64,000 bases of DNA from Bdellovibrionales bacterium (GTDB lineage Bacteria; Bdellovibrionota; Bdellovibrionia; Bdellovibrionales; JAUICD01), in contig CBDANC010000015.1 in the NCBI GenBank assembly GCA_965197425.1, positions 160,001 through 224,000 of the forward strand, given 5' to 3'. Below the pieces are notes generated by a model, which did no database searches, was not told where the DNA came from, and worked only from the letters and a program-made list of their open reading frames with translations. The position numbers were made by a program, and so were the translations under genes. This document shows, piece after piece, positions 1-64,000 of the stretch (positions are counted from its first letter, which is position 1; every line of letters starts with the position of its first letter).

Positions 1-984
1 ATCAATAAAGCCTACAGCCTCTTTGAAGGTTACCTTTATGCTGTGATTTGTGATTTCATTTGTGTTTATAACATTCCCATCTTCATCAAGATAAGTAATA
101 GTAGGAGGTTCGATGAGCTGTATACAGTTGCTAGCACTATTACCAGTAGAACTAGTTAGCTGAAAATACCCTGGTTCTCCCCTGGTACAAGGAGTCTCTA
201 TTATTGGATCAGGATCTGGTTCTGTAACATCACCACATGAAGCTATACCTAGTGTGGCTAATATTAACATAGCTCCATTCAAAACAGGCTTTACTCTAGA
301 AGTTACTAAGTTTGATCTTACTAAATTTCTTGCTAATTTTAACCTTTTAATGGGGGTAAAGGAAATAAGAAGTCCTGCTGCGGAAACTCCGCTGGTAACT
401 GAAAATGTAGAGCTTCCTTCGTTAGATAATGTGGGATTATTAGAGTTTTGAGCTTGAACATTGGAATTACCTAATTCTAAGCCTCTTAGAGCAGATTCAC
501 CATAAGACTTATAATCACTGTTATTTCTACCGTCTTCTATGCTTTTACTATTACCAGTGGAGTATCCATCTACATTTGTAAAACCAAGTGCTCTACAAAA
601 TGATTGGTTGGTGTTTGAGTCAGAAGAACATAGAGATGATACAAACTCTAGGATGCTCTCAGTACAACCTTCGGTATCAATTAATAAATTTCCATTAGAA
701 TCTGTCTTTTGTAGTTTATCGAAGAATTCCTGTGAAGACAGGGTGGATACTCCACTCGTACTATTTGCCTCAGTTTGAGTAACTTCCTGTAAAACCTCAC
801 ATGAAGAGACTGCACTTTGTGCTAATCTAAGATCCGTTGTACTAGGATCTGTGAAACTGTTGAAGTGTCCGCTTTGGGCATTAGAATTAACTGAGAAAAC
901 GAGAAGAAGTAAAAAACTCACTCGGGTTATGTAATCACTACGAATGGTGTAATCAAAGAAATTATATTTTAATAAATTTCTCAA
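1..984 (-). CDS. Hypothetical secreted protein, 3' end runs off the window
   Basis: Hand-checked stop-free frame from TTG at 984 (GAGGAG upstream) to position 1. Signal-like FLLLLVFSVNSNA, Ser/Thr/Asn-rich. Not in the ORF track. Confidence 0.8.
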   Translation of the reverse strand, partial: MRNLLKYNFFDYTIRSDYITRVSFLLLLVFSVNSNAQSGHFNSFTDPSTTDLRLAQSAVSSCEVLQEVTQTEANSTSGVSTLSSQEFFDKLQKTDSNGNLLIDTEGCTESILEFVSSLCSSDSNTNQSFCRALGFTNVDGYSTGNSKSIEDGRNNSDYKSYGESALRGLELGNSNVQAQNSNNPTLSNEGSSTFSVTSGVSAAGLLISFTPIKRLKLARNLVRSNLVTSRVKPVLNGAMLILATLGIASCGDVTEPDPDPIIETPCTRGEPGYFQLTSSTGNSASNCIQLIEPPTITYLDEDGNVINTNEITNHSIKVTFKEAVGFID

Positions 985-1283
985 AGTTTATGTACTCCTC
1001 AGTAATAATAAGAATATAGAGAATCCATTCGTGTTTGCAAAAAACTAACCTTCAAAAGAAAGCAAAGTTCGTTTATCATCTTTAGTAAATCAACTTGAGA
1101 CAGATTAAAAGCACTTGTTGGCGGACGCTCTGACCGGTAGTGTACAAAATTTATGCTTATAAGTCAACACTGTAAAAATTAGTCATGTTAGTCACAAAGT
1201 GATATAGGTTGTATGTTCAAGTGATTTTAAACTATAAGCGTGGTGTTGTGGTGGAAACTCCATTGGTAGAGGTTTTGTAGATA

Positions 1284-2078
1284 ATGAAAATAACCAAAAT
1301 GTCAGGGGCAGGGAACACATTTTTGATAATAAATGCAATTGGAAAAGAAGCCTTTCAGAAACAAAACCTACCTAGCTTAGCTTCCAAGCTGTGCACAGAA
1401 CACAATACTGATGGTCTGGTTCTGTTAAAGGAAAATACTAAAGTTGATTTTGAGTGGGAATTTTTAAATATAAATGGCTCCCATGCTGATATGTGCGGAA
1501 ATGCTGCCAGATGTGTTGTTATGTATGCTTTTGAAAACAAAATTGCAGCTAAAAAAGTCGAATTTCAGGCAAAAAATAAAATTATAAAAGGTGAGGTTGT
1601 AGACAATAAAACAGTAAAAGTATTTATGGGAAAATCTAGTGCGATAGATTCCTTAAAAGTGTGTGGTGAAGAAGGATTATTGATAGACTCTGGAGTTTTA
1701 CATTTTGTTATAGAAATAAAAAACATAAATGATCTAAACCTGGCTCAGGTAGCATCAGGCATTCAAAAAGAGCCAGGGCCAGCAAATAATGCTAACATAA
1801 CTTTTTTTTGTAGATCTGATAGTAATAGCCAAACAAATTATGTCAAGACATTTGAAAGAGGAGTTTTTAAGTTCACAAAGGCTTGTGGTACAGGTGCTGT
1901 GGCAGTAGGAACAGCCTTAGTGTTTCAGAAGAAACATGCATTTAATGAGCTTATAAACCTTTCGTTTGAGGGTGGTATACTTACTGTATCTGTGTTAGAT
2001 AATTATCAAGATACACTGCTTATGGGAGGTGTGGAAACATTGGATATATTTGAACAAGATTTGAGTCTTTTAAGATGA
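1284..2078 (+). CDS. dapF: Diaminopimelate epimerase
   Basis: KMSGAGNTF, MCGNAARC, ERG...ACGTG motifs. Confidence 0.95.
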   Translation: MKITKMSGAGNTFLIINAIGKEAFQKQNLPSLASKLCTEHNTDGLVLLKENTKVDFEWEFLNINGSHADMCGNAARCVVMYAFENKIAAKKVEFQAKNKIIKGEVVDNKTVKVFMGKSSAIDSLKVCGEEGLLIDSGVLHFVIEIKNINDLNLAQVASGIQKEPGPANNANITFFCRSDSNSQTNYVKTFERGVFKFTKACGTGAVAVGTALVFQKKHAFNELINLSFEGGILTVSVLDNYQDTLLMGGVETLDIFEQDLSLLR

Positions 2079-2965
2079 ATTTTTCAGGAGTTTTTTCAGC
2101 ACTACCAACACCATTTAATGGTGGTGAAGTGGACTTTACATCTCTAATAAGGTTAGTACAGCATCAATTAGACAACGATATTGATGGTATTGTCGTAATG
2201 GGTACAACAGCAGAAAGCCCTGTGTTGTCCTTGAAACAAAGGGAAGCTATCTTTCAAGTTGTAGATGAACGAGTTTCATCAAAGGTACCCATTGTGGTGG
2301 GAACAGGCAGTAATAGCACTCAAGATACAATAGAAAAATCTAAAATAGCAAGAAATTGGGGTGCAGATGCTCTTTTGTGTGTAGTTCCCTATTATAACAA
2401 ACCTCCACAAAGAGGATTATTGAACCACTTTTCCGCAATTAGTAAGGCAGTAAGTGATATACCAATTATCTTATACAATGTTCCTTCAAGAACAGTTACA
2501 TCCTTGAATCTTGAAACAATAGTAGAACTATCTAAGCTTGGTAATGTAATAGGTATTAAGGAAGCTAGTGGTGATATGAAATTTGATGCACAAATTATCA
2601 AGTCTACTAATAAGAAATTTTTAACCTTAAGTGGTGATGATCCTAGTTTCTTTAAATTTTTAGAGACAGGTGGTGATGGTATAATATCTGTTGTTTCTAA
2701 TGTCATACCAAGAGAGTTTTCTTCTGTATTTAAGTTGTATAAAGAGGGGAATGTAAAAGAGGCAAAAACTCTTTTTTCTAAAGTTAAACCTTTAATTGGG
2801 GCGCTAAATTTTGATTCAAACCCAATTCCTATAAAAGCAGCTTTGAATATCTGTGCTTTGTTCAAAACCAAGGAAGTAGTAAGTCCTCTAGCGGATGCTC
2901 TGGAGAATGATGTTTTAAAACTTAAAAAAGTTATGTCTAAGGTACTTAAGATGGAGTTTGAATGA
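2075..2965 (+). CDS. dapA: 4-hydroxy-tetrahydrodipicolinate synthase
   Basis: GTTAES, PYYNKP, LYNVPSRT, GIKEASG. ATGA-coupled to dapF. Confidence 0.97.
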   Translation: MNFSGVFSALPTPFNGGEVDFTSLIRLVQHQLDNDIDGIVVMGTTAESPVLSLKQREAIFQVVDERVSSKVPIVVGTGSNSTQDTIEKSKIARNWGADALLCVVPYYNKPPQRGLLNHFSAISKAVSDIPIILYNVPSRTVTSLNLETIVELSKLGNVIGIKEASGDMKFDAQIIKSTNKKFLTLSGDDPSFFKFLETGGDGIISVVSNVIPREFSSVFKLYKEGNVKEAKTLFSKVKPLIGALNFDSNPIPIKAALNICALFKTKEVVSPLADALENDVLKLKKVMSKVLKMEFE

Positions 2966-3639
2966 GTAAAATTAATTTAGCTGTTATAGGTGCTAGCGGC
3001 AGAATGGGAAAAGAGATAACTAGTCTCGTTAAAAGTGATAACAGTTTGTTGTTAAAAGCGGAAGTATCTAGATCAGGTCCTATTAAGAGTTTGGACAAAG
3101 TAGATCAAAAAATTGATGTGGCCATTGATTTTTCTTTAGTAGAAAATTTTAAAAACACACTTGATTGGTGCGTTTCAAGAAATATCAAGCTGGTAAGCGG
3201 TGTTACGGGTTTAGGGTCAGATGAAGTTGATGCACTACACTCAGCTTCAGGGAGGATCCCATGTCTATGGTCGCCTAATATGAGTTTAGGCATAAATTTA
3301 ATGGCTAAAATGCTTGGTATGTTATCTAGTTTAACTGATTATGACATACAGTTAGTGGAAACCCACCACGAGGGTAAAAAAGATTCTCCGAGTGGGACTG
3401 CTGTTTTTTTGCAAGATATTTTGGACAAAGAAGGCCTTAAAACACAAAAACCAATATCTATAAGAGGTGGTGGTGTGTACGGTGTTCATGAAGTTTTGGC
3501 TATGGGAGAAGGAGACATGATTAGCTTAAAGCACACTGCCTTAAACCGTCTTGTTTTTGCTAAGGGGGCAATTGCTTCGGCAAAGTGGATAAACACTATT
3601 AAAACCCCAGGGCTTTACTCTATCAAAGATATTTTATAA
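2962..3639 (+). CDS. dapB: 4-hydroxy-tetrahydrodipicolinate reductase
   Basis: GASGRMG, ETHHEGKKDSPSGTA. Confidence 0.96.
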   Translation: MSKINLAVIGASGRMGKEITSLVKSDNSLLLKAEVSRSGPIKSLDKVDQKIDVAIDFSLVENFKNTLDWCVSRNIKLVSGVTGLGSDEVDALHSASGRIPCLWSPNMSLGINLMAKMLGMLSSLTDYDIQLVETHHEGKKDSPSGTAVFLQDILDKEGLKTQKPISIRGGGVYGVHEVLAMGEGDMISLKHTALNRLVFAKGAIASAKWINTIKTPGLYSIKDIL

Positions 3640-3653
3640 AGATTGCCTGATCA

Positions 3654-3750
3654 ATGTGATTGGATCAACTGTGAGGTCAAGAGCTGGGCAACCACTCAGT
3701 CAAAAAAAATGAACAAGTCCACTTATTTTTGACTTCGTTCGAAAAACCTT
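3654..3750 (+). repeat. Dispersed structured element copy R1
   Basis: 30-nt leader, CTGGGCAACCAC at 3684, stem AGTCAAAAA/TTTTTGACT, end CGTTCGAAAAACCTT. Confidence 0.85.
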
Positions 3751-4043
3751 TAAGTATTCTTACACAATTTATATAGATATCGTCCTAGTCTATCTGCTTC
3801 TTCTATTAGATTTTTATGGTTTACAATATTTAGTATTGCTTGCACTTCTCTGAGTGATCCGAGGCTGATTCTATAGAATTTTCTTCGATCTTTAGCTGTT
3901 GGTTTGGCACTTCCCTCTGCTAAATTGAGCACAATGCTTAAGATTGCTCTTTTGAACTGATTTTCAAGTGGTTCTTTTAAGTACAGGCTTCTAGAGTTTT
4001 TATAGAATTTAATTGCTAATTGATAAGTTTTTAATTTTTTCAT
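3750..4043 (-). CDS. Four-helix-bundle protein (23S rRNA IVP / TIGR02436-like), copy 1
   Basis: 97 aa from ATG 4043 after GGGAGG. QFKRAILSIVLNLAEG...FYRISLGSLREV signature. Confidence 0.9.
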   Translation of the reverse strand: MKKLKTYQLAIKFYKNSRSLYLKEPLENQFKRAILSIVLNLAEGSAKPTAKDRRKFYRISLGSLREVQAILNIVNHKNLIEEADRLGRYLYKLCKNT

Positions 4044-4088
4044 AAAAATTTTCCTCCCTACCATCTTTTGATGGGAGGAAATTTTTTT
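4044..4088 (-). promoter_or_regulatory. Hairpin occluding the SD of IVP copy 1
   Basis: mRNA AAAAAAATTTCCTCCC-ATCAAAAGATGGTA-GGGAGGAAAATTTTT-ATG. Confidence 0.75.
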
Positions 4089-4102
4089 GAAAAATTTAAA
4101 TC

Positions 4103-4173
4103 AATTACCAGATTCCAGATTGCCTGACTGCCTGCTTGTCAGTTTGCCGTAGTACCTGTTTGCCGGACTGTTT
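4103..4173. repeat. Degenerate 8-mer tandem array (consensus about GAYTGCCT)
   Basis: AATTACCA GATTCCA GATTGCCT GACTGCCT GCTTGTCA GTTTGCCG TAGTACCT GTTTGCCG GACTGTTT. Confidence 0.8.
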
Positions 4174-4233
4174 ATTTATGATGTTGCTTAGCAACGAAAA
4201 CGCCTTAGAGTTTGGAGACTTGTAGTTTCTTAT

Positions 4234-5493
4234 GTGTTACCATTCGACATAGTGGCTGTTAGATTTTTTTTGTGTTTTTTATTTTCTTTTCCTGTATTTG
4301 CTGGTTCTTTTGAAGATGCTATCAAGTACATAGAAACCCACGAAACCGTCCTAGCTTTAAAAGATAAGGCTGATTCGGTTGTTGCTCAAAGTTATATAGA
4401 TGGATCTTGGGGTGATCCTGTGTTTAGTGTGATGGCAAAAAATTATCCCAGAAGCCTTGATGGCGGAGTATCCATGATGACGGGTATAGATTTTAGTATT
4501 AGGCAAAAAGTTGCCCTAACCAACCGGTATAGAAATATAAAAAAATCTCTTCTATATCAGTCTAATTCTTTAAAACACGAGGCTTTGGATCAAAAGCAGA
4601 TTCTGATAAAGGTCTTGTGGGAAACTTTAGTTCAAAAAAAACAAATTGAAGAAGAAATCAAAATTTTTAAAGAAAATTTAATTTGGATTACTAAAATATT
4701 AGAAGTAAGTAATAAACTTTATGCTAATGGAACAATTTCAAGTCAGGCTATTTTAGATGTTCAAATAAGAAAATCAGAAATAGATATATTAATAACTAAC
4801 AAGGAATTTGAAATTTTAAAAATTGCTGACAAACTAAAATACTTAACGGGAAGTAATAGTATTAAAGAAGACACAATACCTTGGAATATTTTAGATAGAC
4901 CAGGAGGTTCAGATGATAATGAAAATAAAAAAGAGGATAGTGATGAAAGTCAGAACGAAAATAAAGATGCAGAGGTAAAGTATAAATTGGATCATAAGGG
5001 TAAGTCTTATCTAGCTAGGAGAGCTTCCAAGAACTTGTTATTAAAGGCCACAAAAAAAGGATTTTTGCCTGATCTAAGTATCTCTGCTGTTTACACCAAA
5101 AGACAGGATGAGGATTTTGTGGGGTTATCTGTTGGTCTTGCCTTACCTTTTGTAACACATAGAAAAGTAAGTAAGGCTTTATCGGAGAAGTCTTTATTGG
5201 AAAGAAAGTATCGGGATTATAAGAATAAAAGGAAGCTCGAAATTGTTCTTGCTAAAACAGAGTTATCTAAAATTCAAAAAGAGCTTAGCATTTTATCCGA
5301 TAAAACGATAAAATTTGCAACAGACCTTAGAAATATAACTGCAAAGTCTTATAGTTTGGGAAGCTCTAGTTATACTGAATTATTACAAAGTGAGCTTAAA
5401 TTGCAGCAAATGTTGTTAAAGCAAATTATGTTAGAGGCTAAATCCAAATTGACTAAGGTAGAACTTAGATATCTAGGAGCGTATGATGGTTAG
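4234..5493 (+). CDS. cusC: TolC-family outer-membrane efflux protein (CusC-like)
   Basis: Signal peptide, helical OEP-type repeats, first gene of an RND operon. Start uncertain. Confidence 0.8.
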   Translation: MLPFDIVAVRFFLCFLFSFPVFAGSFEDAIKYIETHETVLALKDKADSVVAQSYIDGSWGDPVFSVMAKNYPRSLDGGVSMMTGIDFSIRQKVALTNRYRNIKKSLLYQSNSLKHEALDQKQILIKVLWETLVQKKQIEEEIKIFKENLIWITKILEVSNKLYANGTISSQAILDVQIRKSEIDILITNKEFEILKIADKLKYLTGSNSIKEDTIPWNILDRPGGSDDNENKKEDSDESQNENKDAEVKYKLDHKGKSYLARRASKNLLLKATKKGFLPDLSISAVYTKRQDEDFVGLSVGLALPFVTHRKVSKALSEKSLLERKYRDYKNKRKLEIVLAKTELSKIQKELSILSDKTIKFATDLRNITAKSYSLGSSSYTELLQSELKLQQMLLKQIMLEAKSKLTKVELRYLGAYDG

Positions 5494-6850
5494 ATTGCTT
5501 ATTTGTTCAGTTTTGGTTTTTTCGACGACGACAGCTTGTACAAAAAAATCAGAACAAAAGGCATCAAATATTTACTACACATGCTCCATGCATCCTGAAA
5601 TTAGGGAGCCTAAGGCCGGAAAATGTCCAATATGTCATATGGATTTGGTGTCAGTTGAAATAGACAAAATAGACAAAATAGACAAAAAGAATAATAAGGC
5701 AGCTTTACAGGTTAAAAATTCTAAAAATAACGACGAATATTACTGCAAGAATTTTCCAGAAGTTAAAAGTAAGTTTGGAGGCGCATGTCCTGTGGATGGA
5801 ACTGCCATGATTCGGGATAAACAGACAGCTTCGGTTGAAAATGCCAAATTGGGAAAAATAGTAGCTCAGGTAAAACTTAAAAAGGCTCATATGAATCACT
5901 TTAAGCCTGAATTTTTTCCCGTAGCTAACATGAACATGGTAAAAAAAATTAGGTTGCTTGCTAGTGTGCTTAGATCGGAAGAGAAGGAAAGTAGAATTGC
6001 TGCAAAAGTGGATGGAAGAGTTGAAAAAGTATTCGTTAGATCCACGGGTAGTGCTGTTCGTGTTGGTAATCCTGTTTTAACTTTATATAGTCCAAAATTA
6101 ATAACTGCTGGTGAAGAATATTTAGTAGCCAGGAGAAGTTTTGCACAGAATAATTCTGCAGAATTTAGAAATATGTTAAATCAAAGTAAAGAGCGCCTAA
6201 AGCTTTGGGGAATTAAAACATTCCAATATGAAAAGTGGTATAGGGACGGTAAAGTTCCAAGGAAGATTGTTATTTATTCAGATGCCACTGGTGTGGTAAG
6301 GAAGAGAAATGCAGTAGTGGGAAAGTATTTTACCGTAGGACAAAACTTTTTTGAGCTATCAAACTTAGATGATGTTTGGGTTGAAATGGATGTTTATGAA
6401 CATGATTCATCTTTGGTACAAGTTGGTCAAAAGGTAGAGCTAAGTTTTGATGCAATACCAGGTGAAAAAGTTCAAGGTGTAATTGATTTTGTAAACCCAG
6501 TATTAGATCCAAAATCTAGAACTTTAAAGATAAGAGCTACTATACACAATTCTTCTGGTAAGCTTAAACCAGGTATGTTGGCTAATGCTGTATTGATCAT
6601 GAACATACCTGGAAATCCATTGGCTATACCTAGAAACGCAATGATTGATACTGGAAAGCGTAAAGTTGTTTGGATCAAATCAAAAGACAATAGCTTTGTA
6701 GCAAGAGCTGTGCAAACAGGTTATGAGTCTGATGGATATGTAGAAGTAAAGTCTGGTTTATCAATTGGAGATAGTGTTGTTATTGAAGGTAATTTTTTGT
6801 TAGATGCACAAGCCCAATTATTTGGTGGATACGAAGACATAACAGACTAA
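5483..6850 (+). CDS. cusB: Heavy-metal efflux RND periplasmic adaptor
   Basis: YTCSMHPEI...CPICHMDL metal-binding domain, LYSPKL, LKPGM. Confidence 0.9.
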   Translation: MMVRLLICSVLVFSTTTACTKKSEQKASNIYYTCSMHPEIREPKAGKCPICHMDLVSVEIDKIDKIDKKNNKAALQVKNSKNNDEYYCKNFPEVKSKFGGACPVDGTAMIRDKQTASVENAKLGKIVAQVKLKKAHMNHFKPEFFPVANMNMVKKIRLLASVLRSEEKESRIAAKVDGRVEKVFVRSTGSAVRVGNPVLTLYSPKLITAGEEYLVARRSFAQNNSAEFRNMLNQSKERLKLWGIKTFQYEKWYRDGKVPRKIVIYSDATGVVRKRNAVVGKYFTVGQNFFELSNLDDVWVEMDVYEHDSSLVQVGQKVELSFDAIPGEKVQGVIDFVNPVLDPKSRTLKIRATIHNSSGKLKPGMLANAVLIMNIPGNPLAIPRNAMIDTGKRKVVWIKSKDNSFVARAVQTGYESDGYVEVKSGLSIGDSVVIEGNFLLDAQAQLFGGYEDITD

Positions 6851-6863
6851 GTGTAAGGTATTT

Positions 6864-6985
6864 TAGTTATGGGATCAGTGTCGTGTTAGAGAGCTGGGCA
6901 ACCACGAGGCAAAAAATGCTCTGGCTTCACTTGCACTGCGTGCTTTTGTTTTGCTATTTCATTTTTTACCTCTTAGGAAGACCTT
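6864..6985 (+). repeat. Dispersed structured element copy R2
   Basis: CTGGGCAACCAC at 6894, stem GAGG-C-AAAAAATG/CATTTTTT-A-CCTC, ends AGGAAGACCTT 1 nt before the cusA ATG. Confidence 0.85.
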
Positions 6986-6986
6986 T

Positions 6987-9900
6987 ATGATTCAAAAGTT
7001 AATAGAGTTTTCGGTAAAAAACAGAATATTAGTTGTAATAGCTTTTTTGTTTATTGCACTAATATCTGTTTTTAGTTTTAGAAGAGCCTCGATAGATATA
7101 ATTCCTGATATAGGTGATAATCAGCAGATTATTTTTACTGAATGGCCGGGAAGATCTCCTAAAGATGTTGAAGAGCAGATTACCTACCCTTTGAGTGCAT
7201 CTATTCAGGGAATTCCTGGAGTTGAAGATATAAGAGGAATGTCTGCTTTTGGTTTTTCTGTTCTCTATGTAATTTTTAAGGATGACATAGATTTTTATTG
7301 GAGTAGAAGCAGAATTTTAGAAAAGCTATCTTTTGTGTCAGGGCTACCTGATGGTGTTAATCCTAAACTTGGGCCAGACTCTACTGGATTAGGTCAAGTT
7401 TATTGGTATGTTTTAGAAAACAAGGAAGACTCTTCGAAGCCAAAATCTCTTGAAGAATTGCGTAGCATTCAAGATTTTTATGTTCGGTATCTATTACAAA
7501 GTGTTGATGGAGTTAGTGAGGTTTCTAGTATTGGAGGTTTTGTTAAGGAGTATCAGATAGATGTAGATCCTAATAATCTATTTGCATACGATGTTCACTT
7601 TAGTGATCTAGTAAAAGCAATTCAAAATAGCAATATAGATGTTGGTGCTGAGGTTATAGAAGAAGGAGATAGGGAGTTTGTAGTAAGGGGTAAAGGTGTA
7701 TTTGAATCTATAGAAGATATTGAGAATGTTGTAGTTGCTGTTAAAAACAATTCACCGGTATTAGTAAAAAATTTAGCTAGAGTTGGAGTAGGCCCTGCTT
7801 TTAGAAGAGGTGCATTGGACAAAAATGGTGTTGAGTCTGTTGGTGGCGTGGTTACCATGCGATTTGGTGAAAATCCAGCAGAGGTTATTAAAGGAGTAAA
7901 GGAAAGAATCAAGGTTGTAGAGGACGGTTTACCTGATGGGGTTAGGCTTACGCCTTTTTATGATAGAACAGAGGTCATTCATAGTGCCTTGTCTACTGTC
8001 TATAAGGCTTTAACTTACGAAATTCTCATAACTATTTTAGTCATATCACTATTTTTAATTCATTTTAAGTCGGCTATTTTGGTTTCATTAACCCTGCCTT
8101 TTGGTGTGGGTATAAGTTTCATTTTAATGAACATGTTTAATGTAGACTCTAACATAATGAGTTTATCTGGCTTGGTCATTGCCATTGGTTCTATGGTGGA
8201 TATGGGAATTATAATGACAGAAAATATCTATCGTGGCTTAGCAAAAAGTAAGGAGGATCAGAATAAAGTTGAGGTAATTATAAGATCTGCTTGTGAAGTA
8301 GGGCCTGCTATGTTGACAGCTGTTTCTACAACTATTGTTACCTTTTTGCCTGTATTTTTTCTCGAAAAAAGTGAAGGGAAACTTTTTGAACCGCTTGCGA
8401 TGGCAAAGACTGTTGCAATGTTTGGTTCTATTGTAGTGGCTATAATTTTAATTCCAGCATTGTCCGTATTTATGTTTAAGTCCAGGCCCAAACTTGAAAC
8501 TAATGAAGTTAGTAACATAATTGTAAGGTGTTATAGGCCAGCGTTGAATTGGGTGTTGGACAACTATTTAAAATTTATGGCTATCCCTTTTGGAATCTTA
8601 GTTTTAGGTTTTGTGGCTTATATTAATATAGGTAAAGAGTTTATGCCTTCAATTAATGAAGGTGATATTTTGTATATGCCGGTTACCACATATGATGTGA
8701 GTATGACAAAAGCCAGGGAGCTTTTGGCCTATACTGATCAAAAATTAAAAGAACATCCATTGGTTGAAGATGCTATAGGGAAGTTGGGTAGGGCTGAGAC
8801 TGCGCTTGATCCAGCTCCTATAGCAATGTTTGAAACTTTAGTTAAGTTAAAGCCTAAGAGTGAATGGCCCTTAGGTAAGTCTATTAATGATATAAAAGAT
8901 GAATTAGATCGAAGTATGCAAATACCAGGACTTGTTAATGCTTGGCTTTTTCCTATTGAAACCAGGATAGCGATGATTTCTACCGGTATAAAAACACAGG
9001 TTGGGGTAAAAATTTTTGGTGATGACATTAAAACATTAGAGAGTTTGTCTTCTAAAATTGCTAACGAGTTAAAAAAGGTAAAAGGAGCTCATGGTGTATA
9101 TGCGGAGGTTGGTGTAGATAAACCTTATATAGAGTTTGACATTGATAGGGTTGCAGCAAGTAGGTATGGAATTAACACTGGTACTATCAATCAAATTATT
9201 CAAACTGCGGTTGGTGGTATGAGTATAGGAGAATTTTTTGATGGTAGGAAGAGATATCCTATTAGGGTTAGGTATAAAAAGGAGTTAAGGGATAGAATTG
9301 ATGAGTTAAAGAAGGTTTTGGTTCCAAGTCCTCTTGGTCAGCATATTCCTCTTAGACAGCTAACTAGTGTAAATGTGGTGATGGGTCCTGCCAGGATTAT
9401 GTCGGAAAATGGAATGTTGCGATCGATGGTTTTGCTTAATGTAAGGAATAGAGATTTAGTTGGTTTTGTAGAGGATGCCAAAAAACACATTCAGAAGATG
9501 GATATTCCAAAAGGTTATTCTATTGTGTGGGCAGGGCAGTATGAGGATCAGGTTCGTTCTAGTAACAGGCTCATGATTTTGATTCCTATTGTGTTATTGA
9601 TCAATTTACTGCTGCTTAATTTGGGGCTTAAGGGTTTTAGGGATGCTGGTATTGTTTTTAGTGCGGTCCCATTTGCTTTTGCGGGTGGTTTGATTTTGTT
9701 ATGGCTTTGGGGATTTAATACATCTGTTGCGGTTTGGGTTGGTTTTATAGCTTTATTTGGTATTGCTGTTGATGATGGTGTTATCATGATGACTTATCTT
9801 AAAAGGGCTATTAGAGAAAGGAAGCCTGCTAACTGGTCTGAGTTAAAAAATTGTGTTTTAGAAGCTGGGAGTAGGAGAATAAGACCGCTTGTTATGACGA

Positions 9901-10091
9901 CTGTTACAACTATTATGGCGTTGTTACCTGTTATGTGGTCTACTGGAACTGGTAGTGAGGTTATAAAGCCTATGGCCATTCCAACATTGGGTGGTATGGT
10001 GGTTGCTACGATAACTTTATTTATTGTACCTGTGGTTTATTCACAGGTTGAGTTTCATAAGTTAAAGGCTAGCCGTGACCACTCATCATAA
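6987..10091 (+). CDS. cusA: Cu/Ag RND efflux permease
   Basis: WPGRSPKDVEEQITYPL, GPDSTGLG, DPAPIAMFET, RRIRPLVMT. True start ATG 6987 (MIQKLIEFS). Confidence 0.95.
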   Translation: MIQKLIEFSVKNRILVVIAFLFIALISVFSFRRASIDIIPDIGDNQQIIFTEWPGRSPKDVEEQITYPLSASIQGIPGVEDIRGMSAFGFSVLYVIFKDDIDFYWSRSRILEKLSFVSGLPDGVNPKLGPDSTGLGQVYWYVLENKEDSSKPKSLEELRSIQDFYVRYLLQSVDGVSEVSSIGGFVKEYQIDVDPNNLFAYDVHFSDLVKAIQNSNIDVGAEVIEEGDREFVVRGKGVFESIEDIENVVVAVKNNSPVLVKNLARVGVGPAFRRGALDKNGVESVGGVVTMRFGENPAEVIKGVKERIKVVEDGLPDGVRLTPFYDRTEVIHSALSTVYKALTYEILITILVISLFLIHFKSAILVSLTLPFGVGISFILMNMFNVDSNIMSLSGLVIAIGSMVDMGIIMTENIYRGLAKSKEDQNKVEVIIRSACEVGPAMLTAVSTTIVTFLPVFFLEKSEGKLFEPLAMAKTVAMFGSIVVAIILIPALSVFMFKSRPKLETNEVSNIIVRCYRPALNWVLDNYLKFMAIPFGILVLGFVAYINIGKEFMPSINEGDILYMPVTTYDVSMTKARELLAYTDQKLKEHPLVEDAIGKLGRAETALDPAPIAMFETLVKLKPKSEWPLGKSINDIKDELDRSMQIPGLVNAWLFPIETRIAMISTGIKTQVGVKIFGDDIKTLESLSSKIANELKKVKGAHGVYAEVGVDKPYIEFDIDRVAASRYGINTGTINQIIQTAVGGMSIGEFFDGRKRYPIRVRYKKELRDRIDELKKVLVPSPLGQHIPLRQLTSVNVVMGPARIMSENGMLRSMVLLNVRNRDLVGFVEDAKKHIQKMDIPKGYSIVWAGQYEDQVRSSNRLMILIPIVLLINLLLLNLGLKGFRDAGIVFSAVPFAFAGGLILLWLWGFNTSVAVWVGFIALFGIAVDDGVIMMTYLKRAIRERKPANWSELKNCVLEAGSRRIRPLVMTTVTTIMALLPVMWSTGTGSEVIKPMAIPTLGGMVVATITLFIVPVVYSQVEFHKLKASRDHSS

Positions 10092-11070
10092 ATTCGTTAC
10101 CTAGTACTCTTTTTAAATTTTCTGTTTTTATAAAGAAATCTTGTGATAGGTGTACGACATCTTTTACTGTTTTTTGTGCAAAAACTTCTTTTCTAAATTG
10201 TGATGAATCCAGGTATCCTGAAGAAAACCATGTAACAAATTTTTTTAATTGAATTAAAATTAGTCTAGAGGGTAGGTGACATGTCAGTTTTTCATATAAT
10301 TTGTTAAGTAGTATTGTATGGTCTATTGTTTCGTTTTGTTTGTTGTGTAGTAGGTTGTATGACTCCATAAATATTGTTGGTTTTTTTAGTGAGCCTCTTC
10401 CTATCATGATTCCATCGCACTCATAATTTTTAAGATACTGTATTGCTTGATTAGCTGTGGTTATATCTCCGTTTCCTATTATTGGAACTTTGCTATTTTG
10501 TTTTACTAGTTTGATGTAGTCCCAGTTGGCTTTTCCCGAAAATGCTTGTGTTCTGGTTCTGGCGTGTAAGCCTACCCATGCTACGCCTTCGTTATGTGCA
10601 ATGTTACATATTTCTATTGCATTTTTGGATTGTTCATCCCATCCGGATCTAATTTTTATTGTAAGTGGTATTGATATGGATGATTTAACTTTGGCTATTA
10701 GTTTTTTTGTAAGGTTAAGGTCTTTTAGTAGTGCGGAGCCGGAGCCCTTCGAAGTTATTTTTTTAACTGGGCATCCCATGTTTATGTCGATGAAGTCATA
10801 TCCTAGTTGTTCTGATATTTTAGAAGCTTCTGATATTATATTTGGATCGTGACCAAATAGTTGAATTCCAATAGGTGATTGTGTTTTTTCAAAATTAGTA
10901 AGGTTCAGTGTTTTTTTGTCGTTTAGGGCTAGTGCGTGTGCTGATATTAGTTCAGTTATCATAATGTGTGTGTTTAGGTCTTTCATAAATGATCTAAACG
11001 CATTGTCTGTCACACCTGCCATGGGTGCTAGTACGAAGGGATTTTTTTTAAGTTCTGTTACAATATCCAT
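10069..11070 (-). CDS. dusB: tRNA-dihydrouridine synthase
   Basis: LAPMAGVTD, DINMGCP, HARTR, IGNGDI, MIGRG. Subfamily assignment tentative. Confidence 0.9.
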   Translation of the reverse strand: MDIVTELKKNPFVLAPMAGVTDNAFRSFMKDLNTHIMITELISAHALALNDKKTLNLTNFEKTQSPIGIQLFGHDPNIISEASKISEQLGYDFIDINMGCPVKKITSKGSGSALLKDLNLTKKLIAKVKSSISIPLTIKIRSGWDEQSKNAIEICNIAHNEGVAWVGLHARTRTQAFSGKANWDYIKLVKQNSKVPIIGNGDITTANQAIQYLKNYECDGIMIGRGSLKKPTIFMESYNLLHNKQNETIDHTILLNKLYEKLTCHLPSRLILIQLKKFVTWFSSGYLDSSQFRKEVFAQKTVKDVVHLSQDFFIKTENLKRVLGNEFMMSGHG

Positions 11071-11122
11071 GTGCGATCTACTATCTTATGTTTTTTGACA
11101 TTATTTTGTATGTGATATCAAG

Positions 11123-11199
<77 letters not shown>

Positions 11200-11729
11200 A
11201 AAACAAACATTAACTATATGAAAAACAATAACATTTGCAAGTCTCAAAAATAGTCATAAACAGCAACATAGATCCTCAAATACATGACCATAGAATCAAA
11301 AAAAATAGATCTAAATCACAACTAACCATCCTAACATTCGAACCAAAAACACACTCCTAAACTAAAACTTAAACCTCGAGCAAATCTTGGATAAAAGGAA
11401 CTAAAAACAGCTATAACTTCTGTGAAAAACATGAAAATAGCTGTAATTACAGTATGTTATAATAGAACCGAAAGCCTTTAATTTAGAGGGTAAAAAGTAG
11501 TTTTATTGTTAATTGAGTAATAAGAGAATACCAGATAGACAGAACAAATAAGGGTGTGTTCAAACACATGATAATGCTTAGCATCAAAAATTGTGCATTA
11601 TGCGTTTACATTTTCTAACTTTTGTTCATACCATACAGGCTTAGCTAGGGGACTGTTATTGCTGTTGTATTTTATCTAGTGTTGTGTTTATAGTGTCCTT
11701 GCGAAAGAATTGGTAAAGGAGGAGTATTT

Positions 11730-13148
11730 ATGGAGCGATTAAAATTTATTTTCACTACGTTCTCTGTGGTGTTTTTGTTTGCTTTGGTTTCCAATGCACA
11801 AAACGATTCGGCAAATACTGGTGCACAGCCAGAAGCGCCGGCACAAGAGGCACCTGCTGGTGATACGAAGGCCGAGGAAGATCAAAAGATGGATCAAGGC
11901 AAAATGGACCATAGTAAGATGGATCATGGTAAGGATTGCAATTGTAAGGAATGCCGCCGTGGTAAGAAGTCTGCTTGGAAGTGGAAGACTAACACAGATG
12001 TGCGTGTTAACCAGCATTTCAGTGGTAATGACGATGTAACTGCGCTGAACACTTTTTTTGTTAGAGGTATGTTATCTGGTAAGGCAAATGTAGACGATAC
12101 ATTTTACAGTAAAATTAGCTTGTATGGACTATCCGGTTCTTCATCTGGCGAAGACTCTGTGAACCTGTATCAAGCTTGGGTAAAGTGGGCTCCTGATGAA
12201 ATGTTTAGAGTAAAGGCTGGTTTGCTTGATACTTCGTTTTTTGGATACACTGACTTATATAAAGAACGCCCTGACACATTAAAAGGTGCGACGCTTAAGT
12301 TGAAAACTGACTATGCACATATATCCGCATTATATGCCAGATGGCGTGACTCTACTTACTATTCAACGACTGATGAAACTGGACAACCTGTTGGTGGAGA
12401 CACTGATACTCAGCTTGATTATTATGGTTTGAATGTCAAAGTTGCACAACTGCCAGAGTTTGTTAGCAAGATTAAACTGTCGTACTATCTGCAAGCTGGT
12501 GTTGGTGATGAAGATGCTAGGAGTACACTTTCAATAGAGGGTACTGATACAGACCCTGTTAGTCTTGCTGATCGTGCCAGACAAATTCATATGTTTGGAG
12601 GATTGGTTAAAGCTGGCTTAGAAGGATTTAATATAAAAGGAAAATTCTTTTGGCAACAAGGTGAGGACGATCATCAGGCTAATGTAGTTCATGCTAAAGC
12701 TAGCTACACAGCGGCTGAAGCGTTGAATGCTACAGTTTGGGGTGGTTACCACAGGGATTCTCAAGACTTCCAGCCATTCTTCTATAATCAACACAAACTT
12801 GCTGGTTATGGTGACATCTTGGCGTTGGGTAACCTGACTTACTTTGACTTTGGTTTGAAAGTTACTCCTACGGACGGACTTCATGTGGGCGCTGGATACC
12901 ACATCTTTATGAAAACAGATGTAGATTCAGATACCAATTTCTACAACCGACCACATAGCTGGGAGGGAAATGAAGTAGACAGTGGAACTGATGGAAATAT
13001 TGGGCATGAGCTAGATATTTGGGCTAAGAAGAAGTTCAAAAATGGTTTAAGTGCTAAGCTTAGATACGTTAACTTTCAACCTAAAGAAGCACTTACGGTT
13101 GAAGATAGCGACAACAGAGTTGAGTTGAGATTAGTATCTCGATTTTAA
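11730..13148 (+). CDS. Outer-membrane beta-barrel (alginate-export-like porin) with Met/His/Cys-rich N-terminal segment
   Basis: Signal peptide, LYQAWVKW, IGHELDI, C-terminal F, strong AAGGAGGAG SD. Confidence 0.75.
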   Translation: MERLKFIFTTFSVVFLFALVSNAQNDSANTGAQPEAPAQEAPAGDTKAEEDQKMDQGKMDHSKMDHGKDCNCKECRRGKKSAWKWKTNTDVRVNQHFSGNDDVTALNTFFVRGMLSGKANVDDTFYSKISLYGLSGSSSGEDSVNLYQAWVKWAPDEMFRVKAGLLDTSFFGYTDLYKERPDTLKGATLKLKTDYAHISALYARWRDSTYYSTTDETGQPVGGDTDTQLDYYGLNVKVAQLPEFVSKIKLSYYLQAGVGDEDARSTLSIEGTDTDPVSLADRARQIHMFGGLVKAGLEGFNIKGKFFWQQGEDDHQANVVHAKASYTAAEALNATVWGGYHRDSQDFQPFFYNQHKLAGYGDILALGNLTYFDFGLKVTPTDGLHVGAGYHIFMKTDVDSDTNFYNRPHSWEGNEVDSGTDGNIGHELDIWAKKKFKNGLSAKLRYVNFQPKEALTVEDSDNRVELRLVSRF

Positions 13149-13170
13149 CTAAGTAAGACCTTACAAAAGT

Positions 13171-13205
13171 AAATAGCCAGGGGTATAATATCCCTGGCTA
13201 TTTTT
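13171..13205 (+). terminator. Rho-independent terminator
   Basis: AAATAGCCAGGG-loop-CCCTGGCTATTTTT. Confidence 0.85.
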
Positions 13206-13790
13206 ATGCACAGATTTTCTAAAACAGTGATTGCTATTTTTGGTTTAACTATTGGATTAGGTTTTATTTTACTATCAAATCCTCCACATACACCATGTGC
13301 ATCTCAATTAGAACAACTAAAATCTAAATACACACCAGCCTTTATACTAGACACATCTTCTAGATACCAAAAGACAACGGGGTTCAGAAGAGCGTTTTTA
13401 TATTGCAAAGAAGCTAACAGCCCTGGTGGATGTTTTACTCTGTTTCATTCAGTAGAACGCTTGCTTTCAGAATTAACAGCAGTACAAGCTAATTGTTTTG
13501 AACATGTGTCTGGCATTTCAGAATTTAGAGATCCAATGTGGAGTACTGCAACACTTTTGGCAGAGTCAGCTTGGAAGAATCGATCCAACCGTGAGCCATA
13601 TGCATGGCTAGATAGATCACACTTATCTTTGTTTTGTAAAATCAAAAACCATCTTATCAGATTAAATGGACAAACTAGATGGGACAATTTTAGAGAAGAA
13701 ATTCTAAAAACATTGCCTGGCACTGAAAACGTTCAAAGAGCAGAGATTTGGAGAAAGTCAATTTTTGCAATTAATTGTCAGAGAATATAG
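13206..13790 (+). CDS. Hypothetical membrane-anchored Cys-containing protein
   Basis: 194-aa ORF with N-terminal TM, PPHTPC, NSPGGC. Confidence 0.7.
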   Translation: MHRFSKTVIAIFGLTIGLGFILLSNPPHTPCASQLEQLKSKYTPAFILDTSSRYQKTTGFRRAFLYCKEANSPGGCFTLFHSVERLLSELTAVQANCFEHVSGISEFRDPMWSTATLLAESAWKNRSNREPYAWLDRSHLSLFCKIKNHLIRLNGQTRWDNFREEILKTLPGTENVQRAEIWRKSIFAINCQRI

Positions 13791-15146
13791 TTACTTTTTA
13801 TTATTTAAAATTTTGTTGCTAAGTAAGTTTTTTAGATCTTGTAGGTTATTTGAATTATTTGATTCAAATGTGCTTGGTTCAACTACAGGTGTGGGTCCTT
13901 CTGTTATAACTCCTGAAAGAGGGATTCTAGGTTGCATAGCAAGTGCAGCCCATGAGTTGAGTCTGCCAGCAGTTTTGGTTTTTCCTAAAAGGCCTTTTGA
14001 TTGATAACCTTGGGCAGTAGATAGAATCCTGTCTTTCACTTGAAGATAGTCAAAGTTGTTGTGTAAAGAAAAAAGCAATGCTGCAACTCCAGTCACAAAC
14101 GCAGTAGCTTGCGATGTCCCTGTCATAACTCCATAACGATTATTAGGTAAAGTAGATCTAATTTTTGATCCAGGTGCTGCAAGGTGTACTGTTTTTACTC
14201 CCCAATTACTAGATGCTAACACATCAGTATTTGTGTTTATTGCGGTTACTGAAATGATATTGTCCAACTCATAGTTTGCAGGATAGTAATTATCCCTGTC
14301 AGAATTAGATTTTTCGTTACCGGCAGCAGCTATAAATAAAGTTCCTTTGTTTTTTGCATGTTTTATAGCTTCATATTCTTGTTTTGAGAACTCTGTTCCT
14401 CCACCAGAATAGTTTATTATCTGTGCTCCCATCTTAGTGGCATATCTTATCGATTTAATAGTATTTAATAAATTGTTATTATTTTTGGATTTTGGATCAT
14501 AGTACTTTAAAGTCATTATCTTAACTTTTGGAACAACACCGCTTAAACCCACACCATTTCCACCTTCAGCACCAAGTATTCCAGATACATGGGTACCGTG
14601 ACCGTGGTTATCTGTTAGATCATTATTTCCACCAACAAAGTTCCAACCATGAACATCATCAATAAATCCATTACCATCATCATCTATTTTGTTTCTAGAT
14701 CTATCCCTTCCTTTTGAATCTAGTCCACTCTCACCTTTATTAACCCACAGGTTGTTTGTTATATCTTCATGGAGTATGTCTATACCAGTATCTATAACAG
14801 CCACTATCACATCAGAGACCTGTTTCTTTTTTTTGGCTTCCCACCAAATATTCCATGCTCTGGATGCATGTACATGAGAGTTTGAGTGTCTTCCTGTCAG
14901 ACCCCAACTTTTGATTATCTCAGGATCATTTAACTTGTTTTTAACTGATTCATCATTTAAAAGAATGGACTTTTCAATTTTAGTTTTTTTTCTGATATTG
15001 TAAGCGTTACTTAAACTGGTTTGTCTAATAACGCCCTCATTCCTGTTTGCCGAAGGCTCTAAAAAATAAAAGAAAGTTACTGCTATAGATAGCAATACTA
15101 TTATAAACGGTTTGATCTTTTTGGTGGATTTCTTCTTCTTTGCCAT
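13791..15146 (-). CDS. S8 subtilisin-like serine peptidase
   Basis: VAVIDTG, HGHGTHVSG, GTSQAT triad, DDDGNGFIDDVHGWNF. Start taken at MAKKK. Confidence 0.93.
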   Translation of the reverse strand: MAKKKKSTKKIKPFIIVLLSIAVTFFYFLEPSANRNEGVIRQTSLSNAYNIRKKTKIEKSILLNDESVKNKLNDPEIIKSWGLTGRHSNSHVHASRAWNIWWEAKKKKQVSDVIVAVIDTGIDILHEDITNNLWVNKGESGLDSKGRDRSRNKIDDDGNGFIDDVHGWNFVGGNNDLTDNHGHGTHVSGILGAEGGNGVGLSGVVPKVKIMTLKYYDPKSKNNNNLLNTIKSIRYATKMGAQIINYSGGGTEFSKQEYEAIKHAKNKGTLFIAAAGNEKSNSDRDNYYPANYELDNIISVTAINTNTDVLASSNWGVKTVHLAAPGSKIRSTLPNNRYGVMTGTSQATAFVTGVAALLFSLHNNFDYLQVKDRILSTAQGYQSKGLLGKTKTAGRLNSWAALAMQPRIPLSGVITEGPTPVVEPSTFESNNSNNLQDLKNLLSNKILNNKK

Positions 15147-15371
15147 AAACTTACAACCCACCCAAAAGTTCGGTTTTTTTATAAAAAAAGATTAGCTTAT
15201 TTTAAGAGCATCAAATAATAGCTTGTTGGTCAGCTGGTGTGGTTTAAGGTGACACATGCGCAAAGCCCTGCCAAAAAGGCCTTGCGAATTAGATTAGTAT
15301 AACTTTATCCTAGAGTAACAGCGGCACTAGTTAAAAGTGGGTGGCGATAAGAGGTTAGTTAAAGGTGGGCA

Positions 15372-16331
15372 ATGCTTCGTTTTATTGTATTTATGGTTGT
15401 ATGTTTGTTATCTAACTCTGCCAATGCTGCCAGATCAGCAGAGGTGATCACAGATGGTGCCATGGTGTATGAAAAGGCAGACTTTGATTCCACCGTGGTT
15501 GGATATTTGCAAAGAGGCCAAAAAGTTAGAGTATCGAATAGACCAAAAGGGGCTTTTTATAGAGTTCAGTTTTCACAAGGTGTTATAGGATATATCTCGG
15601 ATGTAGATGTGAAAGTCGCGGGTGGAAAAAGCTCAGGGCAAGCGAGTGAAGATGACAATAAATCACGTAAACGCAAAAAAGATAGGAATAAAAAGAAGGA
15701 TCCTGAGCCTAATGAAACAAACAAAGAAGATAATCCTTGGGATGAAGATAGTGCCAAAAGCCCATCTTTCAGTTTTGGTCCTATTGTGTCCTATTTATTT
15801 TCGTACAGTGAAAAACGAGATGATAACCTCGCTGTAGACGATATGAACTTCTTAACCTACGGTCTAAATGTAGGTATACCAATGTTTAGTGGTATATCAT
15901 TGGATATATCAGCACATCTTACTCACTATACATCAAAGTTTGATAAATTTTATGATCAAAGAGGCTATGGGTTAGCATCTGGGAGTGAAAAATTACTTTC
16001 ATTCCCAGCCATGTTTTTGGATCTTGTTTTTACCAGAGTCATTTTTTATGTGTCTCCTAGTTTCGATGTCTCTGCTGGAGTAGGAATAAACTTTCCAATG
16101 CAACGATTGAAAATCACAAGGGAGGTATTCGATGATGAAGGGGATAGCACAACATCGTCTAGTCGTAGAAATTCATCTGATATACCATTAACTAGCGTAA
16201 ACTTAGGTGGAGTTGCGTTCTTAAGCCTAAACTATCATATAAAAAATATTAACTTATTTATAAGGCCTACCTATCGTCACGAGCAGACGATTTACTTTTC
16301 TTTATCTTGTGGGTTAACTTTCTCACTGTAG
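15372..16331 (+). CDS. Secreted SH3b-domain protein with probable C-terminal beta-barrel
   Basis: Signal peptide, VYEKADFDSTVVG...FYRV...GYISD. Overlaps the rluB 3' end by 65 nt. Confidence 0.7.
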   Translation: MLRFIVFMVVCLLSNSANAARSAEVITDGAMVYEKADFDSTVVGYLQRGQKVRVSNRPKGAFYRVQFSQGVIGYISDVDVKVAGGKSSGQASEDDNKSRKRKKDRNKKKDPEPNETNKEDNPWDEDSAKSPSFSFGPIVSYLFSYSEKRDDNLAVDDMNFLTYGLNVGIPMFSGISLDISAHLTHYTSKFDKFYDQRGYGLASGSEKLLSFPAMFLDLVFTRVIFYVSPSFDVSAGVGINFPMQRLKITREVFDDEGDSTTSSSRRNSSDIPLTSVNLGGVAFLSLNYHIKNINLFIRPTYRHEQTIYFSLSCGLTFSL

Positions 16332-17010
16332 GTTTGGTTATCTCCCTTATTCCACCTTTTTTAAGACCTCTTAGCATAAGGGTACCGATTGATATTCTTT
16401 GAATTTTCAAAACATCAAAGCCAATTTTTTCGAACATTCGTTTTATCTGTCTATTTTTTCCCTCTGATATTGTGATCCTTACCCAGTCATTGCCTCCTCT
16501 TTTTCGTTCCAGCTTAGTTGCTTCTTTAGATTTTACCTTGCCTCCTATTATACTAATTCCAGTTTTTAATTTGTTGAGCTGAGCTTGAGTAATTGTGCCC
16601 TTTAATTTTACAAGGTAAGTTTTATCTACACCCCATCTAGGGTGAGCCAGCTTGTTTGCAAACTCACCATCATTGGTCAAAATCATAATTCCTTCAGCAT
16701 CCCAATCAAGCCTACCAACAGGAAATAACCCTTTACCCAAAGTTTTAAAATAATCAAAAACTGTAGGTCTGCCCTTGGGATCAGACATAGTGCTCAAGAC
16801 ATTTTTAGGTTTATTAAAAACATAGTAAGCATAATTTTTTTGAGCTATAGGCTTACCACCTACCTTCACCTTATCTTCACCTGGATTTATTATATGGCCA
16901 AGAGTACTTACAAGCCTCCCATTTACATGTACTTTATTTGACTTTATTAGATCGTCAGCTTTCCTCCTGCTACATACACCGCATAGAGAAATATACCTGT
17001 TTAATCTCAT
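16267..17010 (-). CDS. rluB: rRNA pseudouridine synthase (RsuA/RluB family)
   Basis: MRLNRYIS...SRRKAD S4 domain, FPVGRLD, EGKNRQIKRM. Start ATG 17010 with GAGGAGG upstream. Confidence 0.9.
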   Translation of the reverse strand: MRLNRYISLCGVCSRRKADDLIKSNKVHVNGRLVSTLGHIINPGEDKVKVGGKPIAQKNYAYYVFNKPKNVLSTMSDPKGRPTVFDYFKTLGKGLFPVGRLDWDAEGIMILTNDGEFANKLAHPRWGVDKTYLVKLKGTITQAQLNKLKTGISIIGGKVKSKEATKLERKRGGNDWVRITISEGKNRQIKRMFEKIGFDVLKIQRISIGTLMLRGLKKGGIREITKPTVRKLTHKIKKSKSSARDDR

Positions 17011-17045
17011 TTTTATATTACCAACCTCCTCGTTCTGATGACCTT

Positions 17046-17289
17046 TAGACACTTTTGTCGTATTACACCTTGCAAAGCTGGGCAACTCTAATACTGAAAG
17101 TACCTTGGCTACGCTTGGACTTTGTCCTGCGTTTCGCCTAGGCAACTTTCAGTTTTAGCGAAGACCTTTATGTAACGGGATTAGCATCGTGTCCAAAGCT
17201 GGGCAACTCTAATACTGAAAGTACCTTGGCTACGCTTGGACTTTGTCCTGCGTTTCGCCTAGGCAACTTTCAGTTTTAGCGAAGACCTT
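17046..17289 (+). repeat. Tandem pair of dispersed elements R3 and R4
   Basis: 17073-17168 and 17194-17289 are identical 96-mers with different leaders. End GCGAAGACCTT. Confidence 0.95.
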
Positions 17290-17390
17290 GATAGAACTTA
17301 TTACATGACTTATAGCATCAAGACTTAGTATTTTTACCAAATTTAATAACACAATGGTAGGTTTTAGCACTAGTTTAGTTTTAATAATTA

Positions 17391-17876
17391 GTGGGTGAGC
17401 AAGTGGATTCAGGATTATTTGACTCTGAGGAGCGGTTTGATCATCTAGCTCCTCTTAAATTTGATGGTACTTCTGGTGTAAGTGATGATATCCAGGATGT
17501 AAGAGATTATATTAAATCTGAGGTTTCCAAATTATCTGCTAATAGAAAACAGCTAGTATCTTCCTTGGAAAACAAATTTGGCTCTATTGATAAACAGTTT
17601 GATATTTTGGTTAAAAATATAAACAGGAATTTAAAAAAACTAGAAAGAGCATATAGAGTTTTAAATGAGAAATTAATTAGGCAGGCACGTGAGTTTGAAG
17701 AATTTACTGATAAAATGGAAAGTAGACATAATGCAATGATTGTAGAGTTAGAGAAAAAAAATATTATGTTCAAAAAAATTATAGAAGAGCAGGAAGTAAA
17801 GCTGCATACATCCAACGAAACTTTGAAAAGAGCTCATATGCTCTTAGAGAGAGTGAGTAAAGGACAAACTCAATAA
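17391..17876 (+). CDS. Hypothetical coiled-coil protein
   Basis: 161-aa heptad-rich ORF upstream of sufB. Confidence 0.7.
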   Translation: MGEQVDSGLFDSEERFDHLAPLKFDGTSGVSDDIQDVRDYIKSEVSKLSANRKQLVSSLENKFGSIDKQFDILVKNINRNLKKLERAYRVLNEKLIRQAREFEEFTDKMESRHNAMIVELEKKNIMFKKIIEEQEVKLHTSNETLKRAHMLLERVSKGQTQ

Positions 17877-17925
17877 TTTTGCCTAAATATAGTTAGATAG
17901 TGTAAAGTGATAGCGGGAGATTGCT

Positions 17926-19362
17926 ATGTCTGTTTCTTTGAAAAAAGATGAAACAAATTATAAATATGGCTTTGTTTCGAAAGTTGAATCAGATACCCTT
18001 AAAAAGGGTTTAAACGAAGATGTCGTTCGTCATATTTCCAACAAAAAAAATGAGCCTAAGTTTTTATTAGACTACAGGCTTAAGGCATTCAACTTATGGA
18101 AAAAAATGAAAGAACCCTCTTGGGCTGGTTTAGAATATTCAAAAATAGATTATCAAAACATGAGCTATTATTCTGCGCCCAAATCTAAAGCTAAAGGCCC
18201 TTCATCATTAGGTGAAATTGATCCTGAACTATTAAAAACTTTTGAAAGATTAGGAATACCTTTGAGCGAACAAAAGAGGTTAACAGGTGTTGCTGTTGAT
18301 GTAGTTTTTGATAGTGTGTCAATAGGAACCACTTACCAGAAAGAATTAGAAGAAAGTGGTGTAATATTTTGCTCCTTTTCAGAAGGAGTACAAGATCACC
18401 CTGAACTAATAGAAAAATATTTGAGTAGTGTTGTACCTATTAATGACAATTTTTTTGCTTGTTTAAATTCTGCTGTATTTACTGATGGGTCGTTTTGTTA
18501 TATACCAAAAGGTGTTCGTTGTCCTATGGACTTATCCACTTACTTTAGAATCAATACCAACGAAACAGGCCAATTTGAAAGAACTCTTGTGATTGCGGAA
18601 GAAGGAAGTTTTGTAAATTACCTTGAAGGTTGTACAGCTCCAATGTTTGATAGCAAACAATTACATGCAGCGGTTGTGGAATTAGTAACTCATAAAAATG
18701 CCGAGATTAATTACTCCACAGTACAAAACTGGTACTCAGGAGATAAAGAAGGAAAAGGTGGGGTATATAATTTTGTTACAAAAAGAGGGAAGTGTAAAGG
18801 TGTTGGTTCAAGAATAACTTGGACACAAGTAGAAGCTGGGGCTGCCATCACATGGAAGTATCCTAGTTGCATCTTAGAAGGCGATAACTCTTCAGGAGCT
18901 TTCTACTCTGTTGCGCTTACGAACGGAAAAATGCAAGCAGATACCGGAACAAAAATGATTCATATAGGAAAAAATACAAAGAGTACCATTATATCAAAAG
19001 GTATATCAGCAGATGAATCTGTTAACTCTTATAGAGGCCTGGTAAAAGTTCTACCTGGAGCTACTGGAGCTAGAAACTATTCACAATGTGACTCCATGTT
19101 GGTTGATAAATCAAGTAGAGCTAATACTTATCCATACACAGAAGTAAAAAATAATACAGCTGTACTAGAGCATGAAGCTAGTACAACCAAGATTAGTGAA
19201 GAACAACTCTTTTACTTGCAAAGCAGAGGGTTAAGTATGGAAGAAGCAATATCTGTTTTGGTAAACGGATTTTGTAAAGATATTTTTAAAAAACTCCCAT
19301 TAGAATTTTCAGAAGAAGCGGTAAAACTAATAGAGCTTAAGCTAGAAAACAGTGTTGGATAG
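17926..19362 (+). CDS. sufB: Fe-S cluster assembly protein SufB
   Basis: [29 protein letters not shown]. Confidence 0.97.
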
Positions 19363-19384
19363 ATTGTTGATGTTGGATAATTAG

Positions 19385-20140
19385 ATGTTGTATGTCAAAG
19401 ATCTGAGTGTAAAGACCGCAGATAGCAATATTTTAAAAGACTTATCTTTGAAGGTAAAAAAAGGAGAGGTACATGCCATAATGGGTCCAAATGGATCTGG
19501 AAAAAGTACTCTTGCCAAAGTTATATCAGGGCACCCAGGATATGAAGTTACAGAAGGAACAATAAAACTAGAAGTCAATAACAAAAAAATAGATTTATTA
19601 GAATTGGATATAGACGAAAGATCAAAAAGAGGTATCTTTACTGCTTTTCAAACTCCTGTCTCAGTATCAAACTTATCTAACTTCAAATTTTTCTATAGTT
19701 TTTTTGAGGCTCACTGTGCATATCAAGGAATAGATGGCATGAGTGAGCCAGACTTTAGAAAACATTTAACAGGTGTGTTAAAAAAGCTAGATGTTGATAA
19801 AGATTTCTTAGAAAGAAATATGAACGAAGGATTTTCTGGAGGAGAACGAAAGAAAAATGAAATCGTACAAATGCTATTGATCAAACCAAGACTTGCCATT
19901 TTAGATGAAATAGATTCTGGACTAGACATAGATTCACTAAAATTAGTAGCAGATTGTATCAATAGTTATCGATCTAATAATAATGCCGTTGTAATGATAA
20001 CTCACTATCAAAGAATTTTGCATCATGTAAAACCTGATTTTGTGCATGTAATATCGGAAGGTAAAATTGTAAAAACTGGTGATATAAGCCTATCATATAA
20101 AGTTGAAGAAAAAGGTTATGACATAATTAGCAAACTATAA
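19385..20140 (+). CDS. sufC: Fe-S assembly ATPase SufC
   Basis: MGPNGSGKST, NEGFSGGERK, LDEIDSGLD, ITHYQR. Confidence 0.97.
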   Translation: MLYVKDLSVKTADSNILKDLSLKVKKGEVHAIMGPNGSGKSTLAKVISGHPGYEVTEGTIKLEVNNKKIDLLELDIDERSKRGIFTAFQTPVSVSNLSNFKFFYSFFEAHCAYQGIDGMSEPDFRKHLTGVLKKLDVDKDFLERNMNEGFSGGERKKNEIVQMLLIKPRLAILDEIDSGLDIDSLKLVADCINSYRSNNNAVVMITHYQRILHHVKPDFVHVISEGKIVKTGDISLSYKVEEKGYDIISKL

Positions 20141-20153
20141 GGAAAACTAAGTT

Positions 20154-21302
20154 TTGAGTTTTATTAAAACAGTAACTGAATTTGTAAGCCCAAATTACAA
20201 AAAGCACCAAGGATCAATGCTTGATTTTCCACCTAAATCAGAAGAATGGAAGTACACTAGGCTTAGTGGTTTAAATAAGTTTAATCCAACAAAAGCTCTG
20301 AGTCTAAAGATTAAGACCAAAACTGAGAATCAAATTATTTTTGAAAACTCTAAATTAACATATAATACAGTCAAAGATATCGGTATTGATGATAAGCCTT
20401 CATCTAAAAATATATCATACAAAAATGATGATGTTTTAAATCAATTAAACCAAATTATATCACAAAATAGTTATCAACTAGATATTGTAAAATCATGTGA
20501 TGAGACAATTAATATTCATTCAGTAGGAGATGCAATATCAGGTTCTAGAATTCATTTAAAAGTTTCATCAAACACTAAAGCAAGTGTATGTTTTAATCCA
20601 GATTCTCTGGGTGTAACATGTAATGTTTTTGCTGTAACACTTGAGGAGGGTAGTACTCTTGATTTTTATAATGTAGAAGATATAAAGGGAACTAATCTTG
20701 ATCAATATATATTTAATGTTTCTAAAAATGCCACCTTGAACTTTATAAATGTTATATCTGGAGCAGGTACTTCAAGATTAAATGGCGTGTTTAATTTAGA
20801 TTTTGAATATGCTACTCTAAATCTGGGATCTATAAGTTGTATTCATGACAAAGCACATGTAGATAATCATTTTTACATACATCATAATGCTCCCAACACT
20901 TATAGCCAAATTGATGTAAGAAGTATTTTATCTGGAACTTCTAAATATATATATAATGGATTAGTTTTTGTAGATGCAAAGTGTGATGGTTCAAACTCAG
21001 ATCAAATAAACCAAAATATTCTGTTAAGCGACTACGCAACAGTAAATGCAAAACCTGAACTTAAAATACTTTCTGATGATGTACAGGCAAATCATGGTTG
21101 TACTACTGGTCGCATTGAAGATGAGGAGTTATTTTATATCTGCACAAGAGGTTTAGATAAAAAAACAGCAAATCGATTGATCCTAGATGGATATATAACT
21201 GGCATTACAAAAAAAATAAACTTTGGCCAAAGAAAATCAATAGATAGTAGATTATTAGGCATTTTAGATAACAATTTGAATGATAACACAATTGGTGTTT
21301 AG
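20154..21302 (+). CDS. sufD: Fe-S assembly protein SufD
   Basis: EEWKYT, KPELKILSDDVQANHG, operon position. Confidence 0.9.
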   Translation: MSFIKTVTEFVSPNYKKHQGSMLDFPPKSEEWKYTRLSGLNKFNPTKALSLKIKTKTENQIIFENSKLTYNTVKDIGIDDKPSSKNISYKNDDVLNQLNQIISQNSYQLDIVKSCDETINIHSVGDAISGSRIHLKVSSNTKASVCFNPDSLGVTCNVFAVTLEEGSTLDFYNVEDIKGTNLDQYIFNVSKNATLNFINVISGAGTSRLNGVFNLDFEYATLNLGSISCIHDKAHVDNHFYIHHNAPNTYSQIDVRSILSGTSKYIYNGLVFVDAKCDGSNSDQINQNILLSDYATVNAKPELKILSDDVQANHGCTTGRIEDEELFYICTRGLDKKTANRLILDGYITGITKKINFGQRKSIDSRLLGILDNNLNDNTIGV

Positions 21303-21423
21303 AAGGAGGGTTAGCAATGAGGCAGAAAACTGGGCAACCATCAAGCAAAAAGATGTCTTGGCTACATTTGGACTTTGTCCTATATTACGCCAATCCATCT
21401 TTTAGCTTGATTAGGAAGACCTT
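21303..21423 (+). repeat. Dispersed structured element copy R5, filling the whole sufD-sufS gap
   Basis: CTGGGCAACC at 21330, stem ATCAAGC-A-AAAAGATG/CATCTTTT-A-GCTTGAT, AGGAAGACCTT directly before GTG. Confidence 0.9.
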
Positions 21424-22626
21424 GTGGATAAATTTATAAAAGATCAATTTCCTATATTAAATACCAAGATTAATTCTAAAAGATTGGTGTATCTAGATAG
21501 TGCAGCTACCAGTTTAAAGCCAAGACAAGTTATAGATAGAATATATAAACATTATTTGGAAGAGTCTTCCAATGTGCATAGAGGTGTACATCACTTAAGT
21601 GCAAATGCTACCTTAGCTTATGAAGAGACACGCAAAGGTATAAGTAAGTTTATAGGATCAAAACAATCTGAACAAATTATTTTTACTAAAGGTAGTACAG
21701 AATCATTAAATATGATAGCAAACAACTTTTTGTTATCTAAAGATGATGAAATTTTACTAACCCAGATGGAGCATCACTCCAATATTGTACCATGGTTGAA
21801 TTTATCTAAAAAACAAGGATGTAAAGTTAGATTTTTGCCAGTGCTAGAAGATGGTAGTTTAGATTTAAATAATTTAGCTAAATATTTAAATACCAAAACA
21901 AAAGTCTTTTCGTTCACTTATATCTCAAATGTTTTGGGTACAAAAAATGATATTGAATTTTTAATAAAAAAAGCAAAAGAGGTGGGCGCAATCACAATAA
22001 TAGATGCAGCACAGGCACTAGCACATGTGCCTATTGATGTAGAGAGTTTTGAATGTGATTTTTTAGTTGCATCTGCACACAAATGTTTTGGTCCAACCGG
22101 AGTTGGGTTTTTGTATGCTAAAAAAGAACATTTAGAGAAGTTTGCGCCATATCAATTTGGTGGAGCAATGATTGATGAAGTTACCACCAAACACTTTACT
22201 CTAGCTGATATACCACACAGATTTGAGGCAGGTACTCCTAATATAGCAGGAGTTATAGGTACCTTGGAAGCTATAAATTTTGTAAAAAAAATAACTTTTG
22301 AGAAAATTAGAAAACATGAGTCAGAACTGTTGAAATATGTAAAAGAAAAGTTAAATACAATAGATAAACTTAGGATATTAGCAAATCCTACAGAAGCTAT
22401 TATTTCATTTGTAATAGAAGGTTGTCACCATACAGATATAGGAGAACTTGTAGATAATCACTCTGTTGCAATTAGAGTTGGACACCACTGTTGTCAACCA
22501 TTGATGAATAGATTCGGTATAACGGGATCTATTAGAGCTTCATTTAGTGTTTATAATTGTAAAGATGATATAGATAGGCTTGTGGAGGCTTTAAAGGACT
22601 CTATAAACTTACTTACCAACACTTGA
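21424..22626 (+). CDS. sufS: Cysteine desulfurase SufS
   Basis: YLDSAAT, EHHSN, SAHKCFGPTG, RVGHHCCQP. Confidence 0.96.
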   Translation: MDKFIKDQFPILNTKINSKRLVYLDSAATSLKPRQVIDRIYKHYLEESSNVHRGVHHLSANATLAYEETRKGISKFIGSKQSEQIIFTKGSTESLNMIANNFLLSKDDEILLTQMEHHSNIVPWLNLSKKQGCKVRFLPVLEDGSLDLNNLAKYLNTKTKVFSFTYISNVLGTKNDIEFLIKKAKEVGAITIIDAAQALAHVPIDVESFECDFLVASAHKCFGPTGVGFLYAKKEHLEKFAPYQFGGAMIDEVTTKHFTLADIPHRFEAGTPNIAGVIGTLEAINFVKKITFEKIRKHESELLKYVKEKLNTIDKLRILANPTEAIISFVIEGCHHTDIGELVDNHSVAIRVGHHCCQPLMNRFGITGSIRASFSVYNCKDDIDRLVEALKDSINLLTNT

Positions 22627-22664
22627 ACTTTACATGATACTATAACCTTGTTATCTATAAAAGA

Positions 22665-23231
22665 ATGTGGAAGAAAAATAAAACCAATATACTAATTGAA
22701 CCTACCCCTAACCCCAATGCTCTTAAATTTGTGTTGGACACAGAAGTTATAGATAGGGGTAAAGCCAGTTTTAATGATATAGGTGAATGTGATCATATAC
22801 CTCTAGCAAGAGATATTATATCCATCGAAGGTGTTTTGCAGGTACACTTATTTGAAAATGTCATAAGTGTAACTAAAAGTGATTTAGAGTGGGATGAACT
22901 GACCCCTAAAATAGAGTCAGTGATCGTAACAAGACTTCCATCTCACGACATCAACTTCAACCAAAAGCAAGAAGAACAGCAGGTTAAAAAGAGAGAAAAT
23001 TTGCCTTTAGAAATTCAACAAATTGAAGATATTTTGGATGATACCGTAAGGATAGGTTTAAGAGCGGATGGGGGAGATATAGAAGTATTGGAGCTGGAAG
23101 ATAACAGGCTTTATGTCAAATATGAAGGAGCTTGTGGAACATGCCCTAGTGCTACCACTGGAACTTTATATGTCATAGAGGCAATTCTAAAGGATAGATT
23201 TAACCCTGAAATAGAAGTAATAGCTGTATAA
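22665..23231 (+). CDS. NifU/Nfu-family Fe-S carrier
   Basis: PTPNPNALKF N-domain, DGGDI...GACGTCPS. Confidence 0.92.
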   Translation: MWKKNKTNILIEPTPNPNALKFVLDTEVIDRGKASFNDIGECDHIPLARDIISIEGVLQVHLFENVISVTKSDLEWDELTPKIESVIVTRLPSHDINFNQKQEEQQVKKRENLPLEIQQIEDILDDTVRIGLRADGGDIEVLELEDNRLYVKYEGACGTCPSATTGTLYVIEAILKDRFNPEIEVIAV

Positions 23232-23239
23232 CTTACCTT

Positions 23240-23464
23240 ATGGAAAGTGGTTTATAGTCCACATAAAGTGCTGGGCAACCATTCGGTCAAAAGATGTCTT
23301 GGTTTCACTTGGACTTTGTCCTGCGTTTCACCAACCCATCTTGTTGACCTCGTTCGGAAGACCTTACGGAAAGTGGTTTATAGTCCACATAAAGTGCTGG
23401 GCAACCACTCGGCAGAAAAAAGTAGGCAGAGCCTCCTTATTTTTTGCCTCGTTAGGAAGACCTT
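23240..23464 (+). repeat. Tandem pair of dispersed elements R6 and R7
   Basis: Near-identical 31-nt leaders (23240-23270, 23366-23396), each after ACCTT, with different hairpins. Both end GGAAGACCTT. Confidence 0.93.
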
Positions 23465-23589
23465 TGACTTTAGTTTTATCTTATTTTTATTTTTCCTAAT
23501 TCAGACCAATTTTATTTACTTTTATTTGATCTTACCTACAAAATCCAATAGATCAAAGCTTGAACTTTTATTCTAAGGATTTTTTAACT

Positions 23590-24795
23590 ATGCCAAAATC
23601 AATTTTAATTGTGGCCTTTACAGTGCTGGTTGATTTAATTGGTTTTGGAATAATAATACCTCTTAGTCCTTACCTTGCAAAAGAGGTTGGAGCAACAAGT
23701 TTTGAGATTGGACTATTAATGTCCATATACTCAGTTATGCAATTTTTTTTCTCACCCATGTGGGGAAAAATTAGTGATAGATATGGAAGACGACCAATAA
23801 TTTTAATCACATTAGTAGGCTCTTCTCTTTCACATATTGCTTTTGCATTTTCTACAGATCTTCTTTTTTTATTCTTAGCTAGAGGTTTAGCAGGTTTTTT
23901 TGGAAGTACGATATCCGTAGCAAGTGCATACATTGCTGATAAAACTGATGAGCACTCTCGATCAAAAAATATGGGTTTAATAGGTGCAGCATTTGGAATA
24001 GGATTTGTGGTAGGACCAATTATATCAGGTTCTCTATCCTACTGGGGGAAAAACTTAGGATTTAGTGATGCTTTTTTAATTGGCTTTCCTGCACTTGGTG
24101 CGGCTCTAATAGCATTGTTAAACTTTATATTTGCATACTTCAAACTACCAGAGAGCTTGGATACAAAAGATACAAGCCAAAAAAATAACAGAGATAGAGT
24201 ATTTATTTTTGATTGGTACTCACTAGTAGGAAAAATACTAATAGTATCCTTGATATGTGCTATTGGTATGGGACAAATGGAATCCACACTGGCTTTGTTG
24301 GTTAAAGAAGTATTTAATTGGTCAGTTATAAAGACAAGCTTTGCCTTTGGATATATGGGGGTCATTCTAGCGTTTTCAAATGGTGTATTACACAGAAAGC
24401 TCATACCAGTAATAGGAGAAAGGCTAGTATTAACTTTTGGGTTAATTTTAACTTCACTAAGTATGTTTATGATCTCTATTTCTGAAAATATACCTACACT
24501 ATCTGTTGCTGTAACTTTTCTGGCTATAGGCTCAGGACTAGTAAACCCTAGTATACTTGGAATATTAAGCCTCTCTTTTTCAAAAAAAAGACAAGGATTC
24601 ATAATGGGTGTGTATCAAAGCTATGCTTCATTAGGAAGGATTATAGGACCACTAGCAGGAGGGTATTTATTTGATGCTTGGGGATATAAATCTCCATACC
24701 AAACATCATCCATATACATATTGGTATCACTTATTATTGTACTGACTATCTACAAAAAAATTCCAACTAAAGGAAAAACTAAAACTGAGACTTAA
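23590..24795 (+). CDS. MFS transporter (TetA/DHA1-like)
   Basis: [34 protein letters not shown]. Confidence 0.9.
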
Positions 24796-25513
24796 GATAA
24801 AGTTTATTTAACTCGGCAATAGCTTTAACACTAATTTCTTTAGGACAAGTTGCTTCGCATGCTTTAGTGCTAGAGCAAAAACCAAAACCCTCCTTGTCCA
24901 TTTGATTTACCATTTTTACTACTCTATTTTTTTCAATTTTTCCCTGGGGAAGAGAATTAAGATGAGCAATCTTAGCCCCCACAAAGAGCATAGCTGATGC
25001 ATTTTTGCAGGCAGCTACACAAGCGCCACAACCTATACAGGCAGCAAAATCCATTGCCACATCAGCTTGCTTTTTTTCTACTGGTATGCTGTTAGCATCT
25101 GGTGCAGAACCTGTAGATACAGATATAAAACCACCGCTTTGAATTATCCTATCAAATGAACTTCTATCAACAACAAGATCACTTATTACCTTAAAAGGTT
25201 TAGCTCTAAATGGTTCGATGGTAATAACATCACCATCATTGAAATGTCGCATGTGAAGCTGACAAGTGGTAACTCCCTTAACCGGTCCATGTGGATTACC
25301 GTCTATAGTCATTGAGCATGTACCACAAATACCTTCTCTACAGTCGTGATCAAAATTTACAGGACGCTCTCCCTTTTTAATAAGAGAAAGGTTAAGTACA
25401 TCCAACATTTCTAAAAAAGACATATCAGGATTAACATCCTTCAAATCATATTCCACCAGCTTTCCATTTGAGGTTGCGTCTTTTTGTCTCCAAATTCTAA
25501 GTTTTAGGTTCAT
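24779..25513 (-). CDS. sdhB: Succinate dehydrogenase/fumarate reductase Fe-S subunit
   Basis: [23 protein letters not shown]. Start ATG 25513. Confidence 0.95.
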
Positions 25514-25526
25514 ATTAAAGGTCTTC

Positions 25527-27437
25527 CTACTTATAACTTCTCTTTGTGGGTTTGATATATTCAAAGCTCAAATTTTCTTTGTGTAAAGTTGGATCTTTTT
25601 CGTTGTACTGCCAAGCAGAGACATGAGAAAAATTATCATCATCTCTTAGTGCTTCACCGTCAGGAGCTTGATACTCTTCTCTAAAATGTCCACCGCAAGA
25701 CTCTTTTCTAATCAGAGCATCTTTTGTCATAAGTTCTCCTAAATCTATAAAATCCAAAAGTCTTCCAGCATGTTCTAACTCTGCATTTAATTCGCGATCA
25801 TCTCCTACTATCTTTAGATCATTTTTACATTCATCTCTCAAATTTTGTATTTGTTCGATAGCTTTTTTAAGACCAGTTTCGTTCCTAGACATACCTACAT
25901 TATCCCACATTATGTTACCTAGTTTTTTATGAAGCTCCATAGGAGACTTACTACCATTGGTGTTTTTTAATTTTTGTATATTGTTGTTTACTAGATTTTC
26001 AGCTTCTACAAATTCATTTTGATCTGTAGTTATATCTTTTAGATCGGTATTTGCCAAAAAATTTCCTATTGTATATGGGATAACAAAATATCCATCAACC
26101 AAACCCTGCATCAATGCAGAGGCTCCAAGTCTGTTAGCCCCATGATCAGAAAAGTTACATTCACCTAAAGCAAAAAGGCCTTGTGTGGTTGTCATTAAAT
26201 TATAATCCACCCATAATCCACCCATAGTATAATGAACAGCAGGGTAGATACGCATTGGTTTATTATAAGGGTTATCTCCTGTAATTTTCTCGTACATATG
26301 AAATAGATTTCCATACTTAGCTTCGATAACTTCTTTGCCATCTCTTTTAATGGCATCTTTGAAATCAAGATATACAGATAATCTTGTGTCTCCAACTCCA
26401 AACCCATCATCACAAATACTCTTTGCAGCTCTTGAAGCCACATCCCTAGGCACTAAATTTCCAAAACTAGGATATCTTCTTTCTAAATAATAATCTCTAT
26501 CACTTTCAGGAATTTCCCAGGCCTTTCTTTTGTCGTCTTTATTTTTAGGAACCCAAACCCTGCCGTCATTTCTCAACGACTCAGACATCAAAGTTAATTT
26601 TGACTGATAATCGCCAGAGACAGGAATACAGGTTGGATGAATCTGTGTGTAACAAGGGTTTGCAAACAAAGCCCCTTTCCTATAAGCCCTGAAGGAAGCC
26701 GTAACATTAGATGCCTTAGCATTTGTGGAAAGATAAAATACATTGCCATAACCACCAGTGGCTAGGACAACAGCATGAGCAGAATAACGTTCTAGCTTTC
26801 CATCAACTAAATTTCGTACAATTATTCCACGAGCCTTGTCATCGATCACAACGAGATCCAACATTTCCCTTCTGGTAAGGATTTTAAGCTTCCCAGTGGA
26901 TACTTGCCTGGATAAAGCGCTATAGGCACCCAACAAAAGTTGCTGACCAGTCTGCCCTCTTGCATAAAAAGTTCTCTTTACCTGAGCACCGCCAAATGAT
27001 CTATTGTCTAAGTAACCACTATACTCTCTAGCAAACGGAACACCTTGAGCTACTGCCTGATCAATTATATTCAAAGAAAGCTCTGAAAGGCGGTACACAT
27101 TAGATTCTCTTGCTCTAAAATCGCCACCCTTAATTGTGTCATAAAATAATCTGTAAACACTATCACCATCATTTTGATAGTTTTTGGCGGCATTAATACC
27201 ACCCTGAGCTGCTATAGAATGAGCTCGTCTGGGGCTGTCTTGAATACAAAGGCAAGTTACATTATAACCCAATTCTGCTAAGCTTGCGCCAGCAGACGCT
27301 CCAGCAAGACCCGTGCCTACAACTATTATGTTAAACTTTCTTTTGTTGTTTGGAGAAACAATACTCATATTAAACTTATGAGTACGCCATCTGTCTTCAA
27401 TAGGACCTGATGGTGAGTGAGAATCTAAATTTACCAC
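25527..27437 (-). CDS. sdhA: Succinate dehydrogenase/fumarate reductase flavoprotein
   Basis: [29 protein letters not shown]. Probable GTG start at 27437. Confidence 0.95.
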
Positions 27438-28111
27438 ATTGGCCCCTTTAAATAGAGATAAATGGGTGGAATACAAAAACCAACACCTACAATCATACCA
27501 TAAACAAAACTAAATTTTCTTACCATAGAATCATATTTTACGCTGTAAAGTCCGAGCGATTGAAGGCTAGAACTAATGCCGTTAGATAAATGAAAACCCA
27601 ATATTAAAACTGTAACACAATAAAAGGAAACATAGGGAAAACCTTGAAACTTCTCAACCACTAGACGAAAGATATCTCTTATTTCCGTCGTATCATAAGT
27701 TACATGATATACAGTACCAAACTTAAAGCTAACCAAGTGTATAATGATAAATAACAAAATTAGAATACCCTGATATTTCATTGTTTTAGCAATAAAACTT
27801 GTACCCTTATCTCCACTAGATGAAACTATGCCTCCAGACTTTGCCTTGGAGTTTTTAATACTAACACTTATAGCAAAAACTATGTGAGTAAGAAGCAAAA
27901 ATAGAAGAGCAGCTTCCATCAAATAAATCCCAGGATTTGATACAATCGAATGAGAGTATTTATTGTAAACCTCGGCACCTGCAAAAATTAATAGGTTGCC
28001 AGCCATATGGCTTAAAACAAATAAAGCCCAGCCTATGCCAGATACTGCCATTAACTGCTTCTGACCGACAGAGGAAAACGCATACTTTAGTAAGTTAGAC
28101 ATATTAAACAT
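27431..28111 (-). CDS. sdhC: Succinate dehydrogenase cytochrome b subunit
   Basis: [19 protein letters not shown], His-bearing TM helices. Confidence 0.92.
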
Positions 28112-28266
28112 ACCCCATATAGGGCAATCTAATAAAAATTTAAGTTAATGTCATTTAAAATTTAAACTAGCTGACCGCCACCAGCCTGTTCCAAGGAAGC
28201 CCTCGGTAACCTGATAGCCCCTGTTATATCACCTAGTTTTTTTGTCTTGGAGATGGCCTGCTCTTT

Positions 28267-29319
28267 CTATTCATCAAAATGAGCAGATCTAGTTTGCATT
28301 CCATGTTTTCTCTTATAATTACGAACCAATCTATTTAGATCAAAGGAATCAGTATTAACAGTCTCGGCAATCTCTGCTACATTGCCTGAATCCATGGCCC
28401 ATTCGATCATAGTTTCCTTATCTTCATCAGAAAATCTATCAAGAGGTTTATAGTTAGGTTGCGCATGAAGTTTGTTTCTATAATTATTGACCCAATTACG
28501 CAGGGTTTGTTCGATCATCCCCAAATATCTTGCAGCCTCTGCTGTATTGCCTAACTCTATAGCCAGCTGAATAGCAATGGCCTTTTGCTCCTTTAAATAC
28601 CTACCATAGGTATTATTATCAGTGTTCCTAGCATTTCTAATCTGAATATTTCGTATTTCTTCATGTTCACGAATCCAATTGTATAGAGTTGGTTGAGGAA
28701 TTTTCAATAACCTTGCAGCCTCTGTCACATTACCATCCGTTTTTTTTACCAACTTAATAGCAAGCTGACTTTGATTGGCTGAATAAACCCTGCCTCTTTC
28801 AAGAGGATTTGTAATACTGTTGAACTCAGAGACTATGCTTTCAATCTCACGATCACGAACAATACGAACATTGTAAAATTCGTCAATGAGAGCTTGAACC
28901 CTACCTACCCTATCTTTATCTGTATGTTCATAAGAAGAAACTATATAACTTTCAATATTTGTAACCTGTGAACCGTTGGTCTTTTCATTATCAATTAACC
29001 ACCCAATGTCAGCCTCAGGAATGTCTAATATAATAGAAACTTCGCTTATATCTCTATCAAATGCTTCTACCAACTCAATGATATAGGCTCTTCGTTCATC
29101 TGAATATCCGTTAGTGGAAGGAGGAAGCTTATTATACTCGCTAATAACATATTGTAATTCAATAATATAAGCTTCAAGAGCGGATGCCTCAGAAGATTGT
29201 GTAAGTGCATCCCGACAGGATGCATCTGACCCATTATTTAATTCTAACCCAGATGCATAGGCAGAAATAACAAATGTATTGGAAAGCACTAAAGCTATTT
29301 GTAATAAGTTAAAAATCAT
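28267..29319 (-). CDS. Signal-peptide protein with about four IS3-OrfA-like HTH repeats
   Basis: MIFNLLQIALVLSNTFVISAYA, then repeats such as GNVTEAARLLKIPQPTLYNWI and GNTAEAARYLGMIEQTLRNWV. Confidence 0.75.
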   Translation of the reverse strand: MIFNLLQIALVLSNTFVISAYASGLELNNGSDASCRDALTQSSEASALEAYIIELQYVISEYNKLPPSTNGYSDERRAYIIELVEAFDRDISEVSIILDIPEADIGWLIDNEKTNGSQVTNIESYIVSSYEHTDKDRVGRVQALIDEFYNVRIVRDREIESIVSEFNSITNPLERGRVYSANQSQLAIKLVKKTDGNVTEAARLLKIPQPTLYNWIREHEEIRNIQIRNARNTDNNTYGRYLKEQKAIAIQLAIELGNTAEAARYLGMIEQTLRNWVNNYRNKLHAQPNYKPLDRFSDEDKETMIEWAMDSGNVAEIAETVNTDSFDLNRLVRNYKRKHGMQTRSAHFDE

Positions 29320-29418
29320 TATGTCCTACTATTTTGAATGTTGTTTCTTTTAACGAACTCAACTTAAACTTATTGGTGATAAAGTTTGTTGGTAAACGGA
29401 GGTACACCTTATCATATT

Positions 29419-30107
29419 TTATACTTTACCAGGATAGAAACCATGAGATGGAAAGTCGTTGTGAAATCTTTTTAAGTACTGCGTAAGTAAGTTTGATAAT
29501 TTTTCTAAATCAACACGAACCTGGTGAAACTTATCAACCATTGCTTGAGCCCTCTTTTCTTCATCTGCATGTTGGTATGAAGGGGCTACATCAGTTCCAA
29601 CCTCGCTGCCTTTAGGACTACCCTTAGAAGGGCTACCCTTAGATTCTGTTTAAATTGTTCTACTTCAGGACCTTGTAAACCATTTAGGTGCTGTGCAAAT
29701 TGTACTAAATCAACACTAACCTGGTGAAACTTATCAACCATTGCTTGAGCCTTCTTTTCATGAGCACTTAATAACCATGAATTAAGCTTAACTTCAGGAA
29801 TGTCTAATAGAATAGAAATAATAGAAATGTCGTTATCTCCATCAAATGCTTCTATCAACTCAATGGCATAGGTTTTTTGTTCATCTGAATATCCATTTAC
29901 GGAAGGAGCAATTTTATTATACTCACCAGTAATGTATTTAAATTCAGTAATAATTGCGAACAGAGTATCTGACTCTTCATCAGAATATTGCGTAAGAGCA
30001 TTCTTACAAGGATCTGTCACACTATCTGGTTCTAACCCAGATGCATAGGCAGAAATAACAAATGTATTGGAAAGCACTAAAGCTATTTGTAATAAGCTAA
30101 GAATCAT
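29419..30107 (-). pseudogene. Truncated, frameshifted paralog of 28267-29319
   Basis: Near-identical signal peptide and upstream DNA. ORF stops at 29586 but homology (SYQHADEEKRAQAMVDKFHQVRV) continues in another frame. Confidence 0.65.
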
Positions 30108-30271
30108 TAGGTCCTACTATTTTAAATGGTGCTTCTTTTAACAAACTTGGCTTAAACTTGTGGGTGATAAAGTTTGTTGGCAAACAGAAATATATCCTAT
30201 CATATTTTATACTTTACCAGGCTAGAAACCATGATGTGGACAGTCGCTGTGAAATCTTTTTAGACACCGTG

Positions 30272-30307
30272 TAATAAGTTTAATAAGTTTAATAAGTTTA
30301 ATAATTG
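30272..30307. repeat. 9-bp tandem repeat (TAATAAGTT)x3 plus one degenerate unit
   Basis: Seen directly, at the edge of the duplicated block. Confidence 0.8.
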
Positions 30308-30334
30308 TATCGTTGATTAAAAAATAATGTTTTG

Positions 30335-31222
30335 TCAAATTCCAACTTGACCCACTTTAGAGGGCAGCATGAAATACTTTGAGAGCCAACGATTTACCCT
30401 CAATAATTGTTTTAAATCAACATCTGTCTTGTAATCCATTTGATTTAAGAAAAAAACTAAGTCTTCAGTAGCTAAATTTCCAGTTGCACCTTTAGCATAA
30501 GGACAACCACCCATACCACCTATACTAGAATCAAAACATCTTATTCCAAACTCTAAACTTTCTTTCACATTGACAATAGCCATGCCTCTTGTATCGTGAA
30601 AGTGCATTGCAATTTTTTTATTAGGTATATGCTTTAAGATTTTTTTTAATAAACCCCCAACTTCTCTAGGAGTAGCCGCACCTATGGTGTCTCCAATGGA
30701 GATTTCACTACAACCTGAACTAACCAATCTTTTCGCTATATTCACAACCTTTTGATATTTTATTCTGCCTTCATAGGGGCAAAAAAATGCACAACTTATG
30801 TAAGCCCTAAGTTTTATCCTGTGCTTCTTAGCAAGCTTACTTATGACATTTAGCCTAGTAAAGCTTTGTTTGATTGTGCAGTTTATGTTCTTACTGTTAA
30901 AAGTCTCACTTGCCGAAGTAAAAAAAGCCACTTCTTTAATTCCAGTATCCATGGCATCATGCATTCCATGTTCATTAGGAACAAGGGCAGAAAACCGTAC
31001 ACCATCAGTATTATCTGACATAACTTTTTTTATAACAGATTTCGAGTTGGTCATCTGAGGTACTCGCTTAGGTGATACAAAAGAACCAGCCTCTATTCTT
31101 TTAAGACCAGTCTGACTTAATTTTTTAATTAGATTATATTTAAGATTAGCTGATAAAATTTTAGTTTCATTTTGTAAGCCATCTCTAGGCCCAACTTCTA
31201 CCAATGTTACAAAACTTTTCAT
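30335..31222 (-). CDS. liuE: Hydroxymethylglutaryl-CoA lyase
   Basis: EVGPRDGLQNE, HFHDT, GGCPYAKGATGN. Confidence 0.95.
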   Translation of the reverse strand: MKSFVTLVEVGPRDGLQNETKILSANLKYNLIKKLSQTGLKRIEAGSFVSPKRVPQMTNSKSVIKKVMSDNTDGVRFSALVPNEHGMHDAMDTGIKEVAFFTSASETFNSKNINCTIKQSFTRLNVISKLAKKHRIKLRAYISCAFFCPYEGRIKYQKVVNIAKRLVSSGCSEISIGDTIGAATPREVGGLLKKILKHIPNKKIAMHFHDTRGMAIVNVKESLEFGIRCFDSSIGGMGGCPYAKGATGNLATEDLVFFLNQMDYKTDVDLKQLLRVNRWLSKYFMLPSKVGQVGI

Positions 31223-31227
31223 TGTTG

Positions 31228-33051
31228 CTACACTACCTCAGGTTCAAGTTCTACCAAAATGTCACCCTTTTTTACTTGATCATCCTTTTTTATATTTACA
31301 CCACATACTACAGAATTTAAATGTACTTTTACAACATACTCCATTTTCATTGCCTCCATAACCAACACAACATCACCTGCCTTTAATTTGTCCCCTTTTT
31401 TAACCGAGACATTAGTAATTTTTCCAGGCATGAAAGCCTTTATAATGTTGTCTCTTCCTCCTGAAAGCAAAATGTCATCTTTTGATTTGCAAAACCAAGA
31501 ATCTAAAAAATCATCGCCTGAAACACAATGTATCCAAAGATCCTCTCCACTGTTAATATAACTAACGTCAATAATTCTACCTGATACTACAAAATGTGAC
31601 TTTTTAAAAATACTACGGGGTTTTATTTTATTTTTTATAAATGGTGATCTACTATCATCGATAGTTTCTAAATTGTTTACCTCTTTTTTTATTAAAAACT
31701 CTAGATACCTTTTATCCAACGTATCTTCTTTTACCTGAAAATAATCTGTGAAATTAGTAGAAGCAAGAGAACTTAAAAAAGTTTTATGATTTATTATGTT
31801 ACTCAAAATATTTAAGTTTGTATCAACTCCAAATACAATGTAATTTTTAAAAGCAAGGTTTAATTTTTTAATACAATCTTCCCTAGTATCAGCATGTACT
31901 ATTAACTTAGAAAACATGGAATCATAAAACTCCACAATTGTGTGATCAGTATCAAAACCATCATCACACCTAAGAGCAGATTTATCAAAACTGTAATGTA
32001 GAATTTTTCCTGTACTAGGAACACCATTGCTTTCAGCATAAACCCTACACTCTATAGCATGTCCTTTGGGTTTTATACCTTCAAGGCTGCTTGGAAGTTT
32101 TCCCTTACTTGCGATATAAATTTGTAACTCTACCAAATCTAAATCTAAGATCATTTCTGTTACAGGATGTTCTACCTGTAACCTGGTGTTCATTTCTAAA
32201 AAATAAAAATTATTTTCAAATAACAAAAACTCTACTGTACCAGCATTTCTATAACCTACAGCTTTAGCTGCTTTAATTGCAGAGGCTGCCATACGTTGTC
32301 TCAAATCAGAAGTGAGGGCAGGGCAAGGGGCTTCTTCAATTACCTTTTGATGTCTTCTTTGAACACTGCACTCTCTCTCATATAAGTGAACCACATTTTT
32401 TCCATCACCCAAAATTTGAAACTCAACATGCTTGGCCCCATCTAAGTACTTTTCTAAAAAAATTTTTCCAGAATTAAATGAGGCTTCTGATTCTCTTCTG
32501 GCAGACTCAAGGTTTTTGTGAAAATCAGATTCACTTCTGCAAATTCTTATCCCTCTACCACCACCTCCAAAACTAGCTTTTATTAATAACGGAAAACCGA
32601 TACGCTTGGCTTCCTTCAACAAGGTATCCTTATCTTGAATATCTTCATTATAACCAGGGATAATTGGAATACCTGCTTTTTTACACAATCTTCTTGCGGT
32701 AGTTTTATCACCCATTTTAGAAATAGTATCAGCACTAGGACCTATAAAAATAATACCTGTATCTTCCACACGTTCTGCAAAAGTAGCATTCTCAGATAAA
32801 AATCCAAACCCTGGATGAACGGCATCTGCTTTGGATTTTTCTAAACCAACCAAAACCTTGTCTATATCCAGATAACTGTCGTGAGGTCCTATCAAAATAC
32901 ATTCATCAGCTTCAAAATATGCTTTCGTATTTTTTTCATCTACATCAGAATACAAAAGTACAGTCTTGATCCCCAGCTTCTTACAGGTCTTTATGATCCT
33001 TAAAGCTACTTCACCTCTATTGGCTATCGCTATTTTATTAATTTCACCCAC
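31228..33051 (-). CDS. liuD: 3-methylcrotonyl-CoA carboxylase alpha subunit (biotin carboxylase plus biotinyl domain)
   Basis: IANRGE, RECSVQRRHQK, EMNTRLQVEHPVTE, EAMKME, cluster context. Confidence 0.88.
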   Translation of the reverse strand: MGEINKIAIANRGEVALRIIKTCKKLGIKTVLLYSDVDEKNTKAYFEADECILIGPHDSYLDIDKVLVGLEKSKADAVHPGFGFLSENATFAERVEDTGIIFIGPSADTISKMGDKTTARRLCKKAGIPIIPGYNEDIQDKDTLLKEAKRIGFPLLIKASFGGGGRGIRICRSESDFHKNLESARRESEASFNSGKIFLEKYLDGAKHVEFQILGDGKNVVHLYERECSVQRRHQKVIEEAPCPALTSDLRQRMAASAIKAAKAVGYRNAGTVEFLLFENNFYFLEMNTRLQVEHPVTEMILDLDLVELQIYIASKGKLPSSLEGIKPKGHAIECRVYAESNGVPSTGKILHYSFDKSALRCDDGFDTDHTIVEFYDSMFSKLIVHADTREDCIKKLNLAFKNYIVFGVDTNLNILSNIINHKTFLSSLASTNFTDYFQVKEDTLDKRYLEFLIKKEVNNLETIDDSRSPFIKNKIKPRSIFKKSHFVVSGRIIDVSYINSGEDLWIHCVSGDDFLDSWFCKSKDDILLSGGRDNIIKAFMPGKITNVSVKKGDKLKAGDVVLVMEAMKMEYVVKVHLNSVVCGVNIKKDDQVKKGDILVELEPEVV

Positions 33052-33058
33052 TGTATTG

Positions 33059-33817
33059 CTATTTTCTTTTCTTGAAAAATGACTCTATGCCTTTCCTGGC
33101 TTCTTCACTCACTCTCACATCAGCTATCAACTCTATACAATAATTTTTTAAATCATCTGGTATAGAATGCCTGTTGATTTTTTTTATAAGCCTCTTAGTA
33201 TGCCTAGTGGCGCTGTAACCCACATTATTAAATGAATCTATCTTTTTTAAAATATACTCATCTACTTGCAAATCATTGCCAACAAAGTGAACTAAGTTTT
33301 TATTCAAAGCTGTGGTTGCATCAAATGTGTCTCCTGTTAACATAAGTTCCATTGCAGAAGAATAACCCAGTTTAAACAAAACATAAGAACTTATTACAGA
33401 AGGAACTATACCTACTTTGGCTTCCGCAAATAAAAATTTGGTTTGTATCTCACAAGCCACTATGTCACATAGACTAACAATACCAATACCTCCACCAGAG
33501 GCAGCACCATGTACTTTGGCAATTATAGGGTGAGGACATTTGTCAATTGTTTCAAATAAATTAGATAAAATAGTGGCATCTTCTACATTTTCCTCTCTAG
33601 AAGAATTTATAAAAGACCTCATATAATTTAAATCAGCACCAGAACAAAAACTCTTACCAGCCCCTTTAACAACAACCACCAACACATCTTTAGATTTACT
33701 TACATCTTTAAAAGCTTCTGTTAGTTTTAAAATCATCTCCCTATTTAAAGCATTTCTAACTTCCGGCCTGTTCAATACAATTTCTACTACTCTGTTATTT
33801 TTTGAAACTTTCAACAT
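33059..33817 (-). CDS. liuC: Methylglutaconyl-CoA hydratase (enoyl-CoA hydratase family)
   Basis: LNRPEVRNA, FCSGADL, GGGIG, cluster context. Confidence 0.85.
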   Translation of the reverse strand: MLKVSKNNRVVEIVLNRPEVRNALNREMILKLTEAFKDVSKSKDVLVVVVKGAGKSFCSGADLNYMRSFINSSREENVEDATILSNLFETIDKCPHPIIAKVHGAASGGGIGIVSLCDIVACEIQTKFLFAEAKVGIVPSVISSYVLFKLGYSSAMELMLTGDTFDATTALNKNLVHFVGNDLQVDEYILKKIDSFNNVGYSATRHTKRLIKKINRHSIPDDLKNYCIELIADVRVSEEARKGIESFFKKRK

Positions 33818-33818
33818 T

Positions 33819-35423
33819 TTACATCCTGAAAATTCCGTTTGTTGTTGGCTTCTCTTCTCCATAAAGACTCATTTCTATCCCTAAGCTCAAAACTTTTCTT
33901 GTATCTAAAGGATCAATTATTCCATCATCCCAAATGCGGGCAGTAGAATAATAAGCAGAACTCTCTAGGTTGTATTTTTCCAAAATAGGTTTTTCAAACT
34001 CTTTAATCTCTTTTTCACTCATCTCTATGCCTTTCTTTTTAAGAGAATCTATCTTGACTGTGGATAAAACTTTACTGGCTTGCTCTCCGCCCATAACACT
34101 AATCCTAGAATTTGGCCACATCCAAAGTTGCCTAGGGCCATAAGCTCTCCCGCACATTGCATAGTTACCCGCACCATATGATCCGCCTATAACAACAGTA
34201 AATTTAGCAACATTAGCATTGCTCACAGCCATTACCATCTTTGCTCCGTCCTTTGCTATGCCTTTGTTCTCGTACTCTTTTCCAACCATAAAACCAGTTA
34301 TGTTATGAATAAACACAAGAGGAATATGCCTTTTTGTACACAGTCCAATAAAATGAGTAGCCTTTAAAGCACTCTCACTTAAAAGGACTCCATTGTTTGC
34401 GATTATACCTACCTCAAAACCATCTATAGCAGCAAACCCAGTGACTATAGAATCTGTATAAAATTTCTTAAATTCAGAAAATCTACTACCGTCTACTAAT
34501 CTAGAAATAATCTCTCTAACATCAAAAGTTTTTCTTAAATCTTTTGGAATAACACCATATAACTCATTTGGATCATAAAAAGGCTCTTCTGATTTAAATC
34601 GCCTAACCGATCTTGGTTTTTTATTCATATAAGTAACAAGGTTCCTACAAATCTCTATTGCATGATAGTCATCAGATGCTAGGTGATCTGTTACACCACT
34701 TTTAGTGCAGTGAACCCTTGCACCACCCAAATCCTCATCAGATACTTCTTCACCCGTAGCAGCTTTAACCAAAGGAGGGCCACCTAAAAATATTGTGCCG
34801 GTTTTTTCTACAATGATATTTTCATCACACATAGCAGGTATATATGCTCCACCTGCAGTACAACTGCCCATCACTATTGCAATTTGACCTATTCCATTTT
34901 TAGACATCACAGACTGGTTATAAAAAATCCTTCCAAAGTGATCTCTGTCAGGGAAAACTTGTGCTTGCATAGGTAAGAACGCGCCCCCACTGTCTACCAT
35001 GTAAATACAAGTAAGATTGTTTTCAATTGCAATTTCCTGAGCTCTCAGATGCTTTTTTACTGTCATAGGAAAATATGTACCGCCCTTTACAGTCGCATCG
35101 TTAGCTACTATAACGCATGGAAGAGAGCAAATCATACCCACACCAGTGATTATGCCAGCGCATGGGTTTTGGTTATTGTACATATCAATGCTGGCGAGAG
35201 AAGAAAATTCAATAAATGTTGTGTTGTTATCAATTAATGCATTTACTCTTTCCCTTGCTGTAAGCTTCCCTCTGCCTTTGTGCCTCTTTATGGACTCCCT
35301 ACTACCACCTTGTTTTACTTGTGATTCTCTTTTTTTAAACTCACTCACCAAAGATGACATATATTCATGGTTTGTTTTGTAATCATGGCTTTTGGTGTTA
35401 ATGTTAGATTTAATAAGGGACAT
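33819..35423 (-). CDS. liuB: 3-methylcrotonyl-CoA carboxylase beta subunit
   Basis: NDATVKGGTY, GSCTAGGAY, ARIWDDGIIDP, GIFRM end. Confidence 0.93.
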   Translation of the reverse strand: MSLIKSNINTKSHDYKTNHEYMSSLVSEFKKRESQVKQGGSRESIKRHKGRGKLTARERVNALIDNNTTFIEFSSLASIDMYNNQNPCAGIITGVGMICSLPCVIVANDATVKGGTYFPMTVKKHLRAQEIAIENNLTCIYMVDSGGAFLPMQAQVFPDRDHFGRIFYNQSVMSKNGIGQIAIVMGSCTAGGAYIPAMCDENIIVEKTGTIFLGGPPLVKAATGEEVSDEDLGGARVHCTKSGVTDHLASDDYHAIEICRNLVTYMNKKPRSVRRFKSEEPFYDPNELYGVIPKDLRKTFDVREIISRLVDGSRFSEFKKFYTDSIVTGFAAIDGFEVGIIANNGVLLSESALKATHFIGLCTKRHIPLVFIHNITGFMVGKEYENKGIAKDGAKMVMAVSNANVAKFTVVIGGSYGAGNYAMCGRAYGPRQLWMWPNSRISVMGGEQASKVLSTVKIDSLKKKGIEMSEKEIKEFEKPILEKYNLESSAYYSTARIWDDGIIDPLDTRKVLSLGIEMSLYGEEKPTTNGIFRM

Positions 35424-35533
35424 AAGTTAGAATCTGACACAAACAAAATGCGTTAGCAATTATGTTCGCTATGTGTCTTAACTTTATAGGTCTTAATTTT
35501 ATAGATCTTTAGTTTTTTTAATGAGGTTAATAT

Positions 35534-35944
35534 ATGAATTGGCCGAGTCAGGTTATAGTTTACACAGACGGTGCAAGCAGGGGAAATCCAGGGCCGGCAT
35601 CTATAGGAGTTCACATAACCGACAAAAATGGTAAAAGTATACAAGAAATAAGTGAATACCTAGGAGAAGGGACCAATAATTTTGCAGAATACTCTGCAGT
35701 AATAAAAGCGCTAGAACTTTCTATTGAACACAAAGTTAGTAATATTTTAATTAGATCAGATAGCGAACTTCTAGTAAAGCAACTTAACGGTGAATATAAA
35801 GTAAAATCTAAATCTATAATTGGATTGTACAAAAAAGTAAAAGAGCTACTTTTAAAGATAGAACATTATGGTTTTGAACACGTAAGAAGAGAAAACAATA
35901 CCAAAGCAGACAGTCTAGCAAATATGGCCTTAGATGAAAGATAA
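35534..35944 (+). CDS. rnhA: Ribonuclease HI
   Basis: YTDGASRGNPG, TNNFAEY, DSELLVKQ, HVRRENNTKAD. Confidence 0.93.
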   Translation: MNWPSQVIVYTDGASRGNPGPASIGVHITDKNGKSIQEISEYLGEGTNNFAEYSAVIKALELSIEHKVSNILIRSDSELLVKQLNGEYKVKSKSIIGLYKKVKELLLKIEHYGFEHVRRENNTKADSLANMALDER

Positions 35945-36129
35945 TAAAACCAGCTTAGTATATATAAAACAATGTATTAGCACAGTATAGGTCGGGATTG
36001 TATTTTTTATAAAAGCCTTTTGCGAATTTGAATAAATATAAAAACTTTAATTTTTCCCTCTTTGAGGACTAAAATCTATATTGTTGGGAAGACAAATTGA
36101 AGTGGGCTTATTTTTATGTTAGTTTTTTC

Positions 36130-36460
36130 TTGTTTTGGGTTTGGTGTGCATTCGCTTTTTAAAAAGAGGAAAGTCCGGACTCCACATGGCGGCACAAAGG
36201 GTAACGCCCTTCCACTGTTTATTTTTTAATTTATAGTGAGGACAAGTGGAACAGAAAGTATGTACAGGACTATTTTTAGTTGCTGTAGTGAAATCAGCTA
36301 AACTCTGTGCGGAGCAAGATCAAATAGAGGAACATTTGAATGTAGCCAGCATGAAGTTCCTGGGTGAGATCGCTTGAGGGTGGCAGTAATGTCACTCCCA
36401 GATGGATGAATGCAAAGGGAAATCCTTACAGAATCCGGCTTATAGCCAAACCCAAAACAA
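36130..36460 (+). ncRNA. rnpB: RNase P RNA
   Basis: GAGGAAAGTCCGG...ACAGAAA...GGAGCAAG...ACAGAATCCGGCTTA, with a perfect 15-bp P1 TTGTTTTGGGTTTGG/CCAAACCCAAAACAA. Confidence 0.96.
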
Positions 36461-36505
36461 CTCTTTTTACCTCAAAAAATATATAAAAAATCCGAGTCAT
36501 TATGT

Positions 36506-38053
36506 ATGAGTTTTACAAAATTACTCCTCTTTGTGGGTTTCTTTTTGTTTTTCGAAATTATGAGTATTCCATCCTATGGAAATTCAGAATTCCCCTATGT
36601 AGAAGGGGAAGTTTTGGTCAAATATAAAAATGGTACACCAGAGGTTAAAAGACATAATATGCAAGGTAAAATGGGATCGGGAATTGGTCTTGAGGGTGCC
36701 TATGAAACTCTAAATGTGTATCATTATAAGACAAATAATGGAGCTTCTTACACAACAGAACAGTTGGTAGATATTTTTAAAAAAGATCCTGAAGTAGAAA
36801 TTGTGGAACCTAATTACATAATCACTGTAGATGATCCTGATTTTATCATGCCACCAACTAGGGTGACATCTCTAACAGAAGAAGAATTGGAATATAAAAA
36901 TGAAACCGTTAATACCATGAAAATATTAGATGGTTGGAATGAAATTGGATACACAACAGAACAAACAGTAGTCGCAGTACTAGATACAGGAATACAAATC
37001 AATCATGAGTCTTTAAAAGATTTTTTGTGGATAAATGACAGAGAAATTGAAAATGGAATAGATGATGACAAAAATGGATTCATAGATGATGTTTACGGTT
37101 GGAATTTTGTAGATGGAAACAACAATTTAGATGATATATCTGGGCATGGTACAGGCGTTGCGGGAGTAATAAAGCAAACCTTTGGTGACTTACTTACAGA
37201 TGATGTTTCTGACAGAGTTACAAATATATCAATAATGCCAATAAAGTTTATGACCTTGGATCCTTTAATCAATAAATCTGTAGGTAATACGGCGGATGCA
37301 TTAGCTGCTATGGACTATGCTAATAAGAATGGGGCGAGCGTGATAAATGCTTCTTGGGGTGATTACTCGAAAAGCATCTTTTTAGAAGAAATAATTTATG
37401 AAAGCTATAAAAAAAATATTGCTTTTGTATCTGCAGCAGGAAATAGTTCCAGGTTTGGAAATAATAATGACATAACACCTTATTACCCATCAAATTTTAA
37501 AGTACCAAATGTTATTTCAGTAGGTGCTAGTGCTCTGGATGATGTGTTAACCAGATCTTCTAACTATGGAAGTAAAACTGTCCATCTAGCAGCACCTGGA
37601 CATTCTGTATGGACAACAACAAGTGATGAAAGTGATGTTTCATATTATGTTCAAACCAGTGGTACTAGTATATCTACTCCTTTTGTTGCAGGAGCTGCTG
37701 CTATACTTATGAACCTCAGACCAGATTTGCCAGTACATCAAATAAAAGATATTTTACTTAATTCATCTGATAGAGTAACTCCCTTGGAAAATAAAATACA
37801 AAATGCGCGTAGATTGAATATGCTTAACTCAGTAATAGATGTTTATAATGCAAAGAGAGATACAAGACCAAACACATATGAATTTAGCTCTCTCTCAGAA
37901 GATCCAAACTCTAGTGGTTGTGGTCTGATTTCGTCCAATACAATAGGGGGAAACAATCAAACAAATGTTAGTATATTTCTATCATTTTTTATGTTAGCCA
38001 TACCATTTATACTTTGCCTAAGATTGAGGTTAGGGTTAAACTTCTCCAGTTAA
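36506..38053 (+). CDS. S8 serine peptidase with propeptide and C-terminal membrane anchor
   Basis: YVEGEVLVKY...VEPNY propeptide, VLDTG, GHGT, GTSIST, SSGCG plus TM tail. Confidence 0.9.
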   Translation: MSFTKLLLFVGFFLFFEIMSIPSYGNSEFPYVEGEVLVKYKNGTPEVKRHNMQGKMGSGIGLEGAYETLNVYHYKTNNGASYTTEQLVDIFKKDPEVEIVEPNYIITVDDPDFIMPPTRVTSLTEEELEYKNETVNTMKILDGWNEIGYTTEQTVVAVLDTGIQINHESLKDFLWINDREIENGIDDDKNGFIDDVYGWNFVDGNNNLDDISGHGTGVAGVIKQTFGDLLTDDVSDRVTNISIMPIKFMTLDPLINKSVGNTADALAAMDYANKNGASVINASWGDYSKSIFLEEIIYESYKKNIAFVSAAGNSSRFGNNNDITPYYPSNFKVPNVISVGASALDDVLTRSSNYGSKTVHLAAPGHSVWTTTSDESDVSYYVQTSGTSISTPFVAGAAAILMNLRPDLPVHQIKDILLNSSDRVTPLENKIQNARRLNMLNSVIDVYNAKRDTRPNTYEFSSLSEDPNSSGCGLISSNTIGGNNQTNVSIFLSFFMLAIPFILCLRLRLGLNFSS

Positions 38054-38911
38054 TGGAGAGAAAAAATCAAATTTATACAATTTAAAATCTTATTTATAAG
38101 TCTTATTGTATACTCCACGAAACTTAGTGCGGGATTTTTATCTGTAAGCGGAAACCCCAGTCTTACAGTAAATCTGCAAGGTGATCTGGTAAAAGTAACT
38201 GGTAAAATTGAGCTTAAAAACTCAGGAGATGAAGATGCAGTTGATGTTTTTCCTGAAATTGCTATAGGAGAATTACGTTACACAGGTGAACCTATAAGAC
38301 TTGGACCTAATGATGACAACAATACCTGGAACTTTGAATTAAACTCTAATATAAATAATTTGTCGGATGATAATTTGTCACAATTTGGAAGATGGCCTGT
38401 TTTTATAACCAGGCATTACAGTGATGTTAATGGACACACTTTTTCTGGTATTGATGTTTCAGATCTAATCTTAAGTGAAGACAATATAGACGGAAATTTT
38501 CTTCGTATAAGCCCATTTGTAATTAAAGTGCAACTTGGTAAAAGAAAAAAATTTAAAGCCAAAGTACATATTACCAATCAGTCAGATAAGTCTTATGTAA
38601 CTACCCTGCAAATTTGGGCAGCAAAGGAATTTCTGATTCCAGAAGCTAAAAAAATATCCATAAATCCAAATCAATCTGTTGAAACTGAATTTAAGATAGA
38701 AAATATTAGAGGTTCTGAAGGGAGTAAATATCCAATATTTGTTGTGATAGAGTATGAAGATCAGGGTTTCAGAAGTTTTCAGTCTATATACAATACATAC
38801 AACATTACAAACTACAATTTTAATATAGTTTGGATCATATTTTCCTCAATTTCTGGGTTGATTATAATAGCAAGTATTATTTTTCTTTTGAAAAGCGAAG
38901 ATAAATCTTAA
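38054..38911 (+). CDS. Hypothetical exported protein with C-terminal TM, start anomalous
   Basis: Frame is open from 38054 and encodes signal-like KIKFIQFKILFISLIVYSTKLSA, well upstream of the track start at 38360. Confidence 0.7.
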   Translation, partial: WREKIKFIQFKILFISLIVYSTKLSAGFLSVSGNPSLTVNLQGDLVKVTGKIELKNSGDEDAVDVFPEIAIGELRYTGEPIRLGPNDDNNTWNFELNSNINNLSDDNLSQFGRWPVFITRHYSDVNGHTFSGIDVSDLILSEDNIDGNFLRISPFVIKVQLGKRKKFKAKVHITNQSDKSYVTTLQIWAAKEFLIPEAKKISINPNQSVETEFKIENIRGSEGSKYPIFVVIEYEDQGFRSFQSIYNTYNITNYNFNIVWIIFSSISGLIIIASIIFLLKSEDKS

Positions 38912-38924
38912 ATGCTTTAAATTT

Positions 38925-41201
38925 TTAGCTCTTATTTCTAGATCTTCGTTCCTGAACCTGTACAGCAGTTAGTGCTACCGTATTTACTATGTCATTAACC
39001 CCACAAGTTCTTTGTAATACATTTGCAGGTCTTCTGACTCCCATTAAAAATGGACCTAGTACCTCACCTTTGCCTAATTGCTGAACCATTTTGTATGCGA
39101 TATTCCCTGCATCCAAGTCAGGAAAGATCAAAATATTTGCACCATTTTTTATAGATGAAAACGGGAATAGCTCAGATATAATTTCAGGGTTTAGTGCTGT
39201 ATCAGCTTGCATTTCACCATCTACTTTGATTTCGGGATAGTGCTTTCTCACAAGCTCTACAGCCTCTTTCATCTTTTTTGGATTATCATGTTGAGATGAA
39301 AAATTCGAAAAACTAAGCATAGCCACCCTGGGTTCTATATGAAAATATCTGGCAACATCTGCTGCATGTGCAGCAATATGTGAAAGCTCACTTGCACTTG
39401 GGTTGACATTTAAAGTGACGTCAGCAAACAAATACACTTTTTGATTTATTATCATTATTATAAGACCGGCTGCTACACCTTTTTTTGTTGTTCCAATTAT
39501 CTCTAAAATTGGTCTTACACTGTCTGCGTAATTTTGTGCGGCTCCAGTTATCATTGCATCTGAGTCACCTAAAGCGGTTGACATAGAGGCAAAGTAATTT
39601 GGATCTTTCATAAGTCTTAGGGCTTCTTCCATATGTACGCCCTTTCTGTGTCTTAATTTGTAGAGTTGTTTTACATATGAATCATACTTTTTGTGCATGT
39701 TGGGTCTTTCTATATGCACATCTTTTAGAGAATCTAAATTTAGTTCTTTTGCTTTATTTAAAATAAATTCTTTGTAGCCCAATAAGAATGGTTCTGCTAT
39801 TTTTTCCTCTACAATTATATTGACTGCTTTTAATATTTTTTCACTATGGCCCTCTGGAAAAATTATCTTAGGAAGTTTTGAATTTTTAGCTCTTTTCTTT
39901 ACCTTATTTATTGCCTCTCTTATAAAACCTTTTGAAGCTCCTTGTAGGCTTTCTAACTTTTGCTTATAAGCTTCATAGTTTTTTATAGGTATTTTTGCCA
40001 CGCCAGAAGTTTCTGCTGCCTTTGCTACGGCGGTTGAAACTCTCAATAACACTCTAGGATCAAATGGTTTTGGTATCAGGTAATCTGGTCCAAATTTAAA
40101 ACTCTTTCCTCCGTAGGCAATTGAAACACTTTCAGGCACTTCCTCTTTTGCTAATTCTGCTAAGGCATTTACAGCAGCCAATTTCATCTCTTGAGTTATA
40201 CTAGTTGCTCTAGCATCTAAAGCTCCTCTGAAAATATAAGGGAACCCCAAAAGATTATTTACTTGATTGGGTAGATCACTTCTGCCTGTAGCAATTATAG
40301 CATCTGAAGTAACTGCTTTTACTTCATCAGGCATGATCTCTGGTGTGGGGTTGGCCATTGCAAATACAATTGGTGTACTGTTCATTTGTTTGATCATATC
40401 TTTTGTAACCGCTCCACCAACAGACAGACCAATAAACACATCAGCTCCTTTTAGAGCTTGCTTTAAGGTGGTAACTTTTTTGTTGGTTACAAATTGTTTT
40501 TTATAACTATTTAGATTTTCTCTTTTGTCTGTTATAGGACCTTTAGAATCGCACATTATGATGTTATCTTTCTTAGCCCCAAGACTTATAAATATGTTAG
40601 CGCACGCTACCCCGGCAGCACCTGCTCCATTAAAAACTATTTTCAAGTCTTTTAGTTTTTTGTTTGCTATTTCTGCTGCGTTTATCAGTCCGGCACCTGA
40701 TATTATTGCTGTTCCATGTTGATCATCATGAAATACCGGGATATTTAACTCTTTCTTGAGTCTTTCTTCTATTTCAAAACACTCTGGAGCTTTTATGTCC
40801 TCTAAATTAATACCACCAAAAGTGGGTTCCAATGATTTAACAACAGATACAAATTCATCTACACTTTTTACATCTAACTCTATGTCGAAGACATCAATAT
40901 CAGCAAATCTCTTAAACAAAATGCTCTTTCCTTCCATAACAGGTTTGCCAGCTAAAGGGCCTATATTACCAAGACCTAAAACTGCTGAACCATCTGAAAT
41001 GACGGCAATTAAATTTCCCCTAGAGGTGTACTCAAATACTTTGGATGGATCATTTTGTATTTCTGTGCAAGGATATGCAACACCAGGTGAATATGCCAAA
41101 CTTAAATCCATCTCTGTATCACAAGGCTTGGTTGCAATTACCTCCAATTTGCCTTTTCTGCCACTGGAGTGAAAATTAAGTGCTTTATTTTTGAAACTCA
41201 T
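38925..41201 (-). CDS. maeB: NADP-dependent malic enzyme with PTA domain
   Basis: LAYSPGVA, KPVMEGK, FHDDQHGTA, DGEMQAD. Confidence 0.96.
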   Translation of the reverse strand: MSFKNKALNFHSSGRKGKLEVIATKPCDTEMDLSLAYSPGVAYPCTEIQNDPSKVFEYTSRGNLIAVISDGSAVLGLGNIGPLAGKPVMEGKSILFKRFADIDVFDIELDVKSVDEFVSVVKSLEPTFGGINLEDIKAPECFEIEERLKKELNIPVFHDDQHGTAIISGAGLINAAEIANKKLKDLKIVFNGAGAAGVACANIFISLGAKKDNIIMCDSKGPITDKRENLNSYKKQFVTNKKVTTLKQALKGADVFIGLSVGGAVTKDMIKQMNSTPIVFAMANPTPEIMPDEVKAVTSDAIIATGRSDLPNQVNNLLGFPYIFRGALDARATSITQEMKLAAVNALAELAKEEVPESVSIAYGGKSFKFGPDYLIPKPFDPRVLLRVSTAVAKAAETSGVAKIPIKNYEAYKQKLESLQGASKGFIREAINKVKKRAKNSKLPKIIFPEGHSEKILKAVNIIVEEKIAEPFLLGYKEFILNKAKELNLDSLKDVHIERPNMHKKYDSYVKQLYKLRHRKGVHMEEALRLMKDPNYFASMSTALGDSDAMITGAAQNYADSVRPILEIIGTTKKGVAAGLIIMIINQKVYLFADVTLNVNPSASELSHIAAHAADVARYFHIEPRVAMLSFSNFSSQHDNPKKMKEAVELVRKHYPEIKVDGEMQADTALNPEIISELFPFSSIKNGANILIFPDLDAGNIAYKMVQQLGKGEVLGPFLMGVRRPANVLQRTCGVNDIVNTVALTAVQVQERRSRNKS

Positions 41202-41451
41202 ATTTCCAAGACCAAACTTACAATTATTCCATAGCCTAAAATTGTTTAATAATCCAATACTAAACTATCTGATACCTAATTAACACTGTTTTTAACTTTG
41301 AGACATTTTTTATCCTTGTGGCTAAAAGCGTTGTGTTATACAAGTTATGATAAATTTATCAATTAGACATAAATTATTAATGGTATTATACAAATCTCCT
41401 GAACACTTAATAATCTTTAATTTGCTCATTTGATATGATAGATAGGTCACT

Positions 41452-42732
41452 ATGGATAAAAGAGATGTTGTAATTGTATCTGGCATCAGAACCCCTTTTG
41501 TAAAGGCCAAGAAAGACCTTAAAGATGTGCATCCATCAGAACTAGGTAAAATTTGTCTCAAGAAGGCTGTTGATCTTATCTCGTTAAAAAAAGAAGAAAT
41601 AGACGAGGTAATAATAGGTAACACTGCCAATCCCTCCGATGCTGCTAATATCTCAAGAGTAATAGCTTTAAGAGCAGGTTTACCTGAAAGTGTATCTTCA
41701 TACACTGTACACAGAAATTGTGCTTCCGGCTTGCAAAGTGTAGCGAATGGTTTTGATAAAATAAAGATGGGTACAGCAGATACAGTTGCAGTTGGTGGAG
41801 TTGAAAATATGTCTAGTATGCCCTTGCTTTTTTCAAAAGAACTTTCCAGCTTTGTTGAAACTATATTTTCAAAATCCAAAAATAAATTAAATACTCTCAT
41901 TAAATTTAATCTCAAACATTTAAAACCAAGAATAGCTATAATGGAAGGCTTAACTGATCCGTTCTGCGGCTTAAATATGGGTGAAACTGCGCAGCTTCTG
42001 GCCAGAGAATTTAATATCACCAGAGAGGAACAGGATGAGTTTGCTCTTAGAAGCCATAAGAAAGCAACACAGGCAATCTCAAATGGAGTATTTGATAAAG
42101 AGATAACCCCGGTGTTTGTAGGACCTGAATATGACAATGTTGTGGATAAGGATATTGGACCTAGGCAAGAACAAACCTATGAGGCTTTAGAAAAACTAAA
42201 ACCATTTTTTGACAAAAGGTACGGAACCGTAACCATAGGAAACTCCTGTCCTATAACAGACGGTGCAGCTGCACTTATATTGATGAGTTATGAGAAGGCC
42301 ACATCTTTAGGTTTAAAACCAATTGCTAAGATAAGGGGATATGCATTTGCTGGACTCAATCCAGCAAGGATGGGTCTTGGCCCAGTGTATTCTACATATA
42401 AAGTATTAAAAAGAGAAAATCTAAAGCTATCGGATATCAACTCTATTGAGCTTAACGAAGCTTTTGCAGCTCAAGTACTTGCATGTCTAAAAGCCTTTGA
42501 CTGTTCCCAGTTTGCCAAAAATCATTTGGGTTTGGAATCCAAGTTAGGAGAAATTGATTTAGGCAAATTAAATCCAAACGGTGGGGCAATTGCACTAGGA
42601 CACCCTGTAGGAGCTACTGGGAGTAGGCTTGTTTTAACGTTAGCAAATAGACTTAAGCCAGAAGAATTAGGGCTTGCAACTCTTTGTATTGGTGGTGGTC
42701 AAGGCGGTGCAATGATTTTAGAAGGGCTTTAG
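41452..42732 (+). CDS. fadI: Acetyl-CoA C-acyltransferase (thiolase)
   Basis: RNCASG, NEAFA, GHPVGATG, CIGGGQG. Confidence 0.9.
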   Translation: MDKRDVVIVSGIRTPFVKAKKDLKDVHPSELGKICLKKAVDLISLKKEEIDEVIIGNTANPSDAANISRVIALRAGLPESVSSYTVHRNCASGLQSVANGFDKIKMGTADTVAVGGVENMSSMPLLFSKELSSFVETIFSKSKNKLNTLIKFNLKHLKPRIAIMEGLTDPFCGLNMGETAQLLAREFNITREEQDEFALRSHKKATQAISNGVFDKEITPVFVGPEYDNVVDKDIGPRQEQTYEALEKLKPFFDKRYGTVTIGNSCPITDGAAALILMSYEKATSLGLKPIAKIRGYAFAGLNPARMGLGPVYSTYKVLKRENLKLSDINSIELNEAFAAQVLACLKAFDCSQFAKNHLGLESKLGEIDLGKLNPNGGAIALGHPVGATGSRLVLTLANRLKPEELGLATLCIGGGQGGAMILEGL

Positions 42733-42766
42733 ATAGGACAGGAATTTCTTGTTGTAAGGGAGAACA

Positions 42767-44779
42767 ATGACTTTTAGTTTAGAAAAAATAGACAACATTG
42801 CGTTGGTAAGTATTGATGCAAAAGATGAAAAAGTAAATAAGCTTACAAAAAATGCAATGTTAGAACTAGAAGAACTTATAAAAGATGTTGATGCTGAAGC
42901 CCTGGTATTTATATCTAAAAAATCAGGATTTATTGCAGGAGCTGACATATCAGAGATTCAAAACTTAGATACGGAGCATAAGGCTAAGGAGCTTTCTAGT
43001 GAGGGGCAGAGAATTTTTAATATATTAGAGGATCTTAAAATACCTAGTATAGCTGCAATCAATGGGGCTTGTCTTGGCGGTGGATGTGAATTTGCGTTAG
43101 CTTGTGATTATAGAATTGCAACTAAATCATCTATCATTGGGCTTCCTGAAACTAAACTGGGTGTAGTTCCTGGTTTGGGAGGTACATTTAGATTACCAAG
43201 ACTTGTGGGTATAAAAAATGCCTTAGATATTATTTTGCCAGGTAAAAGCCTTCCAGGTAAAAAAGCACTAAAAATAGGATTAATAGATGAGCTTGTGCCA
43301 GATACAATTTTAAAAAGTCGTGCCATAGAAGTAACAAAAAAAATTAAAAAAAGAGACTATATCCTGGATCTGAAAGACAGATTACAAATGGTTTTAAAGC
43401 CAATTATCTTAAGTATTGCAAAAACAAGGGTTTTGAAAAAAGCAGGGGGCCACTACCCAGCACCACTAAAGGCACTGGAATTAGTTGGTAAAGCAAAAAT
43501 ATCAGATAGAACAAAGTCTCTAGAGCGAGAAGCGGTGGCGTTTTCCAAGCTTGCAACGGATGAGGTTGCTAAAAATTTAATAGAACTTTATTTCCAATCT
43601 AACAGGGCTAAAAAACTATTATCTAGTGATGCTAAACCAAAAGAAGTTAAAAGCATTGCTGTTATAGGTTCAGGAGTAATGGGAGGGGGTATAGCTTCTT
43701 TGGCAGCAGAAAAAAATATTGAAGCCATAATGAAGGATATAAATCTAAAAGCTTTGGCAGTGGGGTTTAAAGCTGCAAGTAGAATCTGGAAAAAAAAGAA
43801 GAAAAACAAATATCAATATCAAGGCTACATGGACAAACTCACTGGAAGCTTAGACTACTGTGGGTTCGATAGAGTAGATGTTGTTATAGAAGCTGTAGTT
43901 GAAGATATGGAAATCAAAAAGAAAGTATTAAATGAACTAAGAGAACATTGCGACGAGAACTGTATTATAGCCACAAACACTTCATCTCTTAGTGTACATG
44001 AAATGGGAGGTGGTGATAAAAATTTTGTTGGTATGCACTTTTTTAACCCAGTTCATAGAATGCCTTTAGTAGAAGTGGTTAAAACTGAAGAAACTTCCAG
44101 TGAAGCAGTCGCTATAATTTTTGCATTGGCAAAAAGAATGGGTAAAATTCCTATTATAGTAAAAGATAGTCCTGGGTTTTTAGTTAATAGACTTCTACTT
44201 CCTTACTTGAATGAAGCACTTTACTTGTTAGAAGATGGTTATTCCATAAGAACAATTGATAAATCTTTTATAAAGTTTGGTCTTCCCATGGGGCCGCTAA
44301 GACTTTTAGATGAAGTGGGGATTGATGTAGCTTCTAAAGTGGCTCATATGTTTCATAAAGCTTTTGGTGACAGAGCAAAACCATCTGAAATTATGGAAAA
44401 GATGGTTTCACTAGAAAGATTCGGTAAAAAATCAAAAAAAGGATTTTATGTACATAGTGGAAACAAAGCGCATCCTGATAATGAACTATATGAAAAGCTA
44501 GGTTTAAAACTCAAAAATTCAAGCAAATCCTCTGCTGAAGAAGAAATAACAAGCAGAGGATTGTGCGTAATGATCAATGAAGCTAGAAAAGCTTTAGAAG
44601 AAAAAGTTGTAGATGACGAATGGATACTAGATTTAGCTATGGTGATGGGCATAGGTTTTCCTCCTTTCAGGGGAGGGCTTATGAAGTATGCTAACTTACA
44701 AGGATCCGCAATCATGGAGTTTCTAGATCATTGGTTTGAAAAAACAGGGCATTCTAGATTTAAACGAACCTCAAACTAA
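42767..44779 (+). CDS. fadJ: Fatty-acid oxidation multifunctional alpha subunit
   Basis: FIAGADI, GLPETKLG, GSGVMG, HFFNPV, GFPPFRGG. Confidence 0.9.
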   Translation: MTFSLEKIDNIALVSIDAKDEKVNKLTKNAMLELEELIKDVDAEALVFISKKSGFIAGADISEIQNLDTEHKAKELSSEGQRIFNILEDLKIPSIAAINGACLGGGCEFALACDYRIATKSSIIGLPETKLGVVPGLGGTFRLPRLVGIKNALDIILPGKSLPGKKALKIGLIDELVPDTILKSRAIEVTKKIKKRDYILDLKDRLQMVLKPIILSIAKTRVLKKAGGHYPAPLKALELVGKAKISDRTKSLEREAVAFSKLATDEVAKNLIELYFQSNRAKKLLSSDAKPKEVKSIAVIGSGVMGGGIASLAAEKNIEAIMKDINLKALAVGFKAASRIWKKKKKNKYQYQGYMDKLTGSLDYCGFDRVDVVIEAVVEDMEIKKKVLNELREHCDENCIIATNTSSLSVHEMGGGDKNFVGMHFFNPVHRMPLVEVVKTEETSSEAVAIIFALAKRMGKIPIIVKDSPGFLVNRLLLPYLNEALYLLEDGYSIRTIDKSFIKFGLPMGPLRLLDEVGIDVASKVAHMFHKAFGDRAKPSEIMEKMVSLERFGKKSKKGFYVHSGNKAHPDNELYEKLGLKLKNSSKSSAEEEITSRGLCVMINEARKALEEKVVDDEWILDLAMVMGIGFPPFRGGLMKYANLQGSAIMEFLDHWFEKTGHSRFKRTSN

Positions 44780-44784
44780 CCTGT

Positions 44785-44821
44785 CCTTGCTTGATTGCCC
44801 TACCACTTGACTACCTGATCA
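44785..44821. repeat. Degenerate 8-mer array downstream of IVP copy 2
   Basis: CCTTGCTT GATTGCCC TACCACTT GACTACCT GATCA. Confidence 0.7.
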
Positions 44822-45112
44822 AGCATTCTTACACAATTTGTATAAATATCCCCCTAGAGTATTTGCTTCATTTATTAGTTTTTGGTGGTTAATGAGATTT
44901 AGTATAGCCTGTACTTCTCTAAGTGAGCCTAAGCTTATTCTATAAAACTTTCGCCTTTCTTTATTGCTGAACTTTGCACTGCCCTCTGCAAGATTTAGTA
45001 CAATGCTCAGTATAGCTCTTTGGAATTGGTTTTTAAGCGGTTCTTTTAGATATAAATTCTTAGAATTATTGTAAAATTGAACAGCTAGTTGATATGTTTT
45101 AAATTTTCTCAT
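44819..45112 (-). CDS. Four-helix-bundle protein (23S rRNA IVP / TIGR02436-like), copy 2
   Basis: 97 aa, 75/97 identical to copy 1 by hand count. Confidence 0.9.
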   Translation of the reverse strand: MRKFKTYQLAVQFYNNSKNLYLKEPLKNQFQRAILSIVLNLAEGSAKFSNKERRKFYRISLGSLREVQAILNLINHQKLINEANTLGGYLYKLCKNA

Positions 45113-45156
45113 AAAAAATTTCCTCCTTACCATCTTTGATGGGAGGAAATTTTTTT
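45113..45156 (-). promoter_or_regulatory. Hairpin occluding the SD of IVP copy 2
   Basis: mRNA AAAAAAATTTCCTCC-CATCAAAGATGGTAA-GGAGGAAATTTTTT-ATG. Confidence 0.75.
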
Positions 45157-45169
45157 AGAAAATTTAATT

Positions 45170-45213
45170 AATCATCGGATCCCTGATTTCCTGAGTGCCG
45201 GACTGCCTGATCA
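45170..45213. repeat. Degenerate 8-mer array upstream of IVP copy 2
   Basis: AATCATCG GATCCCT GATTTCCT GAGTGCCG GACTGCCT GATCA. Confidence 0.8.
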
Positions 45214-47526
45214 GAACATGCCTATTGAAAAGTGAACTCTACTTCCATCTGTAGAAAGTCCATCAGCCCAACTCAGTCTCCATCCATACTCTAAACTAAC
45301 AGGACCGACTGGTGTGGAAAATCTTAACCCCAAACCTACAGAGTCTCGATATGATTTTTCAAAATCAATTCCATCGATTAGTACACTACCACCATCATAG
45401 AAAAAGACACCACCAAATAACCCAGAAATAGGAAACCTTAACTCAGTTTTTATTAAATAGAAAATACTTGTGTCATGAATGGGTAAGACACCTAAAGAGT
45501 CACTGGGAAACTCAGATCGATCTGGGATTGAATTTAACTCAAACCCTCTAATAGTAGATCTTCCACCTAAAAAGAATCCTTTAGATTCTGGTATTACTAA
45601 TGAAGAATCACTTACATTTGCAAGGTAACCACCTGATAAAACTTGTGCAAATACAACTTTTCCCACGGGTACATAATAGTTAAAACTTCCAGTTAAACGA
45701 TAATACTTATAATCTGCATTGTTTAGATTAAGACCTAGAAAAGGAGAAGAATACTCAAAAGAAGATTGATAATACCAGCCTCTAGTAGGATCAAAAGGAT
45801 GGTCTCTAAAGTCGAGTTCTATAGAAGGGCCTGTTGATCCTGTAATTGTAGATTCACTTTCTTCCGTGTCATTAACATATCTAAATAAAGTAGAGTTCTC
45901 AAAATTCCATAGGCCATAGGAAAAGCTAGATCTTTCATGAAACTTAAGCTCTAAGCCTGTATTAAAAGCAATTTTATCTTCTACTACTATTCCATCAGAT
46001 TCTTGTCTGTTTACAGAGATAATATTTTTTTCTTTTGTTACACCAACTCTACTTCCAACTTTCCAGTCAAAGATATATGGTTCACGATACCCTAAACCAA
46101 TCTCATGTTCCAAAACACCTGCTTCATCCTGAGTTAGAGCTTTTTGTAGCTCAAAGTGACCACTAACTCTTCTGGCAGTCCCAAAGATGTTGTCATAATA
46201 TATATTACTAAAACCTCTTAAGGTTAAGTTGTACTCATCACTTATACCCACACCAAGATTAAATACACCAGGATCCTTTTCTGTCACCTCTATTCGTACA
46301 TCCACTTTGCCGGGCTCATTGGTTTCTACAGTTGTGATATCTGCTCTGGTAAACAAGCCAGTTCTTAAAAGTATTTGTCTATTTTGATCTATTTTTTTTG
46401 GACTTAGAGATCCACCTTTCTTAAAATTTATTTCATTTAAGATGACATGATTTTTTGTTTTTGAGTTACCCTCAATAATAATATCATTTACGCTGACTTC
46501 ATAGCCTTCGTTAATATCAATTGTGATTGTAGCTAATCTTTGGCTACGATTATATTGTACAACTTGATCAATGTTGTTAAATTCCATGTTTAGGAAAGAT
46601 CTATCAGTGTAATACTGTTTTACATCTGCAAGTGACTGTTCAAGCTTAGATATATTTAACTTATCCTGAGGTTTTATGTCTAAAAGTTCTTCTAATACTT
46701 TTTTCTCAAACTTTTGGTTTCCAACTATATTGATCTTCTCCACATATGTTGCAAATCCTTCATCTATTACTATCTGTACATTTACAACTTCCTGTGATTT
46801 GGCAAACTCTTCTGATATTGATCTAAGCTCTGCGTACAAATATCCTTTGTATACAAGGTCTAGTAATAAAGCCTCTACTCCTTCATTTATATTCCCTCTG
46901 TAATACCCACCAAAACTTTTTTGCAAGCTAGAATTATGTTGTTCTATAAAAGCAGCAAAAGTTTTGGCGTTATCAGGATTGTTACTTATAACGGTAAGCC
47001 TGCCCAGCCTTGAGAATACTCCGGGCTTAATGTTGAAAACCAAGTTGGTGTTAAAATCGGATATCTTTATTTTGTATGTTGCTTGAACGTTGCTGTAGCC
47101 ATACTCCCTATATAGTTTGATTACTTTTTCTTTTGTATATGTGGCAGGGTCGGATAACTGCTCATTATAGTTTGTCCAATCCAAAGCTTCTCTGATCCTA
47201 CCAACTCCTACTATATCTGAATCTTCATTTTCTATGTTAAAATAAGCCTTTAGTCTATATGGGTTTTTAATAGTAAATTTTAAATTGTTTAGAACTGTTT
47301 TATCTAACACTACAGAAGAGGAAAAATATTCATTATCTTGCAAATAAGTTTTTATTTTATCCGAGATCTCTTGGTCCATACCATCAGAGTAAGTTTGTGT
47401 ACTATACGTACTGGTTAGTTTTATCAGTTCAGAATATAGTTTTGGATTCTCTGTTTCTATTTGTACGTTGACTGAGGCATTTGCATGAACTGCCTGTGTA
47501 ATTAGTATAAATATTATATTTATCAC
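45211..47526 (-). CDS. Omp85 BamA/TamA-family outer-membrane protein
   Basis: POTRA repeats (IIIEGNSKT), LGGRSTIRGF, GLRFSTPVGP, FSIGMF end. Coupled to tamB. Confidence 0.92.
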   Translation of the reverse strand: MINIIFILITQAVHANASVNVQIETENPKLYSELIKLTSTYSTQTYSDGMDQEISDKIKTYLQDNEYFSSSVVLDKTVLNNLKFTIKNPYRLKAYFNIENEDSDIVGVGRIREALDWTNYNEQLSDPATYTKEKVIKLYREYGYSNVQATYKIKISDFNTNLVFNIKPGVFSRLGRLTVISNNPDNAKTFAAFIEQHNSSLQKSFGGYYRGNINEGVEALLLDLVYKGYLYAELRSISEEFAKSQEVVNVQIVIDEGFATYVEKINIVGNQKFEKKVLEELLDIKPQDKLNISKLEQSLADVKQYYTDRSFLNMEFNNIDQVVQYNRSQRLATITIDINEGYEVSVNDIIIEGNSKTKNHVILNEINFKKGGSLSPKKIDQNRQILLRTGLFTRADITTVETNEPGKVDVRIEVTEKDPGVFNLGVGISDEYNLTLRGFSNIYYDNIFGTARRVSGHFELQKALTQDEAGVLEHEIGLGYREPYIFDWKVGSRVGVTKEKNIISVNRQESDGIVVEDKIAFNTGLELKFHERSSFSYGLWNFENSTLFRYVNDTEESESTITGSTGPSIELDFRDHPFDPTRGWYYQSSFEYSSPFLGLNLNNADYKYYRLTGSFNYYVPVGKVVFAQVLSGGYLANVSDSSLVIPESKGFFLGGRSTIRGFELNSIPDRSEFPSDSLGVLPIHDTSIFYLIKTELRFPISGLFGGVFFYDGGSVLIDGIDFEKSYRDSVGLGLRFSTPVGPVSLEYGWRLSWADGLSTDGSRVHFSIGMF

Positions 47527-50500
47527 TTAAAATAAACCTGGTATTTAAGATCCAACCCTAATACATTATTGTCTCTTTCATCTTGACTAATCAAGTTTGT
47601 GTCGCCTTCTTCTGGCTCTAATTCTTCATAGTTTCCTGTGATTGACAAATTATTGCTAAGTTTATATTCAACTCTCATATCTGATGTTTGGGAGTTTCCA
47701 AGTCTTCTGCTAAGTATTGTGCTTATTTTATCATTCCACTGTTTTTTTAGTACTATTTTTGGTGTTGATTCAATTACATTTTCTTCACCTGTCTCTTCCA
47801 TTTCAGTTGATAGTTTGACATCCACTCCAGTTTTTTCTTTAAGTACCTTATTTAATACATTTTGACTTAGAATACTTGTAGATACATTAAGTGCCTGACT
47901 TTGTATTTTAGTTTCAATGTCAATATTGTCGGTTTCATCAGTTACATCACCAACAGCTAATAAGTTTACTATATCGAAATGGCCCAAATTAGTGTTACTA
48001 GTGAATGATATGTCGGGTTCATCCACATTACCGCGTACATACATTGTTATTGTATGTTCCTTGAATGTGGTAGTAGCTTCTAAATATATGTCGGGGTTTA
48101 TTTCGTATCCACCTTTAAAGTCTAGTCTTGCTACATTGACTAAAAACTCATTGTTATTAATTTTTATTATACTATCTCTTTTAAGGTCTACTCTTCCTAG
48201 TAATTTTGGATAAGCAGGTTGTCCTTTTATATACAGTCTTCCAGTGAAATCTCCCTCTACCATAGAGTTGTTGATAATTGCATCATCATCAAACTCAGAT
48301 ATAATATTCATTTGTATAGGCCCTACTAATCTTTCTCTATAAGATGTGGGTAAAAATACATTGCTAGAGTAAAGTTCATTTGTTTCTGACTCATCAAACT
48401 CTGCTACAAATCTAACACTACTGGTATCATAAGTTCCTTCAAATAAAAATGGAAACCATGAACCAGATATTTTGACATTAGCATCTCCTTTGGTCTCCAC
48501 CCCCTCTGGTATATTTAGGTTTACATTTTTTAATTGGAGATCAATTTGTGTTGGAAGATTTTTAAGTCCAAGCAATGCAATATTTCCTTTAGCGTGAGCT
48601 GTACCCGAAGCAAAGTCTGCTGTTGCTTTGTCTATATTAATTTGGTTTTTAGAAAAACTAATCTGACCAAATAAGTTTTCAACAGAGTGAGGAATATCTT
48701 TGACATCTAAAAATCCATTTCTAATGGATCCATGTCCATTAAGACGAACATCGCCTCTTTTTCCTCTGAAGCTACAAGCTATATCAAGCATTCCTCTGAT
48801 ATTGTCTAAAAATGGGGTTAAAAATGAAAATAAATCAGGATCAATGCTCCCAGCTAGTGACATATTTAGAAAATTCTTTCTAGAATTATTGGAGCGAAAG
48901 ATTAGTCTTTGCCCACTATCATTGCCATTTAACGCTATAACTCCATTGGTCATGCCGTTATCGAAAACAATTTTAGCATTTTTAGCTACAAGTTCTTTTG
49001 AGTTTTTACTAATGTTCATGTCGAATATATCTATTTTTCCGTCTGCATTCCATAGCCAGTCAGATTTTGATTCAACATCTATATCTGTGGTTAGAAAGGA
49101 ACTATGTTGACTGATGTCAGCCCCAAAAACAGAAAGGTAGGGTGTAAAATCCCATCTATTAGCCTGTAAACTTAGTTCAAATGGAAAATCACTAGAATAT
49201 GGTATGTTGGAATATATCTTGAGTGAATTGTCACTTGTGTCCAATGACAAAAATAAATTGTTACTGGTTATTTGCATACCGTAGTCTATGCCAGGCATTG
49301 CTTTATTATAAGATCTTATGTCGTCTATTTTGCCATCTAGTCTTGTTGTGGGGCTTAAAACATGACCTTTCATTGTTAGTCTGGATGTATTTTTTCCCGA
49401 CAAATTTAAGCCTGTCTTTTTTAGAATTTGACTATCCTCTAACATAAAATTGTTGGCAATAGCCACCAAGTCTATAGTTCCATCAGGGCTACCAGTTCCA
49501 TCTAACTTTACTAATCCGTTTCTTTTTTTCAATTCAACTTGTTCTGTTTCTACATTTCCTTCAATTGCTTTAATGTTAAAAACTAATTCATCAAAATATT
49601 CTCCGGCTATAACTCCATTTTTTATATTGCTTGTAAGAGTATAGTTTAGGCGATTGAATTGAAGTGGTCCATCTAAATTTATTTTGGCCTGACCTCTTCC
49701 AAATGCATCAAATGGTAGCTTCACGATTCTGTCAAAAACATTAATAAGCTCTGAAGTTTCAAACTCCAAAACTTCTCCTTCCAATGAGATTGTTTTATCC
49801 TCAAGATCAACCCTAACATCAGCATTGTACTTTGATATATCTATTGACCCATTTATGTTATTAAAAAATAGAGTTCTGTTTGTATAAGAAAAATCCAATT
49901 CAGCATCATTTAACAAATAATCATCCAACCAAAAATCTTTTACTCCCAGATCTATATCAAATGATGCAGTTTTTGAATTTCCTTCAATAGCACCTGATCC
50001 TGCTATAACTCCCTCTAGTTTTAATCCGGCAACATTATTTTTTATAGCATTTAAGTTAAATTCTTCTGCTGCATAGGAAAAGTTAAAACCACTGTCAAAA
50101 TTTATAATGCCATCTGCATCTAGTCTGTTTCCATCGATATCTAATTTGCCGTTTATTTCAATTTTTTCTTTATCTATAGATAAACTGCCAAGCACTTGAG
50201 TGTTTCTTAATGCCACAATAGTTTTCTTTTTGTTATTTACAATAAAATCTGTTAGCACTAATGATCCATCGTTACATATGGTTATAAAGTTGTCGTACCT
50301 CATCTCACAATCTAGATTGCCCACCACAGAACCTCTTATTGGTGCATTAACTTTCAAGCTCTTCAGAAATGGGTTTAGGCTTAAAGAATGTATATCTAAA
50401 TTAAATCTAAGGGTGTCTTTTTGATTGGCATCTATAAAAGTAGTTCTTAGATCTGAGCCTCTATTTTGTAATCTAGCTCTTCGTATGTTCAATTGGTCGT

Positions 50501-51461
50501 TTATCCTAGTACCAGCAATATTTAATTTTCCTAAATCTCTCCCATCTATTTTTAAATCTTCAAAATCATTGTTAAATGACCAGTAAGTACCCTCGACATC
50601 ACTGCCGAAGTTAATGTTTGATTGTATATGTCCATCTAGTGTAGGAAGTTTTGCTATACGATTTGTTTTTAATAAAATATCTCTTATAATTTCCAGATTT
50701 GAGTCTAATTCTAATTCTAGATTTGACTCTAGGATTTTACTTTCATTAGCATTATTTACTTCACCAAAAATATTAGCATGTATTATATTATCTTTTGATG
50801 TAGAGAAATTTTCTATGTACAGCCTATCCTTAAAAATGCTAAATGTAGATAACAAATTTATTTTATCTAAATTTAAATTCAATTTTTGAATATTGAGATC
50901 GAATCTGGAACTTATATCAAAATCTATCGATCTAAATCTATGTTGAGCTTTCAAAAATATATCTGCTGTAAATTTGTCTTTTCCTCTTGTTACTTCAACT
51001 TTACTTTTTTCAAGAGTGATAGAGGCAATAGGAGTGACAGCTAAATATTTTGATAGCTTTGCTGAGTACAGTTCCAATTGCTTTTTTCTGGGTTTTAGCG
51101 AACTTCTTTTACTTGTTCTTTTAGTTTTTGGTAGTTCTATTGGAATCACAGCATCTGACGCTATAATTTTTATTAATCTTAAGTTCGATTTTCTAAATTG
51201 AAAATTAGGTATCAGAGATATCTGTTCTATGTAAGTATTTTTTGGCTGATCTTTTATATTAAGCTCAACTTGTTTTAGGTGTATACCTAATGGAAGTATG
51301 TTGATCTTTATGTCTTTTGGTATTATGTGAACATTGTGATCAGATGTTCTGCTGGCTATTTTTTTTGCAAGATAATATTCTAGATTTGGTTTCAGTCCTA
51401 AGAAGAATAGGCTAATTAACCATACTAAAACTAAAACACCAAAGATCTTTTTTTTGGTCAA
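47523..51461 (-). CDS. tamB: Translocation and assembly module TamB-like protein
   Basis: 1312 aa, N-terminal TM, beta-rich, DUF490-like C-terminus, adjacent Omp85 gene. Confidence 0.82.
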   Translation of the reverse strand: MTKKKIFGVLVLVWLISLFFLGLKPNLEYYLAKKIASRTSDHNVHIIPKDIKINILPLGIHLKQVELNIKDQPKNTYIEQISLIPNFQFRKSNLRLIKIIASDAVIPIELPKTKRTSKRSSLKPRKKQLELYSAKLSKYLAVTPIASITLEKSKVEVTRGKDKFTADIFLKAQHRFRSIDFDISSRFDLNIQKLNLNLDKINLLSTFSIFKDRLYIENFSTSKDNIIHANIFGEVNNANESKILESNLELELDSNLEIIRDILLKTNRIAKLPTLDGHIQSNINFGSDVEGTYWSFNNDFEDLKIDGRDLGKLNIAGTRINDQLNIRRARLQNRGSDLRTTFIDANQKDTLRFNLDIHSLSLNPFLKSLKVNAPIRGSVVGNLDCEMRYDNFITICNDGSLVLTDFIVNNKKKTIVALRNTQVLGSLSIDKEKIEINGKLDIDGNRLDADGIINFDSGFNFSYAAEEFNLNAIKNNVAGLKLEGVIAGSGAIEGNSKTASFDIDLGVKDFWLDDYLLNDAELDFSYTNRTLFFNNINGSIDISKYNADVRVDLEDKTISLEGEVLEFETSELINVFDRIVKLPFDAFGRGQAKINLDGPLQFNRLNYTLTSNIKNGVIAGEYFDELVFNIKAIEGNVETEQVELKKRNGLVKLDGTGSPDGTIDLVAIANNFMLEDSQILKKTGLNLSGKNTSRLTMKGHVLSPTTRLDGKIDDIRSYNKAMPGIDYGMQITSNNLFLSLDTSDNSLKIYSNIPYSSDFPFELSLQANRWDFTPYLSVFGADISQHSSFLTTDIDVESKSDWLWNADGKIDIFDMNISKNSKELVAKNAKIVFDNGMTNGVIALNGNDSGQRLIFRSNNSRKNFLNMSLAGSIDPDLFSFLTPFLDNIRGMLDIACSFRGKRGDVRLNGHGSIRNGFLDVKDIPHSVENLFGQISFSKNQINIDKATADFASGTAHAKGNIALLGLKNLPTQIDLQLKNVNLNIPEGVETKGDANVKISGSWFPFLFEGTYDTSSVRFVAEFDESETNELYSSNVFLPTSYRERLVGPIQMNIISEFDDDAIINNSMVEGDFTGRLYIKGQPAYPKLLGRVDLKRDSIIKINNNEFLVNVARLDFKGGYEINPDIYLEATTTFKEHTITMYVRGNVDEPDISFTSNTNLGHFDIVNLLAVGDVTDETDNIDIETKIQSQALNVSTSILSQNVLNKVLKEKTGVDVKLSTEMEETGEENVIESTPKIVLKKQWNDKISTILSRRLGNSQTSDMRVEYKLSNNLSITGNYEELEPEEGDTNLISQDERDNNVLGLDLKYQVYFK

Positions 51462-51916
51462 CTTTCCACCTTCTTATTCCATCTGAATAGTAGGGACTGA
51501 GCGTCTCTGAAATCAGGATTTTGGGATATTATCTCTGACATTAAACTTCTTGCCTTACGTTTTTTCCCTAATCCCCAAAGACATTTGGCCCTTGTGTATA
51601 TTACAGTTAGTATTGCCTCTGAGTCTACGGCATATTTTTCTAAAAGCACATCTGTGTGAGACAATGCATCGATGTATTGACCGTCTTCATAATAAGCTTC
51701 CAATTTTAAAAAATGTGAGGCCTTGCTATCCAATGTGTTAAGTATACTAAGAGACTCTTTGTATGCATCCATTGTGTAAAGACAGATAGCCAGATCATAT
51801 GCTGAGTTTGGATATTTTTTGACTGCACTTAAAATAGCTAGAGACAAGGCTCCATCGGACCCTTCGGGCTGCTCAGAGTTTGATTCAACTTTTAAAACTT
51901 GAGATTTCATAAACAT
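51458..51916 (-). CDS. TPR-like hypothetical protein
   Basis: Helical repeats, YTRAKCLWGLG...PDFRDA. Confidence 0.65.
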   Translation of the reverse strand: MFMKSQVLKVESNSEQPEGSDGALSLAILSAVKKYPNSAYDLAICLYTMDAYKESLSILNTLDSKASHFLKLEAYYEDGQYIDALSHTDVLLEKYAVDSEAILTVIYTRAKCLWGLGKKRKARSLMSEIISQNPDFRDAQSLLFRWNKKVES

Positions 51917-51994
51917 TTAATTACACAAAGACAATGGAACTTATCGGAAAAAATCATTGAGATTATGAGCATTTATACTACGAATTTTTAATTA

Positions 51995-52296
51995 AAGGTC
52001 TTCCGAACGAGGTCAATAAAGTGAACTTGTTTACTTTTTGACCTAGTGGTTGCCCAGCACTGGAACAAGATGCCGATTCCGTCACGCAAGGTCTTCCCCA
52101 ATACTGATTGAACCTGGCAACAAGTTGGCTATGCCGACTTTTGCCAGGGGAATTACGTTTCGACACAGTCACTTAAGAACCTGCCAAGGCTTCACCTACT
52201 TCTTTTTGCCGAGTGGTTCCTTCCTGGTGGATCTCACAGCTAACCCTGCTACTTACCTGGTTGCCCAGCTATACACGTGTACATCAAACTCATCTC
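51995..52296 (-). repeat. Dispersed elements R8 (51995-52087) and composite R9 (52088-52296)
   Basis: Plus strand shows AAGGTCTTCC at 51995 and 52088 and GTTGCCCAG at 52049 and 52260. Begins right after the efp stop. Confidence 0.88.
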
Positions 52297-52860
52297 TTAC
52301 TGTCTGCCCATGTACTTTCCGGTTCGGGTATCTACCCTTACGGTGTCTCCTTCGTTGATGTGAAGTGGGACGTTCATCACCAGCCCTGTGTTCATTGTGG
52401 CTGGCTTTAGGGTTCTACCAGTAGCAGAATTGCCTTTAACCCCCGGATCTGATTTTTCAACTACTAGATTAACTTGGTTTGGTACCTCTATATCAACTAC
52501 TCTTTGATTGAAAATTACCGCACTAACCTCCAGGTTTTCAGTCAAATAGCCTTTGGCCTCACCAACTTGATCCTCTGTCAAAGTATGTTGGTCAAAGTCA
52601 GTTTGGTTCATAAAAACATACTGGTTGCCAGAATCCTTATATAGGAACAACATATCCTTTGATACTACATCTGGAATTCCAAACTTTTCTCCAGATTTAA
52701 ATGTTCTATCTAGATTGGCATTGGTAATCATATTTTTTAGTTTGGTTCTGATGAATGCTCCCCCCTTTCCAGGCTTTACATGTTGAAAATCCAACACAAT
52801 ATGAGGATCATCATTAAAAAGTATCCTTAGTCCTTTTTTAAAGTCACTTGTTTCGTACAT
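52297..52860 (-). CDS. efp: Elongation factor P
   Basis: HVKPGKGGAF, VPLHINEGD, DTRTGKY. Confidence 0.97.
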   Translation of the reverse strand: MYETSDFKKGLRILFNDDPHIVLDFQHVKPGKGGAFIRTKLKNMITNANLDRTFKSGEKFGIPDVVSKDMLFLYKDSGNQYVFMNQTDFDQHTLTEDQVGEAKGYLTENLEVSAVIFNQRVVDIEVPNQVNLVVEKSDPGVKGNSATGRTLKPATMNTGLVMNVPLHINEGDTVRVDTRTGKYMGRQ

Positions 52861-52863
52861 ATT

Positions 52864-53625
52864 TTAATCTCTTGAATTTGTGTAAACTCTTTCTAGTACA
52901 TTTTGCAATATTTCAATTTTTCTTTCGTTGCTGAGAGTATCACTGGAATCTTCATTGTAAAGGTTGTTTCTGGATGAAAGCATGGCACATCTTCTGGTCA
53001 GCTCACTGTGTTTTCCTAATTCTATCTCAGCCTCATGCAATGTATCTAGAGCCTTTGAGGTATTGCTTCTCAAAATGTATGCGTCTGCCAATGATAGGTA
53101 TCGCTCCATTATATTGCATGGTTTCTTGTTACGGGTTTGTTTAATTTTTATCTTTTCTTTTGTGTTGAGGCTTTCTGGTTTTTTCATTTTAAATTGGTCT
53201 TGGTCATTGGAAAGAAGTTTTTTGATTCTGGAAGCCTGTGTTTTGGCTCTAGCATCATATGGGCTTATAAATAAAACACGCTCAAACAAGGCTAGAGCAC
53301 TTTTCATATCCGCTTGTTTTAGGTAGAGTTCAGCAAGCATTTTATGTGCAACCAAACTGTCTGGAGCTATCTCGGTTACTCTACAAAGAGCGTCAATGGC
53401 ACTTGGTATATCCTGTAAATCTATATAAACCTTAGCCAAACTCAAAAATCCACCAGCAAATTTTGGGTTTGTCTGTGTCCCAATTTTTAGGATCCTTAGG
53501 GCTTTTTCTAAAAAACCAGATTTTCTGTATATCTCAGCTAGGCTGGCAAATACTCTGTTAGTTTTGTCAGACTCATATATCTGCTCATACTTTTTAAACA
53601 AGAAGTCATCTATTTGCAGTTTCAT
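52864..53625 (-). CDS. Tetratricopeptide repeat protein
   Basis: FASLAEIYRKSG and following TPR helices. Confidence 0.8.
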   Translation of the reverse strand: MKLQIDDFLFKKYEQIYESDKTNRVFASLAEIYRKSGFLEKALRILKIGTQTNPKFAGGFLSLAKVYIDLQDIPSAIDALCRVTEIAPDSLVAHKMLAELYLKQADMKSALALFERVLFISPYDARAKTQASRIKKLLSNDQDQFKMKKPESLNTKEKIKIKQTRNKKPCNIMERYLSLADAYILRSNTSKALDTLHEAEIELGKHSELTRRCAMLSSRNNLYNEDSSDTLSNERKIEILQNVLERVYTNSRD

Positions 53626-53674
53626 AATTGGGTTTGTATTCTATTAGATAAGACTTTAGTTTGTAAAGGGCATT

Positions 53675-54376
53675 ATGTCGGGACATAGTAAATGGGCAAC
53701 AATTAAAAGAGCAAAAGGCGCTCAAGACGCAAAAAGAGGAAAACTTTTTAACAAAGTTGCCAGAGAGATAGCAACCGCAGTCAGAATTGGAGGGAACAAT
53801 CCAGAAACAAACCCAAGACTAAAAAAAGCAATAAGGCTTGCTAAGTCAGTCTCCATGCCAAAAGATAACATTTCAAAAATTTTAAATAAGAAAGACCATG
53901 ATCAGTATTGTGAAATCACCTATGAGGGATACGCTCCTGGGGGAATAGCGCTAATGATAGAATGTATTACTGATAATAAAACCAGAACTGTTTCTGAGGT
54001 AAGGCATATTTTTAGCAAAATGGGAGGAAGTTTAGGTGAGTCGGGTTGTGTTAAATACCTTTTTGATAAAAAAGGGGAAATTGTGGTTCAGACCAGCAGT
54101 GACAAATTCAAAGAATTGGCAATAGAATTAGGTGCAAACGATATCATCGAAGAAGAAGATTTCACTATAGTGCTTACCGAATCAGAAGATCACGATGCAA
54201 TATCACAACAAATGACCGAGCAGAATTATGAACCGGTAAGTTCCAAAGTTATAGAAGTTGCTAATACCAATGTAGACATAGCAGGAGAAGCTCGTCAAAA
54301 AGTAGTAAAAGTAATAGAGAAATTAGAAGATCTAGACTGTGTTCAAAATGTATATCACAATATGAATGATGAATGA
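53675..54376 (+). CDS. yebC: YebC/PmpR-family protein
   Basis: MSGHSKWATIK, YEGYAPGG, TDNKTRT. Confidence 0.96.
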   Translation: MSGHSKWATIKRAKGAQDAKRGKLFNKVAREIATAVRIGGNNPETNPRLKKAIRLAKSVSMPKDNISKILNKKDHDQYCEITYEGYAPGGIALMIECITDNKTRTVSEVRHIFSKMGGSLGESGCVKYLFDKKGEIVVQTSSDKFKELAIELGANDIIEEEDFTIVLTESEDHDAISQQMTEQNYEPVSSKVIEVANTNVDIAGEARQKVVKVIEKLEDLDCVQNVYHNMNDE

Positions 54377-54881
54377 CTTAAAAACAAAAGATAAAGTCCC
54401 TTTAAGAATTTTAGGATTAGATCCAGGAACATATCATTCTGGCTACGCAATCATAGATTGTTTGGATAATAAGAGCCAGCACTTAACTCATGGCTCAATT
54501 AATCCAGACAAAAAACTACCCATAGATAGTAGAATAAAATATATGGCAGATAATTTAGATAAACTACTAACAGAATATGAGCCTAATGTTGCAGCAATAG
54601 AACAGCCATTTCTAGGGCTCAATGCTAAAAACCTTATTAAGCTTTCTTTGATTCAAGGTGCTTTTATCTATGTTTTAAAGAGTCATAATGTGTCAATACA
54701 GGAAATATCTCCCAAATCTGTCAAGTTGAGTGTTACTGGTAATGGTGCTGCTACAAAGGAACAGGTGAGACTGTTAACAATTGCAAGTTTGGGTATAGAC
54801 TCTAATGAAGGTTTAGATGCTACAGATGCTTTGGCTGTGGCCTTGAGTGCGACCCAACATTATAGTACAAGGCATTTATGA
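54366..54881 (+). CDS. ruvC: Holliday junction resolvase
   Basis: LGLDPG, VTGNGAATKEQV, DATDALAVA. Confidence 0.95.
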   Translation: MMNDLKTKDKVPLRILGLDPGTYHSGYAIIDCLDNKSQHLTHGSINPDKKLPIDSRIKYMADNLDKLLTEYEPNVAAIEQPFLGLNAKNLIKLSLIQGAFIYVLKSHNVSIQEISPKSVKLSVTGNGAATKEQVRLLTIASLGIDSNEGLDATDALAVALSATQHYSTRHL

Positions 54882-55447
54882 TAGCGTTCTTAGAGGGCAA
54901 AGTTTTAAACGCTACCCCAGAAAGGCTTTTGTTATTAACCGAAGCTGGGGTTGGATATCAAGTTTTTATAACCAAATTTTCATACAAAGTTATACACAAC
55001 AAGCCCAAATGCTCTGTTTGGATTCATACCTCTGTCAGGGAAGATTCCATAACTTTCTACGGCTTTACAAACTTGCAAGAAAAAGCGGTATTTGAGGCTC
55101 TAATATCAGTAGATAGACTGGGGCCTAAATTGGCGATTAAATTGTTATCGGCAGCACCATTTGATGTAATTTTTGGTATGATAAAAAACTCCGATGTAAA
55201 AGGTCTGTCGAAATTGCCAGGTATAGGTTCAAAAAAAGCAGAACAAATAGTGTTAAAGTTGAAAGGAAGTGTGATTGATGTTGAAGTTGAGTCTTCCAAG
55301 TTAAAGCATAAAGATACTGTGGTAAGTGCTTTGGTTAATTTAGGATTTAGGCAAACTGATGTGGAAAACGTTGTATCTAACTTTAAAAATGATGTGCCGG
55401 TGAAAGAAGCTATAAAAAAGGGCCTTTCAATTTTGTCGGGCTATTAG
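54878..55447 (+). CDS. ruvA: Holliday junction branch migration protein
   Basis: MIAFLEG, GVGYQV, VRED, PGIGSKKAE. Confidence 0.96.
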   Translation: MIAFLEGKVLNATPERLLLLTEAGVGYQVFITKFSYKVIHNKPKCSVWIHTSVREDSITFYGFTNLQEKAVFEALISVDRLGPKLAIKLLSAAPFDVIFGMIKNSDVKGLSKLPGIGSKKAEQIVLKLKGSVIDVEVESSKLKHKDTVVSALVNLGFRQTDVENVVSNFKNDVPVKEAIKKGLSILSGY

Positions 55448-55458
55448 GAGTATAAAAA

Positions 55459-56445
55459 GTGGTTGATGATAGATTGCTTGGTGGTAAAAAACTTGAGCTA
55501 GACTCTGGAGAAAATAATCTTAGACCTAGAAGCTTTGATGAATTCCCAGGGCAAGACAAGGTCAAGGAGAGACTTAAAGTTATGGTTAAGGCAGCCAAGG
55601 GTAGAAATGATCCCCTGGATCATGTTCTCTTTTGTGGCCCTCCAGGATTAGGAAAGACAACTTTGGGTCACATTATAGCTTCTGAGATGGGCGTTGAACT
55701 AAAAGTAACTTCAGGGCCTGCTATTGAAAAAAAAGGAGATCTAGCAGCTATACTGACAAGTTTACCCCCTTCTGCTGTGTTATTTATTGATGAGATACAC
55801 AGAATAAATCGCACAATTGAAGAGTATTTGTATTCTGCAATGGAGGATTTTTATATTGATATAATTACAGGTGATGGTTTGGGTGCGAAGGCTATGCAAT
55901 TTAAGCTTGAACCATTTACTCTTGCGGGAGCAACTACCAGATCAGGACTTTTGAATGCTCCTTTTAGAGAGAGATTTGGAATAACAGAGAGATTAGATTT
56001 TTATTTGCCAAAAGATTTGACCACTATAGTACTTAGATCAGCAAAAATACTTAACATAAAAATAGATGAGGATGGAGCATTTGAAATAGCATCACGATGC
56101 CGTGGAACACCTAGAGTTTCAAACAGACTACTAAAGAGAATACGGGATTATGCTCAAATTAAATTTGATGATCGTATCGATAAGTTTGTTGCTAGAGAGG
56201 TGCTCATAGAGCTTGAAGTTGATAAGCTTGGTTTAGATTACATGGATAGAAAAATTTTGAAAGCCATAGTTGACAAGTTTGAAGGTGGACCTGTTGGAAT
56301 AGATACTATCAGTTCGGCTATGAGTGAGCAAAAGGATACAATCGAGGAAGTCTATGAACCATATTTGATCAAAGAAGGTTTTCTTATCAAAACTCCAAGA
56401 GGTAGAATCGCCACAAAAAGGACCTTAGATCACTTGAAGGAATAG
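55459..56445 (+). CDS. ruvB: Holliday junction helicase
   Basis: LRPRSF, GPPGLGKTT, FIDEIHR, RGTPR. Confidence 0.97.
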   Translation: MVDDRLLGGKKLELDSGENNLRPRSFDEFPGQDKVKERLKVMVKAAKGRNDPLDHVLFCGPPGLGKTTLGHIIASEMGVELKVTSGPAIEKKGDLAAILTSLPPSAVLFIDEIHRINRTIEEYLYSAMEDFYIDIITGDGLGAKAMQFKLEPFTLAGATTRSGLLNAPFRERFGITERLDFYLPKDLTTIVLRSAKILNIKIDEDGAFEIASRCRGTPRVSNRLLKRIRDYAQIKFDDRIDKFVAREVLIELEVDKLGLDYMDRKILKAIVDKFEGGPVGIDTISSAMSEQKDTIEEVYEPYLIKEGFLIKTPRGRIATKRTLDHLKE

Positions 56446-56561
56446 CAACACAATCTTTCGTATTTAGTTGGTCCCTTATTACATAGGCAGTTTACTGCTT
56501 TATTGGAAATTTGCATTTTTTGGTCGTCACAAAATTAACAATTTATCCTGTGAATTTGTGA

Positions 56562-57218
56562 TTAATGATTTTGAAGCTCATTTATTTTTTCCTCAATTAA
56601 GTTGATTATATTTGTGTTTTCAAGTTGGAGAGCAATTTCTAGAGCGGTTTTACCATAGAAATCTGTTTTCTTTATGTTTATGTCTGGGTGATCAAGTAAT
56701 GTTGGAATTATTTCTTCATGTCCATGTAGTACCGCAAAATGTAGAGTATATCTTCCTTTAAACATTATTCTTAAATTAATATCAGGGTGAGCTACTAGAA
56801 TTTTTGCAGTCTCAGTGTCTTTATTTTTAATCGCAGTCATCAGAGGTGGTGACTCTACCGCGCGCTTTCTGTAGTTTACATTGATATCGTCTCGTTTAAG
56901 AAGGTGAGAGACTACTTCGTGTTTTTCTAGTTTAGTTGCTAGTGTTAATGCATGGTCTATTGCTTCACTACAAAGGAATCTGGAGATAAAGTTTAAATCC
57001 TTGGGAGCTTCTATTAATTGAAGTGTCTTTGTAACATCTCCATCTTGTATTGCTGTATTCAACTCTGAATACAACCCCTCACATCTAGTTTCAGAATCTG
57101 AAGATATATCTCTAACTTTATTTTGTTTAGTATCTACACTTGTGCAGGAAACAATAATCGGGGCTAAAAAAACAAATGTTAAAGAAACTTTATTCAACAC
57201 TTTCACCATACCTATCAT
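56562..57218 (-). CDS. Ankyrin-repeat lipoprotein
   Basis: Lipobox IIVS-C, ankyrin motifs PPLMTA, TLHFAV, GKTALEIA. Confidence 0.82.
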   Translation of the reverse strand: MIGMVKVLNKVSLTFVFLAPIIVSCTSVDTKQNKVRDISSDSETRCEGLYSELNTAIQDGDVTKTLQLIEAPKDLNFISRFLCSEAIDHALTLATKLEKHEVVSHLLKRDDINVNYRKRAVESPPLMTAIKNKDTETAKILVAHPDINLRIMFKGRYTLHFAVLHGHEEIIPTLLDHPDINIKKTDFYGKTALEIALQLENTNIINLIEEKINELQNH

Positions 57219-57302
57219 TTATCACACATAACTTAATATTTGGTAGTATAAGTATATGGAATACACACCATAGTCTACTGTCAATGCTTATTTCTTTAAT
57301 AG

Positions 57303-57570
57303 AAGGTGAGGTTAATGAAGCAAAAATAAGCCGACTTGTTAAATAAAGGTGAGGCTAGTGAACAGCAAACAAATCTGGCTTCGCCAGTTTTTTGCTGTGA
57401 ACACCTGTTTCGCTTTTTTGCTGAGTGCCTGTTTCTATTAAAGGTGATCCCACTATGATCCGGCAAATCGGCAATTGATTTAATTTTTTCTTAAAGGTCC
57501 ATTAGCGAAGCGATTGTTTCCCGGTGTAATGTGTAATACAAACCAAATTCCTAAAGGTCCATCAGGCTCT
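57303..57570 (-). repeat. Cluster of degenerate element ends (five AAGGT-initiated segments) plus an IVP-leader remnant
   Basis: AAGGT at 57303, 57346, 57441, 57494, 57554. Hairpin CAGCAAA..CTGGC-TTC-GCCAG..TTTGCTG. Confidence 0.65.
57482..57507 (+). repeat. 26-nt direct repeat, left copy
   Basis: AATTTTTTCTTAAAGGTCCATTAGCG. Confidence 0.85.
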
Positions 57571-57755
57571 TTAATGGGGCTTTAGGTAAAAATTTCATAA
57601 TTGAAATATCTGTGTAATGTGATTTTTTCTAAAACATTCCAAATCAAACAGTGGGCATAAAAATACTGTTATAATGGAAGGGTCTATATTTGCATTATTT
57701 GGACTCATAAAAGTTAAAGCATAAAATTTTTCTTAAATAAGGAATAACCTAACTA

Positions 57756-60700
57756 ATGAACTATAAGATCATAATAGTATTTTTATTTGTTTTTATATCT
57801 CATGGGTTTGCTTTTGGAAGCCCTGCTTGTGTTGATGTCCTGACGGGCAGAGATCCTGAAATACAATCTTGGTTAGATCAAGAACTACTAGAAGCAGTCA
57901 AAACTGGTGATCTGCAAGATGTCACCTATCTTATAAGTGAAGGTGCTGATTTAAATGTAACAAACAGATATTTAAGTACGCCTTTACATGTGGCTATACG
58001 GGAAGGGCATTATGATGTTGTGGAGTTATTACTTGAAAAAGGAGCAGGTGTAAATGCAAAGAATGTATATGGAAATACACCTTTACATGTAGCTGTAAGT
58101 GCAAAGCAAACTACTATGATAGAGCTTTTTTTAAGAAAGAAAGCTGCAGGTTTGCATATAGGTTTTGATATAAAAAATAATGGTGATGAAGATAATCCTG
58201 ACGGATATACCCCAATTGAGCTAGCTGAAAAACAAAACCCAATTACAATTGCAAAACTCCTTAGTGGTGAATTTACTCCGAGGAAAAGGCCACCCACAGA
58301 ATTGGATGTAGAACTACTAGAAGCAGTTAAAACTGGTGATCTAAAAAGAGTACATAAGCTTATAGAAGAGGATCCTGATGTTGTACATGCAAGAACCCAA
58401 GATTGGGGTACACCTTTACATGTGGCTATACAAGCGGGGCATTATGATATTGTGGAGTTATTAATTGAAAAAGGAGCGGATGTAAACGCAAAGAATGTGC
58501 ATGGAAATACACCTTTACATACAGCTGTAAGTGCAAGGCAAACTACTATGATAGAGCTTTTTTTAAGAAAGAAAGTAGAAGGTTTGAATGTAGATCTTGA
58601 TATAAAAAATAATGGTGATGAAGATAATCCTGACGGATATACCCCAATTGAGCTAGCTGAAAAACAACACCCAATTACAATTGCAAAACTCCTTAGTGGT
58701 GAATTTACTCCGAGGAAAAGGCCACCCACAGAATTGGATGTAGAACTACTAGAAGCAGTTAAAACTGGTGATCTAAAAAGAGTACATGAGCTTATAGAAG
58801 AAGATCCTGATGTTGTACATGCAAAAAACCAATATTGGGGTACACCTTTACATGTGGCTATACAAGCGGGGCATTATGATATTGTGGAGTTATTAATTGA
58901 AAAAGGAGCGGATGTAAACGCAAAGAATGTGCATGGAAATACACCTTTACATACAGCTGTAAGTGCAAGGCAAACTACTATGATAGAGCTTTTTTTAAGA
59001 AAGAAAGCTGCAGGTTTGCATATAGGTTTTGATATAAAAAATAATGGTGATGAAGATAATCCTGACGGATATACCCCAATTGAGCTAGCTGAAAAACGGA
59101 ATGCAACTATAATTACAAAACTTCTTAGTGGTGAATTTGCACCTAGGAAAAGGCCACTAGCAGATAATGATATAAGGATACTAGAGGCTAGCGAAAATGG
59201 CAACCTAGAAGAAGTACATAAGCTTATAGAAAAAGATCCTGATGTTGTACACGCAAGAAATCAACACTGGAGTACACCTTTACACGTAGCTATACAAGTG
59301 GGGCATTATGATGTTGTGGAGTTATTAATTGAAAAAGGTGCGGATGTAAATGCAAAGAATGTGCATGGAAATACGCCTTTACACATAGTTGTAATTGTTG
59401 GGGAGACTGTTTTTGTAAAGTTGTTAATAAGAAATAACGCTAAAGTGGATATAAAAAATGGTAATGAGAAAACTCCTATTGAAATTGCTAAAGAGAGAGG
59501 ACGTGGTAGAATTAGGACGTTTCTTGAAGATGGTGGTGAACTCAGAACAAATGAAGTATCACTAACTTGGTTGGACAAAGAATTAATAAAAGCAGTTGAA
59601 ATGGGCAATCTAGGAGAAATAAGAGAGCTTATAGAAAATCAAGATGCCAATATAGATGTAAGAAATCCTAAAGGAAAATCAACACTATTACACTTAGCTG
59701 CAAAAATAGGATCCTATGATGTTGTGGAGTTGTTAATTGAAAAAGCTCCTGATTTATTAAATGCAAAAACTGTACATTTAAACACACCTTTACACGTGGC
59801 TATACAAGAAGGACAATATGATATTGTGGAATTATTAATTGAAAAAGGTGCGGATGTAAACGCAAAGAATGTGCATGGAAATACACCCTTACATGTAGCT
59901 GTAATGCACGGACAAATTACTATTATAGAGTTTTTTTTACGAAAGAAAGCAGAAGGTTTGAATGTAGATCTTGATATAAAAAATAATAAGAAAGAGACTC
60001 CAATTGAACTAGCTGAAAAACGGAACTCAATCATAATTACAAAACTTCTTAGTGGTGAATTTGCATCTAGGAAAAAGCCACCAACAGAATTGGATGTAGA
60101 ACTACTAGAAGCAGTTAAAACTGGCAATCTAGAAGAAGTACATAAGCTTATAGAAGAAGATCCTGATGTTGTGCATGCAAGAACCAGGGAGTGGAGTACA
60201 CCTTTACATGTAGCTATACAAGCAGGGCATTATGATATTGTGGAATTATTAATTGAAAAAGGTGCGGATATAAATGCAAAGAATATAAATGGAAATACAC
60301 CTTTACACACAGCTGTAAGTCAAGAACAAACTACTATGATAGAGCTTTTTTTAAGAAAGAAAGCTGCAGGTTTGGATATAGGTTTTGATATAAAAAATAA
60401 TGGTGATGAAGATAATCCTGACGGATATACCCCAATTGAGCTAGCTGAAAAACAAAACTCAATCATAATTGCAAAGCTACTTAGTGGTGAGTTTGCACCT
60501 AGGAAAAGGCCACCCACAGAATTGGATGTAGAACTACTAGAAGCAGTTAAAACTGGTGATCTAAAAAGAGTACATAAGATTATAGAAGAGGATCCTGATG
60601 TTGTACACGCAAGAACTCAAAATTGGGGTACACCTTTACATGTGGCTATACAATACAGGCATTATGATATTGTGGAGTTATTAATTGACAAAGGTGCGGA

Positions 60701-61385
60701 TGTAAACGCAAGGAATGTGCGTGGAAATACACCCTTACACATAGCTGTAAATGACAAACAAATTACTACTGTAGAGCTTTTTTTAAGAAAGAAAGTAGAA
60801 GGTTTGAATGTAGATCTTGATATAAAAAATAATGGTGATGAAGATAATCCTGATGGACATACTCCATTTGAACTAGCTGAAAAACGAAACTTTACTATAA
60901 TTAAAAAACTTCTTAGTGGTGAATTTACTCCGAGGAAAAGTCTACCCACAGAATTGGATGTAGAACTACTAGAAGCAGTAAAAACTGGCAAACTAGAAGA
61001 AGTACGTAAGCTTATAGAAGAGGATTCTGATGTTGTACACGCAAGAAATGAACATTGGGGTACACCTTTACATGTGGCTACACAATACAGGCACAATGAT
61101 ATTGTGGAGTTATTAATTGAAAAAGGAGCAGATGTAAACGCAAGGAATGTGCGTGGAAATACACCCTTACACACAGCTGTCCGAATTAGTTTTTATGAAG
61201 CTATAGATATATTGTTAACCATAGAGGAGCTAATTGTAGATGAGGTTAATGATAAAGGTGAAACGGCTTTAGATTTAGCTGCACAAACAGAGAATGAAGT
61301 TATTTTTGATTTGTTAGTTGATAAATTTTTTCCTAAAGGTCCATTAGCGTCTGTGATCAGGCAATCAGAGCCAGGAATCCAGTAG
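57756..61385 (+). CDS. Large secreted ankyrin-repeat protein built from ~144-aa (432-nt) modules
   Basis: Signal peptide ending GFA/FG, many TPLHVA...GADVNAKN repeats, near-identical DNA modules. Confidence 0.95.
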   Translation: MNYKIIIVFLFVFISHGFAFGSPACVDVLTGRDPEIQSWLDQELLEAVKTGDLQDVTYLISEGADLNVTNRYLSTPLHVAIREGHYDVVELLLEKGAGVNAKNVYGNTPLHVAVSAKQTTMIELFLRKKAAGLHIGFDIKNNGDEDNPDGYTPIELAEKQNPITIAKLLSGEFTPRKRPPTELDVELLEAVKTGDLKRVHKLIEEDPDVVHARTQDWGTPLHVAIQAGHYDIVELLIEKGADVNAKNVHGNTPLHTAVSARQTTMIELFLRKKVEGLNVDLDIKNNGDEDNPDGYTPIELAEKQHPITIAKLLSGEFTPRKRPPTELDVELLEAVKTGDLKRVHELIEEDPDVVHAKNQYWGTPLHVAIQAGHYDIVELLIEKGADVNAKNVHGNTPLHTAVSARQTTMIELFLRKKAAGLHIGFDIKNNGDEDNPDGYTPIELAEKRNATIITKLLSGEFAPRKRPLADNDIRILEASENGNLEEVHKLIEKDPDVVHARNQHWSTPLHVAIQVGHYDVVELLIEKGADVNAKNVHGNTPLHIVVIVGETVFVKLLIRNNAKVDIKNGNEKTPIEIAKERGRGRIRTFLEDGGELRTNEVSLTWLDKELIKAVEMGNLGEIRELIENQDANIDVRNPKGKSTLLHLAAKIGSYDVVELLIEKAPDLLNAKTVHLNTPLHVAIQEGQYDIVELLIEKGADVNAKNVHGNTPLHVAVMHGQITIIEFFLRKKAEGLNVDLDIKNNKKETPIELAEKRNSIIITKLLSGEFASRKKPPTELDVELLEAVKTGNLEEVHKLIEEDPDVVHARTREWSTPLHVAIQAGHYDIVELLIEKGADINAKNINGNTPLHTAVSQEQTTMIELFLRKKAAGLDIGFDIKNNGDEDNPDGYTPIELAEKQNSIIIAKLLSGEFAPRKRPPTELDVELLEAVKTGDLKRVHKIIEEDPDVVHARTQNWGTPLHVAIQYRHYDIVELLIDKGADVNARNVRGNTPLHIAVNDKQITTVELFLRKKVEGLNVDLDIKNNGDEDNPDGHTPFELAEKRNFTIIKKLLSGEFTPRKSLPTELDVELLEAVKTGKLEEVRKLIEEDSDVVHARNEHWGTPLHVATQYRHNDIVELLIEKGADVNARNVRGNTPLHTAVRISFYEAIDILLTIEELIVDEVNDKGETALDLAAQTENEVIFDLLVDKFFPKGPLASVIRQSEPGIQ
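61324..61349 (+). repeat. 26-nt direct repeat, right copy
   Basis: AATTTTTTCCTAAAGGTCCATTAGCG, one mismatch to the left copy. Confidence 0.85.
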
Positions 61386-61478
61386 CCCTAGAGGAAGTTA
61401 AAGTTGGTAAATTTTCTATAATCAAATAAATATCTTTATGTATTTACTGGTTAGGTGTAAACCGAATTAAGGAAATCT

Positions 61479-62285
61479 ATGCTTAAAGTTTTATTGTTTT
61501 TATCTTTATACCAAATGGGTGCTTATGCTCAGGAGAATAATAACTCAGGGAAGCCTGAGGATGAGCAGGTGTGTATAACACAAGATTGTGGGTTTTATGC
61601 TGGTATTTCTCTTGGGCTATTACATTTGAAAGAATATAACTTGGAAATAGATTCTGAAAACTCCTACGAGCTTAATCTTAATACTGTAGGGTTAGATACG
61701 AATTTATCCGGCGGTAATGGATTAATTCTGGGATATAAATCTGGAAATATTAGACTTGAAGGATTGTTTAATCTTTCTAACTACAGATCAAATATCCAAT
61801 TTGAGACTGTAGAGCCAAAATTTTATCATGTATCTTACGAGAACATACTCAATGATTTAAGCTTTGATTTCGAATCTAGAACTATTACTGGTACTTTGAG
61901 TGTATGGGCTGAACCTTCAGGCTACTGGATTGATAATGTTAAATTACTTAGATTGGTTAGACCTTATATTGGTGTTTCCACAGGTATAGCTTTTTTTGAT
62001 TTTGATATTGGATTGGATAAAAAATCTTTAGAACTTCTTTCACACGAAATGACGGCTTCTGAGCTAGAAGATTTTCTCATTGATGATAACACTGTCAGTT
62101 CTATATTCTTATTTGGTGGAGGAGTTAACTTAGTATCAATTGGTGGTTTTTTAAACCTTGGTGTTGGATATAGATATGTGACAACTGATCCTGTGTTGTT
62201 TAAATCTATATCTGAGAATGAAATAGATTTGGGAAAACTTTCAAATCACAAGATTGAGTTCAGTACCACAATGAGCATTCCGTAG
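61479..62285 (+). CDS. Putative 8-stranded outer-membrane beta-barrel protein
   Basis: Signal peptide, GFYAGISLG, LGYK..IRLE, RPYIGV, LGVGYRY. Confidence 0.7.
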   Translation: MLKVLLFLSLYQMGAYAQENNNSGKPEDEQVCITQDCGFYAGISLGLLHLKEYNLEIDSENSYELNLNTVGLDTNLSGGNGLILGYKSGNIRLEGLFNLSNYRSNIQFETVEPKFYHVSYENILNDLSFDFESRTITGTLSVWAEPSGYWIDNVKLLRLVRPYIGVSTGIAFFDFDIGLDKKSLELLSHEMTASELEDFLIDDNTVSSIFLFGGGVNLVSIGGFLNLGVGYRYVTTDPVLFKSISENEIDLGKLSNHKIEFSTTMSIP

Positions 62286-62341
62286 ACTAGCTAAAAAAAT
62301 CCTAATAAGTTAATTTTTGTTTTGATATACAAAATTGATCT

Positions 62342-63439
62342 TTAGGATCTTGTTATTTCACCCAGTAGTGTTTTGACACCACCTTTTTTCGTATCAACTG
62401 TAACCTTAATGCCATAGAGTCTATACGCAGCTAGAAGAGCAATAGCCGCAGGTTCTATCATAGAGACGGGCCAACCAATATCTTCGCTTGTAATAACTTT
62501 GGAATTTTTAAAACTTTCTTTTAGTCTTTTAAGTATATATTGATTTTTAGCACCACCTCCACATAGCACAATGGTCTCTGGTAATCTGGGCAGTTTTTTA
62601 TACGACCGTACGATTGAGCTAACAGTTAGCTCCGAAATCGTTGCAACCTTATCAGGTATTGAACGGTTTTGTAGTTTCAATATTACCTTTTTTAAAAATT
62701 CTTCTCCGAACTGTTCTCTTCCAAAATTATTTTTTTTAAAAACTTTTGATTTTAATATGCTATTTACTATTTGTTTTTGGGGAGTTCCACTCATAGCAAG
62801 CTTCCCATTAAGATCTAAATTTTTGTTTAAAGTTTTCATAAATCCATCGATAAGCATGTTACCAGGTCCGGTATCAAAGGCTATCATCTTGTTTTTTTCT
62901 AAATAAGTAACATTACCTATACCGCCAATATTTTGAAAGGCTTTGCTCTTAGTTTTTATTCTATCGGATATGGCCTTATGAAAAAAGTTTGCAATAGGAG
63001 CTCCTAAACCTCCTACTGCAATGTGCATAGAGCGAAAATTAGATGCTACAGGTGTTTTTAGTTTGTGGGCTATAAAAGAAGGGTTACATATTTGAAGGCT
63101 AGATATTCCTTCATTGTGATATGCAGTTTGACCATGTATCCCTATTAAATCTACGCGGGATTTTTTTTTGTATTTATCAATTGTGTTGGCATAGAATTTT
63201 CCTAATTCAAAATGTAAATTTGTAATCTCAGAGGTTTTAAGTTTATCCGTTGTTGCTAGTATCAGTTTGTCATAGAGCTTTTTTGGGTGCTTAACACTAA
63301 AACTATCAATTAATTTGATGTCAGTTATCTTTTTATTTTTTAATGATATTTTACATAGAGCAAAGTCGATTGCATCCATGCTTGTACCGCTCATAGAACC
63401 CAAAACATTTATTGTTGATTTTACAGTAGCTTGTGCCAT
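62342..63439 (-). CDS. anmK: Anhydro-N-acetylmuramic acid kinase
   Basis: MSGTSMDAID, HGQT, NIGGIGN, FDTGPGN, CGGGAKN. Confidence 0.95.
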   Translation of the reverse strand: MAQATVKSTINVLGSMSGTSMDAIDFALCKISLKNKKITDIKLIDSFSVKHPKKLYDKLILATTDKLKTSEITNLHFELGKFYANTIDKYKKKSRVDLIGIHGQTAYHNEGISSLQICNPSFIAHKLKTPVASNFRSMHIAVGGLGAPIANFFHKAISDRIKTKSKAFQNIGGIGNVTYLEKNKMIAFDTGPGNMLIDGFMKTLNKNLDLNGKLAMSGTPQKQIVNSILKSKVFKKNNFGREQFGEEFLKKVILKLQNRSIPDKVATISELTVSSIVRSYKKLPRLPETIVLCGGGAKNQYILKRLKESFKNSKVITSEDIGWPVSMIEPAAIALLAAYRLYGIKVTVDTKKGGVKTLLGEITRS

Positions 63440-63529
63440 GGTACCTACCTACTAACCTAGTCATTTGATTTTTTCAAAAAAATTTTAATTTAATGACATA
63501 TGTAAGAACATAATATAAATGCTAGCTAT

Positions 63530-64000
63530 ATGTCTTCTGAAGTCAACATAATATCTTGGAATGTAAATGGTGTTAGAGCCTGTTATAGAAAAGGCCTACT
63601 TAATTTTATAGAAAATAAAAAACCAGACATCATATGCCTTCAAGAGATAAAGGCTAATGTAGAGCAAGTTAGTGATGATATGGTTAACCCCTGTGGAATG
63701 CATTCTTATTGGTCTAGTGCTGTTAGAAAGGGATATTCAGGAACAGCCACATTTTCAAAGTTAGAGGCATTAGAAGTTTCAAAAGGCATAGGGGTAGATG
63801 AATTTGACCAGGAAGGAAGATTCACCATAACAACACACCCTGAGTTCAAGTTATATAATATATACTTTCCTAATGGTTCTCATAAAAAAGAACGGCAAAT
63901 ATATAAAATGAAATTTAATAACACTTTGTTGTCTAAACTAAAAGATGAGATAGAAAAAGGACAAGAACTAATTGTCCTAGGTGATTATAATATTGCTCCT
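63530..64000 (+). CDS. xth: Exodeoxyribonuclease III, 3' end runs off the window
   Basis: MSSEVNIISWNVNGVRA, CLQEIK, KGYSG, EGR, YFPNG, GDYNIA. Not in the ORF track. Confidence 0.93.
   Translation, partial: MSSEVNIISWNVNGVRACYRKGLLNFIENKKPDIICLQEIKANVEQVSDDMVNPCGMHSYWSSAVRKGYSGTATFSKLEALEVSKGIGVDEFDQEGRFTITTHPEFKLYNIYFPNGSHKKERQIYKMKFNNTLLSKLKDEIEKGQELIVLGDYNIAP

Follow-up and report, generated by a model that had tools for sequence, protein, structure and literature searches.

The dispersed hairpin element is a non-coding, gene-less modular repeat family specific to one Bdellovibrio-like genus; it is gained, lost and swapped between strains, and is non-autonomous and mobile. In the present genome (G000, 99% complete), 142 exact heads were counted against 3.3 expected and 194 tails against 11.1 expected, and the family, of roughly 150 copies, occupies about 172 loci, or 1.7% of the DNA. 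The sister species G001 (a single contig, 68% amino-acid identity) carries ∼120 homologues of diverged sequence and the same fold, and the family is present in 2 of the 151 genomes of the order examined. None of the 80 listed viral loci (at least 120 stretches were found) and none of 28 loci from other genomes and metagenomes passed the family model; the patterns behind both searches are narrow and diverged families would escape them, as a G000-only pattern showed by missing G001. An EF-P search in viral contigs gave no match, and no native origin was found for the unit leaders. The initial annotation did not recognise a named family, in agreement with Rfam, where matches in the window (the whole 64,000-nt stretch analysed) were confined to RNase P and a tRNA, with none to the element, and the best score at 10 element loci was 26.9 bits against a cut-off of 93. 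A literature search on Bdellovibrionota, covering sources other than subscription journals, found no description of the family.

The nine copies first reported in the window are real, with exact CTGGGCAAC heads at 3684, 6894, 17078, 17199, 21330, 23271 and 23397 on the forward strand and at 52049 and 52260 on the reverse strand (Table 1). Heads with at most one mismatch number 16 in the window; shuffled sequences gave 7.67 on average, and 0 of 100 reached 16. The tail ends are as described before, GAAGACCTT in eight copies and GAAAAACCTT in R1, and the sequence bears out all three stems cited before, together with the TTGGC/GCCAA and TTGGT/ACCAA alternatives. The supposedly common GGAC-TTT-GTCC tip is present in only four of the nine copies (R3-R6); the head is invariant among the nine but not across the family, being TTG-GGC/CAC/GTT/GTA-AAC in G001. 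The inventory had also overlooked the tail-only remnant and the variant unit of Table 1.

Table 1. Units of the family and an adjoining gene in the window
Feature	Position	Strand	Remarks
R1, short type	3654..3752	+	tail TTA (3750-3752) doubles as the TAA stop of the gene in the next row
Four-helix-bundle gene, convergent to R1	3750-4064	-	stop supplied by the R1 tail TTA
R2, long type	6864..6986	+	between cusB-like and cusA genes
R3, long type, leader B	17046..17168	+	
R4, long type, leader A	17169..17289	+	tandem to R3
R5, long type	21303..21423	+	sufD-sufS junction, adjoins the sufS GTG
R6, long type	23240..23365	+	downstream of an nfuA-like gene
R7, short type	23366..23464	+	tandem to R6
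Tail-only remnant TAGGAAGACCTT	25516..25528	-	immediately before the sdhB start
R8, short type, leader A	51995..52087	-	
R9, composite, leader C and nested modules	52088..52296	-	directly downstream of efp
Variant-ended nested unit, GAAACAGGC head, CCTCACCTT tail	57300..57445 (approximate)	-	

A ∼30-nt leader opens each unit, then come the head and an imperfect rod, and a GAAG-N3-4 tail closes it, with TT(A/G) after it; the short type (R1, R7 and R8) measures 62-68 nt, and R9 is a 181-nt composite. Units are fixed at one end and ragged at the other. Units stack in mixed arrays, bear nested sub-hairpins and are frequently truncated on the leader side, and tandem neighbours seldom resemble each other at the 95% level or above (2 of 15 and 5 of 25). 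R3 and R4 have the same core and different leaders, R6 and R7 the same leader and different cores, and in close strains the R3 leader is replaced by a different one.

The earlier claim that the structure is under selection is borne out by covariation, with two-sided changes at 17 of 18 pairs; the foot bases of head and tail also covary (28/32, 19/21 and 11/14). Of 86 parsed tips, 85 carry a C(RNA)G triloop; triloops occur in 69/132 and 69/124 against a background of 18/669, and a GNA/GNA internal loop is found in 37/43 and 46/73. Broken pairs read on the top strand are A.C in 57 cases versus G.U in 19. The DNA mini-hairpin signature of the long type sits on the strand opposite to that of the initial annotation, and this opposite strand is likely the folded one; the strand asymmetry of the folding z-score is slight (19/30 and 18/30), and in 30 cases short units of G000 bear a top-strand triloop. 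The C-(R-N-A)-G triloops and G-T wobbles favour single-stranded DNA over RNA, and it is in this form that the unit likely folds. The mini-hairpin motif is reported to be far more stable as DNA than as RNA (PMC13037366).

Mobility is evident from the comparison of species and strains. Among 810 syntenic junctions, 85 are occupied in G000 only, 17 in G001 only and 10 in both. The comparison of orthologous loci for empty sites, proposed at the outset, showed the R5 site to be empty in runs X3, X4 and X5, drawn from two studies, and in G001; in G001 the R2 junction is empty too (46 nt) and the element is absent from the R1 junction. The filled sufS site reads TTGTGG against CAATGA in the empty site, and its left flank is rearranged. 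One unit is missing in X3 between 14-nt identical cores, and the unit at C13:71578 is skipped in X3 and X4; the strain evidence as a whole comes from contigs at depth 3-14, some joints of which contain unknown letters. Of 18 full-length four-helix-bundle paralogues, 4 contain a nested 63-66 nt module in frame, and its site there looks like the module's own start. TTR is found at both unit ends, and a few copies have 8-11 nt duplications; a downstream-flank duplication leaves a weak signal in G000 (mean 6.01 versus 5.68 of 12; 10 of 2000 permutations) and none in G001 (137 of 1000).

Units dock precisely on the ends of genes. Tails fall exactly on TAA stops in 32 of 98 informative cases against a null of 7%, and several genes are 2-5 codons shorter where the TAA of the element falls. 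Eighteen units abut a start codon, 13 at 2 nt and five at 5 nt before it; the R2 tail, GGAAGACCT-TT-ATG, adjoins the likely cusA start at 6987, and the sdhB remnant occupies the place of a GAGG-type ribosome-binding site seen in G001. HemB has a predicted extension of 47 residues through the family. Alternatively, units might be kept chiefly as a structured RNA, whether terminator, mRNA stabiliser or coupled leader ORF, with the covariation reflecting this role, and might spread via an RNA intermediate. Through stop-codon docking the bottom-strand rod comes to lie in 3' UTRs; the mini-ORFs of leader C finish with TTA-TGA overlapping the following ATG; and 5' truncation combined with a fixed 3' end recalls retroposition. 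However, profile searches found a reverse transcriptase in neither genome, no Rfam family matches, the mini-hairpin motif is much stabler in DNA (PMC13037366), the two gene-relative orientations are about equally common, only 10 of the 112 occupied junctions are common to both species, and open coupled frames are not significantly enriched (8/18 start-abutting units versus 23/103, p=0.075), which makes this explanation quite improbable. Of the two initial alternatives, the findings support a non-autonomous element, which is also mobile; the loop and wobble signature of a DNA mini-hairpin disfavours the structured RNA.

The RAYT/HUH, IS110 or tyrosine-recombinase partner suggested earlier is encoded in neither G000 nor single-contig G001: both genomes were without PF01797 (RAYT/Y1) matches and without an IS110, tyrosine recombinase or TnpA match. 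No candidate shared by the two was returned for DUF559 (one weak match in a 1408-aa G001 frame), TnpB, Cas1 (a match in G001 only), PDDEXK_3, rve or DDE_Tnp_1 (one match, foreign-looking, on contig C11); the Y2 search was uninformative, its control being silent. The PF01541 profile for GIY-YIG matched only UvrC-sized frames of 612-614 aa and no Ssn-sized gene. Scans for HUH motifs and small basic proteins, and for genes flanked by units in both genomes, gave nothing convincing; these negatives hold for the families named here and for a partly annotated proteome. Four-helix-bundle genes were rejected as a partner, 4 of 20 matches being near units versus 9.8% of random sites; these genes carry 8-mer repeats of their own, and G001 lacks them. 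RecA, ComEC and RuvABC are present.

As no known mobilising enzyme common to both carrier genomes was found, spread by host recombination appears likely, and the ragged, target-like ends make a process run by host enzymes, in which copy-in guided by microhomology is joined by gene conversion and no transposase of the family's own takes part, the best model, to which we give about an even chance. In DNA made transiently single-stranded by replication, repair or ComEC import, the rod would fold, mostly on the bottom strand, and its C-(R-N-A)-G triloops and GNA/GNA internal loop would stall a polymerase or resist exonucleases. A free 3' end or single-stranded fragment would then anneal where 4-14 nt are similar, preferably to a tail core already in place and failing that to a look-alike site; the hairpin would be copied in together with a few flanking bases, so that ragged ends, imperfect duplications and captured flanks would result. 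Subsequent gene conversion would exchange leaders and cores. Since intergenic space is nearly nil, the copies to survive would be ones in which the TTA turns into a TAA stop or GGAAG-N-TTATG provides a ribosome-binding site and start. Against a host-only model, the constant tail junction (GAAG-N3-4, then TTR) and the foot covariation suggest a sequence-specific protein, and the structure kept across 68% amino-acid identity suggests a binding partner. The absence of an enzyme today may be compatible with a past one.

Second to host copy-in ranks a lost or unrecognised nuclease. Here a dedicated enzyme, either a single-stranded-DNA nuclease (Ssn-like) or a HUH transposase (RAYT-like), would act on the unit; it may have been lost, may be provided in trans by a phage or plasmid, or may have diverged beyond recognition. 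Cleavage would fall immediately 5' of the GGTC-TTC tag on the bottom strand, with the fragment then joined behind TAA or CAA. This is possible though doubtful. The bottom-strand order of tag, hairpin and CCAG/CCAA tail resembles NTS/CGTC repeats, SsnA cuts single-stranded DNA a few nt upstream of its repeat (PMC11893778), the GGTC tag is found in 114 of 121 G000 units, and one end is fixed and the other ragged while head and tail covary. However, the tag is present in only 38 of 115 G001 units and YGTC never, the sole GIY-YIG match is the UvrC-sized frame, Y1 is absent, in neither genome do units flank a candidate gene, and replichore orientation is unbiased in G001 (37 versus 45 arrays, GC skew being weak there). 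A further proposal, that of a new single-stranded-DNA hairpin class, is unlikely: an unrecognised genus-specific enzyme would read the GNA triloops and the covarying foot and target start and stop codons, the unit would bring a TAA, a ribosome-binding site and a coupled mini-ORF, and the system would be active today in a 1.6-Mb genome without tyrosine recombinase, reverse transcriptase or HUH transposase.

The only recombinase found in both genomes (77% identical), in a lineage without tyrosine recombinase, is a conserved orphan serine resolvase (G000 C12:4669-5388), which might excise and insert units at a TT core, forming a compact site-specific recombination system. In its favour, TT(R) is the core of the junction, and the presence of one unit varies between 14-nt direct repeats. 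Enzymes of the serine recombinase type work on duplex sites and yield precise ends, and would leave the single-stranded triloops and ragged junctions unexplained. Moreover, the gene adjoins dcd without flanking units, and homologues of ∼50% identity occur in G002 and G004, genomes without family-model matches. Involvement of the resolvase is most improbable. Integron attC-like sites or classical MITEs, finally, can be given hardly any weight. Variable-length imperfect rods, conserved ends and a folded bottom strand do resemble attC, but RYYYAAC occurs in 0/121 and 1/115 units and GTTRRRY in 1/121 and 0/115, terminal complementarity is 4.8 versus 5.4 and 5.7 versus 5.5 of 12 (observed versus shuffled), there is no tyrosine recombinase, and units lie inside core operons (suf, ribosomal proteins); the box-motif, terminal-repeat and tyrosine-recombinase tests refute this reading as long as no integrase or transposase with fitting ends comes to light.

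The family behaves like REP/SRM, BOX and MIRU repeats, yet the tests for REP and SRM place it in neither; BOX was compared by layout, and the likeness to MIRU is confined to a minority of copies. CGTC/SRM-NTS repeats with Ssn nucleases (PMC3733652, PMC11893778) share the oriented tag, hairpin and short tail, the mosaic clusters and the host-associated bacteria, and are likewise reported without a dedicated transposase; they are 20-50 nt, in contrast to rods of 60-100 nt with a 30-nt leader here. Their tag is CGTC against GGTC/GGCC/GGGT here (YGTC in 0/121 and 0/115 units), and the Ssn-sized GIY-YIG gene was not found. REP/BIME/REPIN-RAYT systems likewise consist of imperfect hairpins that lie between genes in mosaic arrays, are gained and lost among strains and occasionally insert in frame (PMC6006769, PMC3733652), but here the GTAG/GGAG foot occurs in 1/121 and 12/115 units, RAYT is missing, and units are arrayed head-to-tail in place of inverted doublets. 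Streptococcal BOX is similarly a modular, non-autonomous composite with an optional middle module, can form expressed ORFs and resides in a competent host (PMC3049150); mixed head-to-tail whole-unit arrays, GNA-triloop rods and exact codon docking set the present family apart, by layout alone. Mycobacterial MIRU enters start codons and couples an ORF of its own at -4 spacing (ATGA; PMC12548453, citing Supply et al. 1997), an arrangement seen in 8 copies here. Unlike MIRU, such copies are a minority here, their enrichment is not significant, and stop-codon docking in the opposite orientation is commoner. Against an IS200/IS605 derivative stand the absence of TnpA and TnpB and the lack of a lagging-strand orientation bias (37 versus 45 arrays in G001, where GC skew is weak). 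Yeast mitochondrial GC clusters and fungal double-hairpin elements are likewise small, mobile hairpin repeats not known to encode an enzyme; they differ in being organellar and GC-rich, and their sequences are unrelated.

The spread of small hairpin repeats that lack an enzyme, such as CGTC/SRM, BOX and MIRU, is an open problem on which this family bears. Two genomes nearly free of mobile-element enzymes hold a strain-polymorphic family whose fold is kept while its sequence turns over, and the candidate movers form a short list of host recombination, one serine resolvase and an unrecognised protein. The family rewrites gene ends through new stops, predicted ribosome-binding sites, the HemB extension and in-frame inserts.

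Inspection of the window located all nine heads and tails, and the quoted stems, at the places where the initial annotation had put them. The GGAC-TTT-GTCC tip that it considered common to the copies is present in 4 of the 9 and absent elsewhere (three copies are of the short type and one is composite). Two further family members were found. In Rfam, the window returned only RNase P and a tRNA, and 10 element loci came nowhere near the cut-off. Over the whole source genome (G000; 1.60 Mb, 35% GC, 99%-complete assembly, in which the window is C15:160001-224000), exact matches number 142 for the head and 194 for the tail, against 3.3 and 11.1 expected, respectively, and the element occupies 26.7 kb over about 172 loci. 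The cores fall into length classes of 61-68, 89-97 and about 130 nt, and the leaders of 121 parsed units are of type A in 68, B in 25, C in 11 and other in 17.

Features of the window and of the two genomes
Location	Strand	Feature	Remark
Window 17046-17168	+	Copy R3	
Window 21303-21423	+	Copy R5	sufD-sufS junction
Window 25516-25528		Further family member	
Window about 57300-57445		Further family member	
Window 24774-24782		Convergent junction	Empty in G000; G001 (L023) has element and small extra ORF
Window 3750-4064	-	Four-helix-bundle gene	PF05635/TIGR02436
Window 44819-45133	-	Four-helix-bundle gene	PF05635/TIGR02436
Window 28267-29319	-	350-aa protein	Repeated IS3-like HTH_Tnp_1 domains, no integrase domain
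G000 C12:4669-5388		Serine resolvase	Adjoins dcd
G000 C13:132116-132478		Fragment with ELDESYFG motif	Presumably recalls IS1595-family transposase
G000 C13:253091-254191		HemB frame	At its start, about 47 in-frame element-derived residues, absent from G001 HemB
G000 C14:146-175 kb		Ribosomal-protein operon	Many units, all in sense orientation, mostly leader-C-like leaders; the corresponding G001 junctions overlap or almost do so
G001 near 472 kb and 1282 kb		Two Cas1 genes	With two high-copy CRISPR-like repeats

The sister species G001, a same-genus relative with a median amino-acid identity of 67.6%, carries units of identical layout (leader, TTG-NNN-AAC head, rod, GAAG-type tail and TTA); its own version of the leader-head motif has 121 matches there, and BLASTN with G000 units gave just 12 weak ones. 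When long units were aligned (24 from G000, 27 from G001), the proposed covariation was borne out, with two-sided changes in 17 of 18 pairs and pairing in 88.8% of cells (slid controls, 27-44%; 0/500 shuffles match the observed level), figures which represent support rather than a p-value because the structure came from the same alignment and the copies are related. The foot of the G001 hairpin covaries as well: head GCAC goes with tail GGGC in 28/32, GGGC with GACC in 19/21 and GGTW with AACC in 11/14. Within the order, the covariance model matches 2 of 151 genomes (G000 and G001), and among the pattern matches listed elsewhere it matches 0/108.

Mobility emerges from the suggested search for empty sites. 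Among 810 syntenic junctions, an element is found in G000 only at 85, in G001 only at 17, in both at 10 and in neither at 698, the detection patterns for the two genomes being unequal in sensitivity. In three sequencing runs of close strains (X3, X4 and X5; two studies, a few percent diverged from G000), contigs link 21275 (21277 in X5) to 21428 via 12-14 other letters, and R5 is therefore absent there; G001 likewise has an empty sufS site (ATG AAT). At R3, the three runs have another leader. At locus L292, one unit is missing between 14-nt identical cores in X3, and a unit with an 11-nt duplication is skipped in X3 and X4. Of 18 full-length four-helix-bundle paralogues, 4 contain a 63-66 nt sub-module as an in-frame insertion, and the insertion site resembles the start of the sub-module itself. 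Tandem neighbours reach at least 95% identity in only 2/15 and 5/25; most pairs are unlike, so that the arrays are not simple slippage. The hairpin family is real, genus-restricted and mobile. Its units are modular, show truncation on the leader side, swap leaders, insert into look-alike sites and are polymorphic between strains; their tail junction is constant, and junctions formed de novo are ragged.

Where a terminal tail has a convergent conserved gene at most 300 nt away, its TTA is the exact TAA of that gene in 10/36 (G000, p=2.5e-4) and 22/62 (G001, p=6e-10), against a null of 225/3024 TTR sites on contigs C12 and C13 that comes from G000 for both genomes and includes unannotated coding DNA. 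In orthologues of these genes the stop is often a TAG or TGA at that codon, or lies 2-5 codons further on. Eighteen units abut a co-directional start, which lies 2 nt into the flank in 13 and 5 nt in 5, and their GGAAG is positioned like a ribosome-binding site. Some leader ATGs begin a frame whose end, TTA-TGA, overlaps the next ATG; open-frame enrichment in start-abutting units is not significant (p=0.075). Codon docking may reflect targeting or selection, which these counts do not separate.

The central tip (4 bp + 3 nt) was parsed in 36/43 and 50/73 distinct long units of G000 and G001, respectively, with C-G closure in 86/86 and bottom-strand R-N-A in 85/86. C(RNA)G accounts for 69/132 and 69/124 triloops inside units and 18/669 in a 100 kb background, and a GNA/GNA internal loop occurs in 37/43 and 46/73 long units. 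Among broken top-strand pairs, 57 cells have A.C and 19 have G.U, the A.C cells being G-T wobbles on the bottom strand, and raw DNA folding energies favour the bottom strand in 69/96 and 90/97. However, folding z-scores differ little between strands, and the triloop lies on the top strand in the short units of G000 and in the nested module (30 cases); both count against a simple bottom-strand picture. According to PMC13037366, DNA mini-hairpins of GCGNAGC type are far more stable than the RNA form, poorly bound by SSB and nuclease resistant. A function at the RNA level appears improbable. An ssDNA hairpin may act as intermediate, with microhomology-guided copy-in and gene conversion carried out by host enzymes, a combination that is the leading explanation and is judged an even prospect; RecA, ComEC and RuvABC are encoded. 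No replichore orientation bias of units was found in G001.

Of the partners initially suggested, Y1/RAYT, IS110 and tyrosine recombinase each gave 0 matches in G000 and G001, as did RT, TnpB, rve and GxxExxY, and the sole GIY-YIG match is a UvrC-sized frame, presumably UvrC. Cas1 is present in G001 and absent from G000. The single DDE transposase gene of G000 lies on the foreign-looking contig C11, which also has a second, divergent ribosomal-protein operon and is probably contamination. One serine resolvase is common to both genomes, and units do not flank its gene; as a mobiliser it is very unlikely. Lack of a tyrosine recombinase in either genome implies lack of XerC/D, and chromosome dimers may now be resolved by the conserved resolvase. 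A lost or unrecognised ssDNA nuclease, which by analogy would act as SsnA does on NTS (PMC11893778), is conceivable but doubtful.

Multi-copy four-helix-bundle genes (Pfam matches: 19 in G000, 14 and 19 in two other genomes of the order, G002 and G004, none in G001) have 7-8-mer tandem repeats (GGCAATCG, GATCTGG types) on their flanks and a hairpin upstream, and resemble an independent mobile unit that lacks a transposase. About 20 near-identical G001 stretches (L020, L023, L034-L036, L044, L081, L083 and others) resemble the lipoprotein signal-peptide starts found in a paralogue family, and one G000 leader has 18 nt in common with them.

The element works like CGTC/SRM and REP repeats (PMC3733652, PMC6006769), and resembles BOX in modularity (PMC3049150) and, in some copies, MIRU in start-codon coupling (PMC12548453). 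Membership of CGTC/SRM, REP, MITE or attC was examined through tag, TIR, attC box and partner gene; it failed each of these tests, and the element is therefore filed under none of the compared systems. That the units represent attC or MITE is extremely unlikely. A search of the non-subscription literature found no description of the family in Bdellovibrionota, and it is apparently new to the literature. Its mechanism is unusually easy to put to test.
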